From positions 32,001 to 96,000 of IMG/VR virus record IMGVR_UViG_3300046474_000239: 64,000 nt of DNA. One strand, written 5' to 3'. The stretch is from a virus. The translations under genes were made by a program, and so were the position numbers. Positions 1-64,000 of this stretch are shown in pieces. Numbering within the stretch: position 1 is the stretch's first letter; every line of letters starts with the position of its first letter. The notes below the pieces were generated by a model that saw only the letters and a list, made by a program, of their open reading frames with translations, was not told where the DNA came from and ran no database searches.

Positions 1-291
1 TACGACTACCTCACCCGTGGCTTCAGCGCTCCGCGCTTCACATTCGAGGAGTACCAGGCGAGGCGCTTGCCCTACGTCGGTGCCACTATCATCGCCCTGA
101 ACTTCGACGACCTGTCTTGTGCATTCCACATGTACACCCGTGATGCCTCTGTTATCGAGGCGTTCCACCAAGCATTCGCCGACAACCCTGGCGCCGACGC
201 AATCGCCGGTTACCGGGCAAACCTCAGTGCAGAGTTCGACCGTGACCGCAAACGCTTCGAGAAGCGCAAGGAGACCTCCAGTGGCTATTAA
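1..291 (+). CDS. hypothetical protein, 5'-truncated by the window edge
   Basis: Frame 1 is open from base 1 to TAA at 291, with phage-like codon use. Confidence 0.7.
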   Translation, partial: YDYLTRGFSAPRFTFEEYQARRLPYVGATIIALNFDDLSCAFHMYTRDASVIEAFHQAFADNPGADAIAGYRANLSAEFDRDRKRFEKRKETSSGY

Positions 292-643
292 CCCACAACC
301 TGTGCGTGTGTTCACCCGCGAGGATCCGTGTACGAAGGTGCACCTGTTTAATTGCTTTACAGCACCGTCAGGCTTTCGCCCCCGCGCAGTCGTCGAGGCC
401 CGTGGCGAGATCGGTATCAACGCGATCAAGTACCTGCTCCGTGAAGGGTACGCCGAGGCCTTCGAAGGTGCCGGGGCGGATTGGTGGAAGCTGACCGAGG
501 AGGGCGAGCAATGGCTCCTTGTGGGACTACAGCGGCACCTCGAATTACACCCCGAGGAGCGCTCTCTGGTAGCGGGCAACGCCCCGGCTAAGCGCAAGTC
601 AGGACACCAGGGCGACAGGGTTATACGGCGCACACGTCGGTGA
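281..643 (+). CDS. small putative winged-helix protein with Arg-rich C-terminal tail
   Basis: GTG at 281 after AAGGAG; IKYLLREGYAE...WWKLTEEGEQWL resembles a wHTH wing; ends RVIRRTRR. Confidence 0.6.
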   Translation: MAINPQPVRVFTREDPCTKVHLFNCFTAPSGFRPRAVVEARGEIGINAIKYLLREGYAEAFEGAGADWWKLTEEGEQWLLVGLQRHLELHPEERSLVAGNAPAKRKSGHQGDRVIRRTRR

Positions 644-744
644 TTGTCGTCATTATGGTATGAAAGCCCCCATAATCTGCGAAAGCTTGCAAGAAATCGG
701 CTTTTGCACAGCGCGTGCAATCAATTGCACCAGGAGTCAGTGAG

Positions 745-1059
745 ATGAAACGTAAAGAAAACGGCGTCACCACTTTACAGGCCCGTAACGGTCAAAACGT
801 CGTCGCTTTCGACGCCATCGCCAAGCTCTCTGGAGTATCGGGCGGGGGCGTTGTCAAGGTCCTGGCAGCAATGCGCGCCATTGCAGATTATGAGGGCGAC
901 CAGGCACTAGCGAGCGGCCTGGGGGCGTTCGAGAATGTTCCGACAGGGTTAGCGGATGAATACCGCGCACGCGCTACAGCGGCCTACGCGCATGACCTGG
1001 CCGAAGCATTGGAAGGCCACGAGCTGGCGCCGATCTTGCGCCTGGACCGATTGGTGTAG
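745..1059 (+). CDS. hypothetical protein
   Basis: ATG at 745 after CAGGAG; the ORF-track start at 715 lies inside the palindrome. Confidence 0.65.
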   Translation: MKRKENGVTTLQARNGQNVVAFDAIAKLSGVSGGGVVKVLAAMRAIADYEGDQALASGLGAFENVPTGLADEYRARATAAYAHDLAEALEGHELAPILRLDRLV

Positions 1060-1060
1060 C

Positions 1061-1088
1061 TTGCGGGCGGTCGTAGGCCTGCTATTCT
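1061..1088 (+). promoter_or_regulatory. putative sigma70-like early promoter
   Basis: TTGCGG-N16-TATTCT followed by AATAC, the same pattern as at 6188 and 7605. Confidence 0.5.
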
Positions 1089-1127
1089 CTTAATACACAC
1101 CAAACGTCACCCATAAGGGGATGCACC

Positions 1128-1781
1128 ATGGTCACCAAAAAGTTTACCTGCAAGGTCAGTGAGGAGCACGGCTTCCTCGGTTGGGTCATGAATACCATGC
1201 CCCACTTCGACCCGGCCACCGGCATGGGTGTAGCCCATGATTGCCTGGAACACTTGACCCGTCGCGTAGGCTTTGAAGGCGAAATGGAGGCCTTCGGTGT
1301 CGCGCTGTTCATCCGCTACGGCGGCGGGTACTGGACAGAACGTGGCGCCTACGACTCCTCGTGGAGCGGCAACACTTGCACCGAAGTCGCGGAGTTCCTG
1401 GCCCGTGATACAGACATGACCGTGGCTAAGGCCCCGCGCACCCCTTTGCTGGAGGACGGTGAAGAGGAAGAGATCGCCAAGATGCAGACCAGGGCACTGG
1501 AGGACTTCTATTCTGAGTGGGCGGATAGCTACGGCCTAGAGGACACGCCCCGTGAAGTCGTAAGCCTGGCGCTCGAACGGGCGGCTGTCTGGATCCGTCG
1601 CGGATTCCGTAACGCAGAACGCAAGTACACCGCACCCGTGTACGACCTGGCGTACATGTTTGCGCAGATAGAGAAAGAAGTAGACGCGCTAAACCCGGAA
1701 GAGGGCGACACCCTCACTGTCAAATTCAGTCGCGATGAATGCGACTATTCTGTAACACACAAACGTCAATACGACTGGTAA
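1128..1781 (+). CDS. hypothetical early protein
   Basis: 217-aa ORF, TAAGGGGA RBS. Confidence 0.8.
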   Translation: MVTKKFTCKVSEEHGFLGWVMNTMPHFDPATGMGVAHDCLEHLTRRVGFEGEMEAFGVALFIRYGGGYWTERGAYDSSWSGNTCTEVAEFLARDTDMTVAKAPRTPLLEDGEEEEIAKMQTRALEDFYSEWADSYGLEDTPREVVSLALERAAVWIRRGFRNAERKYTAPVYDLAYMFAQIEKEVDALNPEEGDTLTVKFSRDECDYSVTHKRQYDW

Positions 1782-1793
1782 AGGAGTAACACC

Positions 1794-2132
1794 ATGCAAA
1801 AAGTTGGAATCTTGAGCCGTATGGGTCTCGGTGCTCTCTTGGGCTCCGCCCTGGCGCACAGCCTGATGCAAGGCGTGCAATCAATTGCATCGACAGGCCC
1901 GCGACAGCATCGCGTAGCACCTAACATCACCCGCCAGCGTTGGTACAGTGGTCGACATGACCATAAGTCAGGCAAGAAACCTGGCCAGACTGATGCACAA
2001 GCGTCACAAGCCCTGGCAACTGCGCAAGCTAAGCGGGCGCGCAAGGCCGCAGCCCTCACCCGTTGGGCGGAGCGTAGCGCCGAAGGTGCGCAAGCCTGGC
2101 GCCAGGCTTTGACGGGCGGAGCCACCTACTAA
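1794..2132 (+). CDS. hypothetical basic protein
   Basis: AAGGAG RBS; contains the palindrome in frame (VQSIA). Confidence 0.7.
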   Translation: MQKVGILSRMGLGALLGSALAHSLMQGVQSIASTGPRQHRVAPNITRQRWYSGRHDHKSGKKPGQTDAQASQALATAQAKRARKAAALTRWAERSAEGAQAWRQALTGGATY

Positions 2133-2149
2133 CCCCAAACCACCTACAG

Positions 2150-2167
2150 AGGCCCGAAAGGGCCTTT
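2150..2167 (+). terminator. intrinsic terminator-like hairpin
   Basis: AGGCCC-GAAA-GGGCCT-TT. Confidence 0.6.
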
Positions 2168-2250
2168 GTCAGTGTAACTAGCGCCGTTTAATGGGCGTGC
2201 TAATATTCAATTGTACCCCGGCAAACGTCATCCCCAAGGAGACAAGCACC

Positions 2251-2646
2251 ATGCGCGCTACCTGTGCAACCATCGCATCGCTGATGCAGATCAAAGACGT
2301 GACTGAAGACGACGCCCGTCTGATCCGCAAAATCTGGCCTATGTCTATTTCCCAAATGCGCACCTACCTGGCACGCCCGGCTGTGAACCTCGAAGGCCGC
2401 TTCGATTACGTCCTGGAAACCTGCAAAGGATCCACCAACCTGGTGGAAGGGGCGGTCGACCGCATCATTGGCACCCATGGCGTGGAATACCTGGGCCAGC
2501 GCAAGCGCAACCGGAACCACGTCTACTACTGCAATGCCGGTGACACCTACAGCACCACTATCATTTTCGACGGCGACCGCCTCACCGTGGGCTGTATCGG
2601 TGACCTGGTTGAAAAGAACCTCATCTCTGAACGCGGGAGCTTCTAA
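2251..2646 (+). CDS. hypothetical protein (HGVEY...YCNAGDTY motif)
   Basis: AAGGAG RBS, ATG at 2251. Confidence 0.75.
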   Translation: MRATCATIASLMQIKDVTEDDARLIRKIWPMSISQMRTYLARPAVNLEGRFDYVLETCKGSTNLVEGAVDRIIGTHGVEYLGQRKRNRNHVYYCNAGDTYSTTIIFDGDRLTVGCIGDLVEKNLISERGSF

Positions 2647-2647
2647 C

Positions 2648-3391
2648 ATGGCAAAGTCAAAAGCGGATTACATTGAGCAAGGCCGGGCGGATGCAGCAGC
2701 CGGTGGCGCACGCAAGATTGGCTTTACCCGTAACTCGTGGCAGGAAAACGCCTATGACCTGGGCTTTAACGCGGAGTACAAACGTCAGGTATCTTGCCCA
2801 GCCTGTGCGGCCGGTGTGCCTCTCGCTGCTCCGGTGCTCGCCAAGGTTGTCGGTGGCCCGGACGACGGGAAGGTCGTACAGCTCACTGCAAAGGCTGTGC
2901 AAGCGATTACACGCACGGCGGGCGAAACGCTGGACGCTGGACGCCAGGCACACGCCGCACAGGTCACACGCATGGCGACGGAACATCGCCGGGCGGATCG
3001 TATCGACAGAATGACCCGTGGCTACATCGCAGCAGCACTGGGGAGCAGTGGCGGGACCACACCAGAAGGCGAGGAGCTGGAAAGTCTGGAGGGCTACGAG
3101 TTCAGTGATGAGTCGAAGTCGAAAGCCTGGGGCATTTGCGCGGCCTTCTATGACCGCTACACGACAGACGTTAATGCCTACGCTGGCACGTACAAGCCTG
3201 GCAATGGTGCGGATCCTTACGAGCACGCCGGTCACGACCTGTGGCTCACCTCCGGCGGTCACGGTGTAGGCTTCTGGGATCGCGGCCTGGGCAACCTCGG
3301 TGATCGACTGAGCAAGGCGTGCGGCTTCCGCACAGACTTCCCGGAGAAGTGGGTAGACATTGGTGATGATCACTACGTCCACCTGGACTGA
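2648..3391 (+). CDS. hypothetical protein (C-terminal GHDLWLT..GHG.GFWDR motif)
   Basis: ATG at 2648 directly after the upstream stop; motif recalled from uncharacterised phage proteins. Confidence 0.75.
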   Translation: MAKSKADYIEQGRADAAAGGARKIGFTRNSWQENAYDLGFNAEYKRQVSCPACAAGVPLAAPVLAKVVGGPDDGKVVQLTAKAVQAITRTAGETLDAGRQAHAAQVTRMATEHRRADRIDRMTRGYIAAALGSSGGTTPEGEELESLEGYEFSDESKSKAWGICAAFYDRYTTDVNAYAGTYKPGNGADPYEHAGHDLWLTSGGHGVGFWDRGLGNLGDRLSKACGFRTDFPEKWVDIGDDHYVHLD

Positions 3392-3443
3392 TGCAATCAA
3401 TTGCACGGCGCTCGAAACCGGGCGCCTTTGAGGAGTTAACGCC

Positions 3444-3761
3444 ATGTCTAACGACAGCACACAAAAAGCCATTGTAAACGCCCGCCAGGCCCTGGCAGAC
3501 CTTTACGCAGATGCCTGCATAGCCCTGGAAGCTACGGTATCAAAGGAGCGGGTACAGGCTGTTATAGAGAAGCGCACAGACCAGGCTGGCGCGGCTGAAG
3601 CCGGGGCGGAGCTGGCCTTTGCTTGCCTCATTGCAGCGCAGAAGCGTAGCAAGCCTTCGGGGGTTGAACTCACAACCGAAACCGAAAGCAACGCGGGCGG
3701 GTACTACAGTCGAAAGGCAGTAGGGCAAATGATTCGCCGGATCCGCGACAATATGCCCTAG
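3444..3761 (+). CDS. hypothetical protein
   Basis: GAGGAG RBS. Confidence 0.7.
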   Translation: MSNDSTQKAIVNARQALADLYADACIALEATVSKERVQAVIEKRTDQAGAAEAGAELAFACLIAAQKRSKPSGVELTTETESNAGGYYSRKAVGQMIRRIRDNMP

Positions 3762-3841
3762 CCTGGGTCGGTGTACATGGCGCTCCTTAGATGGGGCGTC
3801 TATGCTTCCAATACACCCAAATCACCCACAAGGGGATAGAC

Positions 3842-4687
3842 ATGCAAACCATTCTTTCAACGTCGCAAATTGAGACACGCCTCGGTGACATTTACAGCAC
3901 CGCGTACATCACCAAGCCCACCAGTGCCGAGTTGCACGAGCGCCTGAATAACTTCCTGGCGGAGTTGTGCGAACGCACGCCGGGCGGTCGTCGTCGTTAC
4001 AGCGTGGAAACAATCGGATACGCCCGTGGTTATGCCCGTGCCCTGGACAACCAAATCATGCGCGAGCAAGTGGAGTTTGTTTACCGCTCTTTGCACAGCG
4101 GGTATATCTATTCGACTCACAAGCAAAGCACCCACAAGTCCACTGAAGAGTTCTACGAGAAGGGCGAGGGTGCATTGTTGGGCGAGATGGAAGCCGCGCA
4201 CGTATGGAAAGGCACCGACAAACCGTTTACCCCGTGGAGCGTACCAAACCAGGACATGCGCGACCGCCAGGCTGTGGCATTGGCTAAGTCGGATTCCCGT
4301 TATAGCGTCCAGAGTTACGGCCTGGCGTTTAATGGCAAGGGCTGGGCCTTCCTGTGGCTCGATAAGGTTATGGGAAGCGCGGACACCGAAGCGGCGGCCT
4401 GGCTTCTGGCGGCAAAGCATAAGGCAGAACGTGACGCCAGTTTGAGCGACCCGGTAGCGCAAGGCTGGAAACCCACCAACGCCGAAACCCTGGCGGAGGT
4501 TCAACGTGTCGTCGCTGCTATCGGGCGGGACACCCTGGTCGCTGATGTTTATGATGAGCGCTCACAGGTATCAGATGCCCTGGCCCGTGTACCAGGCTTT
4601 GAATACCCGGACTGGTCACACCTGACAATGGGCGAGGCGGAGACCCGTGCTCGCAAGATCCTGGGGGGCGATAATGGCAAAGGCTAA
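3842..4687 (+). CDS. hypothetical protein
   Basis: AAGGGGA RBS, ATG at 3842. Confidence 0.75.
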   Translation: MQTILSTSQIETRLGDIYSTAYITKPTSAELHERLNNFLAELCERTPGGRRRYSVETIGYARGYARALDNQIMREQVEFVYRSLHSGYIYSTHKQSTHKSTEEFYEKGEGALLGEMEAAHVWKGTDKPFTPWSVPNQDMRDRQAVALAKSDSRYSVQSYGLAFNGKGWAFLWLDKVMGSADTEAAAWLLAAKHKAERDASLSDPVAQGWKPTNAETLAEVQRVVAAIGRDTLVADVYDERSQVSDALARVPGFEYPDWSHLTMGEAETRARKILGGDNGKG

Positions 4688-4838
4688 GAAGCGGGTAAAC
4701 ATTGATCGTGTGGAGCCGGGCGGTAATGTCGTCCGGTACATGACTGGAGTAGAAGAGGAGAACGCACACCGAATCATCCGTGACGTGAATCAAAGGGAAG
4801 GGGAGTTGGTCATATCCTCTGTACCGTACAAGCGCTAG
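4674..4838 (+). CDS. small hypothetical protein
   Basis: Overlaps the upstream stop; MAKAKKRVN... Confidence 0.55.
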   Translation: MAKAKKRVNIDRVEPGGNVVRYMTGVEEENAHRIIRDVNQREGELVISSVPYKR

Positions 4839-4875
4839 ACTAGGATCCACACAAACCAGCAAAGGAGTTACCAGG

Positions 4876-5001
4876 ATGAAAGCGATAACACTCGTGGCAC
4901 GTAAACTGATGCTAGCCATTTACGGGCGGCCAGTTGAACCAACGGCAGAAGAGAAGGAGAAGGAGCAGAAGGAATACGAGCGAGTGTTGTCTATCCTCTA
5001 G
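4876..5001 (+). CDS. 41-aa hypothetical protein (not in the ORF track)
   Basis: AAGGAG RBS; MKAITLVARKLMLAIYGRPVEPTAEEKEKEQKEYERVLSIL. Confidence 0.55.
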   Translation: MKAITLVARKLMLAIYGRPVEPTAEEKEKEQKEYERVLSIL

Positions 5002-5071
5002 ACCTCGTGCAATCAATTGCACCGACTCACCCATTAATCGCCCTGGCTTAATCGCCGGGGCTTTCTCGTTT

Positions 5072-6000
5072 CGGGCGGAGCAGATACCAGGATCCTCTAT
5101 AGGGAACAATCCACTATCACCAGGTACACACGCCAGGATAAAACGGGCGGACACTCTACACACACCTATAGACAATCCCACTAGGGAACATAGAACACAC
5201 CAGGACCATAGCAAAGGTTTAGACGGGCGGATCCTGTAGAGTTTCGGGCGGACCAATATGCAATACCCTATAGACAATAACCATAGAGAGAATCATATAG
5301 AGATAAACAGTGTAGAGAACCGATCTAGTGTTTCATTCTCTATCAGTGTTTTCCCAGTGAACTATTTCCCGCAAAAATTCTCTGGTGATTCAAGTTCAAT
5401 TCATCGGTGTCTATCCGTGTCTAGTGCTGCTGGTGCTTGGGTTAGTGTCTACGTCACGCTAACTGGTGCTGCTGTACGCTGCTGTCATGCTAATGCAGGC
5501 CCGTTTGTGTTATCAGCAGTAGTGGTGGAGTTAATGTTCTCTCTATAGGGGATAAATGACATCGACCGCCCGTAAACCCTGGGTACATGTTTATTCTCTC
5601 TATAGGGAGCAAGTGACATCCCGCCCGTGTTTATTGGTTCTGTGTGGGCATGCCGCATTCATAACTGGTCACTGCTGGTGTTTCCTCTCTATAGGGCGTA
5701 ACTGGTATCCGCCCGTGCAATTGATTGCACTGGTGTGGGCATGTGACGCTTACTACTGTCGTCACTGCTGGTGTGGGCACCTGGTTTATACAACTGGTGA
5801 GTGGTGGTGGTCATGCGCGTTTCATGACTGCTGCTGGTGACGCAACTGGTGCTGGTGTCATAACTGGTGCAACTGGTGTCACTGCTGCTGGTGTCATGAG
5901 TGGTGGTGGAATTCTCTCTATAGGGCTGTGGTGGTATTCCGCCTGTGAAACCTGTGCCTGTGTGGGCATGTGCTATTTACTACTGAAGTCACTGCTGCTG
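5072..6000. repeat. non-coding locus with head-to-head arrays of a bipartite unit CGGGCGG-N13/16-CCTATAGA (candidate genome end/pac or origin)
   Basis: Left units start at 5072, 5144 and 5245. Reverse-complement units TCTCTATAGGG...CCGCC(C/T)GT at about 5540, 5597, 5686 and 5915. Imperfect dyad centred near 5320. Many ACTGGTG/CTGCTGGTG repeats. Confidence 0.8.
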
Positions 6001-6187
6001 TAGTTGTCCTGGCGCCGTGCAATTGATTGCACCGACCTGGATCCGTGTTACACCGCTCCGAAGCACGTCAAATGCGTGCCAGAATCGAGCTGAAGCACGG
6101 CAAATACGTGCCAGATACACCCCGGATCCGCGCCTATATAGAAGGGCTTCGAAACCGCACCGTTTGTCGGCTCCGACCAAATCAGGT

Positions 6188-6215
6188 TTGCAGGTTCGCC
6201 AGCACCGTCTAAAGT
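6188..6215 (+). promoter_or_regulatory. putative sigma70-like early promoter
   Basis: TTGCAG-N16-TAAAGT; the upstream block CCGTTTGTCGGCTCCGA is shared with the 7605 promoter. Confidence 0.6.
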
Positions 6216-6256
6216 TACCAATACCGAAACACAAACCACACACAAGGAATACCGAC

Positions 6257-6340
6257 ATGACCACCATTCAGATGTTCACCGGCATTGCAGTAATGGCTAT
6301 GATCGTTTTCGCAATGGCCTACGCAGCTTGGAACAACTAA
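6257..6340 (+). CDS. 27-aa single-TM peptide
   Basis: AAGGA RBS; MTTIQMFTGIAVMAMIVFAMAYAAWNN. Confidence 0.55.
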   Translation: MTTIQMFTGIAVMAMIVFAMAYAAWNN

Positions 6341-6381
6341 CAGTTAACCGCAGCCCACGTCACCCATAAGGGGATCGAATC

Positions 6382-6540
6382 ATGAACGCAGTAGCTCACT
6401 ACCTCGTATACTCGAAAAACACCGGCTTCATTGTTGCGAAGTTCACAACCGAGGCGGGAGCTATAGAGTACTGCGCAAACAACGCCGGAACCCGTTGGAC
6501 CTATCACCGCACCGATAAAGCCGTGCCATACGGCTGCTAA
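6382..6540 (+). CDS. 52-aa hypothetical protein (not in the ORF track)
   Basis: Leader motif plus ATG at 6382; open to TAA at 6540. Confidence 0.65.
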   Translation: MNAVAHYLVYSKNTGFIVAKFTTEAGAIEYCANNAGTRWTYHRTDKAVPYGC

Positions 6541-6580
6541 TCCAATCAATCGCCACACGTTACCCATAAGGGGACAGATC

Positions 6581-6799
6581 ATGACCACAGTAAACACTCC
6601 CGAAGGCATATCGTATTTTCGTTTCGCCTCACTCAAAGGCCAACTCAAACTTGAGTCGGTAGGCCTGAAAAGTTCTAGCGGCGCACTCCGCCCACAACTT
6701 GCGAAAGAGTTCGGCCTTAAACCCCGCGCACCACACGCCGACTACATCGCCTATTGCATTGCGCGCATGAATGAATTGATCCCGCGCCAAGTTGTATAA
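6581..6799 (+). CDS. hypothetical protein
   Basis: Leader motif and RBS. Confidence 0.75.
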   Translation: MTTVNTPEGISYFRFASLKGQLKLESVGLKSSSGALRPQLAKEFGLKPRAPHADYIAYCIARMNELIPRQVV

Positions 6800-6856
6800 T
6801 GCAATTGATTGCACGGGGCGGAAACGCCCCACACCCAAACTAGTAGAGTGACCATC

Positions 6857-7516
6857 ATGTCTAATGCACCTTATGACAAAGTTGACGCGGCCTATATCTT
6901 TATCGGGTTGCACGCTTCTTATACTAACGCGGCCAATGAGGAGGAGAGCGACAACGGACCTATTGCGCAGTTGATTGAACACCACAGCGGAGAATGCCAT
7001 TTAATGGCTTTCATGTTCGAGACTTCCATTGCCGCAAGTAAGGCGATTAGTTCAATAGTTGACTTTGACCGGGCGGACCTCGGGATGTTCGCCTATGACC
7101 ATCTCGACAACGCAGAGCCGGGAAGCCTGATCTATGCCCTATGGTCGGCGTGCGTACTTGAGCAGAAGGACCCCGCAGGCGTAGTTAAAGCGTGGGTTGA
7201 TGCAATGGGCTGGCCTACGATAGTCAAAGGGCGGGAAGTAGTTCAAGTAGTAGACTCCCCGGTAGTTAGTATTCAGATTCAAACCGTCCAGATTCAACCA
7301 CGCGACCAAACCGGCGACGATGCGCAGGTAGTAGCTAGCACTAGCCCCAATGCAACCCATTGGTCTGTATATACGCGCAGTACCGAAGGGCGGGCGCAAT
7401 GGGTTGCGGATTTTGCCGTATTGCCCGGCGATACCGGACAGGCCCGCACCGCCGCGCAGATGCTTGCGGACAAGCTTGCAGCACAGTACGGGGTATTTAT
7501 CGAAGCCATTAAGTAG
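6857..7516 (+). CDS. hypothetical protein
   Basis: About 220-aa ORF followed by a terminator. Confidence 0.7.
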   Translation: MSNAPYDKVDAAYIFIGLHASYTNAANEEESDNGPIAQLIEHHSGECHLMAFMFETSIAASKAISSIVDFDRADLGMFAYDHLDNAEPGSLIYALWSACVLEQKDPAGVVKAWVDAMGWPTIVKGREVVQVVDSPVVSIQIQTVQIQPRDQTGDDAQVVASTSPNATHWSVYTRSTEGRAQWVADFAVLPGDTGQARTAAQMLADKLAAQYGVFIEAIK

Positions 7517-7536
7517 AACGCCCCGCACGCACGTTT

Positions 7537-7558
7537 AAGGCCCTTCGGGGCCTTTTTC
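7537..7558 (+). terminator. intrinsic terminator
   Basis: AAGGCCC-TTCG-GGGCCTT-TTT. Confidence 0.85.
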
Positions 7559-7604
7559 GTTTATGACCGTTTGTCGGCTCCGATCAAAATAGTTAGATTC
7601 TGGT

Positions 7605-7632
7605 TTGCAGGATTTGTGATAGCAACTATTCT
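7605..7632 (+). promoter_or_regulatory. putative sigma70-like early promoter
   Basis: TTGCAG-N16-TATTCT...AATACCG. Confidence 0.6.
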
Positions 7633-7685
7633 CTAAATACCGGGTAAGGCAACCGCCGCCCACATCACCCATAAGGGGATACATC

Positions 7686-8186
7686 ATGGCTACCACCACC
7701 CACGCACAAGCTACCAAACCAGCTAAAAAAGCAGCCGCCAAGAAAGCAGCCGCGCCTAAAACCGCAGCCGCTAAAACCGCGCCAGCCAAGAAGGCCGCCA
7801 AGAAAGCAGCCGCGCCAAAAGCGATTGTCCGCCCTACCATCGCCTACACGATCACCAATCGCCCGTCGAGCGGGGTTGTATTGTTCGCCTATACAGAGGC
7901 CGCCCTTGAGCTGCTAGGGATGCAGGAAGGCGTTGCAGTACCGGCCAGCACCATTAAAAAAGTAATGGGCGCTACAGCATTGCGCTACCACCTCGACAAA
8001 CAAACCTTTGCCCAAGATGATAGCGGCAAAGTTACTTTGACCAATGCAGGCAAAGCGTTTTTTGCAGAACGCAAAGTCAAAGCGCAAGCGGACCATGTCG
8101 AGCTGTTTAAAAACATGATGATTACCGGGACCATCGCCGGGGACCTGTACAAGAATGACGACCAAGTCGTAGCCATTAAGGCCTAA
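7686..8186 (+). CDS. histone H1/AlgP-like Lys-Ala-Pro repeat protein with a C-terminal globular domain
   Basis: AKKAAAKKAAAPK-type repeats in the N-terminal 50 aa; has its own promoter and leader motif. Confidence 0.75.
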   Translation: MATTTHAQATKPAKKAAAKKAAAPKTAAAKTAPAKKAAKKAAAPKAIVRPTIAYTITNRPSSGVVLFAYTEAALELLGMQEGVAVPASTIKKVMGATALRYHLDKQTFAQDDSGKVTLTNAGKAFFAERKVKAQADHVELFKNMMITGTIAGDLYKNDDQVVAIKA

Positions 8187-8249
8187 CAGTAAGGACCGGG
8201 GCGGGGCGGATAACGCCCCCTCTCACACGCCAGTAAGGAGTTACATCCC

Positions 8250-8525
8250 ATGTCATGCCTACATGTACCCGGCCTGCTCCACACCGCACAAGCGGTCCCA
8301 TTCACCTATAACGAAGCATGCGCGGCAGAGCGTAGCATCATGGGGCGTTACACACGCACCCACCTACGCGCCACCCTGCTAGCACGCAAGGCCATACGTC
8401 GCGCCCTACGCGCTGCTATAGAGGGCGGGCACTACCTGCAAGCTGTAGAGCAGGCGCACCTGCATCACATCCTAGGCGTACAGTCGGTCATGCTGATCCG
8501 TCGCCACGCACGCACAGCCAAGTAA
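8250..8525 (+). CDS. hypothetical basic protein
   Basis: TAAGGAG RBS. Confidence 0.55.
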   Translation: MSCLHVPGLLHTAQAVPFTYNEACAAERSIMGRYTRTHLRATLLARKAIRRALRAAIEGGHYLQAVEQAHLHHILGVQSVMLIRRHARTAK

Positions 8526-8535
8526 GGGGACTGCC

Positions 8536-8751
8536 ATGCAAACCACCACACGCGACACCATAGCGCTAGCCATGGCAGCCTTTGAACAATCGGGCGGCTC
8601 TATTACCCAATGCCCTACAGGGGAACACAGCCCTACCTATGACGCTGCATTCAAGCGCGCACTAGACCGCGCACAGTATGGATGCGCATGCGGTTGTAAG
8701 GGGGATTGGACAGAACACAGCATGCGCCTAGGCGAGCAGGGTATACGCTAA
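8536..8751 (+). CDS. hypothetical protein (CxCxC)
   Basis: TAAGGGGA RBS. Confidence 0.65.
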   Translation: MQTTTRDTIALAMAAFEQSGGSITQCPTGEHSPTYDAAFKRALDRAQYGCACGCKGDWTEHSMRLGEQGIR

Positions 8752-8818
8752 CCGCGTGCAATCAATTGCACCAACTAACGGGCGGGATATGCCGCCCTTC
8801 TTATATAGGGGCTACATC

Positions 8819-9040
8819 ATGACTATTCATATCGTTAAGCGCAGGGCTACATGCGGGAAGAGTACTAAGCGCGTACGGGGTAGAGAGTTCGCTAGCATGC
8901 GCACACACGCAAACACACAAGTAAGGCGAGTACTCATTGCATACTCCCCTTATGACAAGATGCGGGTATGTCGGGGCGGGGACTACCAGACAAGGTACGC
9001 CATATACAGAATGTCGAATAACCAACTAATGCAGTACTAA
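8819..9040 (+). CDS. hypothetical basic protein
   Basis: AGGGG RBS, ATG at 8819. Confidence 0.5.
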   Translation: MTIHIVKRRATCGKSTKRVRGREFASMRTHANTQVRRVLIAYSPYDKMRVCRGGDYQTRYAIYRMSNNQLMQY

Positions 9041-9050
9041 GGGGTAGACC

Positions 9051-9233
9051 ATGACCTATGTATTCAGAAGGCTAGACGGGCGGTTAGATTACATATACCG
9101 CAAAGGCCTACCATTCAGAGAGCGCACAGCACCATCAGTAGTCCGTCGCCTTACACGCATCACCCGCCGTATGCCTATCCACTACAGAAGCATACGCGAA
9201 GCAAAGGCACGCATTGATCAGGCGTGCAATTGA
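9051..9233 (+). CDS. hypothetical basic protein
   Basis: TAAGGGG RBS; the stop codon lies inside the palindrome. Confidence 0.55.
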   Translation: MTYVFRRLDGRLDYIYRKGLPFRERTAPSVVRRLTRITRRMPIHYRSIREAKARIDQACN

Positions 9234-9631
9234 TTGCACGGACTCACACGCGAAACGGGCGGATAGAATACCCTATCCACCCATAGGCAATACCCATGCC
9301 AGTACACAGAAAAATCCACCATAGAAAGTTTGGTGAAACGACAATACCGTGCGCCGGACATTTTTTATGGGTACGAGTTTTGATTCCATGCTACCTAGAT
9401 TCTTCGTCTACATTGTTTATCGTGCATCCAGCAATCACTCAGGTCATGACAAGAACATGTCAGGTATTTGAGAGAGTCACGAGAGAGACAAATACAAACT
9501 CACACCTGGCGTGCAATTGATTGCATCAGCGATGTCAAATGTCGGTGGTTAAAAATCTTCGGGGTGACCAGGGTATAATGAGCGTGCAAGGGCATAACAA
9601 TGAATGCCCAAAAATCGAAGGGGTGATCGCT

Positions 9632-9835
9632 ATGTTCCAACTAACCTACTGGGCGAACGACACTATCGTCTGCAACAAAGATCGCCAGTCAGTATTGCCC
9701 GTAGTAGGCGACACCGTTTTCCTGGACGTGCCCTCTCCTGCACACTATGTCGTGACGGCGCGCTGCATTGTCTACGCCGGGCTCGTTACACGAGTGGACC
9801 TCTTCGTAACCGTCACTCAAAAATCTAGAGGTTGA
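9632..9835 (+). CDS. small beta-rich protein, paralog family A
   Basis: P.VGD.V...Y.V..R...VD pattern shared with 10890 and 12716. Confidence 0.65.
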   Translation: MFQLTYWANDTIVCNKDRQSVLPVVGDTVFLDVPSPAHYVVTARCIVYAGLVTRVDLFVTVTQKSRG

Positions 9836-9840
9836 ACGCT

Positions 9841-10065
9841 ATGAGCAACTTGAACAACGCGGGGCCGACGCTCTCCTACAAACAGAAACGTGAAGTCGAA
9901 CAGCTCGTGCGTGCCAAGGCTGCCGACTACTTGCGCACTATGGAAGTGCCACCTGTCTACCTGGTCGAGGCTACGAAAGCTCAGCAGGCCCTTGCACACG
10001 AGTACGCAATCGAAGTGCGCAACGACATGGCCAACGTCCTGCACATCGAAGCCACGCACCTGTAA
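9841..10065 (+). CDS. hypothetical protein
   Basis: GAGG RBS. Confidence 0.65.
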   Translation: MSNLNNAGPTLSYKQKREVEQLVRAKAADYLRTMEVPPVYLVEATKAQQALAHEYAIEVRNDMANVLHIEATHL

Positions 10066-10103
10066 CCGTCACTCAAAAATCCAGCGGTTGAATGGAGAAT
10101 CAA

Positions 10104-10382
10104 ATGGACACAGACAACCCAAGCGTTCGCTACCTGCACTTCATCCTCCTTGCGCGGAGCCACGGTTTGGAGAAGGACTGGCCTACTCTCATGCTGCGCA
10201 ATCACGACAAGAGCCCGAAAGACGAGTTCGCTCGGGAGGTGTTCGAGTCGTTGGTTCTCCTGGGGCACATGACGCGAGAGGAGTTCGGAGTGTCGTTCCA
10301 TGCAGGAGTTCGCTACTCCGTCACTGAGTCTGGCAAGGAGTTCTTCCTGGCCCTCGATAGCCAAAAACCTTTAGGAGGCTGA
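10104..10382 (+). CDS. putative small winged-helix protein
   Basis: FESLVLLGHM...YSVTESGKEFF. Confidence 0.6.
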   Translation: MDTDNPSVRYLHFILLARSHGLEKDWPTLMLRNHDKSPKDEFAREVFESLVLLGHMTREEFGVSFHAGVRYSVTESGKEFFLALDSQKPLGG

Positions 10383-10383
10383 C

Positions 10384-10629
10384 ATGCACTACCCAGCGAT
10401 TGGCCCGTTCTTCGGCTACCTCTTTATGTTGTCAGCGTTGCTGTACATCGCAAAGACATCCTGGGTGATGTACAAAGGCGACTCCGGGCGGACTGGGCAC
10501 CTTGCACTGACCTGCATCAGTCTAGGTCTCCTCCTGTTCATGACTGTCGTACCTACAGTCAGCGTCATGTCTATGCCTTCAACGTATGTTCCCTATCGCG
10601 AGTTCAACCCAACTCCAGGAGTATTTTAA
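10384..10629 (+). CDS. two-TM membrane protein
   Basis: AGGAGG RBS; two hydrophobic segments. Confidence 0.7.
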   Translation: MHYPAIGPFFGYLFMLSALLYIAKTSWVMYKGDSGRTGHLALTCISLGLLLFMTVVPTVSVMSMPSTYVPYREFNPTPGVF

Positions 10630-10656
10630 ATGAGCCAAAACCTTTAGGAGGTTGAA

Positions 10657-10893
10657 ATGACTACAGAGCAACGGCTGCGTGATTGCGCGACCCAAGGAGC
10701 CTGGCCTACCTGGCACGTCACGTCTCGCGAGCTGATGGAAAGTGATGCACTGCGCCTTGAGATGTTGGACCTTCAACGGCTCGGCTACATCACCTGGCAC
10801 CAGACCTCTACCATCAACCCCTTGCTCATTGTGGATGTCACACAGGCGGGTAAGGCCCACTACTTCTCACTCGTACACGGAACACAGCCATGA
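10657..10893 (+). CDS. putative small winged-helix protein
   Basis: MLDLQRLGYITW...VDVTQAGKAHY; AGGAGG RBS. Confidence 0.6.
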   Translation: MTTEQRLRDCATQGAWPTWHVTSRELMESDALRLEMLDLQRLGYITWHQTSTINPLLIVDVTQAGKAHYFSLVHGTQP

Positions 10894-11138
10894 ACCAACA
10901 AAACCACTTCGTTACCGTCATGCACAACGGCGAGATGATCTATGACATCAGCGACGTTGAGCAGGTCCCGTCCATCGGTCACCAACTCGACTTGCGCAAC
11001 AGCGATTTGCTCAACGCCATGTACACAGTAGTCGGTGTCACTTGGGATCTTGCGGCGAGGAGCGTAGAACTTGACGTAGAACTCACCGAGATGTGTACCG
11101 ACACACCTCCACTACCGTCAACAAACTTCAAGGGGTAA
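10890..11138 (+). CDS. small beta-rich protein, paralog family A
   Basis: VPSIG...YTVVGVTW...VELDV; ATGA overlap with the upstream gene. Confidence 0.65.
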   Translation: MNQQNHFVTVMHNGEMIYDISDVEQVPSIGHQLDLRNSDLLNAMYTVVGVTWDLAARSVELDVELTEMCTDTPPLPSTNFKG

Positions 11139-11141
11139 ATC

Positions 11142-11453
11142 ATGCCTACCCGCATCGTCACACTCTCCCAGTTGGCACTCCTACCCAAGGGCACCTTGGT
11201 TTGCCACGTCAACGCAGACAGCGACGGAGTGGCAGAGTTCGACATCCAGGGGACACTCCAGGTCGGGCCTCCTCACCACCTGACTGGGGTAGACGAGTCG
11301 TGGGTAGAACTGACGCCTGCCTTGCCTGACGTGAAGGTCGTGGACGGGCGGGTAGAGACAGGTTTCCCTCCTACAGACTACTGCCGTAACAGCAACTACC
11401 CTCATCGCTTCGTCGCGTACTCAGACATGGACCTCAGAAGGAGTAAGTCATGA
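11142..11453 (+). CDS. hypothetical protein
   Basis: RBS, tight gene packing. Confidence 0.65.
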   Translation: MPTRIVTLSQLALLPKGTLVCHVNADSDGVAEFDIQGTLQVGPPHHLTGVDESWVELTPALPDVKVVDGRVETGFPPTDYCRNSNYPHRFVAYSDMDLRRSKS

Positions 11454-11605
11454 TCGACTACATGCTGTTCTGGTTGGCCTTGTTCATTATCCTGGCTAGC
11501 CTGATCGCCTTCGGCTTCATCTGCCTGCTAGCGTTGGGTGCCCTCGTAACGTTCAAGGATTGGCTGGCAGATGTCCGTTGCAGGCGCGCAAGGAGAAAGG
11601 CATGA
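11450..11605 (+). CDS. 51-aa single-TM protein (not in the ORF track)
   Basis: ATGA overlaps at both ends; MIDYMLFWLALFIILASLIAFGFICLLALG... Confidence 0.6.
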   Translation: MIDYMLFWLALFIILASLIAFGFICLLALGALVTFKDWLADVRCRRARRKA

Positions 11606-11823
11606 GCATGTTCCACCGCTTGACCAAACTGGCCCGCCTTGTACACTGCGCGGCCAGCGGGCACCCCGGCTACGTGAAACACCCCGGCTACGACAGGCGC
11701 GTCACTGACACCGTGACGTACGAATGCACCATCTGTGGCGAGTGCACGACGATGTACGCAGTGGGAGGGGCTCATGACCGTTTCCTTGAAAAGCACAGGT
11801 CAAAAATCGAGGGGATGAGATGA
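11602..11823 (+). CDS. small Cys/His (Zn-binding-like) protein, tandem paralog 1
   Basis: C...GH...YECTICG. Confidence 0.6.
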   Translation: MSMFHRLTKLARLVHCAASGHPGYVKHPGYDRRVTDTVTYECTICGECTTMYAVGGAHDRFLEKHRSKIEGMR

Positions 11824-12122
11824 TAAGCCTGTTCCACATAACTGCCCGAGTTGTACGGCGCGCTGTCATGCGCATCGGTTGCGTGTTTCGCGGGCACCAC
11901 TACTACCCGTCGTTCCACCACCGGTACAAGCAGGAAGCCTGGTACTTGGCCCGTAAGGAAGAGACCTTCACCTATGAGTGTTGCGACTGCGACACACCTT
12001 TCGTAGTAAAAGGTAAGGCAGCTCACAAAGAGTTCCTTGCAGCGAAGTGCCCGAGCTGGGGCGGCCGAGGGTCAGACAGCCAGGGCTACAAATCTGACAC
12101 CGAAAATTCCGCAGGAGAATGA
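11820..12122 (+). CDS. small Cys/His (Zn-binding-like) protein, tandem paralog 2
   Basis: C...GH...YECCDC. Confidence 0.65.
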   Translation: MISLFHITARVVRRAVMRIGCVFRGHHYYPSFHHRYKQEAWYLARKEETFTYECCDCDTPFVVKGKAAHKEFLAAKCPSWGGRGSDSQGYKSDTENSAGE

Positions 12123-12634
12123 AGATGTATTGCACACCTCATAGCGTCATCCATATGCAGGAGCGGGAGAACGGTATCGACTCCGCCGTCCACGATCTGA
12201 TCATCCTGCACATCCGCAGCTCCCAGGTGATCGAGGGTGGCCCTCTCTACGTCGCCACGGACCTCGACGGGCTGAACAGCGTGATGGTCTGCCTGGCTTC
12301 TCACCATCGCCCAGGTAAGAACACCCTGTTCAATCGTTGCAGGCCCACACCGTCTGCGGCAGCCATTGAATGGTGCAAGTTCCAGAACGTAGAAGCCGAC
12401 TTCATCTACCACACGGGCGGATACGTCGACGGCGACAGACCGATCCCTGAGATCATCCCAAGCGGCGAACGTCGTTCCTGGGTTCCTCAATGGGAGGAGG
12501 GTCTCCCAGAGACGCGGAAGGACGTTCTCCTGGAGCTGCTGACCAAGGGCGAGGCGGTCATCACCCCCAAGTGCACTTGCGGCGAGCGCGACCACTTCGA
12601 GCCTCACGGCCCTAACTGCCCCACGCGCAGGTAG
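12119..12634 (+). CDS. hypothetical protein with C-terminal CxC...H...CP motif
   Basis: ATGA overlap, AGGAG RBS. Confidence 0.7.
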   Translation: MKMYCTPHSVIHMQERENGIDSAVHDLIILHIRSSQVIEGGPLYVATDLDGLNSVMVCLASHHRPGKNTLFNRCRPTPSAAAIEWCKFQNVEADFIYHTGGYVDGDRPIPEIIPSGERRSWVPQWEEGLPETRKDVLLELLTKGEAVITPKCTCGERDHFEPHGPNCPTRR

Positions 12635-12715
12635 GCATCGGTGTCGGGTGCAAACGCGATACAACTTGTAGGACAATGCAAACACCACCTAAGCCAAACA
12701 ACCAAAAGGATCAAG

Positions 12716-12970
12716 ATGATGAAACGCACCCGACTGAACTACCTGGACGAATGGGGCAATGTGGTCGCAGAGCTGTCCCGCGTTCGCAACGTCCCAGCCA
12801 AAGGTGACGACGTGATCATCCACACCCTGGAAGAGGAGATCCCTTGCTCCGCCTCCTACGAGGTCATGCGCCGCACCTGGAACGCTGACGGTAGCGAAGT
12901 CGACGTGGTCGTCTCCCGCCAATCCCCTCTCGTTCCTACCTCCACCGCAGTATCCGAAGGCGAGGAGTAA
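12716..12970 (+). CDS. small beta-rich protein, paralog family A
   Basis: VPAKGDDV...YEVMRRTW...VDVVV. Confidence 0.65.
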   Translation: MMKRTRLNYLDEWGNVVAELSRVRNVPAKGDDVIIHTLEEEIPCSASYEVMRRTWNADGSEVDVVVSRQSPLVPTSTAVSEGEE

Positions 12971-12973
12971 GCC

Positions 12974-13192
12974 ATGGCGCGGCTCACCCGGCAGAAAAAG
13001 CACCAAATCCGTGGGGTCCTGAACAAGGCGATGGCTGCGAGGATCCGCACCACCAACGCCGCTGAAGCGCTCACCAGCAGCCCGGATATGCCCGAGGCTA
13101 CCGAGGACGAGCTGGCGTACGCCCAGAACTGGGTCAACGTCACCGCAGCAATGGTCGGCCGCGAGGCCACTGCCGAACCAGAAGGGTCCTGA
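12974..13192 (+). CDS. hypothetical protein
   Basis: GAGGAG RBS. Confidence 0.65.
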   Translation: MARLTRQKKHQIRGVLNKAMAARIRTTNAAEALTSSPDMPEATEDELAYAQNWVNVTAAMVGREATAEPEGS

Positions 13193-13194
13193 AT

Positions 13195-13626
13195 ATGACT
13201 GATACCAAATACACCATCGAGCTGAAAGAGATAATCGACCTGGGCATTTACTCCCGCGCAGAACGCACCATTCACCAGCTACTCAAAGGCCGCATCCTGC
13301 TGGTCGTCCGCACCTCCGACGAGTTTGATCACGGGCGGCGGGCGGCTCCAACATACCAAGCTTTGAGCGCTGAGGTGCTCGGGCAGCCAGGCTTCCTCAG
13401 CGATGCTTGGTTCGACACCCGAGACCAGGCTATCGACAACTGGGTACGCAGCATTCATGGCGTGGGGATGGCCTGGGTGCAGACCAAGACGGTCCAGGAC
13501 GTACTCAGCCCGGATGCAATCATTCACAGCAAGGCCCTGTTCGTCTACGCCCTCCTGCTGGACACCGACCCGGACATGGTGACCAGGCTCCTGGACAACA
13601 ACGGCTACCGAACGGGTTCACTGTAG
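13195..13626 (+). CDS. hypothetical protein
   Basis: Tight packing, codon use. Confidence 0.7.
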   Translation: MTDTKYTIELKEIIDLGIYSRAERTIHQLLKGRILLVVRTSDEFDHGRRAAPTYQALSAEVLGQPGFLSDAWFDTRDQAIDNWVRSIHGVGMAWVQTKTVQDVLSPDAIIHSKALFVYALLLDTDPDMVTRLLDNNGYRTGSL

Positions 13627-13686
13627 CTAGTCAAAGGGATTCGACTTTAGATACATTCAACTATGAAACTCTAAAGGAACCCTCCC

Positions 13687-13887
13687 ATGTCCACCAACAC
13701 GTTCGCCCTGGCACTAGAGGCCTTCGCCCTCCTCTCGATGACACTGTGTTTCCTGCGGTACACGCAAGTGCCGGGAAGCTCGCATTGGACCGTCTGGGAC
13801 TTCGTCGGCGCGGTCTCTCTTGGCATGGCGATTCTCTGCCTGGCTTTGCTGGCGCTCACCGTTCTGGCGATGTTCGGGTTCATGTAA
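13687..13887 (+). CDS. two-TM membrane protein
   Basis: AAGGA RBS; hydrophobic. Confidence 0.65.
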   Translation: MSTNTFALALEAFALLSMTLCFLRYTQVPGSSHWTVWDFVGAVSLGMAILCLALLALTVLAMFGFM

Positions 13888-13896
13888 GGAGTCCCC

Positions 13897-14670
13897 ATGG
13901 AAGAGTTTTTCAATGCCCGGCCGGGCCTCGCCATTGCCTCAGTATTGTTCTGGGGCATGGCCATTTTCGTGGTCCTGGGGATGCTCGACGGGCCTGTCCG
14001 CAGATGGCGAAGAAGTATGATGTCAAGGTTCTGGGCCTGGAACGACCGCAAGTACGGACCTAAGGGCGGCTTGACTGTTGATCCGCCACCTCCGGCCAAT
14101 ACAGTCCCGTTGATTAGGCAGCGTCCCAATATGCGGGGTCCGGGCGGCCAGGCAACCCTCCACCTACAGGATCGCCGAGTCCAAAGGGTGCCCAGGTTCT
14201 TGGGCGTCGACATCCCGCGAGGGGTCGTGATGGAGACAAACCCCGGCATGCCTAACAGATACGGGCTCAGGTTCCCCAGGGGCTTCTATTTGCCGCGAGA
14301 AGACCAGCGCCGTCTACAGACCCGAGCTGGTAACGCCTTCCACTTCGAGGTCTTCACCGACCAGCGCACCCAGAGCACCTTTATCAACGTCACCGAGCAA
14401 CTGTCTCTGGAGTTCATGGCCGACTCCCAGGAAGGGCGCGAATACCTGTCTGAAATCGTTGCCGAGGTGTGCAGCCTGTATGCGGACTGGGCCATCGGCA
14501 AGGCAAACGCCCAGGTGGCCGACAAGGTTGAGAAGGCTGAGAAGCCCGTGGTAGAGCCTTCGCGGAGTGTTCGCATGCGCCAGCGGCGGGCGGCCAGTGT
14601 AGAGAGACAGAGTAGTAACAAAAGCGATACAGTTGACCCATCAAAACAGGAGAAACCTGATGAACAATGA
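13897..14670 (+). CDS. protein with N-terminal TM anchor
   Basis: TAAGGAG RBS; N-terminal TM segment then a soluble domain. Confidence 0.7.
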   Translation: MEEFFNARPGLAIASVLFWGMAIFVVLGMLDGPVRRWRRSMMSRFWAWNDRKYGPKGGLTVDPPPPANTVPLIRQRPNMRGPGGQATLHLQDRRVQRVPRFLGVDIPRGVVMETNPGMPNRYGLRFPRGFYLPREDQRRLQTRAGNAFHFEVFTDQRTQSTFINVTEQLSLEFMADSQEGREYLSEIVAEVCSLYADWAIGKANAQVADKVEKAEKPVVEPSRSVRMRQRRAASVERQSSNKSDTVDPSKQEKPDEQ

Positions 14671-15271
14671 CAGCAAACCCTTGTACCTCAGTGACGTGCA
14701 ATCAATTGCATTGGACGTTTTGCAAGCCCAAGTCGGCGCCTGGTTGCTACAGATGTGGGGTCCGCTTTCGGCGGGCGATGTGCCTGAGCGTGTTCAGCGC
14801 TTCCAGGAAGAAGCCAATGAGCTGTGCCAGGCCATGGGCCTCACCCGCAAAGAGGCGCACATGCTGGTCGAATACACCTGGGACCGCCCGGTAGGTGAGC
14901 CGCACCAGGAAGTGGGCGGAGCGATGACCACCCTTGCCGCCCTTTGCTTCGCGTCAGGCCTGGACCTGCAAGCCGCCACGGCAGCAGAGTTCAACCGCTG
15001 CAACGGCCCGGCCGTGATGCAACGCATCCGCGAGAAGCAAGCACTCAAGCCGAAAAGCAGCCCGCTCCCAGGGCCTACCGAGATCGACTGGGCGGCAGAG
15101 CGAGAGCTGTTCCACCAGCGCCACCCGATGCCTGAAGGCGTAATCCTATACAACAGCCCCAGCCTGCGTAATGCCGCGTACGGCTACGAGCACGTACGCT
15201 GTATTTCCGCAGCGATCAGCCACGACAAGCTGTGGTTCGGGTGGCGGTCCTGCGTGGAAGCTCACCAGTAA
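14660..15271 (+). CDS. MazG-like all-alpha NTP pyrophosphohydrolase domain protein
   Basis: RFQEEANELCQA...QEVGGAMTTLAALC resembles the EExxE...E motif; contains the palindrome (VQSIA). Confidence 0.6.
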   Translation: MNNDSKPLYLSDVQSIALDVLQAQVGAWLLQMWGPLSAGDVPERVQRFQEEANELCQAMGLTRKEAHMLVEYTWDRPVGEPHQEVGGAMTTLAALCFASGLDLQAATAAEFNRCNGPAVMQRIREKQALKPKSSPLPGPTEIDWAAERELFHQRHPMPEGVILYNSPSLRNAAYGYEHVRCISAAISHDKLWFGWRSCVEAHQ

Positions 15272-15669
15272 TGCGCTACGTGATCTACAACAAACTCAAG
15301 CCTTGGTATTCCTGCGCCGAGGTTTGGACCCGCGACGGAACAATCACCGCCGCAACCCGCGCTTATGAGTGGGCAGTAGGAAAGGACGTTGGTTACCTGG
15401 TTGGGTGGGCCAGCGATAACGGAAGAGTCTGGATTTGCGAAGGCGCGGAGACTGCGCCGGGGGTGAACCATGAAAGACACAGCACTGCAATCACTGATGG
15501 ATCAACTAAAGGGAATTTGGGAAGGCAACGAATCGCCTACAACGCTGCATGGAAAGGAGTTGCAGCCAGGCGGGTTCCGGGCGGGGGACTTCATCCTGAT
15601 GGTGAGTACGCCCCAGCCAAGCGAGAGGAGCAAGACCCTCCCGCCCGCGATCATGATGCACGTAGTTAA
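15271..15669 (+). CDS. hypothetical protein (3' part overlaps the next gene)
   Basis: TAATG coupling; the real extent is uncertain. Confidence 0.45.
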   Translation: MRYVIYNKLKPWYSCAEVWTRDGTITAATRAYEWAVGKDVGYLVGWASDNGRVWICEGAETAPGVNHERHSTAITDGSTKGNLGRQRIAYNAAWKGVAARRVPGGGLHPDGEYAPAKREEQDPPARDHDARS

Positions 15670-15793
15670 GGGGCGCCTGGGCGGTAACGGCCAGTACCTC
15701 GTCAGGCCAGACAGACTGATCGACGCCCTGGACAGCATCGCCGGTAACCTGCCAAAAGGCTTTACGCGCATCTTCAAGGAGGGCGAGCAATGA
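15470..15793 (+). CDS. hypothetical protein
   Basis: GGGGG RBS; ATGA overlap with the downstream gene. Confidence 0.6.
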   Translation: MKDTALQSLMDQLKGIWEGNESPTTLHGKELQPGGFRAGDFILMVSTPQPSERSKTLPPAIMMHVVKGRLGGNGQYLVRPDRLIDALDSIAGNLPKGFTRIFKEGEQ

Positions 15794-16059
15794 TGATCTA
15801 CCTAACTGCCTTCTGGTTAGCCGCCCTGTCGGCTTTCTTCAAGGGCTTCCAGCACAAGAACGTGCTGCACAGCATGTATTGGTGGGTCGCCGCGACCAGC
15901 GCAGCCATCGGGGTAGGTGACGCCTTCATGGTCAAGATGGTGTACGACAACCATTGGAGCCTGGGGCTCTGCACAGGGCTAGGAGCGGCCCTGGGGATGG
16001 TGGCAGCTATCTACGTCCACGGCAGATTTGTTATGCCGCGTAAGGAAGTCGTAGGCTAA
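15790..16059 (+). CDS. three-TM membrane protein
   Basis: Hydrophobic segments; G.GAALG motif. Confidence 0.7.
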   Translation: MMIYLTAFWLAALSAFFKGFQHKNVLHSMYWWVAATSAAIGVGDAFMVKMVYDNHWSLGLCTGLGAALGMVAAIYVHGRFVMPRKEVVG

Positions 16060-16140
16060 GTCAAGTCTGTGTCTTAGGACAGGATCTAGCCAGGGTTATA
16101 AAATGGCCCTGTACAACGGAAAGTCAGAAGAGGTGCAACG

Positions 16141-16359
16141 ATGCCGTATCTTCCTGCAATACTTGGATTGATTCTTTTATCCCTTCTTGCAACATGTTCG
16201 ACGGCCACACTCAACCTACCCTCTATCCAGATCACCACCCGCCAGTGGGACCATGTTTTCAACGTAGCGCTGGTCTTGGGGCTCCTTGCCCTGGCCGGAC
16301 TTGCCACTATGTTCTACCTGGACTGCATCGCGACCCCTCGCGTGTACCGATACCTCTAA
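16141..16359 (+). CDS. two-TM membrane protein
   Basis: GAGGT RBS. Confidence 0.6.
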   Translation: MPYLPAILGLILLSLLATCSTATLNLPSIQITTRQWDHVFNVALVLGLLALAGLATMFYLDCIATPRVYRYL

Positions 16360-16367
16360 GGAGACTC

Positions 16368-16613
16368 ATGATGTACGCACTAGCCCTACTCCTGCTCAGC
16401 GCGGGCGCCGGACTCTTACCGGCCCTGATCTACGTCATCGCTCAGATGAACCGGATCCGCGCACTGTACGGCGCTCCGCGCCAGGACAACGCCCCGTACT
16501 ACAAGGCGTCGGAAAAGGCACTTCGCCGCTTCTACGTTATCTGGGTAGTCGCGACGATCCTGCTACTCCTCTGCCTGCCCAGCTCGGGCGCCTTCCCTGA
16601 TACCCGCTACTAA
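16368..16613 (+). CDS. two-TM membrane protein
   Basis: TAAGGAG RBS. Confidence 0.65.
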   Translation: MMYALALLLLSAGAGLLPALIYVIAQMNRIRALYGAPRQDNAPYYKASEKALRRFYVIWVVATILLLLCLPSSGAFPDTRY

Positions 16614-16624
16614 GGAGAGCCATC

Positions 16625-17107
16625 ATGGAACTTTTTCAAATCTACGGAACCTGGTACTTGGGCATCGTGTTGATTGCTATGTCACTCAGCGCGAGAATCG
16701 GCAACGCCGCAGGCACACTGACCAGGCGTGGCAAGGTGCAGATCGCGGTAGGGTCATTGATCTGGCCGATCATGACCGTGGTCATAGTGGGCACGTTCGT
16801 AGTCCACCTCCTGGCATCGGTATTCGCGGGGCGGAGTGCGCCAAAGCCCAAGAAGATGGCACCGGCAGCAACGAGTGACCTAGACCCCACGAACCTCCTG
16901 ATTATGCTTGGGGTGACGAACACCAAGGATGGGGAGACCGAACTCCTGAGCCTGTACAGCGAACTGGAGAAGTCCCTCAGCACACTGCGAACTTACGCCC
17001 AGGGGGTGGCCGAGATCCGCCATGGACAGCTTGCCCTTTCGACGATTGAGGCGATCAACCGGGCGCGGCTTCAGAAGATGGAACAGAGGAAGGAGGCAGC
17101 ACGTTGA
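16625..17107 (+). CDS. membrane protein with coiled-coil C-terminus
   Basis: TAAGGAG RBS; two TM segments (SLIWP motif). Confidence 0.7.
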   Translation: MELFQIYGTWYLGIVLIAMSLSARIGNAAGTLTRRGKVQIAVGSLIWPIMTVVIVGTFVVHLLASVFAGRSAPKPKKMAPAATSDLDPTNLLIMLGVTNTKDGETELLSLYSELEKSLSTLRTYAQGVAEIRHGQLALSTIEAINRARLQKMEQRKEAAR

Positions 17108-17263
17108 AGGTACTGGTTGAGCTTATAGACCTTTCGTTGCGGGTGGCTGGGATGCTGGCGCTGTGCGCCCTGGCCATACCCGAGAAGAACCAGACGGCAC
17201 AGACAGTTCACGCACTGGCCGTCACCCTCCTGACCTGATGCAATCAATTGCACGGAGCGAAAC

Positions 17264-17554
17264 ATGGCTAAGTTAGGGACCAAATACTTCACGCGGGGCA
17301 AGGTGATGATAGGTATCGCTGCCGAAGGCATTAACCGCCCGCTGATCCCCTTCGATCCACGGGTGGACAAGATTGACTACTGCGAACTGACCAAGAAGTG
17401 CGAGGGCATCACAGCCGTACAAGCTGAGGGCCTGTTTGCCGACCTGGAGAAACACTTCATGGGGCAGGTGGCTACCGAGTGGCTCAAGCTGCCGGGCTTC
17501 GTGGACCTGGCCGACACCCGCAAGATCCGTGTATTGAACGAGGAAGTGGCATGA
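17264..17554 (+). CDS. hypothetical protein
   Basis: GGAG RBS directly after a palindrome copy. Confidence 0.7.
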   Translation: MAKLGTKYFTRGKVMIGIAAEGINRPLIPFDPRVDKIDYCELTKKCEGITAVQAEGLFADLEKHFMGQVATEWLKLPGFVDLADTRKIRVLNEEVA

Positions 17555-17724
17555 GACAGTTCCAGCTCCACTACGACGTGGCGATCCTGATTTACACGCT
17601 GATCGCCGGGTACTTCATCTTCGCGGATCCGATGATCGACCGAGCCATAGCCAAGGGGTTCTTCTTCCTGGCCTTCCCGCTCATCCTGTCGATCTACGTC
17701 CGCCCCAAAAAGGAAACCGTGTGA
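17551..17724 (+). CDS. two-TM small membrane protein
   Basis: ATGA overlap; hydrophobic. Confidence 0.6.
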   Translation: MRQFQLHYDVAILIYTLIAGYFIFADPMIDRAIAKGFFFLAFPLILSIYVRPKKETV

Positions 17725-18086
17725 TGCAACTCCCCATCCCCAGAGAGATCAGCGTGAGCCTGGACAGCGAGGGCTTCGGTGTTCGCTTCGAGAGCTTAGA
17801 TGAAATGGCAGTCATCGCCCTTGCCAGCAACTACTCCCGCCGCAGCGGTCTGCGCCATGTGGGCTCTTGCCGCACCACCACCTGCAACATCACCCCGGAG
17901 CCAAGCAACGTCGAGGCAGACCTCGGTGTACCTTCCGCCCACTTCATGTTTTTGGTATCACATGTAAACCTGGAGTTCGCAGGCAACCGGGAGCCGGAGA
18001 CCACCACGGTCTACCGCACCCTCACGTTCAAGGCAGGAACCGAGGAGCCTCAGTGGCTCTATCACTTCACCGTAGAGTTCAAGTAA
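17721..18086 (+). CDS. hypothetical protein
   Basis: GTGA overlap. Confidence 0.65.
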   Translation: MMQLPIPREISVSLDSEGFGVRFESLDEMAVIALASNYSRRSGLRHVGSCRTTTCNITPEPSNVEADLGVPSAHFMFLVSHVNLEFAGNREPETTTVYRTLTFKAGTEEPQWLYHFTVEFK

Positions 18087-18096
18087 GGAGAACGAC

Positions 18097-18396
18097 ATGA
18101 CCTGGTACAAATGGATATGGTGGCGTTTCGCGTGGGGCCTGAACTGGGGCGGCGAATGCAAGGACTGTCATGGCCGCTGGAAGGCGTTCGGCTATCTGAA
18201 CATTCTGGTAGAAAGGCGTGTGTCGTACCCAGTGGGCGAGCCGAACCTCTACAAACAGGTCTACCATGAACTCCGCAATCGTGGTTTCAGCCACGATGAA
18301 TGCGTGGACATCGCCGCCGACGCCCTTGAGGCATACGGCAGTCACCGGGCGCTGTCTCACAACCAACTCAACGACATAATCGAAGAGGTTTCCTGA
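18097..18396 (+). CDS. hypothetical protein
   Basis: TAAGGAG RBS. Confidence 0.65.
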   Translation: MTWYKWIWWRFAWGLNWGGECKDCHGRWKAFGYLNILVERRVSYPVGEPNLYKQVYHELRNRGFSHDECVDIAADALEAYGSHRALSHNQLNDIIEEVS

Positions 18397-18398
18397 CC

Positions 18399-19595
18399 AT
18401 GAAGATCGAGAACGGCTTGTACATGCTCCTGGGGGCTGCCTCGGTGCGCCTGCATACGGGGGTGTTGGAGAACGGGGACGGCCCGCTCCTGACCTCCTGG
18501 CTGGGCACCTGCCGTAAGGATGCGTTCGACGTGGTAGGCAACGAAGAGTGGCCTAACCAGACGCAACCCGCGATCCAGCTAGGCCTTCACGGAGAGCACG
18601 GCATCGTGACCCTCCTGCACTCCCTGGGGTTGCTCGACTCCGCCAAGTCTACCGGCCACATCTACTACGACAAGGGCCAGTGGGTCGGCTACGACGAAGC
18701 AGGGCTGGAGTACTGCCGCGACACCAACTACCTGAAAGTACGGGCGGAGATCCACGCCTACTGCGAAGTCCTGGATGTGCCGCTCGATGGTCGTATCCCA
18801 GCCTCGGGCGAGACCTGGAAGCACTCCAACGGTAACGAGTATGTGATTGACAAGCTGGCCAACCAGTACAGCGACCGTGCAGAGTACCCGCCCACCGTGG
18901 TCTACCAGGGTGCCAACGGCAAAGTCTGGAGCAAGACGCTCCTGAATTTCCTGCGGAAGATGACCTACGTCAGTAGCCCCGAGCCAGTGGCGTGTGGCCA
19001 GTTGTCGATCCCCGGCCTGGACATAGTCGGCGTGCGTAAAGGCAACACTTGGCCAGCCAACGAGGCGGAAGACAGCACCCCGCAGGCGGACATCGACCTG
19101 GAATACTCGAAAGGGAGCAAGCTCTGCGCCTCCAGCGACCGCATGTGGTACGGGGCGGTCTTGGTCAATGGCCAGACGATGGAGCACGCGGAAGAGCTGC
19201 GGGACATGGTAGTGGAAGGTCTGAAGGTCGTGACCGGCAACACCTGCGAGGAAGAAGGCTGCCCGCACTACGGCACCCCTCACGCGCACTCGAAGCCGTT
19301 GCAGCCGGTAGACCAGGATGGCGAACCATTTGCCCAGGATCAATGGTGGGTCACGGAGCTGGAGAACGTCCTTTACAGCCAGCCGGTCACCAAGGACCAG
19401 GCGCGGGCGTGCCGCGTGGCCCTGAACCTGGTGAAGTCGGTACTGCCTATCACCGTGGTCATGCCTCAGATGGATGACGAGGCTAAGCAGAAGTTCATCG
19501 AAGCATGGAGCGCAGTTGATCACAGCAGAACCAAACTGATTGGCCTGGATCCGCAGGATCACATGTACGACCGCTTCACCAAACAACCAGACTGA
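18399..19595 (+). CDS. mosaic multidomain protein with an internal DUF1653-like domain
   Basis: WKHSNGNEY...VVYQGANGKVWSK...F resembles DUF1653 (YRHYKG.Y...VVY...W.R..F). Confidence 0.65.
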   Translation: MKIENGLYMLLGAASVRLHTGVLENGDGPLLTSWLGTCRKDAFDVVGNEEWPNQTQPAIQLGLHGEHGIVTLLHSLGLLDSAKSTGHIYYDKGQWVGYDEAGLEYCRDTNYLKVRAEIHAYCEVLDVPLDGRIPASGETWKHSNGNEYVIDKLANQYSDRAEYPPTVVYQGANGKVWSKTLLNFLRKMTYVSSPEPVACGQLSIPGLDIVGVRKGNTWPANEAEDSTPQADIDLEYSKGSKLCASSDRMWYGAVLVNGQTMEHAEELRDMVVEGLKVVTGNTCEEEGCPHYGTPHAHSKPLQPVDQDGEPFAQDQWWVTELENVLYSQPVTKDQARACRVALNLVKSVLPITVVMPQMDDEAKQKFIEAWSAVDHSRTKLIGLDPQDHMYDRFTKQPD

Positions 19596-19608
19596 AAAGG
19601 AATCGGCC

Positions 19609-20103
19609 ATGTCAGCCAAAATTAGTCAATGCGGAAGATACCGTTGGGTGCTGACTCGCCGTGTAACCGGGCGCATCACCTCTCACAAGATCAAGCCAGG
19701 CGTTCTGCTCTGGGTGATGCTCAACCCGTCGACCGCAGATGCGGAAGTGGACGATGCAACCATCCGCAAGATCACAGGGTTCGCCCGCTCCTGGGGCTAC
19801 CGTGAGTTCGTCGTGGTCAACCTGTATGCGTACCGTGCTACCGACCCTTCGGAGCTTCGCGATGTGCGGGATCCTGTAGGTGCGGAGAACGACGCCTGGA
19901 TCTACGCAGCCAGCGTCCGCGCCTCAATGGTCATACTCGGGTGGGGAAACGAGGCAGACCCCGCCCGTGCGAAGGCAGTGGTCGATATTCTCACCACCGA
20001 CAACCCTGTCTTGTACTGCCTGGGTGTCAACAAGAACGGCTCGCCTAAACATCCGCTGTACCTGAAGGGAACCAGCGTTCCTGAGATCTGGGAGGCAGCA
20101 TGA
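19609..20103 (+). CDS. DUF1643 family protein
   Basis: CGRYRW.L.R, MLNPSTAD...DDATIR, VNLYAYRATDP, G.PKHPLY. Confidence 0.9.
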   Translation: MSAKISQCGRYRWVLTRRVTGRITSHKIKPGVLLWVMLNPSTADAEVDDATIRKITGFARSWGYREFVVVNLYAYRATDPSELRDVRDPVGAENDAWIYAASVRASMVILGWGNEADPARAKAVVDILTTDNPVLYCLGVNKNGSPKHPLYLKGTSVPEIWEAA

Positions 20104-20267
20104 ACCTCGTGCTGCTCGACACGCTGTTCGCGCTGGTCAAGATGCTGTACTTCCTCAGCGCCTGGGAGGTGGCCACGTCGTCCGTGGCCATGATCAGCAA
20201 GCGCCAGTACATCCTGCCTATCCTCGCTCTCTGCGTACTGCTCGTCCTAGACCGGTACGTCCCATAG
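20100..20267 (+). CDS. 55-aa membrane protein (not in the ORF track)
   Basis: GGAGG RBS, ATGA overlap. Confidence 0.55.
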   Translation: MNLVLLDTLFALVKMLYFLSAWEVATSSVAMISKRQYILPILALCVLLVLDRYVP

Positions 20268-20299
20268 CCGTGCAATTGATTGCACGAGCATCGGTGGTT

Positions 20300-20328
20300 C
20301 TGACTTCCTAAAAGCACAGCGGTATACT
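20300..20328 (+). promoter_or_regulatory. putative sigma70 promoter
   Basis: CTGACT-N17-TATACT, about 15 bp downstream of a palindrome copy. Confidence 0.6.
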
Positions 20329-20355
20329 CCAGGCACCAACCCAGGAGTAACCGCC

Positions 20356-20868
20356 ATGAACCCAGGAAACGGCTTTGTCCAGATTCGTTACGGCCTCGTA
20401 GAGCCGGGCGATAAGATCTACATCCCCACCATCGGCTCCCACGTAGAAGTGGAACAGGACTCGATTTTCCAGGGTTCCTCGGTTGCCGCCCACAAAGCGG
20501 TTTGGCGTGCGTCCCACAGGGTCAACGTCTCCCCCTCCTTTGCCAGCTCCACGGAGCGCTGCGACCACGTCAGCGAGCTGGACCATTGCGTTCTGCGCCA
20601 GGACGGCTACTACGACCTGCACCGCGTCGTGGTTGGCAAGGACAACGAGTTCGTCTACCTCCGCCCGGTGGCGCAGGCAGGGGCCTCGGGCCGGACCAGC
20701 ACCACCACCAACAAGGTCTGCCGCCGCACTGGCAAGGCCTGGAAGTGGGACGAGACGGGCTGGACCGGCATGCCGGGCACCGAGCTGCGGGCGGAGGGAG
20801 AGATAGGTTTCCGCGTGAGCGCCCCTACCGCAGACCCAGTACGCAGCTCCGCGTTTTACGGTGATTAA
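20356..20868 (+). CDS. hypothetical protein
   Basis: AGGAG RBS. Confidence 0.7.
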   Translation: MNPGNGFVQIRYGLVEPGDKIYIPTIGSHVEVEQDSIFQGSSVAAHKAVWRASHRVNVSPSFASSTERCDHVSELDHCVLRQDGYYDLHRVVVGKDNEFVYLRPVAQAGASGRTSTTTNKVCRRTGKAWKWDETGWTGMPGTELRAEGEIGFRVSAPTADPVRSSAFYGD

Positions 20869-21712
20869 GATGACAGAACTTGAGTTTCGTAGGGTCTACG
20901 ACTTCAGGCTGGCTTACGACCTCCTGATGGGCTTTACAGCCCCGCGTATTTCAGGGTTTGGAGACCAAGACACCGCGCCAGACACTGACTCGGTGTTCTA
21001 CACCCAAGCGAGGGATCGCCTTGTATGGCTCTTACTATCGCCTTACGGCCTTACGGTAAGAACAAGCCACCTAGCATTGAGAGAGCTTTACGACTTGTAC
21101 GACGAAGCGTTACTGGCTGAGCTGCTCGTGCTGCGGGACATAGCACGGGAGGCTGCAAGACTGCGCCGCCAGGAGCGTGAAGAAATCACACCTGGTCGAC
21201 CCTTCGCCCCGCCCCAGTCGAGCCCGGACTTCCGCAGGGTGGACCAGCAGCGCCGGGAGGAAAACAGGCAGCTCCGGGCGGAGGTAGCCCGCACCCGCCG
21301 AGCCGCAGACCCACCCCAGATCCGCAGAGGTAACGAGCTGCCTACACGCGGTCAACCCGTACCACCTGTACCCGTCGAGGCGGTAGACGCTGACTACGTC
21401 AGCCCGCGCACCAGGGCCGGGCGGATAGCTCGCATTAACAGGCAGATCAACTCCCTGGAGCAGGAGCACGAGGAGGACTACTTGCTACCTCCAGCAGAGC
21501 GCGCTCGCCGGGCGGGCGAGATGGTGGACCGATTGACCGAGTTTGCTCAGCAGCTCGAAGACCTGGGACACGACAGCAGCAAGATGAGGAAGAAACAGTC
21601 CAAGACCAAGAAGGTGACCGAGAGGACCAAACCTGAACCGAAACCAAAGGTCATCAAACGTCGACTCACTGTCGGCAAGAAACGTCCATCAGTGCCGCCG
21701 CACCAAGAGTGA
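20861..21712 (+). CDS. hypothetical Arg/Lys-rich protein
   Basis: 283-aa ORF with a basic C-terminal tail. Confidence 0.7.
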   Translation: MIKMTELEFRRVYDFRLAYDLLMGFTAPRISGFGDQDTAPDTDSVFYTQARDRLVWLLLSPYGLTVRTSHLALRELYDLYDEALLAELLVLRDIAREAARLRRQEREEITPGRPFAPPQSSPDFRRVDQQRREENRQLRAEVARTRRAADPPQIRRGNELPTRGQPVPPVPVEAVDADYVSPRTRAGRIARINRQINSLEQEHEEDYLLPPAERARRAGEMVDRLTEFAQQLEDLGHDSSKMRKKQSKTKKVTERTKPEPKPKVIKRRLTVGKKRPSVPPHQE

Positions 21713-21753
21713 CCGTGCGGTAAGCTGAACCCATAACCACGAGGAGCAACACC

Positions 21754-22104
21754 ATGCCAGTAATGAACAACATCTCCGACGTGCTGACCTTCGTAGGCAG
21801 CCAGGACGCCCGCGCCGTGCCGATCAAGTTGCCTATCGGTTTCAACGAATGGAGCGAGGCCAGGAAGCAGCTCGAAGAAGACAACGCGGAGTTTTTCACC
21901 ACCGCCGACCCGGTCCCGGTTGACGCCCAGATTTGCGCGCTGTGGACCGAGAACGGCAAGCGCGGCTTCATGCTGGTCCAGGAAAACCCAAAGCGCTACA
22001 TCTGCACCAACTGGCTGAAGAACCTGGTACAGCGCCCGGTAGAAGCCCCGATCCCTAACCTGATGCGTCACCAGATGCGCCAGGCCTTCAAAGGGAGCAA
22101 GTGA
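21754..22104 (+). CDS. hypothetical protein
   Basis: GAGGAG RBS. Confidence 0.7.
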   Translation: MPVMNNISDVLTFVGSQDARAVPIKLPIGFNEWSEARKQLEEDNAEFFTTADPVPVDAQICALWTENGKRGFMLVQENPKRYICTNWLKNLVQRPVEAPIPNLMRHQMRQAFKGSK

Positions 22105-22676
22105 TGGATAAGCCAGACAATGCGGTCTTCGAGACCTTGGGTCAGGCCTTCTCCACGGTGGCCACCTGGTTCATCGACTTCCGCCACCAGCACGTACACG
22201 CGGGGCTCAGCCTGGTAAACCAGGGCGATGCCTCGGAAGGACAGCTCGTGCACTGGGTCTGCGTCGAGCACTCGGACAAGATCCTGTACACCATCGCCCG
22301 CATTACGCCGATCAGCATGCCGCCGCTCGACGGGAGGGAGCGCTGGAACTGGCGAGTGGAGTTCCGTCAGCCCGGCGAGATCATCTCTCTGGTATTCGAT
22401 AACTACGCCCGCGCCTGCGGCCGGGAGCGGTACACCCGCAACGAGGCTATCCAGGCCTTCGAGGACCACAACCAGGAGTTCCACCCAGGTGCAACGCTTA
22501 GTTTCACCGCCTCTGCACCGGGGCGCACAGTGGTACGGCGGAAAGCTGACGAAGGGGCATGGCAGGTGGTTTGCGGGGTGATCCTCGACGAAGCCGTCAT
22601 CCAAGGCCTCAAGATAACCAAGCACCCCCAGCGCGGGATCTTCGAGAAGGCCTTTGGCATCGACATCATAGGGTGA
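22101..22676 (+). CDS. hypothetical protein
   Basis: GTGA overlap. Confidence 0.7.
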   Translation: MMDKPDNAVFETLGQAFSTVATWFIDFRHQHVHAGLSLVNQGDASEGQLVHWVCVEHSDKILYTIARITPISMPPLDGRERWNWRVEFRQPGEIISLVFDNYARACGRERYTRNEAIQAFEDHNQEFHPGATLSFTASAPGRTVVRRKADEGAWQVVCGVILDEAVIQGLKITKHPQRGIFEKAFGIDIIG

Positions 22677-22679
22677 ACC

Positions 22680-22997
22680 ATGCAAGCGATTAAGCGAGCG
22701 TTGCAGCGTCTCAGGCTGGCCCTGGCGCCGGTCAAGCCTGTGAACAAGGTGGGCAAGCTGGGCCTGTGGGAGCGGGGCGAGGTGATGGACTACGGGGACT
22801 GCTTCGTAGCCCACATCACGGTCAATGGCACCCCAGGGGCGGTTATGGTGCGAGCCCCCACCAAGGCCTCAGCCGCAGCCCGCCGCGACCTGATAGTCCA
22901 GACGATGATGCAGGAATCCCGCGAAGAGGCGGCGGTGCAATTGATTGCACGAACCTCCGGCGACGAGACCGTAAACCTGGTGAAGTCAAGTCAGTGA
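22680..22997 (+). CDS. hypothetical protein
   Basis: Contains the palindrome in frame (VQLIA). Confidence 0.65.
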   Translation: MQAIKRALQRLRLALAPVKPVNKVGKLGLWERGEVMDYGDCFVAHITVNGTPGAVMVRAPTKASAAARRDLIVQTMMQESREEAAVQLIARTSGDETVNLVKSSQ

Positions 22998-23067
22998 ACA
23001 TGGGCGCGCGGGCGTCTATTAGGTAAACTTCTTGGTATGTTCACCACAACAATTCAGAGGAAAGACC

Positions 23068-23856
23068 ATGGACCCCAAGGCCCGTCTTGAGAAGAACTTC
23101 GCATCTGCCATCGTGGGGATGATGGACCGCAGCTACTTTCCATCCACCCTGCTTTGGGTAGAAACCAACAACCCTCGCGTGCGCGGCGTCGACCGGGACT
23201 GGCAAGTCTTCCTGCATGGCGTGGAGAACGGGGCCAAGGCCTCCCTTGAGCGGATACAGCCCACGATTGAGCGTGGCGAAGACGCCGTTGTAAAGTGCTT
23301 CACGCACCTGGAAAACGCCCTGGCCAAGAGCGATGACCTGAGCGTTGGCGCCTTGGAGGACTTACTGGCTGCCCGCAACGTGATGACCGAGTACACCCAG
23401 TTCGTCTGGAAGGGCTTCTACAACGCGCTGAAGGACTGGGCATCGGGTGTACTGGGCCTACAGGTTGATCGCCTGGGAGCGAGCGCTGAGACGGAGACTG
23501 CCGCCCTGGCTGCGATTCTCATGGGCATACTTCAGCAAGACGCCTACCACCCGTTCTTCGGATGGGCGCTGGCCACTTACAAGGATCGCCGCGACATCCA
23601 CATCTCGGATCTGCGGGAGGTGACGGTCCAGTACTTGCGCACGCCTCCTACCGATAAGGAGATGTTGGACCTGCTCAACGCCATGAACGTACAGTCGGCG
23701 GTAGGCCAGTACCTGAAGTGGGCTCGCCTGGAGTACAAGGAGGTGAAACAGAAAGTTATGGAGAAAAGCCATGGCATGACTCTGCCGAGGGCGGAGCTGT
23801 CTGAGTGGATCGCGACGGCGCTGTTCAACGAGGGCGAGGATGATGACGACGAGTAA
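23068..23856 (+). CDS. hypothetical helical protein
   Basis: GAGGA RBS, ATG at 23068. Confidence 0.7.
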   Translation: MDPKARLEKNFASAIVGMMDRSYFPSTLLWVETNNPRVRGVDRDWQVFLHGVENGAKASLERIQPTIERGEDAVVKCFTHLENALAKSDDLSVGALEDLLAARNVMTEYTQFVWKGFYNALKDWASGVLGLQVDRLGASAETETAALAAILMGILQQDAYHPFFGWALATYKDRRDIHISDLREVTVQYLRTPPTDKEMLDLLNAMNVQSAVGQYLKWARLEYKEVKQKVMEKSHGMTLPRAELSEWIATALFNEGEDDDDE

Positions 23857-24109
23857 ACGCGATAACCCTTGCAACGACCTTGACGACACAGTCAAGGAGA
23901 TCCCCGAGTTCATTGACTTGGCGCGGGAGGTGTTGAAGGGGTGGGAGGCAGGTAAGACCTTCTTGCTACCCACCGTTGCAAAGGGCCTGCGTGACGCCTA
24001 CGAGATGGGCCGCAAGGGCAAGCGACCGAAGGTCAAAGCTCGGGAGGAAGAACCCGAGGAAGAAGAGCAACCGACCCCGGCAGTGCGTCGAGTACGGCGA
24101 ACCCGGTAA
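23840..24109 (+). CDS. hypothetical protein with acidic linker and RRVRRTR tail
   Basis: Overlaps the upstream stop. Confidence 0.7.
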   Translation: MMTTSKRDNPCNDLDDTVKEIPEFIDLAREVLKGWEAGKTFLLPTVAKGLRDAYEMGRKGKRPKVKAREEEPEEEEQPTPAVRRVRRTR

Positions 24110-24129
24110 CCCATTGACAGGAGACACCC

Positions 24130-24549
24130 ATGAGCAATGAGCAAGAGTATTCCCAGGTCCTGGCAGCGTTCGCGCCAGCAGACCGCCATGTACACGGATC
24201 GGGCGCCCTCCTGGATGCAGTATGCCGCTACATGGATACCGGCCTCCCCGACGTGGCCTACGCCCTGGCCAAGTCCGGCTCGTCCATCATGCAGCACGAC
24301 GACGCCTTCGACTTCGAGAACAAGGACTGGACGGACATCTACCTGGAAGCCTTCCGCCGCGCCTTCTTCGACAAGGAGACCGCCCCGGACTTCGGTTGCG
24401 AGCACATCGCCAACAACCCGTCGATGCTGAAGATGGTCTCGGTCGAGCTGATCACCGAAGCGCTGTCGATCAAGGCTGTCGACGTGATGGACCCGAACGA
24501 CCTTCCGGCAAACGTCTGCCTCTTCCCCGCCGTACGCACCAGACAGTGA
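24130..24549 (+). CDS. hypothetical protein
   Basis: AGGAG RBS. Confidence 0.7.
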   Translation: MSNEQEYSQVLAAFAPADRHVHGSGALLDAVCRYMDTGLPDVAYALAKSGSSIMQHDDAFDFENKDWTDIYLEAFRRAFFDKETAPDFGCEHIANNPSMLKMVSVELITEALSIKAVDVMDPNDLPANVCLFPAVRTRQ

Positions 24550-24556
24550 GGTCACC

Positions 24557-25606
24557 ATGGGCGTCCTGAATCCAACCCGCACGAGACTTTCGCCGCACTT
24601 CCTCCTGTCGGACATGATGGGCTGCAACTCGGTCTACGCCGAGGGATACCCCAACGTGTTCAACAAGCAAGCCGGGTTCGACGAGCGCCTGGCAAACGGT
24701 AAAGCGCTGTGCGAGAACGCCCTGGAGCCTATCCTGGCGCTGATCGGACCCATCTCAATTTCCTACGGGTTCATCTCGCCCTCGCTGTCCGACAAGATCG
24801 TCAAGTACCAGGACCCGCGCAAGCCAAGCCATCATCGGTGGGACTTGGGTGCAGCCGTAGACATCTGCCCGCATGCCTGGGTGCAGCTTCTGACCCCGGA
24901 CGCCAACGTGGGCGGAGACTCACCAATCAGCTTCGCGCTGAACCACCTCCAGGACCTACAACTGAGCCGACTGATTACCTACAGCGAATCGCCCTACATC
25001 TGCATCGCCGTGAGCGACGAAGAAGTGCGCACCGGCAAGCCGCGTATGGCCTGGTACGAAAACCGGTACACCGGCAAGTCTGGGGTGAAGCCCGACTACC
25101 GCAAGTACCCGAACCAGGGAGCCCGCGACCGTGCGCTTGCCAGGCTCCTGGAAGACGGTATGGACTTCGACTGGGTAGGCAAGGGCTTCCCCACGTACCA
25201 CGGCGGCGGGCGGAAGCAGATGCACCACATTCGCACCTCGAAGTACACCATGATGACCGACTGGCTGTACGACGAAGAGTGGGTCACCGAAGGAGTGAAG
25301 AACGTCCCCAGCGTGCTTGACCCTGCGGTATTGGAGGCCTTCAGCCTGGCCGGTGAGGTCTATGACAAGCTGATCGAGATCACAGGTTTGCCGCGCTTCA
25401 GCATCGTCTCCGGTTACACTTCTCCGCGTAGCGCCGGATGGATCCCCAACCACGACTGGCGCGGCGACACCATTGAGTTCGAGCTGGTCCCACCCGAGTA
25501 CAAGAAGCCGGAGGAGATTATCCTGTCGGTACTGTTCGGGGGCTGGCCGAAAGACACCTACATCAAGGCGGTAGATGACCGCCTACTGATCACCATCGAG
25601 CGATAG
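24557..25606 (+). CDS. peptidase M15-like protein with a second degenerate M15-like repeat
   Basis: LSPHFLLSD...LEP....ISISYGF...SHH....AAVDI; second half GVKNVP...IVSGYTSP. Confidence 0.65.
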   Translation: MGVLNPTRTRLSPHFLLSDMMGCNSVYAEGYPNVFNKQAGFDERLANGKALCENALEPILALIGPISISYGFISPSLSDKIVKYQDPRKPSHHRWDLGAAVDICPHAWVQLLTPDANVGGDSPISFALNHLQDLQLSRLITYSESPYICIAVSDEEVRTGKPRMAWYENRYTGKSGVKPDYRKYPNQGARDRALARLLEDGMDFDWVGKGFPTYHGGGRKQMHHIRTSKYTMMTDWLYDEEWVTEGVKNVPSVLDPAVLEAFSLAGEVYDKLIEITGLPRFSIVSGYTSPRSAGWIPNHDWRGDTIEFELVPPEYKKPEEIILSVLFGGWPKDTYIKAVDDRLLITIER

Positions 25607-25608
25607 CC

Positions 25609-26484
25609 ATGGTCAATTTACGTGAAGCACGCAGGCTCCTGGCAGGCACCAAGAAGCCAGAGAAACCTGTAGAAGAAACCAAGGCCGAGATCAAGACAGC
25701 GGTCGCGGTGGCCGGTGCAGGAGTCTCCGTACTGAACTCCATGGTGCAGGCACGGATGAGTGAGCAGCTCATGGCCAACATAGACGACTGGGTACTCAAC
25801 GGCGGCCAGAACGACACACCGCGCAACGTGAACCTACAGGACTGGAACCAGCTCTTGAGTGAGCCCTCGCTGATAGCGCAACTGCAACAGATTGAGGTCA
25901 CATCACTCTCCAACCCGCCGATCATTCAGCAGCTAGCGAACCGTGTGATGGGGTTCGACCCCGCGCAGCCGGGCAGCGAGCGGACGGTAGTACGGGTACA
26001 CACCACCAACACGCTGGCGCGGGCGATGGAGTCGGCTAGGTCGACCCTGACGGAGACCGCCGTAGAGGTGCAGGTCAGGCACATAGGCAGGATCAACGGG
26101 TTGCTGGACCAGTTCAATACCAAGTCCGAGCAGGCGCTACGCAGGGAAGGGATCACCAACGGCGGGGCGGGCGTACGCCCAAGGGACATGGTGCCCGGTA
26201 ACAACGACCTGAGCAGCTTCTTCAGGCGCGAGGGTGGCCCGGACCACGTCGAGTCGATCCAGGCCGTTGTCTACTGGGGCTACGGAGACAGGCGTATCTG
26301 CATCATGGAGTGCACGATGGACGTGTATAACCCCCATCGAGGGACTGATACGAACCAGGCGCTACTGGCCTTCAAGGTTCGCGATACTCAGAACTTCGGC
26401 ATACAGCCCTTTCGCGGGTCGGCCAACTACAACGAGACGGTAGGATTCTTCATCTACCAGGCCCAGCAGGGAGGGCGCCTATGA
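25609..26484 (+). CDS. hypothetical protein
   Basis: 291-aa ORF, tight packing. Confidence 0.7.
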   Translation: MVNLREARRLLAGTKKPEKPVEETKAEIKTAVAVAGAGVSVLNSMVQARMSEQLMANIDDWVLNGGQNDTPRNVNLQDWNQLLSEPSLIAQLQQIEVTSLSNPPIIQQLANRVMGFDPAQPGSERTVVRVHTTNTLARAMESARSTLTETAVEVQVRHIGRINGLLDQFNTKSEQALRREGITNGGAGVRPRDMVPGNNDLSSFFRREGGPDHVESIQAVVYWGYGDRRICIMECTMDVYNPHRGTDTNQALLAFKVRDTQNFGIQPFRGSANYNETVGFFIYQAQQGGRL

Positions 26485-26846
26485 TCAACCAGGAGCGCAA
26501 GAAGTTCGCACTCGCCCAGGCACGGAAGCCAAGCGATACCGGTGCAGCAAGGACTTTGGCCAGAACGGTTTTAGTTCATGCACCGAACGAGACTGGGTAC
26601 TGCTATATTGCATTCAGCGAGGAGTTCCTCGCGTTCGTAGCGAGGGAGCTACCTCGGGGCCTGGCCCCATTTGATCCGGCGTTTATCCGGGTGAGTCACC
26701 TCGGCGACCTCTGGCAAGTCGAGGCGGTGTATGTACAAGACGGCACCAGCGAGATCCTTTGGCGCACGCCAGAGATCCCGAAGTGGGTGGGAAAACTGAG
26801 GAAGGAGAAGGTCGATGGCAGTGATACGGAGGCAACGAACGACTGA
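26481..26846 (+). CDS. hypothetical protein
   Basis: GGAGG RBS, ATGA overlap. Confidence 0.65.
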   Translation: MINQERKKFALAQARKPSDTGAARTLARTVLVHAPNETGYCYIAFSEEFLAFVARELPRGLAPFDPAFIRVSHLGDLWQVEAVYVQDGTSEILWRTPEIPKWVGKLRKEKVDGSDTEATND

Positions 26847-27252
26847 CTGGGACAAGACCCCAGCGGAACCGGTCAGGATCGTGGAGCCCGAGCGCCGGGC
26901 GGCGGTAGAGGATGAAGATGACGAGGAGGGAGGCGACCGCAGCTCCCGCGCCGCGTCAGGCCGAGTCGACTATCAGGCAGTATGCGAACGCTTCACAGCC
27001 GGTGTGACGAACCGGAAGACAGCCATCCGTGCAATGTGCGTCACCTGCATGGGCGGCATGGTCTACGAGGTCGCCAAGTGCACCTCGAACACTTGCCCTC
27101 TGTTCGAGTACCGGATGGGTGAGAACCCGAACGACGCTCGCACCATTGCGGCGAAACTGAAACGCGAGGCCGAGGCAGCCGCCAAAGCCACACCAAAGGC
27201 AGCGTCCAAACCGCCAGCGGCGGGACGGACAACACGACGTACAAGAGGATAA
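26815..27252 (+). CDS. Cys4 zinc-finger-like protein with Arg-rich termini
   Basis: AIRAMCVTC...EVAKC....CPLFEYRMG. Confidence 0.7.
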   Translation: MAVIRRQRTTDWDKTPAEPVRIVEPERRAAVEDEDDEEGGDRSSRAASGRVDYQAVCERFTAGVTNRKTAIRAMCVTCMGGMVYEVAKCTSNTCPLFEYRMGENPNDARTIAAKLKREAEAAAKATPKAASKPPAAGRTTRRTRG

Positions 27253-27256
27253 GGAA

Positions 27257-27922
27257 ATGGCACAAATTGTGGCGCTCCACTCACTGCCGAGAGCAGGAAA
27301 GGACACCTTGGCTGGGCTGCTGGTCGAGAAGTACGACTACACCCGCGTGGCGTTCGCGACGGCCCTTTACCGGGAGGTGAGTGAAGCCTTTGACGCGAGC
27401 GTTGAGCTACTTCAGTCGCATGATTGGAAGACCCGCCCCCAGAAGTCACTTGCGTTGCTGAATTGCTCAGACCGCGACTTCGTCCGGGTGGCTCTAAGCC
27501 ACGGCGTAGCCATCGGGGAGCCTCTCACCTCCCGCCAGGTACTTCAGTTCTGGGGCACGGAGTATCGCCGCCGCCAGGACAAGGAATACTGGATAGACCA
27601 GTTCGACGAGGAGCTGACTCGGCTGTACGAAGAAGGCAGACGCCTTTTCGTCGTGTCGGACACTCGCGCCTACAACGACGAGAGTGGGCAGCCGCTGTAC
27701 AACGAAGCCGAGTACATCCTCCAGCGCTGCATCGAGCTGGGTGTCGGCTACGCCATGGTGGAGATCCTTCGGGAGGGGGTGGTACACACCGGCCACACCA
27801 GCGACGACCGCTTCCCGGACGACTTCATCACCAACACCGTACACAACAACGGCGACCCTGTGGACATGCTGCCGCAGATCGCTCCCTTCATCGCAGGCAC
27901 ACCTGAGTACAACCCGGAGTAA
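27257..27922 (+). CDS. deoxynucleoside monophosphate kinase
   Basis: P-loop AGKDT, FA.AL, RQVLQFWGTEY.R, VVSDTR, HTSD. Confidence 0.85.
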   Translation: MAQIVALHSLPRAGKDTLAGLLVEKYDYTRVAFATALYREVSEAFDASVELLQSHDWKTRPQKSLALLNCSDRDFVRVALSHGVAIGEPLTSRQVLQFWGTEYRRRQDKEYWIDQFDEELTRLYEEGRRLFVVSDTRAYNDESGQPLYNEAEYILQRCIELGVGYAMVEILREGVVHTGHTSDDRFPDDFITNTVHNNGDPVDMLPQIAPFIAGTPEYNPE

Positions 27923-27928
27923 GAGCAC

Positions 27929-28804
27929 ATGAATATCCACTCGAAGACCTTCTTCACTGGCGACACCCTGGAGCGCCTCGCGGGTGTATCGCGGATGATG
28001 GTGGAATTGCAGAATAAGCAAAACGTGATCGTGAACCCGCAGTGGCACACCGCAGGGTATCCGTTCATGCGGGCGGCCTGGACCGAAGCCAGCGAGGCAA
28101 TGGGTCACACCACCTGGGAATGGTGGAAGAACCTGGACAACAACTACCACGATGCGTTCCGTGAGGAGAAGGACATCGCAGAGTTCCACATGGAGCTGGT
28201 CGACGCCCTGCACTTCCTGATCAGTGACCACCTGCAAAGCTACATGCACAGTGACCCGGTTCACCCCTTTGCCTTGAACAACGCCGCGCAAAGCCTGATG
28301 ACCATGCTGGACAGAGGCTACGAGAAGCACGTCGATGATTCCTGGGTCGAGCGCTTCGCCCCGATGGACGAAACGCCATCCAAACTGGGCACCCCGGAGC
28401 AGACTCTGCGCCGCACTGAGGCACTCATCTCGGCTTGCCTGGATACCGACACCCGGAGTGCCTTCGAGCTGCTGGTCGAGGTGGCAGAACACACCGAGCT
28501 GGGTCTGGTTGGCTTGATCGGGCGGTACTTCGCCAAGGCCACCTTGAACCAGCACCGCTGGGCCAACGGCTACAAGGAAAAGACCTATATCAAGAACTGG
28601 GGTGACGGTAAGGAAGACAATACTTACCTGAACGAAATCGTCATCAACCAGCTCGAAGGCTTGTCGCTGGAGGACCTGCTCGAAGCGTTGAACCTCGGCG
28701 TTTGGCAAGCAGAGCTGGCGGAAGAATTAAACGACCTGTATGACAACGTGAAACGGACTGGCCACGCCCACCACCGGGCGGTTATGGTGCGATCCCCGTC
28801 CTAG
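27929..28804 (+). CDS. dimeric (all-alpha) dUTPase-like protein
   Basis: E..EA...WEWWK, ELVDALHFLIS, Y..K..LN..R..NGYK...Y.KNW...EDN. Confidence 0.85.
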   Translation: MNIHSKTFFTGDTLERLAGVSRMMVELQNKQNVIVNPQWHTAGYPFMRAAWTEASEAMGHTTWEWWKNLDNNYHDAFREEKDIAEFHMELVDALHFLISDHLQSYMHSDPVHPFALNNAAQSLMTMLDRGYEKHVDDSWVERFAPMDETPSKLGTPEQTLRRTEALISACLDTDTRSAFELLVEVAEHTELGLVGLIGRYFAKATLNQHRWANGYKEKTYIKNWGDGKEDNTYLNEIVINQLEGLSLEDLLEALNLGVWQAELAEELNDLYDNVKRTGHAHHRAVMVRSPS

Positions 28805-28825
28805 CCGTGCAATTGATTGCACCAG

Positions 28826-28854
28826 ACCCCGCCTAACCAGCGGGGTTTTTCTTT
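28826..28854 (+). terminator. intrinsic terminator
   Basis: ACCCCGC-CTAACCA-GCGGGGT-TTTTCTTT. Confidence 0.8.
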
Positions 28855-28910
28855 GCCTGAAGATAAGTTTGTGTTGTAAGCTCGCGCCAGTTCGGTATGG
28901 GAGATGCAAG

Positions 28911-29270
28911 ATGAACGAGAACGAAGAAAGGACGCTCAAAGCAGAGGTCGTCCAGGTGTTCTCGGCAGATGATTTGATCGTTTTGGTGGACCTCGGCGTA
29001 GAGAACCTTTTCAAGAAACAGCGGGTTCGATTGCACGGAGTAGATGCCCCAAACGCGGTCAGGTCTGGACCCGAGACCACCGCTGGAAAATTACGCTCTT
29101 ATGTCAAGTCGCTGTGCAAGGGCAAGACGCTGAGGTTGGAGATCAAAAGTCGCGGGGTCAGTAGCTGGGTGGTAGTTGCCTGGGTGATCAACGATGACGG
29201 TCTTGAAAAGAATCTGAACGAGGACCTGATGGCTCAGGGCTTCGCCTACAAACGGGAGAACAGCGCATGA
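28911..29270 (+). CDS. thermonuclease (SNase)-fold protein, probably catalytically degenerate
   Basis: VDLG...RVRLHGVDAP...LNEDLMAQGFA. Confidence 0.75.
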   Translation: MNENEERTLKAEVVQVFSADDLIVLVDLGVENLFKKQRVRLHGVDAPNAVRSGPETTAGKLRSYVKSLCKGKTLRLEIKSRGVSSWVVVAWVINDDGLEKNLNEDLMAQGFAYKRENSA

Positions 29271-30877
29271 GCACCCTCAGTTCCACTCGACGCATCACCC
29301 GGTCCCGTTTGCGCGGCAGCCCGGAGGTAGAGGCCAGGTCCACTATCATCCAGGTTCAGCGGGCGGAGTCCGACACCTCCCAACAACTTGAGTACATCGA
29401 CGAGTTCGCTCTGGCCTATGGCTCGGGTGACTTCATCCTCCCACCTCCCTATGCCATCCACCGCCTGTTCGAGGTAATCGAGAACTCGAACGCATTGCGT
29501 CCGTGCATTGACGCCTACGTGACCAACGTGGTCCGCCCAGGCTGGGAGATCGCACCGATCCGCCGCGATGCAAAGATCAACGAAGGTGAGAAGGCCGAGA
29601 CCCAGTCCTTTCTGGAGAACGCCAACGCCGAAGAAGATCTGCCGACCGTTATGGCCAAGGTGATCCGCGACCGCGAGTCGGTAGGCTTCGGCTTCCTGGA
29701 AGTGATCCGCGACGTGTCCAGCGAGCTGTCCCTCCTGCGCCACGCACCAGCGATCATCACCCGGCTGTGCCCGAAGCATAAGACTGAGGTCCTGGTCGAA
29801 TACACCATCCCTCGTGGTCGCCGTGTCAGCACCGTGAAAGAGTTACGCAAGTTCCGCCGCTTCCAGCAGCGCGTTATGGGTGCGGTCGTGTACTTCAAAG
29901 AGTTCGGTGACCCTCGCGACATGAACCGGAAGACTGGCCTGTTCCCGGAAGACGCGGGCTATGAGCCAGGCAACAGTGCCACCGAGATCATCCACTTCAA
30001 GCTGCCGTCGAATGAACCCTACGGCGTGCCTCGGTGGATCAACCAGTTGCCTTCGATCATTGGCAGCCGGGAGTCGGAAGAAGTGAACATGCGCTACTTC
30101 CAGGACAACACCGTGCCACCGATGATGCTGACGGTCGCGGGCGGCAAGCTGACGAACCAGTCCTACAAAGAGCTGACCAACATGCTCTCCAAAGGCGACG
30201 TAGGTAAGAACCGCCAGAACCGCATCATGTTGGTGGAAGCAGTAGGCGTCAGCGACAGCATGGACGGCAACGGCACCCCGGTGCAGCTCAAAGTCGAGAA
30301 GCTGACCGACTCCCGCCAAAGCGATGCACTGTTCAAAGAGTACGACCAAGCCAACATGGCCAAAGTTCGGTCGGCCTGGCGTCTTGGTTCCGTCCTGGTC
30401 GGCATGGGCGCCGACGCTAACTATGCGAACTCCCAAGTGGCTGTAGCACTCGCGGAGTCCCAAGTATTCGGCCCTGACCGGTCGGAGCTGGACGAGATCC
30501 TGAACAAGAAGGTCTTCATCGGTGCCAACGGCATGAAGATGAAGTCTGTCCGCATCGTCAGCCGCGTACCCGCGATCACCTCGCCGGAGACCACCATCAA
30601 GGCGTTGACCGCGCTGAACGTGATGGGCGCCGTGACCCCACGCACCGCAGTAGAGTCGGCGAACACCTTCCTGCAAGCCGAGCTGCCTGAGTACCCACAA
30701 CCGGGCGAAGCAGGCTACCAAGAGTGGATGGACCAACCTCTCCAGTTGACTACCGGGGCGGCCAAGACCCACGACGAACAGGCTGCCAAGGACCAGGAAG
30801 CGAAGGACCTCGAAGCCAGTGGCGACACGAGCCTCAAGCAGCCTGAACATGGCAAGGAAGGGGAGATTCTCAAATGA
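29267..30877 (+). CDS. portal protein (PBSX/XkdE-like)
   Basis: 536 aa; EIIHFK...YGVPRW, YF.DN..P..ML.V.GG; lies before the protease and capsid genes. Confidence 0.9.
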   Translation: MSTLSSTRRITRSRLRGSPEVEARSTIIQVQRAESDTSQQLEYIDEFALAYGSGDFILPPPYAIHRLFEVIENSNALRPCIDAYVTNVVRPGWEIAPIRRDAKINEGEKAETQSFLENANAEEDLPTVMAKVIRDRESVGFGFLEVIRDVSSELSLLRHAPAIITRLCPKHKTEVLVEYTIPRGRRVSTVKELRKFRRFQQRVMGAVVYFKEFGDPRDMNRKTGLFPEDAGYEPGNSATEIIHFKLPSNEPYGVPRWINQLPSIIGSRESEEVNMRYFQDNTVPPMMLTVAGGKLTNQSYKELTNMLSKGDVGKNRQNRIMLVEAVGVSDSMDGNGTPVQLKVEKLTDSRQSDALFKEYDQANMAKVRSAWRLGSVLVGMGADANYANSQVAVALAESQVFGPDRSELDEILNKKVFIGANGMKMKSVRIVSRVPAITSPETTIKALTALNVMGAVTPRTAVESANTFLQAELPEYPQPGEAGYQEWMDQPLQLTTGAAKTHDEQAAKDQEAKDLEASGDTSLKQPEHGKEGEILK

Positions 30878-31479
30878 CCGCCCAAGTCCGCATCGTCCAG
30901 CGAGATGATCGGCAGTTCGAGCAGGTAGTATTGGCCGAGCTGCTGGTCCCCTACGTGCCGAACTCCTACGGTGATGTCTACACCCCGGAGGCCATCAAGG
31001 AGTTCTGCTACACCTTCAGCCAGAAAGGCTTTGGCCTGGACGTTGACCACGACGGGGTGGACGTTGACGGTAAGCAGTACATCTTGGTCGAGAGCTTCAT
31101 CGCCCGCTCCGGGGACCCAGACTTCATCGAAGGGTCCTGGGTTGTGGGAGCGAAGATCCTGGACGCAGCCCTGTGGCAGCGCATCCTGGACGGCGAGATC
31201 AACGGGTTCTCCTTCGAGGCCAGCGTGTTCATGATCCCGGTTAACCTGGAGTACGACACCGATACATGGATCGTCTCCGGGCTGACCGAACCTGATCCTT
31301 TTGATGGACATACACACACATATACGGTAGTTCTAGGACCCTTGAACGGAGTAATCTCTGGTGGTACAGGGGTAACGGACGGGCACTCGCACTCGATCAC
31401 GGGCGCCACGGTGACCGGAGAAGCTGCCGGACACACTCACCGCTACCAAGTAATTGAGGACGAGGACGATGAGATCTAA
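30874..31479 (+). CDS. XkdF-type prohead serine protease with His-rich C-terminal repeats
   Basis: GD...E.I, DVDH, VESFIA, GSWV, W..I..GEINGFS; GHTH/GHSH/GHTH. Confidence 0.85.
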   Translation: MTAQVRIVQRDDRQFEQVVLAELLVPYVPNSYGDVYTPEAIKEFCYTFSQKGFGLDVDHDGVDVDGKQYILVESFIARSGDPDFIEGSWVVGAKILDAALWQRILDGEINGFSFEASVFMIPVNLEYDTDTWIVSGLTEPDPFDGHTHTYTVVLGPLNGVISGGTGVTDGHSHSITGATVTGEAAGHTHRYQVIEDEDDEI

Positions 31480-32902
31480 ACGAATCAAGCGGAGCGCCAC
31501 GGTGGAAGGAAACCTCGTCACCGTCGATGACCCAGCGTTCATTACCCTGGTGAAGAAACCAGCCAACCAAAGAGCTTTCGGGATTCTCCGATCCGCCCAA
31601 GAGGACGACAACGTGAGCAAACCAGCATCCAAGCGCGTACCGCGCACCCGGCGTAGCGAAGGCGCCGACAACCTCGTCCGCATCAGCCTCCCCGGTTCCC
31701 TGGATGAAGCTGGCGTGGCTGAGACTCTGGCCTCCTACGGCCTGGCCAACTTCACCGTTACCCGCAGCGAGGATGACACCTCCTGGGTAGCCCAGAACCC
31801 AGGTGCAATCAATTGCACCGACGTGACCACGGTCAACCTGGCTGACGGCATCGTGGCGCAGATCAAGCGCACCGAAGAGACCGAACCAACCGAAGGTAAG
31901 ACCAAGCTGACCGTCGTGACTCTGGAATTCGATGCAGGTTCCTTCCCTGACGCAGCCTCCTGCGCAGAATGGTGCCAGCGGAATTCTGTTGACTTCGATG
32001 AAAAAGCTCTGAACAATCCGTCTGGCAATCTTGTGTTGCAGCGGGCGGAGGTCCCTGAAGGCGAAGAAGTTCGCTTGATGGAGTTGGAAGGCGGTGTCAC
32101 GGCGACGATCATTCGTTCGCAAGTTGGCGACATCCCGGACGGCTTCATCGCAGTGATCAACGAGTATGCGTACGGTGGTTGGGGTTGGGGCCAACTGGAC
32201 TTCAACGCGGCGATGGCAGATGAGTCAGTAACAGAAGCGCTGAACGACGGGATGTGGATGCTGTCCGATTTGTTCCGCCAAATCCTGTTCTATAGCGAAC
32301 TGCCGGTCGATGTGAAGAAGGACTTGGTAACCCGCGCCTGCGGTCAGTTTGCTGAATACGCGAACGGGCTGCTGGACTCCCTCCCACGCCAGCTACTGGT
32401 ATCTGTTGCATCAATCCAGCGAAAAGAGAAGGAGCACGAAATGACTACCGCAGCGAAGAAAGACGAAAAGCCGCTGGATGTGCAGCGCAGCGAACCAGTC
32501 GCCGCCCCTGCCCCTGGCACTCCTGAGTTCATCACCGCCGTCGCCGAAACTGTTGCTACCGTTCTCGCCCAGCGCGAAGAAGCGGCCAAGAAAGCCGACG
32601 ACGACCGCATCAAGCGCGAAGAAGACGAAGCAGCCGACAAGCTGAAAGGCGAAGAAGCTGTCATCGCCCGCCGCGCCGAGATCACCGAAGCGGTGACCCT
32701 GGCTACTGCTCCACTGATGGAAAAGATCACCAAGCTGGAAGGCACCACCATCCTGCGCGGTGAAGGTGGCGAGCAACTCCCTGTTAAGCAGGAAGTGAAG
32801 CGCGGCACTGGCGACCTGTTCAAAGGCGTGTTTGGCACGGTCACCCGTACCGAGCGTGCTGCTGACCCTGAAGATGGTGCCGAGACTGGCGCTGACCAAT
32901 AA
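31469..32902 (+). CDS. scaffold / prohead-associated protein
   Basis: N-terminal FITLVKKPAN strand, charged coiled-coil C-terminus; sits between the protease and capsid genes. Confidence 0.75.
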   Translation: MRSKRIKRSATVEGNLVTVDDPAFITLVKKPANQRAFGILRSAQEDDNVSKPASKRVPRTRRSEGADNLVRISLPGSLDEAGVAETLASYGLANFTVTRSEDDTSWVAQNPGAINCTDVTTVNLADGIVAQIKRTEETEPTEGKTKLTVVTLEFDAGSFPDAASCAEWCQRNSVDFDEKALNNPSGNLVLQRAEVPEGEEVRLMELEGGVTATIIRSQVGDIPDGFIAVINEYAYGGWGWGQLDFNAAMADESVTEALNDGMWMLSDLFRQILFYSELPVDVKKDLVTRACGQFAEYANGLLDSLPRQLLVSVASIQRKEKEHEMTTAAKKDEKPLDVQRSEPVAAPAPGTPEFITAVAETVATVLAQREEAAKKADDDRIKREEDEAADKLKGEEAVIARRAEITEAVTLATAPLMEKITKLEGTTILRGEGGEQLPVKQEVKRGTGDLFKGVFGTVTRTERAADPEDGAETGADQ

Positions 32903-32949
32903 CCCGGCGCGAGCCACGTAACCAAATCCATGGATTCTAGGAGTCGAAA

Positions 32950-33975
32950 ATGACCACCTCCGCAAGCAATATCATTACTCGCGCCGACATCGCCCTGGCA
33001 GACTTCGCAGCCAACGGCGGCCTCCTGTTGCCCGAGCAAGCAAACCAGTTCATCGACTTCATCTACGATGAGCCGACCATCCTGAAACAGTCGCGCTTCA
33101 TCCGCATGACTGGCCCTCAGAAGAAAATCAACCGCATGGGCTTCGGCTCTCGCATCCTGCGCGCTGCTCGCCAAACTGGCGGCGACCTGGACGCGGGTGG
33201 TAACGACCGCTACGTTCGCGCTGCGGATCGTGCCAAGCCGACCACCAGCCAGATCCAACTGAGCACCTCCGAAGTGATCGCGGAAGTTCGCATCCCTTAC
33301 GAAGTGCTGGAAGACAACATCGAAGGCGAAAGCTTCGAAGCCCACGTTCTCCGCGCCATCGCTACCCGCGTAGCAATCGACCTGGAAGAACTGGCACTGT
33401 GGGGCGACACTGCGTCGGGTGATGCTTACCTGGCTCTGCAAAACGGCTGGATGAAGCGTGCCTCGGTACACGTTCTGGACAACCTGAACGCTGGCTTCAC
33501 CCACGACACCGCCGCCGCCGCGCTGTTGCTGATGCCTCCGAAGTACCTGCGTAACCTGCCGCAAATGAAGGGCTTCGTTTCGCTGGCCAACCGCATCCGC
33601 TACGCTCAGTACCTGTCGGCTCGTGGCACTGCCCTGGGTGACGCTGCACTGACCGGTAACGTACCGCTTCACGCGGCTGGTCTGGTCATCGAAGGCGCTG
33701 GCATGTTGGACGTACACGGCACCGGTAACCAGGGTCTGGTCACCATGCCTCAGAACTTGCTGTTCGGCATCCAGCGCGAAATCAGCATCGAGACCGACAA
33801 AGACATCCGCAGCCGCGAATACGTCATCGTCGTAACCGCTCGTGTTGCGCTGCAAGTCGACGACACCGACGCACTGGTCCGCCTGGATAACCTGGGTAAC
33901 GCTGCTGATCGTTCGCTGCCGGTTCGTATCACCAACACCATCGCCGATCCGGTCAACACCAACGAAGTGCCTTAA
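32950..33975 (+). CDS. major capsid protein (HK97 fold)
   Basis: GGLL.PEQA..FI, YEVLEDNIEG, D.EELA..GDT, P.NL..GIQR; strongly biased codons; terminator follows. Confidence 0.93.
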   Translation: MTTSASNIITRADIALADFAANGGLLLPEQANQFIDFIYDEPTILKQSRFIRMTGPQKKINRMGFGSRILRAARQTGGDLDAGGNDRYVRAADRAKPTTSQIQLSTSEVIAEVRIPYEVLEDNIEGESFEAHVLRAIATRVAIDLEELALWGDTASGDAYLALQNGWMKRASVHVLDNLNAGFTHDTAAAALLLMPPKYLRNLPQMKGFVSLANRIRYAQYLSARGTALGDAALTGNVPLHAAGLVIEGAGMLDVHGTGNQGLVTMPQNLLFGIQREISIETDKDIRSREYVIVVTARVALQVDDTDALVRLDNLGNAADRSLPVRITNTIADPVNTNEVP

Positions 33976-33998
33976 TCGGCCTTCTTGGATCGACAAAG

Positions 33999-34021
33999 AA
34001 GGGGCCTCACGGCCCCTTTTT
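33999..34021 (+). terminator. intrinsic terminator
   Basis: AAGGGGCC-TCAC-GGCCCCTT-TTT. Confidence 0.85.
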
Positions 34022-34055
34022 CACTAGGAATGGAATAACCCCGAGGTAACTACCC

Positions 34056-34640
34056 ATGAGCACTTTCCTCAAGTCTGTTCAGATCGAGAACATCTCTCTC
34101 CCCTCCCTTTTCGCTAACCCCGTCCGCAAGGGCGAGATCGTCGAAGTCCGCAGTGACGACGTGGCGACCACTCTGCTCACCCGCAGTCATTGGGAAGCAA
34201 AAGAAGAGGGCGGCGTGCCGGTAGAGTTGTTCCACTGGGAAAAGTCCACTGCCAAAGAGTATAAGGCCCAGGAAGACGCCAAGGCCGAAGCGGTAGCAGG
34301 CCAGAGGCCGAACGTACGCACTGAGCCGGTGAAAGATGACACCAACGAACAATCGAACGAACCCGAAGGCACCCACCCTCCGAAGGCAGCCGCTGCCGAG
34401 CAGGACGAGGAGCACGAGGAAGAAGAGGAAGATCCAGTCGATCCTCCTGCGGGCGGCGAGTCCGGTGACATTCGTATGACCGACCTGTCGGAAGACGGCG
34501 CTGGCAAGAACACCGAGACCACTGCACCGAAAGCCCCTGCTACACCAAAGGCGCCAAAGGCGGTCACCAAGCCAGCCGCAGCAAAAGCCCCGGCTAAGGC
34601 CCCTGCACGGCGAGCAGCACCGGTACAGCGCAAGAAGTGA
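34056..34640 (+). CDS. hypothetical virion-associated protein (acidic linker, PAK-rich tail)
   Basis: GAGG RBS; N-terminal domain resembles that of 37165. Confidence 0.7.
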   Translation: MSTFLKSVQIENISLPSLFANPVRKGEIVEVRSDDVATTLLTRSHWEAKEEGGVPVELFHWEKSTAKEYKAQEDAKAEAVAGQRPNVRTEPVKDDTNEQSNEPEGTHPPKAAAAEQDEEHEEEEEDPVDPPAGGESGDIRMTDLSEDGAGKNTETTAPKAPATPKAPKAVTKPAAAKAPAKAPARRAAPVQRKK

Positions 34641-34660
34641 TCTAACTGCCTGGAGGCTCT

Positions 34661-35296
34661 ATGTACATTCTCAATAACACCGAACTTACAAAGGGCACCT
34701 CGGCTGGTTCTAGTAACGCCTGCGGCGCGGGTACACCGGAACAGTTCGAGGACCTCCAGCGCACCATCCGTACCCGTGTGGAAGAAGCTCTCGGCATTGA
34801 AACCCTTGACCGGGTGGATTGCCGGGACACTTTCCAGATAACGGGCTGTGGCGCACAGGAATGCTTGCTGCGCACTACAAACGCATTCCTTACCATCGAC
34901 ACACCTGTGTTTCTCGACAGCGCGGGGGAAGTTCTGGAAATCACCCCTTCGCTAGTGGATCGGAAGTATGGCGTGATCACCGTAACGCTTGACCCTGGCA
35001 CGTACACCGTCACGTACACCAGCGGGTTCCTCGCGGAGCCGGGATCGAACGTCTACAAGTTTTTGCCGGACTGGGTGAAATCAATTGCACTGGCCACCGT
35101 GATCATGTGGCGGCGGTCGACCAACCTGGCGGCCACTGACAAGAACTCCTCGCACCAGGACTTGAACGCCTCGATTGTCCGGGAGCTGAATGCCCGGATC
35201 TTCAACCGCTACGACAGGCCTCGCTTCATGCACGAGTTCCCTGTGAAGTCGGAGCACCGGGCGGCTGGCACTACCGGAGACTGGAACGAATGGTAG
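34661..35296 (+). CDS. head-tail adaptor-like protein
   Basis: Position; VTYTSGF...LPDWVK.IA pattern typical of adaptors. Confidence 0.7.
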   Translation: MYILNNTELTKGTSAGSSNACGAGTPEQFEDLQRTIRTRVEEALGIETLDRVDCRDTFQITGCGAQECLLRTTNAFLTIDTPVFLDSAGEVLEITPSLVDRKYGVITVTLDPGTYTVTYTSGFLAEPGSNVYKFLPDWVKSIALATVIMWRRSTNLAATDKNSSHQDLNASIVRELNARIFNRYDRPRFMHEFPVKSEHRAAGTTGDWNEW

Positions 35297-35775
35297 ATGA
35301 CACGAAGTTCGTAAAGGGCGCGGCAAAACTGGGGCGAAGGATCGCCTCCATCCGTAGAGCCCTGAACCTCCCCGCCCTCACTGACGAGATCGGGGATTTG
35401 TTGTTAAAGCGGGTGCGGTCACGTTTCAGAGCCATGGTCGACCCAGACGGAACACCCTGGGTAGATCTAGCCCCGGCAACCCTCCGACGCAAAGCCCAAC
35501 TGGGGTACGGCGGGGAGCAGAAGCTGGTACGTAAGGGCTCCATGCGGGACGCTATTCAAGTTATCAAGGGTGGGCTCGGGTCTACCTTCTTCAACACAGG
35601 GGCGGGGCTGCGGATCGGTATTCAAGATCCTGAGATAGCCGAGTACGCCAGGGTACAAAACAAGGGGCAACCTGGCCGGATCCCGGCGCGGCGGTTCTTG
35701 GGTATAGGCAGGCTGGATGTACGAGCCGTCGACTCCCTGCTGCGAAGGAAAGCCCAGCAACTGGAGAACGTGTAA
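35290..35775 (+). CDS. virion morphogenesis / tail completion protein (Mu gpG, P2 gpS-like)
   Basis: RF....DPDG.PW..L...T, YA.V.N.G, IPARRFLG. Confidence 0.85.
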   Translation: MVDDTKFVKGAAKLGRRIASIRRALNLPALTDEIGDLLLKRVRSRFRAMVDPDGTPWVDLAPATLRRKAQLGYGGEQKLVRKGSMRDAIQVIKGGLGSTFFNTGAGLRIGIQDPEIAEYARVQNKGQPGRIPARRFLGIGRLDVRAVDSLLRRKAQQLENV

Positions 35776-36302
35776 TGGCTACCCAACTGCAAGACCGGCA
35801 AGACCTGCTGACCGTCCTGGAGAACGACCTGATCAACAAGGTCAAAGAAGCGGTCTGCAACGAGCAAATAGACGGGACCGTGCATGGCTGCTTCAGCCTG
35901 GACGACCTGGAGAAGAAGACAGGGGACTCCCTGTGCGGCGGTATCGCGTTCGGGATCGGCTACCAGGGTTGTGCACCAATCACCCCGGACAAGGCACAGT
36001 TAAACCCCCCGCAAGGCAACGCCGTGCAGATGGGCAACTTCATGTTTATGGTTTTGGTTGCAGCCCCTGTGGACGCTTTTTGTTCACAAAGGCTGACAGC
36101 GACAACTCTTTTGACTATTCTGCGCCAAGGTATCCTCGGCAAACCGGTAGTAGCCGACAGAGTTTCGGGGCGGAATGAAGTTCAGCGGACCTGGACCTTT
36201 GTGCAGGAGAAGCCCGAACTGAGTGAATCGACAGAAACAATGCTGTACTATACGCAGGTCTGGAGACTTGTGTTACCAATGAAAGGCAACTTTGCATCGT
36301 AG
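35775..36302 (+). CDS. putative tail terminator
   Basis: Size and position before the tail tube gene. Confidence 0.6.
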   Translation: MATQLQDRQDLLTVLENDLINKVKEAVCNEQIDGTVHGCFSLDDLEKKTGDSLCGGIAFGIGYQGCAPITPDKAQLNPPQGNAVQMGNFMFMVLVAAPVDAFCSQRLTATTLLTILRQGILGKPVVADRVSGRNEVQRTWTFVQEKPELSESTETMLYYTQVWRLVLPMKGNFAS

Positions 36303-36312
36303 GAGAATCGCT

Positions 36313-37101
36313 ATGAGCGTCAATCGAGTTATCCCGCAGTCGCACTACTACTCGGGTCAAGGTCGCCTGATCATTGGTGAACGCGATCCACTCACCGGTA
36401 AGTCCATCAGTCTGCGCCAGATCGGTAACTGCACCGCGCTGGAAGTGACTGTGCAGACCACCAAGACCGACCACAAAGAGTCTCAGTCCGGCGAACGCGC
36501 CATCGACCTGACTCTGGTTACCGAGAAATCGGCAACCTTCAACGTGACCTGTGAATCCATCAGCCTGGAAAACCTGGTGATGGGTCTCTGGGGTTCGATC
36601 ACCACCGGCCTCGCGGCTACCGTGGTTGACGAATCGCACGAAATCGCCAAGGGCGGCTTCATCGCGCTGGACGCCCAGAACGTGTCGGCGGTAGTTGTTG
36701 AAACCGACGAGACCACTCCGGTCACGCTGGTACTCAACACCGACTACACCCTGGACCCAGACTTCGGCACCATCCAGTTCACCCAGTCCGTGACCGTCCC
36801 TACTGGCGGCAAGGTCAACGTGAGCTACACCGGTGCTGCGGGCAACAAGACTCTGCAAGGCCTCACCGAGGTTATGCCTCCTGAGCGGTTCGTGCGCTTC
36901 GAAGGTATCAACACCGTCGACGGCGACCTGGTTCTGGTAGAGATCCCGCGTGCGTCGTTCGAGCCGCTGCAAAACCTGCCGTTGATCAACGAAGAGCTGG
37001 CCAGTTTCCAAATGACCGGCACCATCCTCCGCGACAACACCATCACCGATGCAACCCTGTCGAAGTACTTCCGGCAGACCTACCTCACCCCTGCCGCGTA
37101 A
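36313..37101 (+). CDS. major tail (tube) protein
   Basis: YYSGQG, IGNC..LE, DY.LD..FG.I, RFEGINT; biased codons; terminator follows. Confidence 0.88.
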   Translation: MSVNRVIPQSHYYSGQGRLIIGERDPLTGKSISLRQIGNCTALEVTVQTTKTDHKESQSGERAIDLTLVTEKSATFNVTCESISLENLVMGLWGSITTGLAATVVDESHEIAKGGFIALDAQNVSAVVVETDETTPVTLVLNTDYTLDPDFGTIQFTQSVTVPTGGKVNVSYTGAAGNKTLQGLTEVMPPERFVRFEGINTVDGDLVLVEIPRASFEPLQNLPLINEELASFQMTGTILRDNTITDATLSKYFRQTYLTPAA

Positions 37102-37120
37102 CGCGGGCCTGGGTTGGACT

Positions 37121-37151
37121 AAAAAGGGGCCACTTCGGTCCCTTTTTCTTT
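37121..37151 (+). terminator. intrinsic, possibly bidirectional, terminator
   Basis: AAAAAGGGGCC-ACTTC-GGTCCCTTTTT. Confidence 0.75.
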
Positions 37152-37164
37152 GGAGGAAAAGAAA

Positions 37165-37521
37165 ATGCAATCAATTGCACCGACGATCAAACTCGAACTC
37201 CTGGCCGACGACATCAGTATCAAAGGCGTCAGGAAGAACCCAGGCGATGTAGTAGAGGTCTCGCGAAGCGCAGCCAAGTCTTTGTTGGCCGCAAAGAAGG
37301 CGGTCATCTGGACCACCGAGCGGGCAGCCAAAAGCGCAGCAACGGCACCAGAAGCGGGAGGTGAGGCAGAGGCCGAGCCAGACCACGAGCACCAAGAACC
37401 TCTGGACGAGGCGGGCGGTGCCGATTACAGTGCCGAAGTACCCGCAGTTCAAGAACCTGTCGAGGCGGAGAGTGTGGCTCCGGCAGGACGAGCAGCCAAA
37501 CGCATCCAACGGACCAAATAG
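37165..37521 (+). CDS. hypothetical protein whose start codon lies inside a palindrome copy
   Basis: GGAGG RBS, then ATGCAATCAATTGCAC (MQSIAP). Confidence 0.7.
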   Translation: MQSIAPTIKLELLADDISIKGVRKNPGDVVEVSRSAAKSLLAAKKAVIWTTERAAKSAATAPEAGGEAEAEPDHEHQEPLDEAGGADYSAEVPAVQEPVEAESVAPAGRAAKRIQRTK

Positions 37522-37533
37522 TAGGGGTGGATC

Positions 37534-38094
37534 ATGACCGACACACAAGCAGAGATGAGTCCAGAAATGGCTCAAGAGTTGAACGTAACCGCAACCTTGA
37601 TCAACGCGGTGCACGAACTCTTCGGCGATGACCGGGCGGACTGCCCGATACCCTCCCTGGGCAATCGGATGGTGAAGTTCAAGGCAGCTAAGTTCAAGCA
37701 CCTGGAAGAGATCAGCGAATTAGTCTTCTCCATGATCGCCGGATTCAGCGGCAGCGAACTGAACAAGATCGTCTCTACCGTGTCGGCTGAGCAGGAAGCC
37801 AAGATTGCAGCGGGCGACAGCCCCTACGCCCTGGACACCTCTCGACTGGTTCGCGATGCGGCAGGCCCGGACGGGGCGGTCTACATGAAGCTTATGTCCG
37901 GGTGCCTGCGCACCTTGCCGAAACTGGCGCCTATGTTTACCGACCTGACCGCTGAAGAGTTTGGCGAGCTGGACGCAGACGAAGCGATGATCGTGGCGTT
38001 CGGGATCTTCCAGCGAAACTACGCTTTTTTTACCCAACGCTTGCTCCCCGTAATAGCCGCCTTTATCGCCCAGCAAAAACGCCGGACGAAGTAA
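37534..38094 (+). CDS. tail assembly chaperone (gpG-like)
   Basis: Between tail tube and tape measure; slippery T TTT TTT at 38025-38031. Confidence 0.8.
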   Translation: MTDTQAEMSPEMAQELNVTATLINAVHELFGDDRADCPIPSLGNRMVKFKAAKFKHLEEISELVFSMIAGFSGSELNKIVSTVSAEQEAKIAAGDSPYALDTSRLVRDAAGPDGAVYMKLMSGCLRTLPKLAPMFTDLTAEEFGELDADEAMIVAFGIFQRNYAFFTQRLLPVIAAFIAQQKRRTK

Positions 38095-38450
38095 GAGACG
38101 ACAAGCGCAAGCAGGCCAAAGCTGAATCGGAAAAGCGCAAGGGGAAAGTGAAAGGAAAGCCCGAGCGCTACCGAGGCATAGGGCCACGATGGGTTGAATA
38201 CGCAGTGACTAAGCTTACAAAGAACGGTCACCTGTTCCGTGAGATACCAGACTACAGCCTCCAGCAGGTAACGATGCTCCTGGATGGGATTGAGAAGGAC
38301 GAGGCTGCAACGCGGTCGGCAACCCTCATGGACCTGGGTGTAACTATCTCAGGAGTCTTGGGCGGATCAACAGCCTTTGCCGAGCACCTCGAAGAAATTG
38401 ACGACAGCCGATTCGAGGTGATTGATCATGGCGAACGAAAGCAACATTGA
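38025..38450 (+). CDS. tail assembly chaperone -1 frameshift extension (gpGT-like)
   Basis: The -1 frame is open from the T7 run through ORF 38148..38450. Confidence 0.75.
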   Translation, partial: FFYPTLAPRNSRLYRPAKTPDEVRDDKRKQAKAESEKRKGKVKGKPERYRGIGPRWVEYAVTKLTKNGHLFREIPDYSLQQVTMLLDGIEKDEAATRSATLMDLGVTISGVLGGSTAFAEHLEEIDDSRFEVIDHGERKQH

Positions 38451-41400
38451 CGTAAATGTCCGGGCCACGGACGGGCTAACGCCCCAACTGGCCCAGATGG
38501 AATCCAAGCTGATTCGCTTTGTGGGCGCCGTCTCTTCGGCATTTACCGCCCTCAAGGTGGTCGGCTTTCCTGTTACTGCCGTACGCCAGTTTGAAGCGCA
38601 GATGGCGGCGGTCCAGAAGACCACCAACTTCACCGACACCCAGATCCGTAACCTGGGTGATTCGCTTGTCGACCTTTCCCGCAAGATCAACGTCTCTGCC
38701 GTAGACCTGGCCAAGATCGCTTCGGCGGCAGGGCAACAGGGCTTGGGCAAAGAGGGTGTGGAGGGTATTCGCCAGTTCACTGAGTCCGTCTCCCGGATGG
38801 CCTCGGTACTGGACCTGACAGCCGAACAAGCGGGCGCCTCGGTCGGTAAGATCGCATCTATCTTCAAGGTGAGCCTCCGGGACATCGAAGGGGTGTCGTC
38901 CGCATTCAACCAGGTATCCAACAACTCCACCGCGACGGGCGAACAGCTCCTGGACGTAGTGAAGCGGATCGGTAACGCAGCGGGCTCGATCAACCTCCAG
39001 CAGTCCATCGGCCTCGCCGCTACCGGCCTTGACCTCGGTCAGTCGCCTGAAGTCGTGGGCACCTCCTACGCCAAGATCTTTTCGGAGATGTTCAGCCAGG
39101 CTGACAAGTTCGCGAAGCTCCTGGGTATGACGGTGAAGGACTACGTCGCTGACCTGTCTAAGGATGGTATCGGGACCTACAAGAAGTACCTGGCCGCCCT
39201 GCGCACCCTGAAGCCCGATCAGCAACAGAAAGCCATCAAGACCATGTCGGGCGGTGGTCGTATCGGCGTGCTCGTAACCAAAGGCATCCAGGACACCGAC
39301 AACGCAGTACTGGACAAGAACCTGCGTAACGCCGAGGAAGGTCGTGCGTCTGGTACGTCCGCGATCAAAGAACAGTTGACCGTACTCAAGACCCTGGACG
39401 CGCAGATCGCTGAGCTGGGTAACAGCTTCCAGGCACTGGGCATCAAATCTGGTGAAGTCTTCGGCCCACGACTGACCGGCTACATCGGCCAACTAAAGGT
39501 TGCCCTGGCGGACCCTGCGATCATCCACTTTGCTGAGGATGTAGGTAAGACGTTCCTGGACCTGTTCAACTCCATCGCGAAGGGTGTGAAGTACGTCGCC
39601 AGCCTGAACATCAACTGGGAGAACTTTGTCACCGTGGCCAAGGTGATCCTGGAGCTGAAGCTGGCCCAGTGGATCATGTCGTCCCTTAGCACCCTGCCAC
39701 TCCTCGGCACGGCAATGACCAAGCTTGGCCTTGACGCCGTGAGAGCGGGCGAGCAGCAAGTAGCTGGGTCGGCCGCAGCTAACACCGCCATCCAGAACCA
39801 GGTAGCCCGGATCAAGGAACTCCTCGCAGCGCGCACCGCCTATGGTGAAGCCAACGCCAAACTGACTGCCGCAGAGATTGCCCAGTCGAAGGCCCTGGAG
39901 AACCAGAAGAAAGCTGAAGCGGCGAACCTGGTTGCGGCTAACGCACTCAAGCTGAACACAGGGCTCGCCCGTACGAATATCGCGGGCGCGAGCGCCGGTA
40001 TCACTGCGGCGAAGTCCGGGGTGGCGAGTGCTGAGGCAAGTGCCCTTGCGGCCAACGCAGCAGCACGCGATCAGTTGAATAACAAGATCGCAGCCGCTGA
40101 AGTACGGCACCAGGCCCGCCTTGCACAGATCGTTGCTGAGGGTGAGGCTGCTCGGGCGGAGGCTCGTGCTGCGGGTAGCAAACTAGGCGTGGCTGCAATC
40201 AACGGCGCCGTAGCTGAGATGACTGCGGCGGAGGTCACGTTCCAGACCCGGTCCCTGGCTTCGCTGAACGCCTACCACACCAAACGCATCGCGGCCATTG
40301 AAGCATCGGGAGCGGCGGAGGTAGTTGCACGTAAGGTCGCCCTCATGGCCTCCCTTACCCAGTTCGACACAGTAGCGAAAGGCACAGGCTTCGGCGTACT
40401 GACCGTAGGTGCCCAGAAGGCTGCTATCGCCCTGGCCAACGCGGACCGAGAAGTAGTGCGTACCACGGCTGCGTTGACTCTGGCCCAGCGGGCGGCGGCT
40501 GTAGCAGCAACCGGCTTCACTGCCCTGGGTACTGCGGTCAAGCTGATCGGCAACGCCTTCGGACTGTTCATCAGCATTGCTGGTAAAGCATTCTTCTGGA
40601 TCACGATCATCTACACCGCGCTCGATGCGTTCGGCCTACTCGATAACGTGAACGGCACGTTGCAGAAGATGACCGACTGGCTGGGTCTGACCTCGGAAGC
40701 ACAGCGCAAGAACGCTGAGGCTGCCAAGCAGGCTACCGACGAGCAAGAGAAGTACAACAAGAAGCTGAACGAAAGTATCGAGGTGATGCAGAAGTTCATC
40801 GACAAACGTACTGGCCTGTTTGCTGGGGGCTCACTGGAAACGCTGAAGCTGAACCTGGGCAGCGCTGACGCCAACACCGCAGACGGTGCCCGTGACCAGC
40901 TCAAGACGATGGTGGCCGGTGCGTACGCTGACCTGGAGAAAGCAGGCAAGACGCAAAGCGCGCTGCCTGGCCTGGCCGAGAACACCAAAGCCGAGCTGGA
41001 CAAGACTGAGGCGGCTATCGCTGCGGGTAACAAACGCATTGAAGAACTGCGAGCACAGCAGGCCGGTAACGCGGGTTCCCGCTTCGGTGGCGTGGTGCAG
41101 GCTGGCCAGATTTCCCAGACCCAGACCCAGGTGGCGGCGCTTGAGACCTTGGCTATCCGCCTGCGCGGTCAACTGATAAACATCGGCCCAGAAGCGGCTA
41201 AGGCAACGGACGGGGCGGTACAGACCACCACCAAGAACCTGGAGACCCTGAAGGCCTACGTCACTGATGCGTTCTCGCCGCAGTCGGCCGAGGCCTACAC
41301 GAAGTTCGTGCCGTCGTACCTGACTGCCATCGACAACGTGAAGGCTGCAACCGAGGAGGCGCAGAAAGCGGCGGAGACCTATACCAACTCCCGTGGCACA

Positions 41401-43608
41401 GCATCCGAGGCAGCGAACAAAGAGATCGCATCGGCGGCTATCGCTTCCCTGGATGCAGCCAACCGCGTGAAGGACCAGGTAGAGAAGGACCTGAACCTCT
41501 ACATCAATCAGCTCAAGGCATCGGGTGGTTTGAGTGAGGCCGTGGTCGGCTCCCTGGATCGTCTGCCGGATTGGTTGCGCTCGTCTGAACCACAACTGCG
41601 CGGCATCCTACGGATCATCCAGGAGATCGCGGGTACGGCTCCTGCTACCGCCCCGAACTTCCGTACGCCAGGCAAGAACGCCACAGGCAAAGGCTTCGGC
41701 AACTTCACCGGTAACCTGGCGGGTATTTCTGCGCCTGACGTATCCGGCGATGGTGATGCACCGAAGACCGATACCGGTGGCGAAGCCCGTGCGCTGTCCA
41801 AGGCCCGCGTCGACTTGATCCGGGCGGGTCTGCAAGCGGAGGCCAACCTATCCAAGCAGCACATCACCGAGCAGCAGGCTGCCCTGGAGAACGCCAACAA
41901 GCTGCAACTCAAGTCGATCCGTGATTACTTCGCGCAGCGTCTGACGCTGAACCAGGCGAACAACGACATCGAGCAGAAGTTGAAGCGCGATGAAATTGCT
42001 GCCCTGGGTAAAGAGCAGGGTGAGGCCGACAAAGAGTCGTCGCGTGTCCGCATCCAAGGCCAGATCGTTAAGGCCCAGGGTGAACTTGACCTACTGGTAC
42101 AGCAGCGCCGTGCCCTGACCGACACGAACAACCGGGACCAGGCAGACGCTGTCCGCGAGTTCAGCGACAAGGTGCACAACCAGCAATCCGAACTGGTGGA
42201 CTTTTTTGGCGCAACGACGGACACCGAAGCGTTCCAGACTGCACTCCAGTCGGGTGAGGACGCCTACCGCGACTTCATCCAGAAATTGAAGTCTGAGTCG
42301 GCTGATAACCCCGCGCTGCTGAAGATCATTGATCAGGTAGAGCTGAAGAAGCAGTTCGACGCTGTCGACGCAGCGCTGGGCCATATTCAACGTGTGGCGG
42401 CCATCTCGCAGACCCAGTTCGACCAGGTTAGCCAGAACGTAGCCAACATGCTGGAGAACGGTCAGATCACCCAGATTCAGGCATCCGGCATGTACGCGGA
42501 GATCCGCACGCAAGTCGTGGCCGTGAAGGAGGCGGAGCTGGCCCGCAGCGAGGCGCAACTTGCACAGCTCTACGACGCTAACAAAACGCTGGAAGAGCAG
42601 AGCATTAAGTACAAGGAATTGGCCCTGACCATCTCGGGCTCGAAGATCACCATTGACCAGTTGAAGGTGCAAGCCAACGACACGGCCAAGGAGATCAACA
42701 CCGGCTTGAAGGGCTCACTATCCGGCCTGTTCACCGACCTGTCTTCGGGCGAGGGTGTACAGAACGCGCTGGATAACTTCGCGCTCAACGTTGTGAACTC
42801 GATTGCTAAGGTGGCAGCAGACGGTCTGTCTGAAACCATCATGGGTGCAATGGGCGGCATGGCGGGCGGTGTCGGCGGCTTCTTCTCCAGCCTGTTTGGT
42901 GGTGGCGGCGAAGGGCTAGACACCAAGGGCACCGAGCTGAACCCTATGGTCGTGAAGCAGGCCACGCTTGACCCGTTAGGTAATGTTAAGGACGCGCTGA
43001 GTCCTGAAGACGGCATCATCTCCAAAGGACTGGACGCAGTGACGGGTGGAGTCAAGAGCCTCGGCGGCACCCTGATGGGCGGCCTGGACTCGGTTACCAG
43101 CGGGGTCGGGGGATTCTTCACCGATGGCATCAACGGCTTGATGAGCTTTATCAGCCCGCTCTTCAGTGCACTGATCGCAGCAGTCTTCGCGGCACCACAA
43201 GCGGCAGCGGCAACGGAGGGGGTATCGAAAGGCTTCGGGGCAGCAGCAGCAGCAGTACTGGCGCACAGTGGCGGTATCGCAGGGCACTTGACCATGAGCC
43301 GTAACGGTATGGGTGGTCTGGGTAACGCGACCTACTACCACACGGGCGGCGAGGTAGGTCTCAAGCCTGACGAGGTGTCTGCCGTACTGCGCAAAGGTGA
43401 GGAGGTCATCACCGCAGACGATCCACGTCACCGAAACAACCTGGGCAAAGGCAACAAGGAAACCGGCGATGCCGGGCGCAGCGTCCGGGTTGTACCAGTG
43501 CTTGACCCGTCGTCGATCCACGAGGCCATCTCCAGCTCCCAGGGAGAAGATGTTATCGTCGCGGTCATGAAGCGTAAGGCAAGTGTTCTTCGGCAAATTC
43601 TGAAATAA
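38428..43608 (+). CDS. tape measure protein
   Basis: About 1726 aa, Ala-rich helical; TP901-like N-terminal FE..MA.V.K; C-terminal HTGGEVGL.PDEV.AVL..GE. Confidence 0.95.
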   Translation: MANESNIDVNVRATDGLTPQLAQMESKLIRFVGAVSSAFTALKVVGFPVTAVRQFEAQMAAVQKTTNFTDTQIRNLGDSLVDLSRKINVSAVDLAKIASAAGQQGLGKEGVEGIRQFTESVSRMASVLDLTAEQAGASVGKIASIFKVSLRDIEGVSSAFNQVSNNSTATGEQLLDVVKRIGNAAGSINLQQSIGLAATGLDLGQSPEVVGTSYAKIFSEMFSQADKFAKLLGMTVKDYVADLSKDGIGTYKKYLAALRTLKPDQQQKAIKTMSGGGRIGVLVTKGIQDTDNAVLDKNLRNAEEGRASGTSAIKEQLTVLKTLDAQIAELGNSFQALGIKSGEVFGPRLTGYIGQLKVALADPAIIHFAEDVGKTFLDLFNSIAKGVKYVASLNINWENFVTVAKVILELKLAQWIMSSLSTLPLLGTAMTKLGLDAVRAGEQQVAGSAAANTAIQNQVARIKELLAARTAYGEANAKLTAAEIAQSKALENQKKAEAANLVAANALKLNTGLARTNIAGASAGITAAKSGVASAEASALAANAAARDQLNNKIAAAEVRHQARLAQIVAEGEAARAEARAAGSKLGVAAINGAVAEMTAAEVTFQTRSLASLNAYHTKRIAAIEASGAAEVVARKVALMASLTQFDTVAKGTGFGVLTVGAQKAAIALANADREVVRTTAALTLAQRAAAVAATGFTALGTAVKLIGNAFGLFISIAGKAFFWITIIYTALDAFGLLDNVNGTLQKMTDWLGLTSEAQRKNAEAAKQATDEQEKYNKKLNESIEVMQKFIDKRTGLFAGGSLETLKLNLGSADANTADGARDQLKTMVAGAYADLEKAGKTQSALPGLAENTKAELDKTEAAIAAGNKRIEELRAQQAGNAGSRFGGVVQAGQISQTQTQVAALETLAIRLRGQLINIGPEAAKATDGAVQTTTKNLETLKAYVTDAFSPQSAEAYTKFVPSYLTAIDNVKAATEEAQKAAETYTNSRGTASEAANKEIASAAIASLDAANRVKDQVEKDLNLYINQLKASGGLSEAVVGSLDRLPDWLRSSEPQLRGILRIIQEIAGTAPATAPNFRTPGKNATGKGFGNFTGNLAGISAPDVSGDGDAPKTDTGGEARALSKARVDLIRAGLQAEANLSKQHITEQQAALENANKLQLKSIRDYFAQRLTLNQANNDIEQKLKRDEIAALGKEQGEADKESSRVRIQGQIVKAQGELDLLVQQRRALTDTNNRDQADAVREFSDKVHNQQSELVDFFGATTDTEAFQTALQSGEDAYRDFIQKLKSESADNPALLKIIDQVELKKQFDAVDAALGHIQRVAAISQTQFDQVSQNVANMLENGQITQIQASGMYAEIRTQVVAVKEAELARSEAQLAQLYDANKTLEEQSIKYKELALTISGSKITIDQLKVQANDTAKEINTGLKGSLSGLFTDLSSGEGVQNALDNFALNVVNSIAKVAADGLSETIMGAMGGMAGGVGGFFSSLFGGGGEGLDTKGTELNPMVVKQATLDPLGNVKDALSPEDGIISKGLDAVTGGVKSLGGTLMGGLDSVTSGVGGFFTDGINGLMSFISPLFSALIAAVFAAPQAAAATEGVSKGFGAAAAAVLAHSGGIAGHLTMSRNGMGGLGNATYYHTGGEVGLKPDEVSAVLRKGEEVITADDPRHRNNLGKGNKETGDAGRSVRVVPVLDPSSIHEAISSSQGEDVIVAVMKRKASVLRQILK

Positions 43609-43619
43609 GGGGAAGCATC

Positions 43620-46139
43620 ATGACCATCAAGCTTTGGCCGTTCCGCCCAGACTGGGAAGGCGGCGTTCTGGAGAGACTGGAATGGCTGACGGATGTCATG
43701 GCAAGCACAAAGGGGGCGGAGCAACGCCGCCCCCAGCGGCTCACGCCACGCAAGACCTTGGAGGTGACCTTCCTGCCGCACGGTCGCGGGCGGTCTGTCT
43801 TCGACCTCTACGTCATGCAGAAGGGCAATGACGATTGGTACATCCCACTCTGGTATGACGTGGGTGTCCTTCGACAGCCTGTCGCGATAGACGCCGGGGT
43901 GGTCATGACCGACGTAACCTTCCGCGAGTTCACGTTAAACGGCCTGGCGGTCATCCGCACGGCGCCGTCTGCCGACGACGAAAGCACGACGTTCACTTAC
44001 GAGATCGTGAAGGTCCTGGGGCGCAGCTCAGGCAGTCTTCTGGTACAGCGTGCCCAGGAAGGTACGACAGCGCGAGTCTGGGGAAAGGGGTCTGAGATCT
44101 ACCCGCTCCGCAAGGCAAGATTCACGGACCAACCGAAGGCCGACATCGTGGCCGCGTCGGTACACTCCACGCAGATGTCTTTTACGATCACCGAGCCGAA
44201 CGAGTGGCAAGGCGTAAGCCAAACCGCAGGGTACGGGGCGGCGTATAGCCAGAGCTGGGCGATGAGCGCTGACGTGTCACCCCTTACGCCGATGGCCAAC
44301 CTGGGGCGTGTACGGGCGCCAGAAAACCTACCTCTGTTTGAGGGGTTCCGCGTACTCACCATCAAGCCGGACTACGCACAAGACATGTCCATCGCCTACG
44401 ACCGGGTGCTGAACGAGCTGGATAACGGCAACGGCATTCCAAGGTCCTCGGATACCCTGGGCTTCGCCGTGCCTACCCAGCGACACACCTGGTTCATCCA
44501 AGGCCGAGAAGACGCCGCCAACCTCCGCACGCTGTTGTACTGGCTGCGCGGCAAGGTGCGTCCGTTGTGGGTGCCTACGTTCAACGACGACGTGCAATTG
44601 ATTGCACCGGCCGCCTCGGGTGCGATGTATGTGGACATTCAGGACATTGGCTTCGTCGAGCTGGGCGGAGGCATTGGTCGTCAGGTACTGGCGATCAACC
44701 TCAACGACAACTCCTGGATCTTCCGCAGGGTAGTAAGCGCGGTGGTCGGGGCTGGCTTCGAGCGACTTGAATTGTCGGAGGCCCTGCCGCAGGCGCTGAA
44801 CCTGGAGGACATTTATAAGATCAGCTTCATGGCGGTAAACCGACTGGCGCAGGACACCGTAGAGATCAACCACGTCACGGACCTCGAAGGTCTGACCAAG
44901 GTAGTGACCACGTTCCGAGCTTCGCCCGACTTGCGCCAGTATCTGCCGTGGACCGCCAAGATCCCGTCCGCGCCTGCATCCTGCCCTAAGACGTGCGAAG
45001 GCATGACGCGGGTGGACGACTTCATGAACTTCGGTCTCCCCAACTTCTCGTGGTCCGCAGAAGCCTGCCTGACGACGGCCAAGGGTGCGTACATGCGCTA
45101 CAAGCTGGCGTACTCGCAGACCTTCGTCTCCTGGTACGACACGGAGATCACGGACAACGCCCTCTACCTGGCGGCGGACTTGGCGAACCGGGACTACTGG
45201 ACGGCGCATGCCGGGTGGGTCTACGACCAAACAGCGGACAGTGCCTTTTACGAAGCGCAGAAAGTGTTGTACTGGTCCCATACCAGAGTGGAGGGGCAGC
45301 AGTGGATCTCCGATAACTTGCCGCTTGGCGTTGCCGTGTACGCGGCCAGTCTCAGCGATGCTGCCTTCCAGGAGTACTACGTGAAGCAGCGGGCGCAGAA
45401 GGACTTCGAGGTCTACACCCACGACACCGAGTTGCTCATGGCCTGCCACCCTCGCCGCTGGCTGCCTATGGCCAAGATGGAGACAGTGCCCGCCACCTGC
45501 GAAGGCGGCATGCTGGGGACCTTCTGTATGCAGTCCATGTGGTCGGTAGAGGAAGGGAGGACCTACCCCAACCAAACGCGAGGGGCGGCCACGCTGTATA
45601 CAGCCGGGGTGGTCGAGAGACTCCAGGGAGTAGACCCAGGCACCTGGCCTACATCGTTAGCCTCGCAGCAAGGTATCTATTACCGCATGGTGGGCGCACC
45701 GCTCAGCACTAACGGGGTGTACCGCAACTGCGGGTGCATACCTCTACAGTTCGAGGAGAACCACCAGCGCCTGTCTGCCCCTACAAGTGGTATTGAGGAC
45801 CCGACCTGGGTGCAGTGGTTTCACTACTCCCAGATAGCGCTGCTTACTCCAGACGCTTGGCCGACCGAGATCCGGGTGCTAGTGTACGACTCTCTTTCCA
45901 GTGTTCTTTTGCGCACCATGGACATCACCATCGAGAACTTCGAGGTGACCGCCAAGGCGGACGAGTACCACGCCCTGTCTGGGGATGATGATTACACCGC
46001 AAACCTCGTCGTCTTCCGGGAGATGTACAACCGAGAAGCGGATGGACAGACCACCTTCCACCCAGACCCGTGGGATGGTGCCTGGAACCTGGTTCCGGTG
46101 GCGGTCGACGGGATCAAAGTAGAAATTTACGCACGATAG
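43620..46139 (+). CDS. distal tail / baseplate protein with a long C-terminal extension
   Basis: PDW..GV.E.LEWLTDV....G.EQR N-terminus; follows the tape measure gene. Confidence 0.75.
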   Translation: MTIKLWPFRPDWEGGVLERLEWLTDVMASTKGAEQRRPQRLTPRKTLEVTFLPHGRGRSVFDLYVMQKGNDDWYIPLWYDVGVLRQPVAIDAGVVMTDVTFREFTLNGLAVIRTAPSADDESTTFTYEIVKVLGRSSGSLLVQRAQEGTTARVWGKGSEIYPLRKARFTDQPKADIVAASVHSTQMSFTITEPNEWQGVSQTAGYGAAYSQSWAMSADVSPLTPMANLGRVRAPENLPLFEGFRVLTIKPDYAQDMSIAYDRVLNELDNGNGIPRSSDTLGFAVPTQRHTWFIQGREDAANLRTLLYWLRGKVRPLWVPTFNDDVQLIAPAASGAMYVDIQDIGFVELGGGIGRQVLAINLNDNSWIFRRVVSAVVGAGFERLELSEALPQALNLEDIYKISFMAVNRLAQDTVEINHVTDLEGLTKVVTTFRASPDLRQYLPWTAKIPSAPASCPKTCEGMTRVDDFMNFGLPNFSWSAEACLTTAKGAYMRYKLAYSQTFVSWYDTEITDNALYLAADLANRDYWTAHAGWVYDQTADSAFYEAQKVLYWSHTRVEGQQWISDNLPLGVAVYAASLSDAAFQEYYVKQRAQKDFEVYTHDTELLMACHPRRWLPMAKMETVPATCEGGMLGTFCMQSMWSVEEGRTYPNQTRGAATLYTAGVVERLQGVDPGTWPTSLASQQGIYYRMVGAPLSTNGVYRNCGCIPLQFEENHQRLSAPTSGIEDPTWVQWFHYSQIALLTPDAWPTEIRVLVYDSLSSVLLRTMDITIENFEVTAKADEYHALSGDDDYTANLVVFREMYNREADGQTTFHPDPWDGAWNLVPVAVDGIKVEIYAR

Positions 46140-46150
46140 GAGCGGTAGCT

Positions 46151-46978
46151 ATGCCTTTACCTTCCAGCTACGCCGAGATGACAAACTACGAGGGGCGGCC
46201 GGTACAGCTCTTCGACTTCAACCGTGGCTCCATCCATTGGCGGTATGCGCGGGCGGACCAGGACATCACCTTCAACGGCGACCTGTACGTAGCCCTGCCC
46301 GGCATCAGCGAAACAGGGGTGCAGCAAAACTCTGGCGCCAGCGACAACGACCTGTCCATCACCGTACCCAGTGACTCGGACATCGCGCAGCTCTACGTGA
46401 CGAACACGCCTAGTGACCGGATGTACATCACTATCTGGGTTTTCGATGTAGACAGTGCGGATCGCGGTCGTCTGTACTGGAAGGGCTCCGTGGCAGGTAG
46501 ATCCGCAGGCGACAACGGTGCAGCGAGGCTGAACTGCCAGGACCTGGCTGTAGGCTTCTCCCGCTCCGGTCTTCGGCTGTCCTGGGAGCGGGGCTGCCCG
46601 CACACGCTGTACGACGAACAGTGCCGAGTAGACCGTACGCTGTACGCGGTGCACGACACGCTACTGGCCACAGGCGTGGTCCTTCAGGCCGCAGCGCTGG
46701 ACGCCTTCACGGATGGCTGGTTCGCGGGCGGGTACTGCGAATGGGAGATCGCCACTGGGGTTTTCCAGCGCCGAGGTATCGAGAGCCACACAGGCTCCCA
46801 GGTTACCGTGGTAGGCAGTACGGGCGGGCTGAACGTCGGAGATCCTGTAACCTTCTACCCAGGCTGTGCCCATACCAAAACCACTTGTAATTCCAAGTTC
46901 GGCAACCATCTGAACTTCGGGGGGTTCGAGTACATGAGAGGTACATCGCCTTTCGACGGCACGCCCGTGTTTAACTGA
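46151..46978 (+). CDS. DUF2163/BR0599-family minor tail (hub) protein
   Basis: CPHTLYD..C...PGC......C..KFGN..NFGGF Cys pattern. Confidence 0.88.
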   Translation: MPLPSSYAEMTNYEGRPVQLFDFNRGSIHWRYARADQDITFNGDLYVALPGISETGVQQNSGASDNDLSITVPSDSDIAQLYVTNTPSDRMYITIWVFDVDSADRGRLYWKGSVAGRSAGDNGAARLNCQDLAVGFSRSGLRLSWERGCPHTLYDEQCRVDRTLYAVHDTLLATGVVLQAAALDAFTDGWFAGGYCEWEIATGVFQRRGIESHTGSQVTVVGSTGGLNVGDPVTFYPGCAHTKTTCNSKFGNHLNFGGFEYMRGTSPFDGTPVFN

Positions 46979-46988
46979 GGAACCTATC

Positions 46989-47225
46989 ATGCAAATCCTT
47001 TACTACGTCGCGGTGCTCGTCATCAGCTACTTCGTCGGCCAGGCCATGGCGACCAAGCCAAAGAAACCGAAGCCTGCTGCGATTGAGGACTTTGAGTTTC
47101 CGCAGTACGACGAAGGCACTCCGCAGTGCGTGTTCTGGGGAGATTGCTGGACCGAAGACTGGATGGTTCTGGACTACGGCAACTACCGCACCAAGAAGGT
47201 CAAATCGAAGAGTGGTAAAAAGTGA
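46989..47225 (+). CDS. small tail-tip protein
   Basis: N-terminal hydrophobic segment, DFEFP...EGTP...FWG...DYGN. Confidence 0.75.
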   Translation: MQILYYVAVLVISYFVGQAMATKPKKPKPAAIEDFEFPQYDEGTPQCVFWGDCWTEDWMVLDYGNYRTKKVKSKSGKK

Positions 47226-47234
47226 GGTGATGAA

Positions 47235-47447
47235 GTGGACGATCACTCTGATGTACTGGTCGAGATACGCCACATACGTGGCCTTTTTTGTTCCAGGGGT
47301 GCCCGACAACTCGCAGCCCACCTAGGGTTCGACTGGTTCCACTTCCTACAGCACGGCGTTACCGCAGACAAACTAATAGCCACTGGGGATGCACTGGCCA
47401 TCCAATTGGCCCAGGTAGCCATCAAGGAGAAACAAAATGGGCGGTAG
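47235..47447 (+). CDS. small tail assembly protein
   Basis: CSRGAR.....GFDW..FL..G.....L.ATGDA. Confidence 0.75.
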   Translation: MDDHSDVLVEIRHIRGLFCSRGARQLAAHLGFDWFHFLQHGVTADKLIATGDALAIQLAQVAIKEKQNGR

Positions 47448-49803
47448 TAAAAGTACAACCATAGGCTTCCGATACTACTTCACCATGGTGATGGGTCTGG
47501 GCCGTGGCCCGATTAATGAGCTGGTAGAGATCCGCGTAGGTGGCAAGCTTGCGTGGTACGGCAGCGCGGCAACGTCCGGCAACTACGGAATCGACGCAGG
47601 TAACCTGTTCAACGGCGACAAGGGCGAGGGCGGCATTGAGGGCTCGTTCGACCTCTGCATGGGGGAGAAGACCCAGGGGCAGAACGCTCGCGTCGTGGGC
47701 ATGCGCGGGTCTCTGGTATCCGCCATGCGCGGCGTGTGCGTCATGGTGTACGACGGACTCATCTGCTCGATGAACCCTTACCCCAAAGAGTGGAAGATGC
47801 GCGTACGCCGGACCACAGCCGGGTGGGACCAAGACCCTTGGTATCCAGAGCGGGCGGCCATTTACTTCCTGGACAACGTGACCGCCCTGGATGCGCCCAC
47901 GGTCGACGTTGGGTTCATCGGTGACCCTGCTGACTACACACCGGCCGAGTGGCAGTTGCTCTATTACGCCAAACTCGCAGAGCTGCAAGCTGACGCCCAG
48001 TTGGGCCGCCGCCTGGTTTGCTCGATGAACCCCGCGCACATGCTTATGGAGATCGCCACAAACCGGGAGTGGGGTCGTGGCATGCCGATGGATCAGATAG
48101 ACCTGAACCTGTACAAGGTCGCGGCGGACAATCTGTACTGCGAGGGCTTCGGCATGTGCCTGCGCTGGAACCGGCAGAGCAGCCTGGACGACCTGGTCGC
48201 AGAGATCATCAGCACCATCGGTGGCATGCAGTACGTTAGCCGCACCACTGGGCTCCTCACGCTGCGCCTGCTCCGCAACGACTACGTCATAGAAGACCTG
48301 CCCGTGTTTGCCCGCGACGGCCGAGGCATCCTGAGTATCGAATCCGAAGAGTCGTCTGGGTCTGAAGCCGGGTTCAACGAAGTAGTGGTCAAGTACCGCT
48401 CCGCGCTGAACGGGGACGTGGCGTCTGTCCGCTACCAGAACCTGGGCAGCATCATGTCGGACGGCGGGGTGAACTCCACCACCACCGAGTACCTAGGCAT
48501 CGCAGACCGTAACATCGCTGTCCGGGTGGCTGCGCGAGACGTGAAGTCCAACACGGGGGATCTGCGGAGACTGAAGCTGACCCTAGACCGTCGTGGCTAC
48601 CCGCTGGAGCCAGGTGTGCCGTTCATCATCTCGGACCCAGAGAGCGGTATCGAGTCGATGATCATGCGGTCCGTTACCATCACCAACGAGGACTTCGTCA
48701 GCGGCACCATCACGCTGTCCTGCCTGACTGATGTATTCGGCCTGCCGGACACCGCGTACGTGGGCGAGGAAGCTGCGCCGCCTGACTTACCGAGTGCAGC
48801 CCCTGCGCTGCCCGTGGACCAGCGGCTGCTCGAAGTACCGTACCGCTCTCTCTACCAGAACACCGACAAGGCCAACTTCGACCTGCTCACCGATGACGTG
48901 GCGTTCCTCGGGGCGGCGGCTGTGCGTCCTAACTTCAACAACCCGAACTATGACCTGATCTACAAGTCGCACTCAGCGACTGAGTACCTGCCAGAAGATG
49001 ACGTACCAGGAGAATGGTGCGCGTCGGTCTTGTTGCCTCGCACCCTGTCACCGCTGGACGACCTGATCACCTTCACCACAGTAGACCTGAGTGCGGTGAC
49101 CGTAGGGCTGATGGCGCTGATCGACGACGAAGAGGTCCAGGTGACAGCGATGGACACGGTAGCCAAGACCCTGACGATTGCCAGGGGTTGTCTAGACACC
49201 GTACCGACCGAGCACGCACGCCTGACCCGCGTGTGGTTCTACGAGACTGGCGAGACGTTCTCAACCAAAGAGTTCACGCTGGGCGAGCAGGTGGACGGCA
49301 AGGTCCTGTCCAACGCCGCAGCAGGGGTACTCAATCCAACCCTGGCCCAGGAGATGACATTGACCATGGTTGGGCGGTTCGGCAGGCCGTACCCTCCAGG
49401 CAAAGTGCAGATAGAAGGGGAGGACATTTTCCTCGTGCAATCAATTGCATCGGGAGACACACTGACTTGGGCGCGGAGGAACAGGATCACCCAGGCTGAC
49501 GTAGTGCAGGACTTCCACGTAGCCGACATCACGCCCGAGGCAGGCCAGACCACTACCGTCCGCACCTACCGCCAGGACACCAACGCGCTCTTGGAGGAGT
49601 ACACCGGGATCACAGGCACAAGCCAGGTGCTGACTCCAGGCTACGTCGGGGTCATTCGCGTGGAGGTCTCCTCCGTGCGGGGCGGCCTGGAGAGCCACCA
49701 GAAGTATGCAGTAGTGCTTGGCAGCGACACCCCTTACATGACTACCGTGACCGGCGAGTTCATGACCACCGTATCCGGCTACTACCTGACTGAAGGAGCA
49801 TAA
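47437..49803 (+). CDS. central tail tip / host-specificity protein
   Basis: MGGSK...GFRY, MNPYPK, MNPAH, RG..DTVP..H, RPYPPG. Confidence 0.85.
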   Translation: MGGSKSTTIGFRYYFTMVMGLGRGPINELVEIRVGGKLAWYGSAATSGNYGIDAGNLFNGDKGEGGIEGSFDLCMGEKTQGQNARVVGMRGSLVSAMRGVCVMVYDGLICSMNPYPKEWKMRVRRTTAGWDQDPWYPERAAIYFLDNVTALDAPTVDVGFIGDPADYTPAEWQLLYYAKLAELQADAQLGRRLVCSMNPAHMLMEIATNREWGRGMPMDQIDLNLYKVAADNLYCEGFGMCLRWNRQSSLDDLVAEIISTIGGMQYVSRTTGLLTLRLLRNDYVIEDLPVFARDGRGILSIESEESSGSEAGFNEVVVKYRSALNGDVASVRYQNLGSIMSDGGVNSTTTEYLGIADRNIAVRVAARDVKSNTGDLRRLKLTLDRRGYPLEPGVPFIISDPESGIESMIMRSVTITNEDFVSGTITLSCLTDVFGLPDTAYVGEEAAPPDLPSAAPALPVDQRLLEVPYRSLYQNTDKANFDLLTDDVAFLGAAAVRPNFNNPNYDLIYKSHSATEYLPEDDVPGEWCASVLLPRTLSPLDDLITFTTVDLSAVTVGLMALIDDEEVQVTAMDTVAKTLTIARGCLDTVPTEHARLTRVWFYETGETFSTKEFTLGEQVDGKVLSNAAAGVLNPTLAQEMTLTMVGRFGRPYPPGKVQIEGEDIFLVQSIASGDTLTWARRNRITQADVVQDFHVADITPEAGQTTTVRTYRQDTNALLEEYTGITGTSQVLTPGYVGVIRVEVSSVRGGLESHQKYAVVLGSDTPYMTTVTGEFMTTVSGYYLTEGA

Positions 49804-49805
49804 AC

Positions 49806-50285
49806 ATGACGAACACAACTCTCCCGGCGCTGCTTGTCAGCGACCCGGCACCGTTGAACCTCCAGGACACCGACATAGTCTGGGTATGCCAGGGCGGGGT
49901 GGACGTAGCCATGACCGGTTTGCAGATCAAGACCGGCGTGTTGGCTGGCCGACCTGTAGACATCTACGGGGAGATGCAGGGCACGCCCGACTATGACAAG
50001 CGGTGGAACTACGTGTTCACCCGAGGGTGCACTCTACCTGCCTCGCTCACCGGCTCCAGGGCGGGGGTTCAGTACCAGCCCACCGGTACGGTCTCCTACA
50101 AGATCTACAAAAACGCAACGCAGATCGGGACCATGAACTTCACAGCGGGCAGCATCGCCGTCAGCTTCACCTTTGCGTCTGCCGTGACGTTCGCAGCGGG
50201 TGACCTGTTACGGGTGGAAGCGCTCGCAACACCTGACGCAACACTCAAGGGTCTGTACTTCACCTTCGTGGGTGCGTTGACCTAA
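49806..50285 (+). CDS. tail fibre-associated beta-sandwich protein
   Basis: LPA.LTGSRA...KN domain shared with 50360. Confidence 0.65.
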   Translation: MTNTTLPALLVSDPAPLNLQDTDIVWVCQGGVDVAMTGLQIKTGVLAGRPVDIYGEMQGTPDYDKRWNYVFTRGCTLPASLTGSRAGVQYQPTGTVSYKIYKNATQIGTMNFTAGSIAVSFTFASAVTFAAGDLLRVEALATPDATLKGLYFTFVGALT

Positions 50286-50359
50286 TCGCCCGTGGCACGG
50301 AGGCTGCCCCGTGGTAACCTCCGACCATTACACGGCTAGAACAGATATAGGAGAGGGTG

Positions 50360-51064
50360 ATGAGTATCAGACGATTGAGTAACGCGGGGCTGCGCTTCGG
50401 CTGGATCCCGTACGAGGACAACTGGGCGTCCACAGGCGTTGACGCAAACTGGCAGTGGATGGACGCCCTCGCCGGGCGGGTAGTCCTCGACGTGGTCACC
50501 ACCCTGCCTACCACCGGCTTGTCCGCAGGCAACTTGTACCTGATGGCCGCAGACGCAGGCTCCCAGCCGAACAAGCTGGCGTTGTACACCGTCCTGATCG
50601 CCGCTGATGGTGCGGAGACGTTTGCGTGGGACTTCCTGGCCCCTGCCAACAACTTCAGCATCTTCGTCGCCACCAAGAAAGCGCCGTACAAGTTCAACGG
50701 CACCACCTGGGCGGCGGACTCGCCTGCTGCAATCAGCTTCTACGCGGGTGGGGTTCTGACGGACTCCCAGCTCATAGCCGTACTGCTGCCGACCGTTCTG
50801 CTAGATCTGCCAGCGGGGCTCACAGGATCGCGTGCGACTGCCCAGACAGCTCCTACAGCGACCACGGTTATCTCCGTCCGTAAGAACGGTAGCGAAGTGG
50901 CAACTATCACCTTCTCGGCAGGCGTAACCGTGGGCACCCTGGCGGCTGCTTCAGCCATCGCGCTGATCACCTCAGACGAGTTGTCCTTCGTAGGCCCGGC
51001 CACCGCTGATGCCACCTTCGCAGGCCTGGCGGTATCACTTCTCGGCTTGAGGAAATCCGCATGA
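50360..51064 (+). CDS. tail fibre adaptor (DUF2793-like N-terminus plus beta-sandwich)
   Basis: W...E.NW...D.N...D, W.F.AP....Y.FNGT.W. Confidence 0.65.
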   Translation: MSIRRLSNAGLRFGWIPYEDNWASTGVDANWQWMDALAGRVVLDVVTTLPTTGLSAGNLYLMAADAGSQPNKLALYTVLIAADGAETFAWDFLAPANNFSIFVATKKAPYKFNGTTWAADSPAAISFYAGGVLTDSQLIAVLLPTVLLDLPAGLTGSRATAQTAPTATTVISVRKNGSEVATITFSAGVTVGTLAAASAIALITSDELSFVGPATADATFAGLAVSLLGLRKSA

Positions 51065-53523
51065 CTACCTACTACATCGACCCCGAGGGCGGTAACGACG
51101 CGAACAATGGGCTGTCGTTTGCGAACCGCTGGAGGACGTTCAAGAACACCAACGCTATCACCGTGGGGCAGAACGACGAGTTCCGCCTTATGTCCAGTCG
51201 CGCCAAGCAAAACCTGGGCAACGCCGCGTGGGTAGACAACCAGGACTGGGTGACCCTGTCGTCCCCGCCATTCGCGGTACTGACTGACGGCACCACCCTG
51301 ATGACCGGCACGACTAACGTGACCATCTCGGGCGACTTCAACGCCTCGCCGGTTGTCTCGACGCAGTGCAACTTGATCCGCTGCACCACCTCCGGCAAGT
51401 CAGGCAAGATCGCGTACCTGGCCCTGGGCAGCACGATGAACTTGTCCGCGTACACGCACCTCAGCCTAGCCCTGCGTTCGGACTCGGACACCTACCCCAG
51501 CGTCCTGAGTGACATCACGCTGAACCTCTGCTCCGACTCGACTGGCGATGTCGTGGTGCTTGCCTTGCCGCTGGCAGCCACGTACCGCAGTTCGGCGCTG
51601 ACTCAACTGCTCACCAACGGCGGGGCGGCACTGCCTACCGGGATCAACTCCATCTCGCTGACTCTGACCGTGGCAACCCCAGGCACCAACCGGGCTATTT
51701 TCTTTGTAGGCCTGATTGCCTGCCAGGGTCCCGACCACGCCAGCCACATCTCCCACGCATCCCTCCTGTCCAAACAGACTTCAGGGGCACCTGAGTGGAT
51801 GGCCATTCGCAGCTTCCAGACTGGCGGCAAAGTGTTCATGGGTGGCAGGGCCAGTACGACCGGTGAGCGCACCTGGCGCGGTACGTCCGAGACCGTGAAC
51901 ACCTGGGCGCGTCTGCCTACTCGCGTCAACTTCTCCGCCACCAACGAACCTGTCTTCGACACGATCAAGGACGGGGTGAAGATCCGGGGCGGATGGAACC
52001 GGACTGACATGTCGACACAGGACGACCTCACCTGGGTCAGCGGTGAGTTCCGGTCCATCTCGGGTACGGCCAACTCGAACGGCTTCTGCAACGTGCTGAA
52101 CGTGACCGACACCCGCACCACGGCAGCAGAGTTCAACAAGATCGGCCTGTGCCACTACTTCTATCAGCCGACCAACTTCTCGACGATGACGATGAAGATC
52201 GCGCTGGAGGGTATGGCCCACTGCAAACGCGGCATGCCAGTTCCGTACGGCGACTCGCAGAGTGACTTCGGTGATGTGACCTTCTGCCCTACAGGGATGG
52301 TCGACGCTACCCCAGTCGTGGCCCAGGGTGACTTTGCCCTGATCAAGGCGCGGAAGATCATGGGCTGCCAGTTCCCCTACTTCCCGTCTACAGGTCTGTC
52401 CAATCGCCGGATCGTGGCCGACTACATCGAGAACGCCGAGGGCGGGATTCAGAAGTCCTCCGGCGTGACCAAGGTCAGCAACGTGACATTCCGGTATAAC
52501 TACCAGGACCTCGTGGTAACCGGCGATGCGTGCGTGTGGTTGACTCACCCGACCTTCCCGCTCAGCGGCGGCTTCCCTTCTATCGGCCTCTTCGTCGACG
52601 TGACGAGCGCGGAAGTCAGGATGGATTGCGTCAACGGTAACGCCTGGGATAACCGGGTACAGGGTGCTCGCAGCTCGCGGGTTGTGGAGGATACTTTCCG
52701 CACGGCTGGCAAGCGGTCTGTACTTCTTGAGCGTTCGCACACCTCGACAGGCAAACGCCTCGTGGATCGCGTAGCACTGGTCCCTGTCCGGGGTGGGGAG
52801 GCAGTCAAGGTCAGTGGGTACGTGCAGACCTCTCTTGGTTCGGTAGGTGACAAGGCATCCTTGTCGATCCTGGAAGGCAGCTTCCCTGGCATCGCCTACA
52901 CCAAGGCCGAGGGGCAGCGCCTACCTGGCTACTGGTCGAAGGTAGTCCTGGAGGTAACCCCTGCGGTAGACGGACTGCTGCCCATTCACTTTGAGGGCGA
53001 GGGCAGCGGCACCTATCCGTGGTACGTCACGGAGGTCGGGGTCGACACAACGGGGGTTCCTGCGGACCCTGCACCTACCATGACCTTGGTGGACTCGATG
53101 ACCTTCGTAGGGGTCGATGACCTGTACTGGGACTCGGACCCATCCGTAACGGCAGGCGACACGTTCGCGCAAGCGGTAAGCGATGACTGGGGCGGCTATA
53201 TGCCCACCTGGCCAAGCGGCTCGATGACACCGGGCGGCGGTCTCATGCGCGGCGTTACCTGGACCAACTACGGGTCGCCCGGCACGCTGACTAACGTGAG
53301 CCTGGAAGTTCTCACGACCGGACTGACTGACCTGGAGAAGCAAGGCTGCCGTGTGGTCGTCAAGAGCGCGGGCGGCACCGTACTGCTCGACTACCATGAC
53401 GCCCCTGGCACCATCGGCACTCTCCCTGACGACACCAAGTACGTGCAGTTCAGCATGTACATGTCCGGCCTGGAGATGATCGCGGGTACGACCTACACCG
53501 TCGAGTTCTACCGACTGATCTAA
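51061..53523 (+). CDS. tail fibre / receptor-binding protein
   Basis: YYIDP.GGNDANNGLSFAN.W.T N-terminus; Thr/Ser/Gly-rich beta sequence. Confidence 0.7.
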   Translation: MTTYYIDPEGGNDANNGLSFANRWRTFKNTNAITVGQNDEFRLMSSRAKQNLGNAAWVDNQDWVTLSSPPFAVLTDGTTLMTGTTNVTISGDFNASPVVSTQCNLIRCTTSGKSGKIAYLALGSTMNLSAYTHLSLALRSDSDTYPSVLSDITLNLCSDSTGDVVVLALPLAATYRSSALTQLLTNGGAALPTGINSISLTLTVATPGTNRAIFFVGLIACQGPDHASHISHASLLSKQTSGAPEWMAIRSFQTGGKVFMGGRASTTGERTWRGTSETVNTWARLPTRVNFSATNEPVFDTIKDGVKIRGGWNRTDMSTQDDLTWVSGEFRSISGTANSNGFCNVLNVTDTRTTAAEFNKIGLCHYFYQPTNFSTMTMKIALEGMAHCKRGMPVPYGDSQSDFGDVTFCPTGMVDATPVVAQGDFALIKARKIMGCQFPYFPSTGLSNRRIVADYIENAEGGIQKSSGVTKVSNVTFRYNYQDLVVTGDACVWLTHPTFPLSGGFPSIGLFVDVTSAEVRMDCVNGNAWDNRVQGARSSRVVEDTFRTAGKRSVLLERSHTSTGKRLVDRVALVPVRGGEAVKVSGYVQTSLGSVGDKASLSILEGSFPGIAYTKAEGQRLPGYWSKVVLEVTPAVDGLLPIHFEGEGSGTYPWYVTEVGVDTTGVPADPAPTMTLVDSMTFVGVDDLYWDSDPSVTAGDTFAQAVSDDWGGYMPTWPSGSMTPGGGLMRGVTWTNYGSPGTLTNVSLEVLTTGLTDLEKQGCRVVVKSAGGTVLLDYHDAPGTIGTLPDDTKYVQFSMYMSGLEMIAGTTYTVEFYRLI

Positions 53524-53533
53524 GGAGATCGCC

Positions 53534-53737
53534 ATGCCAGTTGATCCAGTGAACGACTTTGGCGAGATGGACTTCGGTCACCAAGGGGACGTATTCGATC
53601 CGCGCACGTCTACCACGGTGAACGATCCATTTACCGACTACGGCTTCCAAGGGGACTCGTATGCAGTAGTCTCCCCAGAGGAACCACCAGCGCCGGGCGG
53701 CGGGGGTGGAGTGGTTATCTTCATGCTATCTATCTAA
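53534..53737 (+). CDS. small acidic protein with an internal repeat
   Basis: TAAGGAG RBS; VND...D.G.QGD occurs twice. Confidence 0.6.
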   Translation: MPVDPVNDFGEMDFGHQGDVFDPRTSTTVNDPFTDYGFQGDSYAVVSPEEPPAPGGGGGVVIFMLSI

Positions 53738-53757
53738 CCCTCTTCGGAGGGTTTTTT
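53736..53757 (+). terminator. intrinsic terminator
   Basis: AACCCTC-TTCG-GAGGGTT-TTTT. Confidence 0.85.
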
Positions 53758-53780
53758 AATGGCCACTATTTACAACTGTG

Positions 53781-53809
53781 TTGCCACTATGTAGGACCGC
53801 TGATACGCT
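53781..53809 (+). promoter_or_regulatory. putative sigma70 promoter of the lysis operon
   Basis: TTGCCA-N17-TACGCT with TG extension; palindrome at 53827 just downstream. Confidence 0.6.
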
Positions 53810-53868
53810 CAGCCTCAATTAGCGGAATGCAATTGATTGCACGAAGACAACTTGAGGGGGATACCGTG

Positions 53869-54468
53869 ATGATGATGAACAAAATTTGGGCGGCTTGCAT
53901 GGCGTTCATCCTGGCAAACATCTGCATTCTGTTCTACGTCTACGGATCCGCCACCTCGGGTGAAGAGAAGGTAGCAGCGCAGCAGATCGCACGACTCATC
54001 TCGACGTATGCCGAGCCCGAGTCCAACCCGACGTTCCTGGTTCGGGCGGAGGATCGCTGCCGGTTCTATGGTCCGTCCTACTGCCAGATTGCTTCCGCAC
54101 AGCGAGCCAATGCCCTGTCCCTATTCACCAGTCCAATCGTGTTGACCGTCAAGCCTACAACTGAGGTCTTCTATAACGACTACCTGGCTGCTCGTGCCCG
54201 CCTGATCAAAGCCACTGACGACTACGCCACCCTCCTGGACGGCAAGCCTGAGACTCGTGCCTACATCGTCGCCAGCTCTTCGTTCGAGAAGGAAGCCGGG
54301 ATGCTGATCGGCACCATCGTCTCCAACCTCTACGCACTCCAGGACTCCACTCTTAAGGAGGCTGATCACACAGGTAGCTGGGTGTTCGCCTTGGGGTATC
54401 TCTGCAACTTCGTTCTGTTCGCACTTGTCGTGTACGCACGAAGGCTGAATAACCAAAAAAGGGGATAA
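53869..54468 (+). CDS. two-TM protein with a predicted periplasmic helical domain
   Basis: TM segments at both termini, about 140 aa between them. Confidence 0.7.
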   Translation: MMMNKIWAACMAFILANICILFYVYGSATSGEEKVAAQQIARLISTYAEPESNPTFLVRAEDRCRFYGPSYCQIASAQRANALSLFTSPIVLTVKPTTEVFYNDYLAARARLIKATDDYATLLDGKPETRAYIVASSSFEKEAGMLIGTIVSNLYALQDSTLKEADHTGSWVFALGYLCNFVLFALVVYARRLNNQKRG

Positions 54469-54472
54469 GGCC

Positions 54473-54808
54473 ATGACCGCAACGGCTGACGTTTTAAGCC
54501 TCCCCGTGTCGACGTACGCTTGGGTCATCGGGGTGGCGGTTGTAGGCGGTCTGGTTGGCGTTATGAACAAAGCTGTCACGTACACAGTCAAAGACTTCGT
54601 CAAGGCAGGATTGACTAGCGGTTTTACCGGGTTCTTGGCGTTCTGCGCCTGCTTTGAGGCCGGAGCAAGTATGGGGTGGACTCTGTTCGCTGTAGGCGTT
54701 GCTGGACTGATGGGCAAACGAGCCTGGGACGACATGGAAAACATTCTTAGAATGCGCGCCGGGATCCCTCCCAAGGCGCCAGACAATGGATCGAGCGAGG
54801 CACAATGA
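54473..54808 (+). CDS. holin
   Basis: 111 aa, three TM segments, SGFTG, GVAGLMG; in the lysis cassette. Confidence 0.75.
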   Translation: MTATADVLSLPVSTYAWVIGVAVVGGLVGVMNKAVTYTVKDFVKAGLTSGFTGFLAFCACFEAGASMGWTLFAVGVAGLMGKRAWDDMENILRMRAGIPPKAPDNGSSEAQ

Positions 54809-55287
54809 TGAACAAGGTCAAAGCATATTGCGATGCAGGGTGGAGTGCTTTGAGCATGGCCGTGACGGTTGGCCTGCTTTGCGCACTTGCCTACTGGACG
54901 GTCCTCCAGCGGCCTGTACTCACCTTTACCACTGAGGGGCTGAAGACGACATACACAGTCACCCCTGGATCGGTGGCTTACCTTGAGAACCCCGTCTACC
55001 CACCAGATACCACCTTGCGTTTGCAGATTAGCGGCGAGCTGCGCAGGGTGGACGGCATGGGCGGTGGATACAGACTGGCATCTGTCGACAGCCGGGACGG
55101 CTTCAGGCCCGGCAAAGACGAACAGCGCCTGTCCTATGTCCGCCCTGGCTACCCCGTCTACAGCGTGTTCATTCCCTCGTATGTCACAACGGGGACATAC
55201 ACCTACCGCGCCACAGCGACCTACCGACTGAATCTATTCCGAACGACGACGCTGAGTCTTCCTGACTTAACGGTGATCGTGGAGTAA
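54805..55287 (+). CDS. TM-anchored beta-rich protein in the lysis cassette
   Basis: N-terminal TM, IP....G.YTY.....Y..N. Confidence 0.7.
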   Translation: MMNKVKAYCDAGWSALSMAVTVGLLCALAYWTVLQRPVLTFTTEGLKTTYTVTPGSVAYLENPVYPPDTTLRLQISGELRRVDGMGGGYRLASVDSRDGFRPGKDEQRLSYVRPGYPVYSVFIPSYVTTGTYTYRATATYRLNLFRTTTLSLPDLTVIVE

Positions 55288-55290
55288 CCC

Positions 55291-55312
55291 GAGCCCGCAT
55301 AACGCGGGCTTT
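55291..55312 (+). terminator. hairpin / weak terminator fused to a palindrome copy
   Basis: AGCCCGC-ATAAC-GCGGGCT-TT then GCAATTGATTGCAC. Confidence 0.55.
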
Positions 55313-55338
55313 GCAATTGATTGCACTAGGAGAATGAG

Positions 55339-56013
55339 ATGTGCCAGTTATCCGTAGCAAATCTGCTGAAGGTAGCGCCCGGCGCCAGCAAGGCGCCTAA
55401 CATCAACGCACTTGTATCCGCGATCAACGCCTCCGCAGCCCGCTACGGATTCAACCAGTCACCTCGTCGAATGTGTTACTTCTTGGCCCAGACAGCGAAG
55501 GAGACCCAGGAGTTCACCAAGCTGGTAGAGAACCTCTTCTACACCGACCCTGCCCGCGTGGCGCAGATCTTCAAGTCAGGCTTTGACCTGGATAAGGACA
55601 GCGTCGTCGACCCGGAGGAGATCGAGTTCGCCAAGGCCTACATCCGCAACCCCGAGAAGCTGGCCAACCGTGCGTACGCCAACCGCTTCGGCAACGGCGA
55701 CGAAGCCTCGGGTGACGGGTGGAAGTTCATCGGCTCTGGCCTGATCCACACCACCTTCCGTGATAACTACCTCAAGGCCTCCCTGGCAATCTACGGCGAT
55801 GATCGTCTGGTCAAGAACCCAGGCCTCCTGCGTGACACCACCACCTACGAAGCGGGCGCCCTGGCAGCCGGTCAGTTCTGGGTGGACAACCACCTCAACG
55901 AGCTGGCAGATGCCGACGCCTTCACTCAGGTGACCAAGCGCGTCAACGGGTCGACCGTTACCGTGCCCGAGCGCCTGGTCTACCTCAAACGTGCAAACAG
56001 TCTGATCATGTAG
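55339..56013 (+). CDS. endolysin, glycoside hydrolase family 19
   Basis: FLAQ...ET, ENL.Y, LANR.YANR.GNGDE.SGDGW, T.RVNG. Confidence 0.9.
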   Translation: MCQLSVANLLKVAPGASKAPNINALVSAINASAARYGFNQSPRRMCYFLAQTAKETQEFTKLVENLFYTDPARVAQIFKSGFDLDKDSVVDPEEIEFAKAYIRNPEKLANRAYANRFGNGDEASGDGWKFIGSGLIHTTFRDNYLKASLAIYGDDRLVKNPGLLRDTTTYEAGALAAGQFWVDNHLNELADADAFTQVTKRVNGSTVTVPERLVYLKRANSLIM

Positions 56014-56023
56014 GGAGAGCGTC

Positions 56024-56437
56024 ATGTTCAACGGAAAGCTGAGGCTGGAAGCGTACGTGCCGGACGAGTGGGTGGTCCTGGCGCTCTTCGCATTCATTGC
56101 AATGCTGCCCAACCCCAAGATCGTGGTCCCCCGTGGGTTCATCACGGACCTGGCCTCGATCCCTCGCTTGCTGCGCTGGCTGTTCGATGTCAACGGCGTG
56201 TCGAGGCAGGCGGCGGTACTGCATGACTACCTGTACTCGACACAGCCCCTCAGCCGGGCGGATGCAGATGCACTCTTCCTGGAGGCATTGAAGTCTCTGG
56301 GAGCGTCGAAGTGGGAGTGCTTCGGTCTGTACTACGGCGTGCGGATCGGTGGATGGTGGGCCTGGCACAAACACCAGAGCGATACCTTCAGCGACAACTT
56401 CGTTTCGGAATCCTACTGGGCCGACGAGGCCGCTTGA
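56024..56437 (+). CDS. DUF1353 family protein
   Basis: VP.GF.TDLASIP, AAVLHDYLY, AD..F.EA, GVRIGG. Confidence 0.9.
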   Translation: MFNGKLRLEAYVPDEWVVLALFAFIAMLPNPKIVVPRGFITDLASIPRLLRWLFDVNGVSRQAAVLHDYLYSTQPLSRADADALFLEALKSLGASKWECFGLYYGVRIGGWWAWHKHQSDTFSDNFVSESYWADEAA

Positions 56438-56445
56438 GGTGCACT

Positions 56446-56817
56446 ATGTTCACGGGAGTATTCGACAGCATCAAGATGTACGCCCTCTGCGCGGGGATCG
56501 GGCTGCTCGGGGCGGTCTGCACCTACGGTGCCTGGAAGTGGCAGGGCTCGAACATCGCCGACGCGGTGGCGGCAGCCGAGAAGGTCAAGGACGAACAGAT
56601 CCGCGTTGAGCGGACCTACACCAAGAAGTGGCGGGACCGGGCGGAGGCACTGAGCCAGCCCGCCAACGCAGCGAAGACCCAGGCAGCCGTAGTGCACTCG
56701 ACCGCAACCCAGGCAATAAAGGCGGAGCGTGCTGGAACTGACAAGGCCTTCTATGAGCAAGTCATTCCAGCGAAAGGGGTTGAACAATGGGACGCCGCAC
56801 GATCACTTATGCGTTAG
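56446..56817 (+). CDS. i-spanin (Rz-like)
   Basis: N-terminal TM plus Ala-rich coiled coil. Confidence 0.7.
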   Translation: MFTGVFDSIKMYALCAGIGLLGAVCTYGAWKWQGSNIADAVAAAEKVKDEQIRVERTYTKKWRDRAEALSQPANAAKTQAAVVHSTATQAIKAERAGTDKAFYEQVIPAKGVEQWDAARSLMR

Positions 56818-57098
56818 CAGTATTCGCCCTCCCAATGGTCGGATGCACCACTAAGCCGGTGCCCGCACCCAACGAGTACGAGGTCGCGATCAAGAGCCTG
56901 GACAAGGCATGGCTGGTCGAATGTCGGGGGCTAGGTGACCGGCCCGATGGACAGGTAGGCAGCCTGCTCCAGGACTTCACCGACCTCAGTGCAGTTGCAG
57001 CGCCTTGCCGGGCGGATCACAATGCCTTGGTCAAATACCTGGCCCCTCTCATGAAGAAGGCCGCAGCCGAGGACACATCCAATGACGTACCAGATTAA
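56787..57098 (+). CDS. o-spanin (Rz1-like lipoprotein)
   Basis: Signal peptide with lipobox MVGC; overlaps the end of the i-spanin. Confidence 0.75.
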   Translation: MGRRTITYALAVFALPMVGCTTKPVPAPNEYEVAIKSLDKAWLVECRGLGDRPDGQVGSLLQDFTDLSAVAAPCRADHNALVKYLAPLMKKAAAEDTSNDVPD

Positions 57099-57342
57099 AG
57101 CCGTAGTCGTGAAGGGTGGGGAGACCTCTACGATCCAGGTAGCGGAGCGTCACCTCTCTCCACGCGAGATCATCCAGATCATGGAGCAGAAGAAGCTGGA
57201 CTTGGGTTACGACTACGTCATGGACATCTACATGATGCAAGGATGGGTGGCCCAGCCAGGCTGGACAGGCACCGCCGAGGTGGACGCAGTAGCAGTAATG
57301 AAGGCGCTACAAACCGACCTGCCCGGATTAGTCCGCCGCTAA
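57082..57342 (+). CDS. hypothetical protein
   Basis: GAGGA RBS; terminator follows. Confidence 0.65.
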   Translation: MTYQIKAVVVKGGETSTIQVAERHLSPREIIQIMEQKKLDLGYDYVMDIYMMQGWVAQPGWTGTAEVDAVAVMKALQTDLPGLVRR

Positions 57343-57356
57343 CCGGCCAAACAGAG

Positions 57357-57380
57357 ACCCGCTTCGGCGGGTTTTCTTTT
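57357..57380 (+). terminator. intrinsic terminator
   Basis: ACCCGC-TTCG-GCGGGT-TTTCTTTT. Confidence 0.85.
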
Positions 57381-57391
57381 GTCCAGTGTTT

Positions 57392-57419
57392 TTGATTAAT
57401 CTTACAATTTTGATATTAT
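57392..57419 (+). promoter_or_regulatory. putative sigma70 promoter of the AAA operon
   Basis: TTGATT-N16-TATTAT with TGn extension; palindrome at 57432. Confidence 0.6.
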
Positions 57420-57505
57420 AGGGATGTCGTCGTGCAATTGATTGCACCGACCTGGTCTTTAAAGACTGAGCCTTTCCGGCTCCAACCAAGCTCAAGGAAA
57501 ACAAC

Positions 57506-59203
57506 ATGACCACACCAGCAGTCTCCACCCTCGGCACGTCCGAGCAGCAACTAATGGACAGCGTGTACAAGCTCTCGGATGCCGGGGGTTCGATTATCCA
57601 GATCCGTTCGCGGGAGGTTCCGCGTACCTTGACGACCCTGCGCAAATCCATCCTGGCGGACGACACCAACGTCTACAAGGAATGGGACCAGATCAACGGG
57701 TGGCGCAACATCTTCAGTCTGGAGAACTTCAGCGAGCACATCACGCCTGGCGACAGTCAGTTGGACTATGACACCGCAGTCCTGGCGCCGATGAACGATA
57801 TGCGCAACGCGACCAGCGCGGTAAATGCGGACAGCGACAAGATGCACTACTTCATCTATGTCGACTTCCACACCTTCATCGAAGGCAACCCACGGATCAT
57901 TGCCGCGATGCAGCAGTACGCCGCAGTCCTGCCCGCTCGTAACGTCTGCATCATCCTGCTCACGCCGGAGGTCAACTTGAGCGACCTGCCACTGGGCACC
58001 GTCCTGTCCGTCGACGCACCTACCCCTACGGCTGAAGAGCTGGAAGGTTGCTTGCGCCGCCTGGTAGAAGCCAGCTCCGATGCCTGGCCCGAAGAGCTGG
58101 ACATCAAGGACGCCGACTATCACCTGATCAGCCACCTCGGCCTGGGCATGACACGCTACGAGTTCGAGACGTATGCATCCATCGCCATCGTCGAAGCGGG
58201 GCACAAGAAAGACCCAATGCTGACCGCCGAAGACCTGGTTCACGGCATCAGCGTGGGTAAGACCGAGGTCGTGAAACAGTCCGACATCCTGGAGCTGTTC
58301 CACACCGAGGACATGAGCGAAGTGGGCGGCATGCAGCGCTTGAAGGACTGGATCAACAACCGGGCGGACGCCTTCAGCGACGAGGCCCAAGAGTTCGGCG
58401 TGGAAGCACCGAAGGGTATTGCTATCGTCGGCGTGCCAGGCACCGGTAAGTCCCTCGTAGCCAAGGCCATCGCCAGCGCCCTGAACGCCCCACTCCTGCG
58501 CCTCGACTTCGGCCGGGTCTTCAGCAAGTTCATCGGCGACTCCGAAAGCCGTATGCGCTCCGCCTTGAAGATGGTTGAGTCCATGGGCCACCTGGTTCTG
58601 TTCGCGGACGAGATCGACAAGGGTCTGGGCGGTATTGGCCAGGGCGGCGGCGACAGCGGCACCAGCTCCCGCGTACTGGGTGCGTTCCTCACCTGGATGC
58701 AGGAGAACAAGTCCAAGGTCTTCGTTATCGTGACCGCCAACCGTATCGACGGCCTGCCGCCTGAGCTGTTCCGCAAGGGCCGCCTGGACCAAGTCTTCTC
58801 GGTAGGCCTGCCGTCACCGGCCGAGCGCGTCGAAGTCCTGGAAGTGCACTTGCGCAAACGCGGGCGGGACATCAATGACTTCACCGACAAGGAAGTCAAT
58901 GCGTTCAAGGCCGCCAGCGAAGGCCGGGTGCCCGCAGAGATCGAAGCATCTGTAAAGGATGGCCTGGTCTCCGCGTTCAACGATGACGATGCACAGGACC
59001 TGGAGATGCACCACATCATCGACGCGCTCGAAGAGTCGGTGCCTATGTCCAAGTCTCACGCTACCGCCATCAATGCCATGGTCGAATGGGCTCGCGACAA
59101 TGCCACGCCCGTCAACTACGAAGACGTGCCGGTAGTACCAAAGTCCGCTGGCCCAGGCGGGGAACCAGTACGCCGCAGCGTAGTACGTCCACGCCGAGTC
59201 TGA
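57506..59203 (+). CDS. Ycf46-like AAA+ ATPase
   Basis: Walker A GVPGTGKS, Walker B LFADEIDK, TANRIDGLPPELFRKGRLD; degenerate N-terminal domain. Confidence 0.92.
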   Translation: MTTPAVSTLGTSEQQLMDSVYKLSDAGGSIIQIRSREVPRTLTTLRKSILADDTNVYKEWDQINGWRNIFSLENFSEHITPGDSQLDYDTAVLAPMNDMRNATSAVNADSDKMHYFIYVDFHTFIEGNPRIIAAMQQYAAVLPARNVCIILLTPEVNLSDLPLGTVLSVDAPTPTAEELEGCLRRLVEASSDAWPEELDIKDADYHLISHLGLGMTRYEFETYASIAIVEAGHKKDPMLTAEDLVHGISVGKTEVVKQSDILELFHTEDMSEVGGMQRLKDWINNRADAFSDEAQEFGVEAPKGIAIVGVPGTGKSLVAKAIASALNAPLLRLDFGRVFSKFIGDSESRMRSALKMVESMGHLVLFADEIDKGLGGIGQGGGDSGTSSRVLGAFLTWMQENKSKVFVIVTANRIDGLPPELFRKGRLDQVFSVGLPSPAERVEVLEVHLRKRGRDINDFTDKEVNAFKAASEGRVPAEIEASVKDGLVSAFNDDDAQDLEMHHIIDALEESVPMSKSHATAINAMVEWARDNATPVNYEDVPVVPKSAGPGGEPVRRSVVRPRRV

Positions 59204-59213
59204 GGAGAGCGCC

Positions 59214-59834
59214 ATGAGCGACGGCACACAACGGGTCAGCCTGACCTACGGGAAAGTCAACCTGAAGAACTCCAGCCTTACGCTGGCCAGCCTTCGGATT
59301 ACGGCCCCGTTCAAACGTGAATCGGCTGCTAACACCGGCCGAGCCGAACAATACTCGAAGGAGTACATCCAGAGCACCCGCTACCGTGACATCGGCGGCG
59401 GCTTCACCAGGCAGCGCGTGATTCACCCTTCGGGGACATTGCTGAGCGTGCAGGCGACGAAGACCAAGAACGGCGTTCTCAACGCAGAAGCGGTGATCCT
59501 GCTCCGGCTGCGCACAGGGGCGGACATGCTCTCGATCAACATCAAGCTGCCAACCAGCCCAGACAGCCTCCTGGGGGATACCCTCCAGGCGTTTGTCGGG
59601 GAGGCAGACATCATTAGCTGGGAAGAGCTGCGGATCCTGGGCATCGACTGCCCGAAGTCCTACCAGAACCGCTACGGTAACGAAGACGAGATAGACGAGC
59701 TGCTGGAGGTCAACGTGGTCCGCAGGGGCAACATCAGCAAACCACAGCTCGTAGCCGTCTCCACGTCGGAAGGCACCGTGGTCCGGGCGGTGGGTACTGA
59801 GGCGGTTCGCCGCGTCAAGATAAGGAGGCACTGA
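59214..59834 (+). CDS. hypothetical protein (AAA operon)
   Basis: GAGGAG RBS; ends RRVKIRRH. Confidence 0.75.
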   Translation: MSDGTQRVSLTYGKVNLKNSSLTLASLRITAPFKRESAANTGRAEQYSKEYIQSTRYRDIGGGFTRQRVIHPSGTLLSVQATKTKNGVLNAEAVILLRLRTGADMLSINIKLPTSPDSLLGDTLQAFVGEADIISWEELRILGIDCPKSYQNRYGNEDEIDELLEVNVVRRGNISKPQLVAVSTSEGTVVRAVGTEAVRRVKIRRH

Positions 59835-59835
59835 C

Positions 59836-60819
59836 ATGTCGAACGACGACGACGACGAGATAAGGGGTACTGCGGACTTTCCTACGCTGAGTGCCCAGGT
59901 GGCCCAGGCGCTGCTCGACGACCCGCCGCCGCCAAACCCTGCGCTTATGCGTCTGCTATCCACTGAGCGGAGCGGTAGACAACCAGACCCGCCGAACTAC
60001 CAGTCAATGCCGGACCCCGGACAGTCACCCTTCGATAGAGCGTTCGTGGAAGTGCGTAGGGCGACGGAGAACATTGCGCTGGGGTTAGCTGGCGTAGGGC
60101 GGGCCACCTACGCTCAGCGTATCAACGAGATGGCCCGCAGGGTGGACCCACGGCTGAACGAGTTCCGCATGACTCTGCCGGGCGGGGTCATCCAGTCAGT
60201 TCAGATGGAGCGGGTGGTAGCCCAGGCTAGGTACGACTACCACCATGTAGAACACACCATGGTGAGCCTGGGCAACCCGTTCAACGGGTCGATGGGCCAG
60301 GAGATCTTCAACCGGATACAAGTCGCCACGGGAGGAAACAGGGAGCTGCTCCAGTTAATGCCCGCTATCCTAAACCAGTTCCAGGGCGCACAAGGTTCCA
60401 CCGCTCGCGACCAGATGGTACTGGCGACCTGCATAATGCTCCTGGTCGAGGATGACGCTTGGCACGACTCCGGGATGAACAACGTCACCGGGTACGAGTT
60501 CCAGGTGGATCGAGACATCAGGACCATGGAGCACCACCTCGTCATGCACGGGCGGAGGGCGGTCGACACTGCCCAGCAGCTCATGAATGCGAGTGGCCCG
60601 GCACGCAATGCGGCCAGCACCTACACCGAGTCACTGCGGCCGTCGCGTCCAACGGAGAAGAAAGCCCCAGAGTTGCCTAAAGCGCCAACCGGCCGCAGGC
60701 TGCGACTGGGTAAGGCAGTAAGCAACGTAGAACCAGGGGATGTCAGTGTCCCTACACAACCCTCGTCCGATGGGCGAGAATCGACTCGTAAGGTAAATCT
60801 CCGCAAGCGGCGGACCTAA
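59836..60819 (+). CDS. hypothetical protein (AAA operon)
   Basis: AGGAGG RBS; ends RKVNLRKRRT. Confidence 0.7.
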   Translation: MSNDDDDEIRGTADFPTLSAQVAQALLDDPPPPNPALMRLLSTERSGRQPDPPNYQSMPDPGQSPFDRAFVEVRRATENIALGLAGVGRATYAQRINEMARRVDPRLNEFRMTLPGGVIQSVQMERVVAQARYDYHHVEHTMVSLGNPFNGSMGQEIFNRIQVATGGNRELLQLMPAILNQFQGAQGSTARDQMVLATCIMLLVEDDAWHDSGMNNVTGYEFQVDRDIRTMEHHLVMHGRRAVDTAQQLMNASGPARNAASTYTESLRPSRPTEKKAPELPKAPTGRRLRLGKAVSNVEPGDVSVPTQPSSDGRESTRKVNLRKRRT

Positions 60820-60852
60820 ATCAAAGTGCAATCAATTGCACGGGAGGAAGAT

Positions 60853-61296
60853 GTGTCTCACACCAGCGCAGTCAAAGCCATCGCAATCAGCTCCATTGAG
60901 TCCCTGCAAGCTGCGATCACCGAGCTGAACAGCATGGGCGTAAAGTGCAGCCTGATCGCCAACGCCAAACCTCGTGCCTACTTCCAGAACCAGGAAGGCA
61001 TGGGTCAAGCCGACTTCGTAATCAAGCTGGATGACAGCCGTTACGACGTAGGCCTGTACAAGACTCCCTCGGGCGGTTACGAGGCTCGCACCGACTGGTT
61101 CGGCCAGGACGTGGAGAAGATCCTCGGCACCAAGAACTACAACAAGGGCAACCAGGAGCAGGCCAAGCTGGGCAAGTTGTTCCAGATGTATGGCGTGCAC
61201 GCGGCGATGAACGAAGCCCGCCGCAAGGGGCTCCAGGCTACCCGCCAGAAAGGCGCGGACGGCAAGGAACAAGTGATAATTACGGGCTACCGCTAA
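60853..61296 (+). CDS. DUF1257 (Ycf35-like) protein
   Basis: MSH.S.V....I.....L..A..EL, AD.VI......DVG......Y....DW, L.Q.Y. Confidence 0.8.
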   Translation: MSHTSAVKAIAISSIESLQAAITELNSMGVKCSLIANAKPRAYFQNQEGMGQADFVIKLDDSRYDVGLYKTPSGGYEARTDWFGQDVEKILGTKNYNKGNQEQAKLGKLFQMYGVHAAMNEARRKGLQATRQKGADGKEQVIITGYR

Positions 61297-61339
61297 CAGT
61301 CGGTAGAAACTCCCCACCCACAACCAGTAGGACACCATC

Positions 61340-61540
61340 ATGCAGAAGCGAGTAGTTGTCACCGTGGACCCGGACGGGACCACCTCCATCGACGCCCAGA
61401 ACTTCAAGGGCAAAGGCTGCCAAGATGCGACCGAGCAAGTTGCCCTGGCCTTGGGCGGCGTAACCCGCGATAAGTCGGATGACCGTAAAAAGCCCGATTA
61501 CTTCGCGACCAACCCCGGCACCAACACCCTGAAGGGCTAA
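61340..61540 (+). CDS. DUF2997 family protein
   Basis: V.VDPDG...I....FKG..C..AT......LG........PDYF. Confidence 0.85.
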   Translation: MQKRVVVTVDPDGTTSIDAQNFKGKGCQDATEQVALALGGVTRDKSDDRKKPDYFATNPGTNTLKG

Positions 61541-61544
61541 GGCC

Positions 61545-61940
61545 ATGAAGGACGAGAAGGAGATGGACATGGGAATGCTATCGAACAACCTCGACAAACC
61601 GCAGGATGCTTTGGTGATCACGTTCGATGAATTCGGCGCGGCCGAGTCATTGCACATTGATCAATTCGACCTGGGGTTCCTGGGGAGCAAGAAGATCACG
61701 CGAGCTACGGACATCCTGTTTGACGAGGCTTCGCAGTCCTGGACCATCTACCTTCTCACTGAAGGTAAAGACCCAACCTTGCCCTGGAAGGGGTGCAAGG
61801 GTCTGCCGACCTACGAGGTCGCACGGTCTGTCGAAGTGGCCTGGCTGAACCTCTGCCGAGTCAACGACGCGGACCCGAAGAGCGATACAGGGCATGTGTA
61901 TTTGAACCAAGCTCGGAAGGTTAACGGTCTCGCAATTTGA
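61545..61940 (+). CDS. hypothetical protein, last gene of the AAA operon
   Basis: FD..G....L.....DL..LG...I.RAT.I.FD.....W. Confidence 0.7.
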   Translation: MKDEKEMDMGMLSNNLDKPQDALVITFDEFGAAESLHIDQFDLGFLGSKKITRATDILFDEASQSWTIYLLTEGKDPTLPWKGCKGLPTYEVARSVEVAWLNLCRVNDADPKSDTGHVYLNQARKVNGLAI

Positions 61941-61956
61941 CACTTTCCCACCTTAT

Positions 61957-61977
61957 GCCCTCCTCGGAGGGCTTTTT
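61957..61977 (+). terminator. intrinsic terminator
   Basis: GCCCTC-CTCG-GAGGGC-TTTTT. Confidence 0.85.
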
Positions 61978-61991
61978 ATTAACTGGAGTAC

Positions 61992-62032
61992 ATCTTACCA
62001 AAATTGACCCACCCCGGTCAAAAAGGTAAGAT
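61992..62032. promoter_or_regulatory. symmetric promoter/operator element
   Basis: ATCTTACC-AAAA-TTGACC-CACCCC-GGTCAA-AAA-GGTAAGAT; reads TTGACC-N17-TAAGAT on + and TTGACC-N18-TAAGAT on -. Confidence 0.75.
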
Positions 62033-62061
62033 AGACTCACCAACGAGAGGAGGTACAAGCA

Positions 62062-62409
62062 ATGCAGACGTTCAGCGAAGTAGAAGCGGGCAAGGCCCTC
62101 ACCAGGCTCGCCCAGCGCAAGCTGCGAGACACCACCATCAAGCCGACAGCGGTATGCCTGTTCGCCTGGCTGGCAGCCGAAGCGGCCCGCGAAAACATCA
62201 ACCCGGTGCAAACCACCATCAGTGACATGTTCTTCGGATTCACCGCTCGCGGCGACGGCGAGGAAGTAGAGATCTGCCGGGTGGGTATGTCGATCAACAC
62301 AATCAAGGCCTGCCTGGAGAACCTGGAAGATACGGGCTTCATTGCCACCGACCGTATCGCCAGCACTCGTGGACAGAAGATCAATGTAGAGATCGTCATC
62401 GGGGCGTAA
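62062..62409 (+). CDS. putative winged-helix DNA-binding protein
   Basis: RVGMSINTIKACLENLEDTGFI HTH signature; GAGGAGG RBS. Confidence 0.75.
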   Translation: MQTFSEVEAGKALTRLAQRKLRDTTIKPTAVCLFAWLAAEAARENINPVQTTISDMFFGFTARGDGEEVEICRVGMSINTIKACLENLEDTGFIATDRIASTRGQKINVEIVIGA

Positions 62410-62412
62410 GCC

Positions 62413-62943
62413 ATGAAAATAGTGCAACAGCCTTTGGTCCCACGGGAGGAGTTTGCGGAGGCCTACCGAAAGCTGAAGCTATGGTGGGGTATGCGCCATA
62501 TCGAGGAAGAGGCGTACATCCTGGGAGTGCACCTGCTAGCCAAGATGGTTCGCCAGGACAGCAAGGAAATATCGGCCACCTGGGCAGAGTTCCAGAACGA
62601 GGTAGTCGTTCGCGGTGATGAGGTGGTAGCTGGACCACTGCATGGGGTGGAGTTCCTCTTTCTCGGGGCGGTGCAGCAACTACACACCACCGTGGGGATA
62701 TTCAGCCACATCAGCCAGGAAGGCATGGAGCGAAGCCTGTTAGAAGCCAGAGAGCACAACTTCATCAGCCAGCACTTCACCAAGTCGCCGGGCCAGGAAG
62801 AAGACCTGCTAGGGCCACACACCCCTATGCTGTTCGTCTTGGTGCCTTGGGCGGGGTACGACCCAGACAAGACCTGGAGCACCTACGCAGACGGGGGGCA
62901 TGTACGCAAACTGCCCGCGTGGATCAACAAAACAAAAGGGTGA
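62413..62943 (+). CDS. hypothetical protein
   Basis: Tight packing. Confidence 0.65.
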   Translation: MKIVQQPLVPREEFAEAYRKLKLWWGMRHIEEEAYILGVHLLAKMVRQDSKEISATWAEFQNEVVVRGDEVVAGPLHGVEFLFLGAVQQLHTTVGIFSHISQEGMERSLLEAREHNFISQHFTKSPGQEEDLLGPHTPMLFVLVPWAGYDPDKTWSTYADGGHVRKLPAWINKTKG

Positions 62944-62947
62944 TTCC

Positions 62948-64000
62948 ATGCAACACACTCACGCGCACGTCGCGTTGAGCGCACTACGGCAAAGCCTGAC
63001 CCAGAAGGACGACCTCTACTTTGTTGCATGGGTAAAAGTGAACTCCGTTTTAGGGAAGTTTTGGCCAGAGCGGTTCAGCGCAAGTGAGTATCTTGTTCTA
63101 CTTTTCATAGTGAGCAGGACACTGATGTTCAGGAAGAAGGCGGAAGTAATAACCAAAAAACACTTCGCAGAGGGTGTAACGTCCAGCAGAAGTGTCACCT
63201 GTTCTGGGTGTGGGGTAGGAGAAACAGCGCTGAAGAAGGCCTTAAAGAGGTTGTGCGATGAAGATTTCCTTCACGTTCACAGCTTTAAGGAGGGTAATAC
63301 AGAGACCGTACCAAGGATTTACGAGCTGAATTTCGTCAAAATCCTAGACGGATACGACACGGACGAGGTGCACAACATGCTCAAACGAGGAAAATCCGCC
63401 GTACAAAACGACGCCAAAGAGGACGAAGATGACCCGTTTTTAGGGGGGTTACATGTAAGGGGGGAGGGGGGTCGCAATCGTGGGTACATAACAGAGGTAT
63501 TACATACCTCTAATAAAGCATTAATAACTAATAAGTCCGCCGAGGCGGAGACGGGAGGAGAAGCAGTACTACGGGTGGGTAAACGTAGACGTACAGATGC
63601 AACTGATTGCACGGACAAACCCAAGCCTATCTCTGGTAATGCCAGGGAGCGGTTGGCACAGATGCAGGCTATGGCCGCAGGTAACCGGGCGAAGCGTCTT
63701 CACTCTGTTCGTGGGCTACCCGAGCGTCGATGGGACATCAAGGACCTACAAGCGCTACTCGACGAAGCACGTACTCAGTGTGGCCTATCAGTACCGCGTG
63801 TGATGGCTACCGCGAAAGGCGCGGGCGTTCTGTTCAAGCGGATGAAAGCCGCAGAGATCAACGACTCCCTGGAGTTCTTCACCTGGGCCTTCACGCACTG
63901 GTCCACCGTGGCGAACGCCAACCGCCGCAGCAAGGCACGGCAGCTCAAGGATACGAAGACGGTGAACAGCGAGATGTCGCTTATCCCCAACTTCGCAGAA
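62948..64000 (+). CDS. lambda O-like replication initiator, 3'-truncated (not in the ORF track)
   Basis: ATG at 62948 with the frame open to the window end; SEYLVLLFIVSRTL.F.K..E.I...HF.EG...G.GE..LKKALKRL resembles the O-protein N-terminal wHTH; AT-rich internal tract. Confidence 0.7.
   Translation, partial: MQHTHAHVALSALRQSLTQKDDLYFVAWVKVNSVLGKFWPERFSASEYLVLLFIVSRTLMFRKKAEVITKKHFAEGVTSSRSVTCSGCGVGETALKKALKRLCDEDFLHVHSFKEGNTETVPRIYELNFVKILDGYDTDEVHNMLKRGKSAVQNDAKEDEDDPFLGGLHVRGEGGRNRGYITEVLHTSNKALITNKSAEAETGGEAVLRVGKRRRTDATDCTDKPKPISGNARERLAQMQAMAAGNRAKRLHSVRGLPERRWDIKDLQALLDEARTQCGLSVPRVMATAKGAGVLFKRMKAAEINDSLEFFTWAFTHWSTVANANRRSKARQLKDTKTVNSEMSLIPNFAE

Follow-up and report, generated by a model that had tools for sequence, protein, structure and literature searches.

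A dispersed 16-bp palindrome in a siphophage genome and its relatives as a candidate protein-binding site

Why should a GC-rich phage genome carry the same short AT-rich palindrome dozens of times? The window, that is, the whole stretch of 64,000 nucleotides analysed here, corresponds to positions 32001-96000 of a genome of 104,448 bp (G000). A preliminary description of it had reported some 25 copies of a 16-bp inverted repeat with a CA/TG centre, and had proposed a DNA-marking system bound by a dimeric phage protein.

Copies of the site in the genome

An exact search found 13 perfect 16-mers in the window, against 0 expected (100 shuffles), and 26 matches were obtained when up to 2 mismatches were allowed, against 0.25 expected. 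The CA/TG centre was present in 25 of these 26 matches, which had the same coordinates as those reported previously (715 to 63597; Table 1), and the additional match, at 2897 (GTGCAAGCGATTACAC), is probably a chance occurrence. Our recount of 12 CA-form and 13 TG-form sites agreed with the orientation split given earlier. Scanning the full genome, as the preliminary description had advised, gave 34 sites, with 31 occurrences of the 14-bp core TGCAAT(CA/TG)ATTGCA. The site has a G+C content of 37% as compared with 58.8% for the genome.

Coding sequences (CDSs) occupy 87% of the genome positions, yet 23 of 33 sites were not wholly within a CDS. Nine window copies, the number previously estimated, were found in CDSs (1875, 14696, 22935, 31803, 35075, 37165, which includes a start codon, 44592, 49435 and 63597), and they were read in differing frames as V/M-Q-S/L-I-A, AINC or ATDC.

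Table 1. Copies of the site in the window (window coordinates)
Position	Strand	Form	Context
715..730	.	CA, perfect	Intergenic; start at 745 lies 14 nt on
1875..1890	.	CA, T as last base	Within CDS 1794-2132; VQSIA
3391..3406	.	CA, A first	First base is final base of TGA stop of CDS 2648-3391
5007..5022	.	CA, perfect	Stop 5 nt before; terminator-like hairpin 5040-5061 after
5715..5730	.	TG, perfect	Gene-poor repeat region; adjoins TCTCTATAGGG unit
6017..6032	.	TG, perfect	Low-GC intergenic
6799..6814	.	TG, A first	Overlaps TAA stop of small ORF 6581-6799; TATAAT precedes
8756..8771	.	CA, perfect	Directly past stop of ORF 8536-8751; then terminator-like hairpin 8780-8797
9224..9239	.	TG, perfect	Overlaps 3' end of small ORF 9051-9233
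9511..9526	.	TG, T last	Overlaps 3' end of small ORF 9296-9520
14696..14711	.	CA, T last	Within CDS 14660-15271
17238..17253	.	CA, A first	First base shared with TGA stop; start 17264 lies 10 nt on
20270..20285	.	TG, perfect	Stop 2 nt before
22935..22950	.	TG, perfect	Within CDS 22680-22997; site at equal relative position in G002 orthologue
28807..28822	.	TG, perfect	Stop 2 nt before, terminator-like hairpin after; SM1, G006 and G007 each with its own version here
31803..31818	.	CA, perfect	Within CDS 31502-32902, AINC; orthologous sites in G002, SM1 (AIAC) and G007
35075..35090	.	CA, GTGAAAT left arm	Within CDS 34661-35296; G002 site at equivalent place
37165..37180	.	CA	Contains ATG start codon of gene following major tail protein; same arrangement in SM1 (3839, MQTLA) and G002 (6921)
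44592..44607	.	TG, perfect	Within CDS 43620-46139, VQLIA; in G002 at aligned column; SM1 and G006 sites at similar relative gene position
49435..49450	.	CA, T last	Within CDS 47437-49803
53827..53842	.	TG, A first	Intergenic; start 53869 lies 26 nt on; equivalent sites in G002 and SM1
55311..55326	.	TG, T first	Hairpin on one side, SD of endolysin gene 55339 on the other; sites in G002 and SM1
57432..57447	.	TG, perfect	Upstream of AAA+ ATPase gene; 12 nt downstream of sigma-70-like -10 box (TTGATT, 16-nt spacer, TATTAT); at the orthologous place G002, SM1, G006 and G008 each have their own version
60826..60841	.	CA, perfect	Stop 6 nt before; DUF1257 gene start 11 nt after
63597..63612	.	Degenerate ATGCAACTGATTGCAC	Within O-like replication initiator gene (62900 to beyond window end), ATDC; immediately right of the AT-rich repeat region of this gene

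Lineage versions, conserved positions and spacing

What had been described as a feature of one phage was found to be clade-wide in phages of Alpha- and Gammaproteobacteria. Siphophage relatives of about 70-110 kb carried 9-66 copies each, in lineage-specific versions that all fit TG[C/A]AA-N4-TT[G/T]CA, and a control with the reversed pattern gave 0-1 matches per genome. Cultured carriers include Pseudomonas phage SM1 (30 copies of TGCAA(A/G)CG(C/T)TTGCA), the Rhizobium phages L338C (52 copies) and RHph_I4 (50), and Aeromonas phage HJ05 (23). There were 26 copies of TGCAATCGATTGCA in G006, 28 of TGCAAC-NN-GTTGCA in G008, 16 of TGAAATCGATTTCA in the 48-kb fragment G009, 66 copies in G007, 20 in G003 and 22 in G004; two relatives, G011 and G012, had no such motif. 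One identical 14-mer was shared by phages with portals only about 30% identical and G+C contents of 45-62%. The portals of the analysed phage and SM1 are 64% identical, yet their motif versions differ.

Orthologous positions retained the site, and its sequence followed the lineage version even where a codon changed. In a scaffold-like gene it lay at a relative position of 0.22-0.24 in the analysed phage, G002, SM1 and G007, and upstream of the AAA+ gene local versions were present in the analysed phage, G002, SM1, G006 and G008. Orthologous codons read AINC in the analysed phage and G002 and AIAC in SM1 (N to A), matching the motif of each phage, and in G007 the equivalent site was shifted by a few codons into a different frame. 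Because orthologous codons follow the motif of each phage, the DNA rather than the peptide is selected, as had been claimed earlier.

The sites were also evenly spaced. The gaps had a coefficient of variation of 0.55-0.71, whereas a null respecting intergenic and coding placement gave about 0.95; spacing was significantly even (P 0.0000-0.03) in 8 of the 11 genomes tested, the exceptions being G008, G004 and G010.

These sites could have been collected by the phages for a host protein, whether a nucleoid protein or a regulator of the LacI/GalR or CytR type. The generic operator of the LacI/GalR family is TGNAANCGNTTNCA; we take the family consensus TGNAA-N4-TTNCA, with its central CG, to resemble it, and TGCAAC-NN-GTTGCA is presumably similar to a CytR site. 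Both kinds of site span 14-16 bp as palindromes of even length, have TG..AA arms and carry a pyrimidine-purine step at the centre. A six-frame search detected no LacI-type HTH in the phage, which would leave its supply to the host. Nevertheless, the exact 14-mer spans the G+C range given above, phages with the wider motif family infect Pseudomonas, Rhizobium and Aeromonas, and relatives as close as the analysed phage and SM1 differ in motif. Dozens of copies per 100 kb also contrast with the one or two per operon of LacI/GalR operators. When 185,579 bacterial species genomes were scanned for the motif, the only hits were singletons and coding coincidences, often from EF-Tu codons (VQLIAPIAM), and a small number of phage-like contigs; no host regulon was found. 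A host reader is thus very improbable.

The centre, the half-sites and the nature of the reader

The directional CA/TG core had been likened to a nicking or recombination overlap. In the relatives, however, the centre was CG or nearly any dinucleotide; G008, G004 and the Rhizobium phages showed no constraint on it. The hexamer ATCGAT was almost missing from the phages with a CA/TG centre (observed/expected: 0/24 in the analysed phage, 0/27 in G002, 3/27 in G007 and 1/12 in G001) and present in those with a CG centre (G006, 35/33, or 14/22 with motif copies masked; G010, 93/74; G003, 45/45; G009, 16/20 with motif copies masked). Sixteen palindromic hexamers were purged from the analysed genome. 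CG, within ATCGAT, is likely the ancestral centre, and the seemingly invariant core looks, from these comparisons, like a by-product: ATCGAT, a restriction-type palindrome, would have been purged in this lineage by single transitions on either strand, leaving CA/TG as a remnant of the ancestral CG (TGCAATCGATTGCA) and not as a functional polarity signal. The core is poor evidence of nicking or of an overlap, because the centres of relatives vary and CA/TG tracks the genome-wide purge.

The two halves of the site also varied independently. In G007, 29 of the 66 sites were hybrids of a TGCAAT half and a TGAAAT half, and in G004 both copies of position 6 were non-complementary. The predicted RNA folding energy was 0.0 kcal/mol for hybrid sites and only -5.2 for the perfect site; the common variant with A first gave -3.1. 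Since independent variation of the half-sites breaks hairpin pairing, a dimer reading double-stranded DNA is indicated, rather than an RNA hairpin or a cruciform. The CA form was in excess on the sense strand in G001 (25:1), G007 (43:18) and G008 (14:4), which a purely symmetric reader of double-stranded DNA would not predict and which hints at strand-specific mutation bias or function.

That excess, in some genomes, would suit an RNA element: once transcribed, the palindrome would fold into a small hairpin that governs how stable the mRNA is, how it is processed or how the following gene is translated. Transcription reads every site in the sense direction, and many lie right after a stop codon, 10-14 nt ahead of the next start. 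This stop-motif-SD layout is nevertheless expected anyway from insertion into minimal spacers. The hairpins are weak, and the arms are mismatched and non-folding in many sites of G004, G006 and G009 as well as in the G007 hybrids. Moreover, the arm sequence is conserved and not pairing alone, and positions 6/9 are complementary in most lineage versions (not in SM1 and G004) though a 2-nt loop is impossible. This reading is the least probable of those considered.

The same strand excess in several genomes could also reflect strand-specific action on a nuclease or recombination target, the palindromes being cut, nicked or extruded for recombination-dependent replication or concatemer resolution by the conserved module of UvsX, Cas4-like exonuclease, helicase and two resolvases. 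No other non-structural block of the clade is as conserved as this module, and distributed initiation would fit the regular spacing. On the other hand, hybrid half-sites cannot extrude as cruciforms, the variable centre of G008, G004 and the Rhizobium phages is unlike a defined cleavage overlap, and G011 and G012, which lack the motif, have the module all the same. Such a target is improbable.

We therefore consider that the element is quite probably a protein-binding site on duplex DNA. As previously proposed, a symmetric dimer encoded by the phage fits best as its reader, in agreement with the lineage co-evolution, the independent half-sites and the lack of a host regulon among the genomes scanned. 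Each subunit of this putative sequence-specific protein would read one half-site, (G)TG[C/A]AA[N]. The six-frame search detected no ParB-type HTH, and the families common to all motif-bearing genomes (helicases, UvsX, resolvase, a ParB_N protein, polymerase, primase and others) were also present in G011 and G012. ParB-like, winged-helix and HTH proteins are only candidates. The binders named in the preliminary description (the wHTH protein at 62062, the H1-like protein at 7686 and the small proteins at 281, 10104 and 10657) were limited to a Samunavirus-like subclade or to the analysed phage and G002; they cannot be the universal binder, because the motif ranges much wider than they do. DNA marking found no specific support, as the ParB-methyltransferase/CmoA trio occurred in only 5 of 10 motif-bearing genomes.

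Transcription, chromosome coverage and known systems

A special case of protein binding, with a defined output, would be global transcription control, in which a phage regulator blocks or modulates host RNA polymerase, as an operator at some promoters and as a roadblock between co-directional gene blocks, comparable to Cluster A mycobacteriophage stoperators and dispersed P1 C1 operators. Since all of the approximately 141 genes are on one strand, any temporal control has to operate along a single long direction of transcription. Intergenic sites make up two thirds of the total, some sites lie 6-21 nt past a good sigma-70-like promoter (57432) or overlap TATAAT (6799), several flank terminator-like hairpins, and the densest cluster is in the low-GC, early-looking region. 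Although several sites adjoin promoters or terminators, the sites kept no set distance from promoters, terminators or start codons: in the few instances where a promoter could be recognised, site centres were at about -59, -67, -68 or +13, with no constant offset from the -10/-35 boxes, and terminator-bearing intergenic regions were not associated with sites (odds ratios 0.9-3.3, all not significant). The repeated early-promoter units at 29.0-34.2 kb of the genome lack the motif, site orientation was independent of transcription in the analysed phage (19:14) and G002 (13:11), and promoter control requires neither the regular spacing nor the third to half of sites that lie in long genes. The authors of the Cluster O study voiced the same doubt on their palindrome (PMC4351075). 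Transcription control is rather unlikely, although the several sites beside promoters or terminators leave some chance of a transcriptional role.

Chromosome-wide coverage, as opposed to promoter control, is a role of the bound sites to which we give a probability slightly short of even. Akin to dispersed KorB or Noc sites and unlike a classical promoter operator, the sites would give the protein points of docking or nucleation all along the DNA, so that no part of the chromosome lies beyond its reach. They recur fairly regularly, every 1.5-5 kb or so according to the phage, in places that the genome can spare: for the most part the few free bases that separate a stop codon from the following ribosome-binding site, and failing that the genes themselves. 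Taken whole, the best explanation, to which we give an even chance, is of dimer-bound sites on double-stranded DNA, set at regular intervals and co-evolved with their binder within each lineage, as a system that a large clade of siphophages (about 70-110 kb) would have inherited from its ancestor.

ParB-family proteins act at dispersed sites such as the KorB OB sites of plasmid RK2, Noc-binding sites and parS (related structures 8qa8, 7ol9 and 6sdk). The likeness lies in palindromes of 13-16 bp, many copies per replicon and, putatively for the phage sites, reading by a dimer and action at a distance; ParB_N proteins are encoded by the phage, and the half-site NTT[G/T]CAC presumably resembles the parS half GTTTCAC and P1 boxA ATTTCAC. 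However, the half-sites are everted relative to parS, the phage has no detectable ParB-type HTH, and its ParB_N proteins also occur in motif-less relatives.

In Cluster A mycobacteriophages (L5, Bxb1), stoperators are reportedly 13-14-mers without symmetry, to which an immunity repressor binds as a monomer. They are aligned with transcription and come from temperate phages. In common with our sites, they number 20-35 short copies genome-wide for one phage protein, mostly in short intergenic gaps, with lineage-specific variants co-evolving with the binder; in contrast, the sites studied here are dyad-symmetric, have no orientation rule in the analysed phage or G002, and occur in phages described as lytic.

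The closest described analogue is an unexplained palindrome of 17 bp, TGTTCGGNNNCCGAACA, from Cluster O mycobacteriophages (Corndog and relatives). It is present in more than 30 copies with 7-bp arms and a 3-bp A/T spacer in one tight cluster of five genomes (PMC4351075). In both cases more than 30 inverted repeats with invariant arms are scattered over the phage genome, part intergenic and part in genes, with positions largely kept among relatives, no copy of the repeat in the host and nothing convincing that ties the sites to promoters or to the direction of transcription. The sequence and lineage are unrelated, since Cluster O comprises actinobacteriophages with a prolate head, and many diverged versions in phages of Alpha- and Gammaproteobacteria contrast with a single tight cluster. 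Even spacing and a restriction-site-driven change of centre, found here, are unreported for Cluster O.

In the analysed phage and G002, the 2-3 bases past the right arm were purine-rich, on the sense strand only.

Occurrence of the palindrome in the phage and its relatives

The exact 16-mer GTGCAATCAATTGCAC was found 13 times on the two strands of the window, where none is expected, and 26 matches against 0.25 expected were obtained when up to two mismatches were allowed. Twenty-five of these 26 had CA or TG as the centre dinucleotide, and the 12 CA-form and 13 TG-form copies of the preliminary description were recovered at the same coordinates by the exact and mismatch searches; the match at window position 2897 is probably due to chance. 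The window corresponds to positions 32001-96000 of one phage record of 104,448 bp, and this complete genome (58.8% G+C) carried 34 sites in total, with the inner 14-bp core present 31 times. A crude gene call gave approximately 141 genes, every one of them on the plus strand, and although coding sequence occupied 87% of the positions, 23 of 33 sites were not fully contained within a CDS. Many sites started at a stop codon or 2-6 nt after it, the first base of the site (G or A) often doubling as the final base of the stop codon, and seven were localised 10-14 nt upstream of the next start, which places the ribosome-binding site directly after them. No match was obtained by megablast of window positions 1-20000 against the phage collection.

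According to the portal protein, the nearest named relatives (64% identity) were Pseudomonas aeruginosa phages of the genus Samunavirus (SM1, PaMx31, PA_L9 and the BHU phages), and phages of Rhizobium, Aeromonas and Rhodobacter were more distant. The cultured Pseudomonas phage SM1 had the same arms as our phage around a different centre. When IMG/VR was scanned for the exact 16-mer, the matches comprised close relatives as well as contigs of 45-62% G+C without nucleotide similarity, each with several copies, whose similarity to our phage was limited to portal, protease, capsid, polymerase and similar proteins (25-47% identity).

Sites and gap evenness in our phage and in related phages (G001 to G009 are sequence records of relatives; sites of G001, G002 and G005 were counted with the 14-mer of our phage only, those of SM1 with the version listed, and those of the other relatives with the pattern TG[C/A]AA-N4-TT[G/T]CA; CV, coefficient of variation of inter-site gaps)
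Phage	Size	Sites	Version of the motif	Gap CV	P
Our phage	104,448 bp	34	GTGCAAT(CA/TG)ATTGCAC	0.64	0.005
SM1		30	TGCAA(A/G)CG(C/T)TTGCA	0.55	0.0004
G001	101 kb	22	14-mer identical to our phage	0.71	0.03
G002	95 kb	22	14-mer identical to our phage	0.65	0.011
G003	99 kb	20	centres mixed	0.61	0.013
G004	103.5 kb	22	position 6 and centre mixed		
G005	70 kb	12	14-mer identical to our phage	0.58	0.004
G006	100.5 kb	26	TGCAATCGATTGCA	0.64	0.011
G007	103 kb	66	TGCAAT and TGAAAT halves mixed	0.66	<0.0002
G008	105 kb	28	TGCAAC-NN-GTTGCA		
G009	48-kb fragment	16	TGAAATCGATTTCA		
Rhizobium RHph_I4	108 kb	50	TGCAAC-NN-GTTGCA		
Rhizobium L338C	110 kb	52	TGCAAC-NN-GTTGCA		
Aeromonas HJ05	79 kb	23			
Rhodobacter RcZahn	102 kb	9			

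A control with the reversed pattern gave 0-1 matches per genome. Lineage-specific versions were likewise observed in loci round the capsid gene of 71 related contigs, and two relatives, G011 and G012, had no copies of the motif. The motif is a property of a clade and not of a single phage. In the literature searched its sequences turned up only in primers and unrelated contexts, and the titles and abstracts listed for Samunavirus, L338C, RHph_I4, RcZahn and PaMx31 describe no repeats.

Probable recognition of half-sites on DNA and spacing of the sites

The site most widely conserved in position was the one localised 5' of the AAA+/DUF1257 operon, where our phage, G002, SM1, G006 and G008 each had its own version upstream of the AAA+ ATPase gene. 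The operon itself, encoding a Ycf46-like AAA+ ATPase, DUF1257, DUF2997 and a partner, occurred in most members of the clade, the motif-less ones included. In the scaffold-like gene a site was found at relative position 0.22-0.24 in our phage, G002, SM1 and G007, and the start codon of the gene following the major tail protein was part of a site in our phage, SM1 and G002; at further orthologous places the position was also kept with the sequence in the local version. The preliminary description had proposed that coding copies are read in different frames and that selection acts on the DNA rather than on the peptide, and both claims held. Nine copies in the window were within CDSs, in three reading frames, and the aligned codons AINC (our phage and G002) and AIAC (SM1) tracked the version of the motif, indicating that the protein follows the DNA; the site in the scaffold-like gene of G007 was a few codons off and in a different frame.

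A TGCAAT half and a TGAAAT half were combined in 29 of the 66 sites of G007, the two position-6 copies of G004 were often non-complementary, and hybrids were also present in G006 and G009. The degeneracy was symmetric, with C/A on the left and G/T on the right. Symmetric degeneracy together with independent half-sites fits a dimer reading two half-sites on duplex DNA, and is not expected of an RNA hairpin or of a cruciform. An RNA hairpin element such as a terminator, a REP-like element or a processing site was rejected because pairing was not kept and the stem was weak: as RNA the perfect 16-mer gave -5.2 kcal/mol, and the hybrid sites did not fold (0.0 kcal/mol). No T-run was found after the sites.

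Among 185,579 prokaryotic species, each represented by one genome, the motif was found as single copies only, many of them in EF-Tu codons; a few phage-like contigs were also among these matches. The exact 16-mer occurs in the EF-Tu gene of several Alphaproteobacteria (loci L210, L215, L226, L233 and others) as the codons for VQLIAPIAM; this agreement in coding sequence is a coincidence, and it raises database match numbers for the motif. The lack of a host motif in these genomes, which is indirect evidence with regard to the actual host, the distant hosts across the family and the versions differing in near relatives point to a phage-encoded reader. The element is genuine and strongly non-random, and its function lies at the level of DNA.

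Gaps between sites were compared with a null in which the observed numbers of intergenic and intragenic sites were kept and positions were drawn from real intergenic places and coding positions. Eight genomes had gaps more even than chance, the simulated CV being approximately 0.95, and evenness was not significant in G008, G004 and G010; many gaps in G001 and G003 were 5-6 kb. With respect to recognisable promoters the sites had no fixed register (site centres were at about -59, -67 and -68, and one site started approximately 12 nt after a -10 box), and the counts of sigma-70 promoters and terminators in window positions 1-20000 equalled those of shuffles. Terminator-like hairpins were not significantly enriched in site-bearing intergenic regions. 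No core gene had an upstream site in more than half of the genomes, the best pairings, with the 489-aa protein and the AAA+ gene, being found in only five of ten. We infer that this pattern reflects coverage of the chromosome and not regulation of individual promoters. Most likely, the sites are targets of a phage-encoded dimeric DNA-binding protein and would be placed for even coverage of the chromosome.

Centre dinucleotide and ATCGAT content

The centre was CG in SM1, G006, G009 and G010, and CA or TG in our phage, G001, G002, G005 and G007; G003 had a mixture of centres, and in G008, G004 and the Rhizobium phages almost any dinucleotide occurred. When positions 6 and 9 are T and A, a CG centre creates the hexamer ATCGAT. 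Observed against expected copies of this hexamer were 0/24 in our phage, 0/27 in G002, 3/27 in G007 and 1/12 in G001, all with CA/TG centres, and 35/33 in G006, 93/74 in G010 and 45/45 in G003, grouped as phages with CG centres. The trend survived masking of the motif and held in shorter loci, with the exceptions of locus L145 and G005. Sixteen palindromic hexamers were purged from our phage (at most one copy of each where at least 8 were expected, the expectations being 8-61), among them CCGCGG, CAGCTG, GCCGGC, CCCGGG, GACGTC, CTGCAG and ATCGAT. In the relatives 9-22 hexamers were purged, and the differing sets imply heavy and varied restriction pressure.

The simplest reading of these sequences is that an ancestral perfect palindrome may have come under restriction pressure on ATCGAT and that its CG would have been lost by a single transition on either strand. 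Such a loss would account for three features: a centre that is without exception CA or TG, similar numbers of the two forms in our phage, and the pyrimidine-purine step kept in both. It does not explain the excess of CA-forms on the sense strand of G001 (25:1), G007 (43:18) and G008 (14:4), our phage being near parity, nor the purine-rich bases found directly 3' of the right arm in our phage and G002. In G001 (IMGVR_UViG_3300033516_000084) a AAATATATTTTCAAAAA element was seen after several sites, and this phage has a 5845-aa gene.

The preliminary description had also taken the directional core as reminiscent of a nicking or recombination signal, a suggestion we consider unlikely, because the centre varies in the clade and CA/TG tracks the loss of ATCGAT. 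The directional core is probably a scar that restriction avoidance left in evolution and not a nicking or crossover signal. All genes being on one strand, the two orientations numbered 19:14 in our phage and 13:11 in G002. A flip of orientation near 37.3 kb in our phage (10 CA to 2 TG on the left and 8 to 14 on the right, genome-wide) was set aside, since its breakpoint was post hoc and the pattern was absent in SM1.

Candidate readers, described systems and other repeats

Positions of proteins and repeat regions in the window and in the complete genome
Feature	Window	Genome	Remarks
MerR/Xis-like HTH protein		2272-2559	downstream of helicase
489-aa protein		6319	
ParB-like protein (locus L201)		7854-8627	257 aa, ParB_N, GHTR box
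Second ParB_N protein		8637-10193	
Small protein	281		
CCTGGCG-hairpin units	about -2965 to 2250, 7517-7685	29035-34250, 39517-39685	
Low-GC repeat stretch	5070-5960	37070-37960	motif copies at window 5715 and 6017
H1-like protein	7686-8186		
AAA+/DUF1257/DUF2997 operon	57392-61977		
wHTH protein	62062		
O-like initiator	62900-64000 and beyond	94900-96297	465 aa

The binders put forward in the preliminary description fared poorly, because HMM searches confined the H1-like protein, the wHTH protein and the small protein at 281 to a close subclade. The H1-like protein, with a Lys/Ala-rich, AKKAA-rich N-terminal tail and a winged helix, resembles a linker histone in architecture. Its winged helix was modelled confidently (pLDDT 77-93) and weakly resembles MarR and DtxR regulators, and its gene sits in the densest site cluster in our phage, G002, SM1 and G007; the family was undetectable by HMM search outside five close genomes. 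The MerR/Xis-like HTH protein was syntenic in many members, including the motif-less ones. The O-like initiator, with a weak Phage_rep_O-like N-terminal domain, is unlikely as the reader, since it has AT-rich repeats of its own (TTACATGTAA, GTACATAAC and TTACATACC, in the middle of the gene, an arrangement like that of lambda with its origin inside the O gene) and just one degenerate copy of the motif. PDB sequence searches with three candidates returned weak MerR-type and ParB_N matches only. Phyletic profiling by BLAST gave no family present in all the motif-bearing genomes and absent from G011 and G012. The reader may be small and quick to evolve, or it may be one of the core proteins and have changed its specificity in some lineages.

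ParB-parS, KorB-OB and Noc-NBS have in common with our phage a palindromic site of about 13-16 bp and a replicon-encoded ParB-family protein with an N-terminal CTPase-type domain, and KorB, Noc and parS also have dispersed copies, from which they act at a distance. The half-site presumably resembles the parS half-site and the P1 boxA. The ParB-like protein gave a low-confidence model (pLDDT 60) with helices and a C-terminal beta-beta-alpha-alpha module; the N-terminal part of the protein matched ParB, Noc and KorB as the top Foldseek results (E 1.6e-5 to 1e-3). However, the defining HTH of ParB-type systems was not found in a six-frame HMM search of the phage (PF17762, E ≤ 10), and the presence of the protein does not track the sites: ParB_N was in all near-complete motif-bearing genomes, yet also in the motif-less G011 and G012. 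The C-terminal part had no Pfam match; its conserved segment, RRAP..R[IF]V.GE...F....YR.W..G.R, for which the low-confidence model shows two strands and two helices, is possibly a ribbon-helix-helix-like DNA reader. We consider it improbable that a putative ParB-like nucleotide-dependent clamp loads at the evenly spaced sites and coats the whole phage chromosome. Such a clamp would read DNA through a non-canonical module, possibly the C-terminal beta-beta-alpha-alpha domain, and would reach a few kilobases beyond each site; with even spacing, the entire chromosome would become coated. Its purpose might be organising or shielding replicating DNA or, in the Samunavirus-like subclade, moving a fused ParB-methyltransferase along the genome. 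Only five of ten motif-bearing genomes had the ParB-methyltransferase and CmoA-like genes. If true, lytic phages would encode a ParB/KorB/Noc-like system that acts over the whole genome.

We take the site consensus to resemble LacI/CytR operators. It differs from a LacI/GalR-type operator in that the six-frame HMM search of the phage found no LacI-type HTH (PF00356, E ≤ 10) and no host regulon was seen. Stoperators of Cluster A mycobacteriophages are asymmetric, oriented and bound by the immunity repressor of temperate phages. Genome-wide spread and co-evolution with the binder are common to them and to the sites described here, whereas the arms here are perfect inverted repeats with symmetric degeneracy, the orientation is not tied to transcription in our phage and G002 (it is biased in G001, G007 and G008), and the relatives of our phage are described as lytic. 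Among described systems, the 17-bp palindrome of Cluster O mycobacteriophages comes closest: it is present in 34 copies in Corndog, some of them in genes, at conserved positions, is missing from the host and shows no link to promoters. The authors of that study suspected that a dimer binds it and doubted a transcriptional role (PMC4351075). Considered as a descriptive kind and not as a homologous family, the Cluster O type corresponds to our phage in the tens of invariant-armed copies (34 against 0 expected), in their localisation between and inside genes at positions common to relatives, and in not being a host chromosomal motif in the species genomes scanned.

This kind of phage genome feature is already known, although unexplained, and the version described here is new and much broader; the Cluster O repeats may belong to a strategy that is more general among phages. 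P. aeruginosa phages that are being isolated and applied in therapy (SM1, UF_RH6, PA_L9 and the BHU phages) belong to the clade, together with rhizobial and Aeromonas phages, and approximately 90% of the clade's genes have no known function. A cis-element at 20-66 copies, at regular intervals and down to approximately 30% protein identity, marks an important and unstudied process, which could be chromosome organisation, global gene control or replication. Cultured Pseudomonas and Rhizobium phages make the feature open to direct study, and since these carry distinct versions, the binder and its specificity code are accessible by pull-downs and swaps. The feature would also be a clean case from nature of how avoidance of restriction sites can reshape a functional palindrome.

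Other repeats were observed in the same genome. At least seven similar intergenic regions had the layout CCTGGCG-hairpin-CTGCTATTCT, approximately 20 nt, TCACCCAnAAGGGGAT and then a start codon. They have the appearance of related early promoters that share a leader and a ribosome-binding site, and the palindrome was not found in them. In a gene-poor, low-GC stretch with an AT-rich core, the right side had TTCTCTCTATAGGG units with ...CCGCCCGT after them, and the left side had CCCTATAGA units in reverse orientation. This stretch, in which two copies of the motif are embedded, may serve as an origin, as a packaging site or as a group of phage-specific promoters.

What the first reader, a model, noticed from the sequence alone, without database searches (positions are those of the whole stretch)
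5072..6000. Head-to-head arrays of a bipartite repeat around a dyad at about 5320: candidate genome end, packaging site or origin
Seen: about 1 kb without a credible gene. The left arm has CGGGCGG-N13/16-(C/T)CTATAG at 5072, 5144 and 5245. The right arm has the reverse complement TCTCTATAGGG-N11/15-CCGCC(C/T)GT at about 5540, 5597, 5686 and 5915. Between them lies an AT-rich imperfect dyad (ATAGAGATAAACA...TGTTTCATTCTCTAT). Base skew flips from A/C-rich to G/T-rich, and the 16-bp palindromes change orientation across the locus (5007 CA; 5715 and 6017 TG). Inference: oriented protein-binding units converge on a cut or melting site, as in terminase-binding arrays or iteron origins.
Basis: partly seen in the sequence, partly recalled or inferred. 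Interest (0 to 1): 0.72.

Follow-up and report, generated by a model that had tools for sequence, protein, structure and literature searches.

The report
Conserved non-coding phage genome junction
A conserved 1.2-kb gene-free stretch in a 104-kb phage carries several repeat arrays and is the one place where a genome-wide one-strand 7-mer (CGGGCGG) reverses direction, so it is most likely where the phage DNA is cut and packaged, and perhaps also where it starts replicating.

Summary
Window 5030-6250 is a gene-free junction in a 104-kb siphophage whose genes all lie on the + strand. It starts with an intrinsic terminator and ends just before the first small early genes.

Its contents:
- A left arm of CGGGCGG-N14-16-CTATAG units.
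- The most AT-rich 140 bp of the whole genome.
- A conserved A-tract core.
- 13 of the genome's 30 CTGGTG copies.
- Four CTCTCTATAGGG-N-CCGCC(C/T)G units.
- Three or four GTGTGGGCATG modules.

The locus is syntenic in a 75%-identity metagenomic relative (G002). It is about 90% identical in a contig (L189) whose flanking marker protein is only 48% identical. It also occurs in the Pseudomonas SM1-type phages.

New here: CGGGCGG is not specific to the locus. It is the commonest 7-mer of the genome, 115 copies against 8 reversed, in all reading frames, z about 27 against synonymous-codon shuffles. Its density peaks just left of the locus. Its reversed copies begin just right of the locus.

One relative, FBPa45, had its record start set with PhageTerm (class 'New'). 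That start falls on the first base of a box copy in the homologous locus.

Best reading (about 0.45): packaging and virion-end region with end-facing, Chi-like polar motifs. Main rival (about 0.3): replication origin. No read-end data could be obtained.

The parts
5040..5070 (+). Intrinsic terminator that closes the upstream + strand operon: an 8-bp G+C stem and a 6-nt loop, followed by TTTCTCGTTT.
   Evidence: Equivalent hairpin plus T-run lies directly before the locus in G002 and in SM1/FBPa45.
5072..5280 (+). Left arm. Forward CGGGCGG at 5072, 5144, 5224 and 5245. Three of them are followed after 14-16 nt by a CTATAG box (5095, 5165, 5267).
   Evidence: G002 has two such units. L189 keeps three CGGGCGG copies here.
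5281..5420 (.). AT-rich centre with TATAGAGA-type boxes that switch orientation at about 5315-5335. It is 38.6% GC over 5281-5420, and the genome's lowest-GC 140-bp windows (35.7%) lie at about 5230-5420.
   Evidence: Single-strand DNA fold z = -2.5 only.
5348..5410 (+). Conserved core: CCAGTGAACTATTTCCCGCAAAAATTCTCTGGTG plus TCAAGT..AATTCATC.
   Evidence: 86% identical over 65 bp to G002, the only BLAST-detectable part. An A-tract version is present in SM1. Identical in L189.
5382..5893 (+). CTGGTG array: 13 copies, all on the + strand, densest at 5834-5893, often as CACTGCTGGTG.
   Evidence: 13 of the 30 copies in 104 kb. It is the top repeated 6-mer cluster of the genome in G000 and G002 and the second in SM1. 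L189 has 14 copies.
5538..5945 (+). Four right-arm units CTCTCTATAGGG-N11-15-CCGCC(C/T)G, at 5538, 5595, 5684 and 5913. The GC half is the reverse complement of the genome-wide polar motif.
   Evidence: All four are CCGCCCG in L189. SM1-type phages have three CCTATATAGGG boxes here.
5640..6001 (+). GTGTGGGCA-led modules starting at 5642, 5733, 5771 and 5960. The copies at 5733 and 5960 are full GTGTGGGCATGTG-N5-TACTACTG-N-CACTGCTG(G/C)TG units. The copy at 5642 is degenerate and the one at 5771 is partial.
   Evidence: The 26-bp pattern GTGTGGGCATGTG-N5-TACTACTG is shared exactly with SM1. Absent from G002.
5007..5022 (.). 16-bp quasi-palindrome GTGCAATCAATTGCAC, one of 31 in the genome. Further copies lie at 5715-5730 and 6017-6032 in the other orientation.
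   Evidence: Kept at the same three places in L189.
6060..6115 (+). Two 24-nt hairpin-containing direct repeats (GAAGCACG..CGTGCCAGA). Probably dispensable.
   Evidence: This segment is missing from L189.
6185..6212 (+). Weak sigma-70-like promoter candidate, TTGCAG-16-TAAAGT, for the early genes. This is an inference.
   Evidence: Read. The same layout is conserved in L189 and G002. It was not reported by the consensus scan.
6258..6340 (+). First gene after the locus: a 27-aa hydrophobic peptide with a ribosome-binding site.
   Evidence: Conserved in L189.

Best explanation
The locus is the junction where the two ends of the phage chromosome meet on the circular map. It is the region that the packaging machinery recognises and where concatemeric DNA is cut to make virion ends.

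Proposed mechanism:
1. Transcription of the last operon stops at the terminator (5040-5070).
2. A packaging protein binds the locus-specific arrays, namely the CTGGTG repeats, the TATAGAGA/CTCTCTATAGGG boxes and the GTGTGGGCATG modules. The candidate is an HTH-containing protein encoded just upstream of the large terminase.
3. The DNA is cut at or beside one or more CTCTCTATAGGG boxes.
4. Packaging and later injection place the early genes, which start at 6258, next to the left end.
5. The genome-wide 7-mer CGGGCGG acts as a polarity signal read by an enzyme that enters at DNA ends, most simply a Chi-like signal for the host's RecBCD/AddAB-type nuclease. Forward copies pile up just inside the right end. 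Reversed copies sit 11-15 nt inside each right-arm box. Either new end would therefore meet a correctly oriented copy within a few hundred base pairs.

Shown: the anatomy, its conservation, the statistics of the polar motif, and its convergence on the locus.

Inferred: that the boxes are cut sites, which rests on one relative's record start. Also inferred: which protein binds the arrays, and that CGGGCGG is Chi-like.

The AT-rich centre may additionally serve as a replication origin. The two functions do not exclude each other.
For: 1. Position. All genes are on the + strand. The locus lies between a terminator and the first small early genes. This is where the ends of a linear, one-direction genome are expected. 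The assembly is circular through a 127-bp overlap, so the contig ends say nothing.

2. A relative's terminus. FBPa45 has an SM1-type locus. Its record begins at the first base of CTCCTATATAGGG, the second of three right-arm boxes, 38 bp after the CTGGTG array, and ends just before that base. The authors state that genome starts were set with PhageTerm. Their Table S3 lists the PhageTerm class of this phage as 'New'.

3. Conservation. The locus is syntenic in G002 and SM1. It is about 90% identical in L189, where the flanking marker protein is only 48% identical.

4. Uniqueness of the signals. All four TCTCTATAGGG and 13 of the 30 CTGGTG copies in 104 kb are here.

5. Polar motif.
- CGGGCGG occurs 115 times against 8 reversed. 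It falls in frames 0/1/2 at 42/27/33, with 13 intergenic copies.
- Synonymous-codon shuffles give 27.3 +/- 3.3, so z = 26.7. In G002 the figures are 73 against 22.9, z = 17.
- With the genome linearised at the locus, all 8 reversed copies lie in the first 15.3 kb, three of them at +245 to +388. Twelve forward copies lie in the last 3.2 kb.
- G002 repeats the pattern.
- In both genomes the densest 2-kb window of forward copies ends at the locus, and the best convergence point lies inside it.

6. Precedent. Phages LLS, MD8 and P1 carry their host's Chi as the commonest octamer, almost all on one strand and clustered near the right end (PMC12315714).
Against: - No virion read-end data exist for this genome.
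- A second relative, UF_RH6, was reported by PhageTerm as circularly permuted, though from a Nextera library.
- I could not verify what the PhageTerm label 'New' means. A tagmentation hotspot could mimic a terminus.
- G002 has no box in its right arm, where CTGGTG directly abuts CCGCCCG. 'Box = cut site' cannot hold for every relative.
- The terminase genes lie about 25 kb away. The large terminase matches no Pfam family and no solved structure, so the packaging type cannot be inferred from it.
- CGGGCGG matches no known Chi sequence.
- SM1-type phages lack any such polar motif.
- The phage encodes its own UvsX-like recombinase and an exonuclease. The Chi-rich lambdoid phages mostly lack a recombination module.
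- The extreme AT-richness of the centre fits an origin at least as well as a packaging site.
Confidence: 0.45

Rival explanations
1. The locus is the origin of replication. A phage initiator binds the inverted repeat arrays and melts the AT-rich centre, and the phage DnaB-type helicase, primase and PolA then start replication there.
For: - The centre is the lowest-GC stretch of the whole genome.
- It is flanked by repeat arrays in opposite orientation.
- The core has a conserved A-tract.
- The gene just upstream of the DnaB-like helicase gives a weak lambda O hit: PF04492, E = 3.4e-5, 24.7 bits.
- That gene holds no iterons of its own, so this locus is the only iteron-like region found in the genome.
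Against: - The O-like hit is below Pfam's cutoff of 28.7 bits and has no PDB or NCBIfam support.
- No DnaA-box or IHF consensus is present in any of the three lineages.
- No V-shaped cumulative skew is centred on the locus.
- The polar 7-mer converges on the locus, as at a terminus or a DNA end. At a bidirectional origin a Chi-type motif would diverge.
- The candidate initiator gene lies about 57 kb away.
- The FBPa45 record start points to a DNA end here.
Confidence: 0.3
2. The locus is a transcription control region or a non-coding RNA locus. The CTCTCTATAGGG boxes would be promoters, since they resemble the start region of T7-type promoters, or operators for divergent transcripts or small RNAs at the start of the early region.
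For: - TATAGGGAG in the box resembles the -4 to +5 part of a T7 promoter (recalled from memory, not tested).
- The locus precedes the early genes.
- In SM1 a CCTATATAGG copy also sits directly before a gene start.
Against: - No single-subunit RNA polymerase was found among the large ORFs.
- The boxes occur only in this locus, not before other operons.
- The left-arm copies would drive antisense transcription into a terminator.
- There are no Rfam matches.
- The RNA fold of the right arm is unremarkable, z = -1.3.
- No sigma-70 consensus promoter lies inside the arrays.
Confidence: 0.1
3. The locus is another kind of DNA-handling site. It could be a centromere-like or chromosome-organising site for the phage ParB-like proteins. 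It could be a DNA-entry pause signal like the repeat-rich injection-stop region of T5. Or the CTGGTG array could be a decoy array of Chi-like sequences.
For: - Two ParB-N-domain proteins are encoded.
- Ten of the 31 palindromes lie within about 9 kb around the locus.
- GCTGGTG is 7 of the 8 bases of the E. coli Chi, and some copies in G002 and SM1 are exact GCTGGTGG.
Against: - The palindromes are spread over the whole genome, and G002 has none inside its locus.
- The Pseudomonas Chi GCTGGCGC is not enriched: 6 against 8.
- The host is unknown.
- No T5-like terminal repeat or pre-early gene set was seen.
Confidence: 0.08

Closest known systems
Packaging sites flanked by repeat arrays: P1 pac (hexamer arrays on both sides of the cut), SPP1 pacL-pacC-pacR, lambda cosQ-cosN-cosB
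   Same: Short oriented repeats lie on both sides of a central region. The signals are unique in the genome. A DNA end maps inside the homologous locus of one relative.
   Different: This locus is about 1 kb, against 160-300 bp for those sites. It has at least five distinct repeat families. It is not next to the terminase genes. The candidate end lies at a right-arm box, not in the centre. The comparison with P1, SPP1 and lambda rests on textbook knowledge and was not tested here.
T7/T3 concatemer junction: a terminal repeat flanked by arrays of short repeats, next to the early promoters
   Same: A non-coding junction between the last and first genes of a one-direction genome. Arrays of short direct repeats lie beside the end. 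The early genes follow immediately.
   Different: No terminal repeat has been shown here. The arrays are partly inverted. The sequences are unrelated. The phage is a siphovirus with no phage RNA polymerase. The T7 features are recalled from memory.
Iteron-type replication origins: lambda ori, P1 oriR, iteron plasmids
   Same: Repeat arrays lie next to the most AT-rich stretch of the genome. A possible O-like initiator and a DnaB-type helicase are encoded.
   Different: There are no 17-22-bp iterons in regular phase and no DnaA or IHF sites. The initiator gene is not adjacent, and the origin is not inside it.
Chi-rich phages LLS, MD8 and P1 (Zheng et al. 2025, PMC12315714)
   Same: One short G-rich oligomer is the commonest of its length in the genome. 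It lies almost entirely on one strand and is concentrated near one map end.
   Different: The motif CGGGCGG is not a known Chi sequence. It is about twice as dense, one per 0.9 kb. A small set of reversed copies faces the other end. The phage has its own recombinase. Recognition by any nuclease is untested.

Membership tests
Phage packaging site (pac or cos) / virion DNA terminus | Virion DNA ends, or the first headful cut, map to the site | not testable with these tools
Indirect evidence only: the FBPa45 record start, set with PhageTerm (class 'New'), lies at a box in the homologous locus. UF_RH6 was called permuted from a Nextera library.
Phage packaging site (pac or cos) / virion DNA terminus | A sequence unique in the genome, with repeated binding sites for the small terminase | tested here: inconclusive
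   Uniqueness is met: 4 of 4 TCTCTATAGGG and 13 of 30 CTGGTG copies are here. Binding cannot be tested. A 296-aa protein with weak HTH hits lies just upstream of the large terminase.
Phage packaging site (pac or cos) / virion DNA terminus | Lies in or beside the terminase genes (common, not universal) | tested here: not met
   The large terminase is at genome 11,954-13,879 and the locus at about 37,000-38,250.
Iteron-type replication origin | Several direct repeats next to an AT-rich unwinding element | tested here: met
   Repeat families D1-D6. The centre is the genome-wide GC minimum.
Iteron-type replication origin | Host factor sites (DnaA boxes, IHF) | tested here: not met
   No TTATCCACA within one mismatch and no WATCAANNNNTTR in G000, G002 or SM1.
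Iteron-type replication origin | A cognate initiator protein, usually adjacent or overlapping | tested here: inconclusive
   Only a sub-threshold lambda O match, 24.7 bits against a cutoff of 28.7, in a gene about 57 kb away. That gene has no internal iterons.
Iteron-type replication origin | A switch of strand composition on the genome scale at the site | tested here: not met
   The cumulative GC and AT skews show no extreme at the locus in G000 or G002. The local flip comes from motif orientation.
Chi-type polar motif (for CGGGCGG) | Over-represented, strand-biased and independent of reading frame | tested here: met
   115 against 8. Frames 42/27/33 plus 13 intergenic. z = 26.7 against synonymous shuffles. 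G002: 73 against 14, z = 17.
Chi-type polar motif (for CGGGCGG) | Oriented to face DNA ends or entry points and clustered near them | tested here: met
   The convergence point and the density maximum are both at the locus in G000 and G002. The same local pattern is seen in L187 and L189. This is 'met' only if the ends are in the locus.
Chi-type polar motif (for CGGGCGG) | Recognised by the host RecBCD/AddAB, and identical to the host's Chi | not testable with these tools
   The host is unknown: no relatives of the tail fibre or endolysin in 185,579 genomes. The motif differs from GCTGGTGG and GCTGGCGC.
T7-type phage promoter (for the CTCTCTATAGGG box) | A phage-encoded single-subunit RNA polymerase, and promoter copies before several operons | tested here: not met
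   No RNA polymerase family hit in any large ORF. The boxes are confined to this locus.

The most novel reading that the evidence does not exclude
CGGGCGG is a previously undescribed polarity signal. It is either the Chi sequence of an uncultured host or a signal read by the phage's own helicase-nuclease. The phage has spread it over one strand of its whole chromosome. The signal converges on the cut sites, and each right-arm cut-site box carries an inward-facing copy 11-15 nt away, so that every DNA end made there is already protected. The locus would then be a combined 'cut here, stop degrading here' module, possibly fused to the replication origin.
Probability: 0.25. Interest if true: 0.8.

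Novelty: new variant of a known kind. Interest (0 to 1): 0.6.

Why it matters
- Nothing was found in the papers read here on how Samunavirus-like phages, some of which are used as Pseudomonas therapy candidates, package or start replicating their DNA. This locus is the obvious place to look, and it gives precise motifs to test.
- The polar 7-mer is the more general point. If it is Chi-like, a phage genome alone would reveal the recombination hotspot sequence of a host that has never been cultured.
- It would also extend the recent finding of Chi-rich phages to a virulent phage that has its own recombinase.
- The pairing of a candidate cut-site box with an inward-facing polar motif would be a new design principle for protecting the ends of viral DNA.

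Tried and rejected
- **BLASTN against isolated phages.** The locus and its core gave no real match.
- **Exact-pattern scans of IMG/VR.** Scans for the box-GC unit, the 18-nt core and the GTGTGGGCATG module returned only chance hits, G002 or SM1 itself.
- **Left flanking protein.** The 298-aa protein has no useful relatives.
- **Contigs sharing the 16-bp palindrome.** G001, G003, G004 and G005 are only distant relatives at 25-43% identity and have no CTGGTG array.
- **Palindrome orientation as a replichore marker.** In G000 the CA and TG forms split at the locus and again near its antipode. G002 does not reproduce this, and G001 uses one form throughout. Rejected as evidence.
- **Whole-genome GC and AT skew.** No signal at the locus.
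- **tRNA, Rfam and RNA fold.** Nothing found.
- **BHU phage records.** These are gene-only concatenations with runs of N and carry no intergenic DNA.
- **UF_RH6.** The extra 0.9 kb is inserted genes, not a duplicated terminal repeat.
- **Host identification.** Searches with the tail fibre and the endolysin against genome contigs found nothing.
- **Terminase typing.** The large terminase matches no Pfam family and no PDB sequence.
- **Literature.** Searches on CGGGCGG, PaMx31/SM1 termini and the meaning of the PhageTerm class 'New' gave nothing usable.
- **Assembly artefact.** Rejected, because the same architecture is present in independent assemblies and in isolates.
Full report
**Context**

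The window is bases 32,001-96,000 of a 104,448-bp IMG/VR phage contig. The two contig ends share an exact 127-bp overlap. The assembly is therefore circular and its ends say nothing about the virion ends.

PHROG and Pfam scans show a siphovirus:
- structural genes: portal, major capsid protein, a 1,728-aa tape measure and tail proteins;
- a replication and nucleotide-metabolism block: AAA+ ATPase, DnaB-like helicase, PolA, primase, UvsX-like recombinase, exonuclease, ParB-like proteins, a divergent large terminase, thymidylate synthase, ligase, PhoH and ribonucleotide reductase;
- a long run of small genes.

Essentially all genes are on the + strand.

The nearest isolates are the Pseudomonas aeruginosa phages of genus Samunavirus: SM1, PaMx31, PA_L9, FBPa45 and UF_RH6. 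Identity is 64% for the DNA polymerase and 56-59% for the capsid protein. A metagenomic relative, G002 (94,879 bp), is about 75% identical in protein.

**The observation**

The anatomy is richer than described.

1. An intrinsic terminator at 5040-5070.
2. A left arm, 5072-5280, with four forward CGGGCGG copies. Three of them are followed after 14-16 nt by a CTATAG box.
3. A run of TATAGAGA-type boxes that changes orientation at about 5315-5335.
4. An AT-rich centre that holds the lowest-GC 140-bp windows of the entire genome: 35.7% against 58.8%.
5. A core of about 60 bp with an A-tract.
6. Thirteen CTGGTG copies between 5382 and 5893, all on the + strand, out of 30 in 104 kb.
7. Four units CTCTCTATAGGG-N11-15-CCGCC(C/T)G at 5538, 5595, 5684 and 5913.
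8. Three or four GTGTGGGCATG-N-TACTACTG-N-CACTGCTGGTG modules.
9. Three copies of the genome-wide 16-bp palindrome.
10. Two hairpin repeats at 6060-6115.
11. A weak promoter-like element.
12. The first early gene at 6258.

All four genome copies of TCTCTATAGGG are here, as are 7 of 12 CTATAG copies. The local flip of AT and GC skew is real and follows from the orientation of these motifs.

No ORF in the locus has a match in the relatives, while the flanking genes do. There is no tRNA, no Rfam family and no notable RNA fold.

**Conservation**

The locus is syntenic in three lineages. It lies between homologues of the genes at window 2468-3391 and 7686-8186.

- **G002.** It has a shorter version of about 600 bp: terminator, two CGGGCGG-N16-17-box units, TATAGAGA boxes, a core 86% identical over 65 bp, eight CTGGTG copies and one reversed CCGCCCG. 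It has no boxes in the right arm and no GTGTGGGCATG module.
- **SM1-type phages.** They have a terminator and GC-rich boxes of a different sequence. They also carry TATATAG/ATAGAGA boxes, an A-tract core, a GTGTGGGCATGTG-N5-TACTACTG module identical in pattern to that of G000, eight CTGGTG copies and three CCTATATAGGG boxes. A second small CTGGTG/GTGTGGGCATG block lies 1.2 kb downstream.
- **L189.** This metagenome contig carries a locus about 90% identical to G000, although the marker protein 3.3 kb upstream is only 48% identical. There, all four right-arm boxes are paired with a perfect CCGCCCG.

The non-coding locus is thus better conserved than its neighbouring genes. The CTGGTG cluster is the top repeated 6-mer cluster of the whole genome in G000 and G002, and the second in SM1.

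**A genome-wide polar motif that turns round at the locus**

- CGGGCGG is the most frequent 7-mer of G000, with 115 copies on the + strand against 8 of its reverse complement.
- The copies have no conserved flanks. They are spread at about one per 900 bp and fall in all three reading frames (42/27/33), with 13 between genes.
- When synonymous codons are shuffled, keeping every protein and the codon usage, the expected count is 27.3 +/- 3.3. The observed 115 gives z = 26.7.
- Other strand-biased 7-mers such as CCTGGAC sit mainly in one frame and reach only z of about 7.6.
- G002 shows the same: 73 against 14, z = 17. SM1 does not: 14 against 12.

With the genome linearised at the centre of the locus:
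- all eight reversed copies lie in the first 15.3 kb, three of them at +245, +300 and +388;
- twelve forward copies lie in the last 3.2 kb, four of them within 250 bp.

For eight random points on a circle to fall in one arc of 14.5% has a probability of about 1e-5 (my calculation).

G002 repeats the pattern. Nine of 14 reversed copies lie in the first 21 kb, one of them at +234. Eight forward copies lie in the last 2 kb.

A scan of every possible cut point puts the best convergence point inside the locus in both genomes. The densest 2-kb window of forward copies ends at the locus in both. L187 and L189 show the same local crowding.

So the 'bipartite repeat' is a locus-specific box placed next to a copy of a genome-wide polar signal. 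On the right arm that copy is deliberately reversed.

**Evidence for a DNA end**

The FBPa45 record (93,386 bp) is a rotation of the SM1 map. It begins at the first base of CTCCTATATAGGG, the second right-arm box, 38 bp after the CTGGTG array. It ends with the base just before it.

The paper that describes this phage says genome starts were set with PhageTerm. Its Table S3 gives the PhageTerm result for FBPa45 as 'New'. The PhageTerm paper says the output genome is reorganised according to termini positions. I could not find a definition of 'New'.

A start chosen by hand would hardly fall on the first base of a repeat copy 117 nt before a gene. I therefore take this as a real read-start peak. 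Two caveats apply. The library type is unknown, and UF_RH6, sequenced from a Nextera library, was called circularly permuted.

The position of the locus fits the junction of a linear chromosome whose early end enters first. It follows a terminator and precedes the first early genes in a genome read in one direction.

**How it may work**

The best-supported reading is a packaging and terminus region.

1. A packaging protein binds the unique arrays.
2. The concatemer is cut at or beside a box.
3. The ends made there are met within a few hundred base pairs by correctly oriented copies of the polar signal.

The orientation rule for Chi is that RecBCD entering at an end reads the strand that ends 3' there. 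This is stated for P. syringae RecBCD in PMC5959072 and for lambda-type phages in PMC12315714.

Under this rule, the forward copies protect against an enzyme entering from the right end. The reversed copies protect against one entering from the left end. That is exactly the arrangement seen if the ends lie in the locus.

The closest precedent is the recent description of phages LLS, MD8 and P1. In them the host Chi is the commonest octamer, sits almost wholly on one strand and clusters near the right end.

The differences are:
- the 7-mer is not a known Chi sequence;
- neither the E. coli Chi nor the Pseudomonas Chi is enriched here;
- the density is higher;
- a small reversed set faces the other end;
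- the phage has its own recombinase and exonuclease.

That the boxes are cut sites, that the HTH protein upstream of the terminase binds the arrays, and that CGGGCGG is read by a nuclease are all inferences.

**Rivals**

*Replication origin.* This remains a serious alternative or a second function.
- For it: the centre is the AT minimum of the genome and is flanked by inverted arrays. The gene next to the DnaB-like helicase gives a sub-threshold lambda O match and contains no iterons of its own.
- Against it: there are no DnaA or IHF sites, and no genome-scale skew change at the locus. The polar motif converges rather than diverges. The FBPa45 start points to a DNA end.

*Promoter or small-RNA reading.* The boxes look like the start of a T7 promoter. 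However, no phage RNA polymerase was found. The boxes occur nowhere else in the genome. The left-arm copies would also fire into a terminator.

*Centromere-like, DNA-entry pause or Chi-decoy roles.* These cannot be excluded, but nothing specific supports them.

*Assembly artefact.* This is excluded by the independent assemblies and the isolates.

**Verdict**

The finding is real, conserved and functional. Its class, a repeat-rich non-coding junction used for packaging and/or replication, is known. The particular architecture and the converging polar 7-mer are not described in the papers I could read. I rate it a new variant of a known kind, with interest 0.6.

The decisive experiment is read-end mapping of virion DNA from a cultured relative.

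Noticed in passing
whole genome G000 (window 1-64000 and beyond); G002; L187; L189: CGGGCGG is the commonest 7-mer of the genome. It occurs 115 times against 8 reversed, in all reading frames, with z = 26.7 against synonymous shuffles. This strand-specific signal is shared with G002, L187 and L189 but not with SM1. The variant CGGGGCGG is also biased, 27 against 3.
   Followed up: yes
window 715-63612 (26 copies); 31 in the whole genome: The 16-bp quasi-palindrome GTGCAAT(CA/TG)ATTGCAC often lies right after a stop codon and directly before the next ribosome-binding site. SM1-type phages use a different, fully symmetric version, GTGCAAGCGCTTGCAC, in the same kind of position. The distant relative G001 has 22 copies, 21 of them in one orientation. 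The CA/TG orientation split seen in G000 is not reproduced in G002.
   Followed up: partly
window 62900-64000 (gene continues to genome 96,297), just upstream of the DnaB-like helicase: A 465-aa protein gives a weak lambda O (PF04492) N-terminal match at 24.7 bits, below the cutoff. It is a candidate replication initiator. No iterons lie inside its gene.
   Followed up: partly
whole genome G000: GAGATC occurs 93 times and its reverse complement GATCTC once. Most copies are in frame 0 (Glu-Ile), but the count still exceeds synonymous shuffles at z = 7. The near-absence of GATCTC is unexplained.
   Followed up: no
whole genome G000 outside window 5382-5893: CTGGTG is not enriched outside the locus. 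There are 17 copies elsewhere, and the genome total of 30 is below the synonymous-shuffle mean of 46.9. This fits a signal that is kept unique.
   Followed up: partly
window 6258-6340: The first gene after the locus encodes a 27-aa hydrophobic peptide (MTTIQMFTG...AAWNN) with a ribosome-binding site. It is conserved in L189.
   Followed up: no
L187 6316-6529 (contig Ga0247742_10007095): A 6.5-kb metagenome contig of a G002-like phage ends inside the left arm of the locus, about 20 bp before the first box. This could be an assembly break at the repeats or a real end.
   Followed up: no
L181 3440-4860 (SM1 record 53,440-54,860): A 1.4-kb stretch of SM1 after PhoH has no annotated gene. It contains tRNA-like sequence and GC-rich hairpins. 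It is not the counterpart of the locus studied here.
   Followed up: no
genome 7,854-13,879 (before the window): The large terminase matches no Pfam family and no solved structure. It sits in a block with two ParB-N-domain proteins, two methyltransferase-domain proteins and a 296-aa HTH protein, far from the portal and capsid genes.
   Followed up: partly
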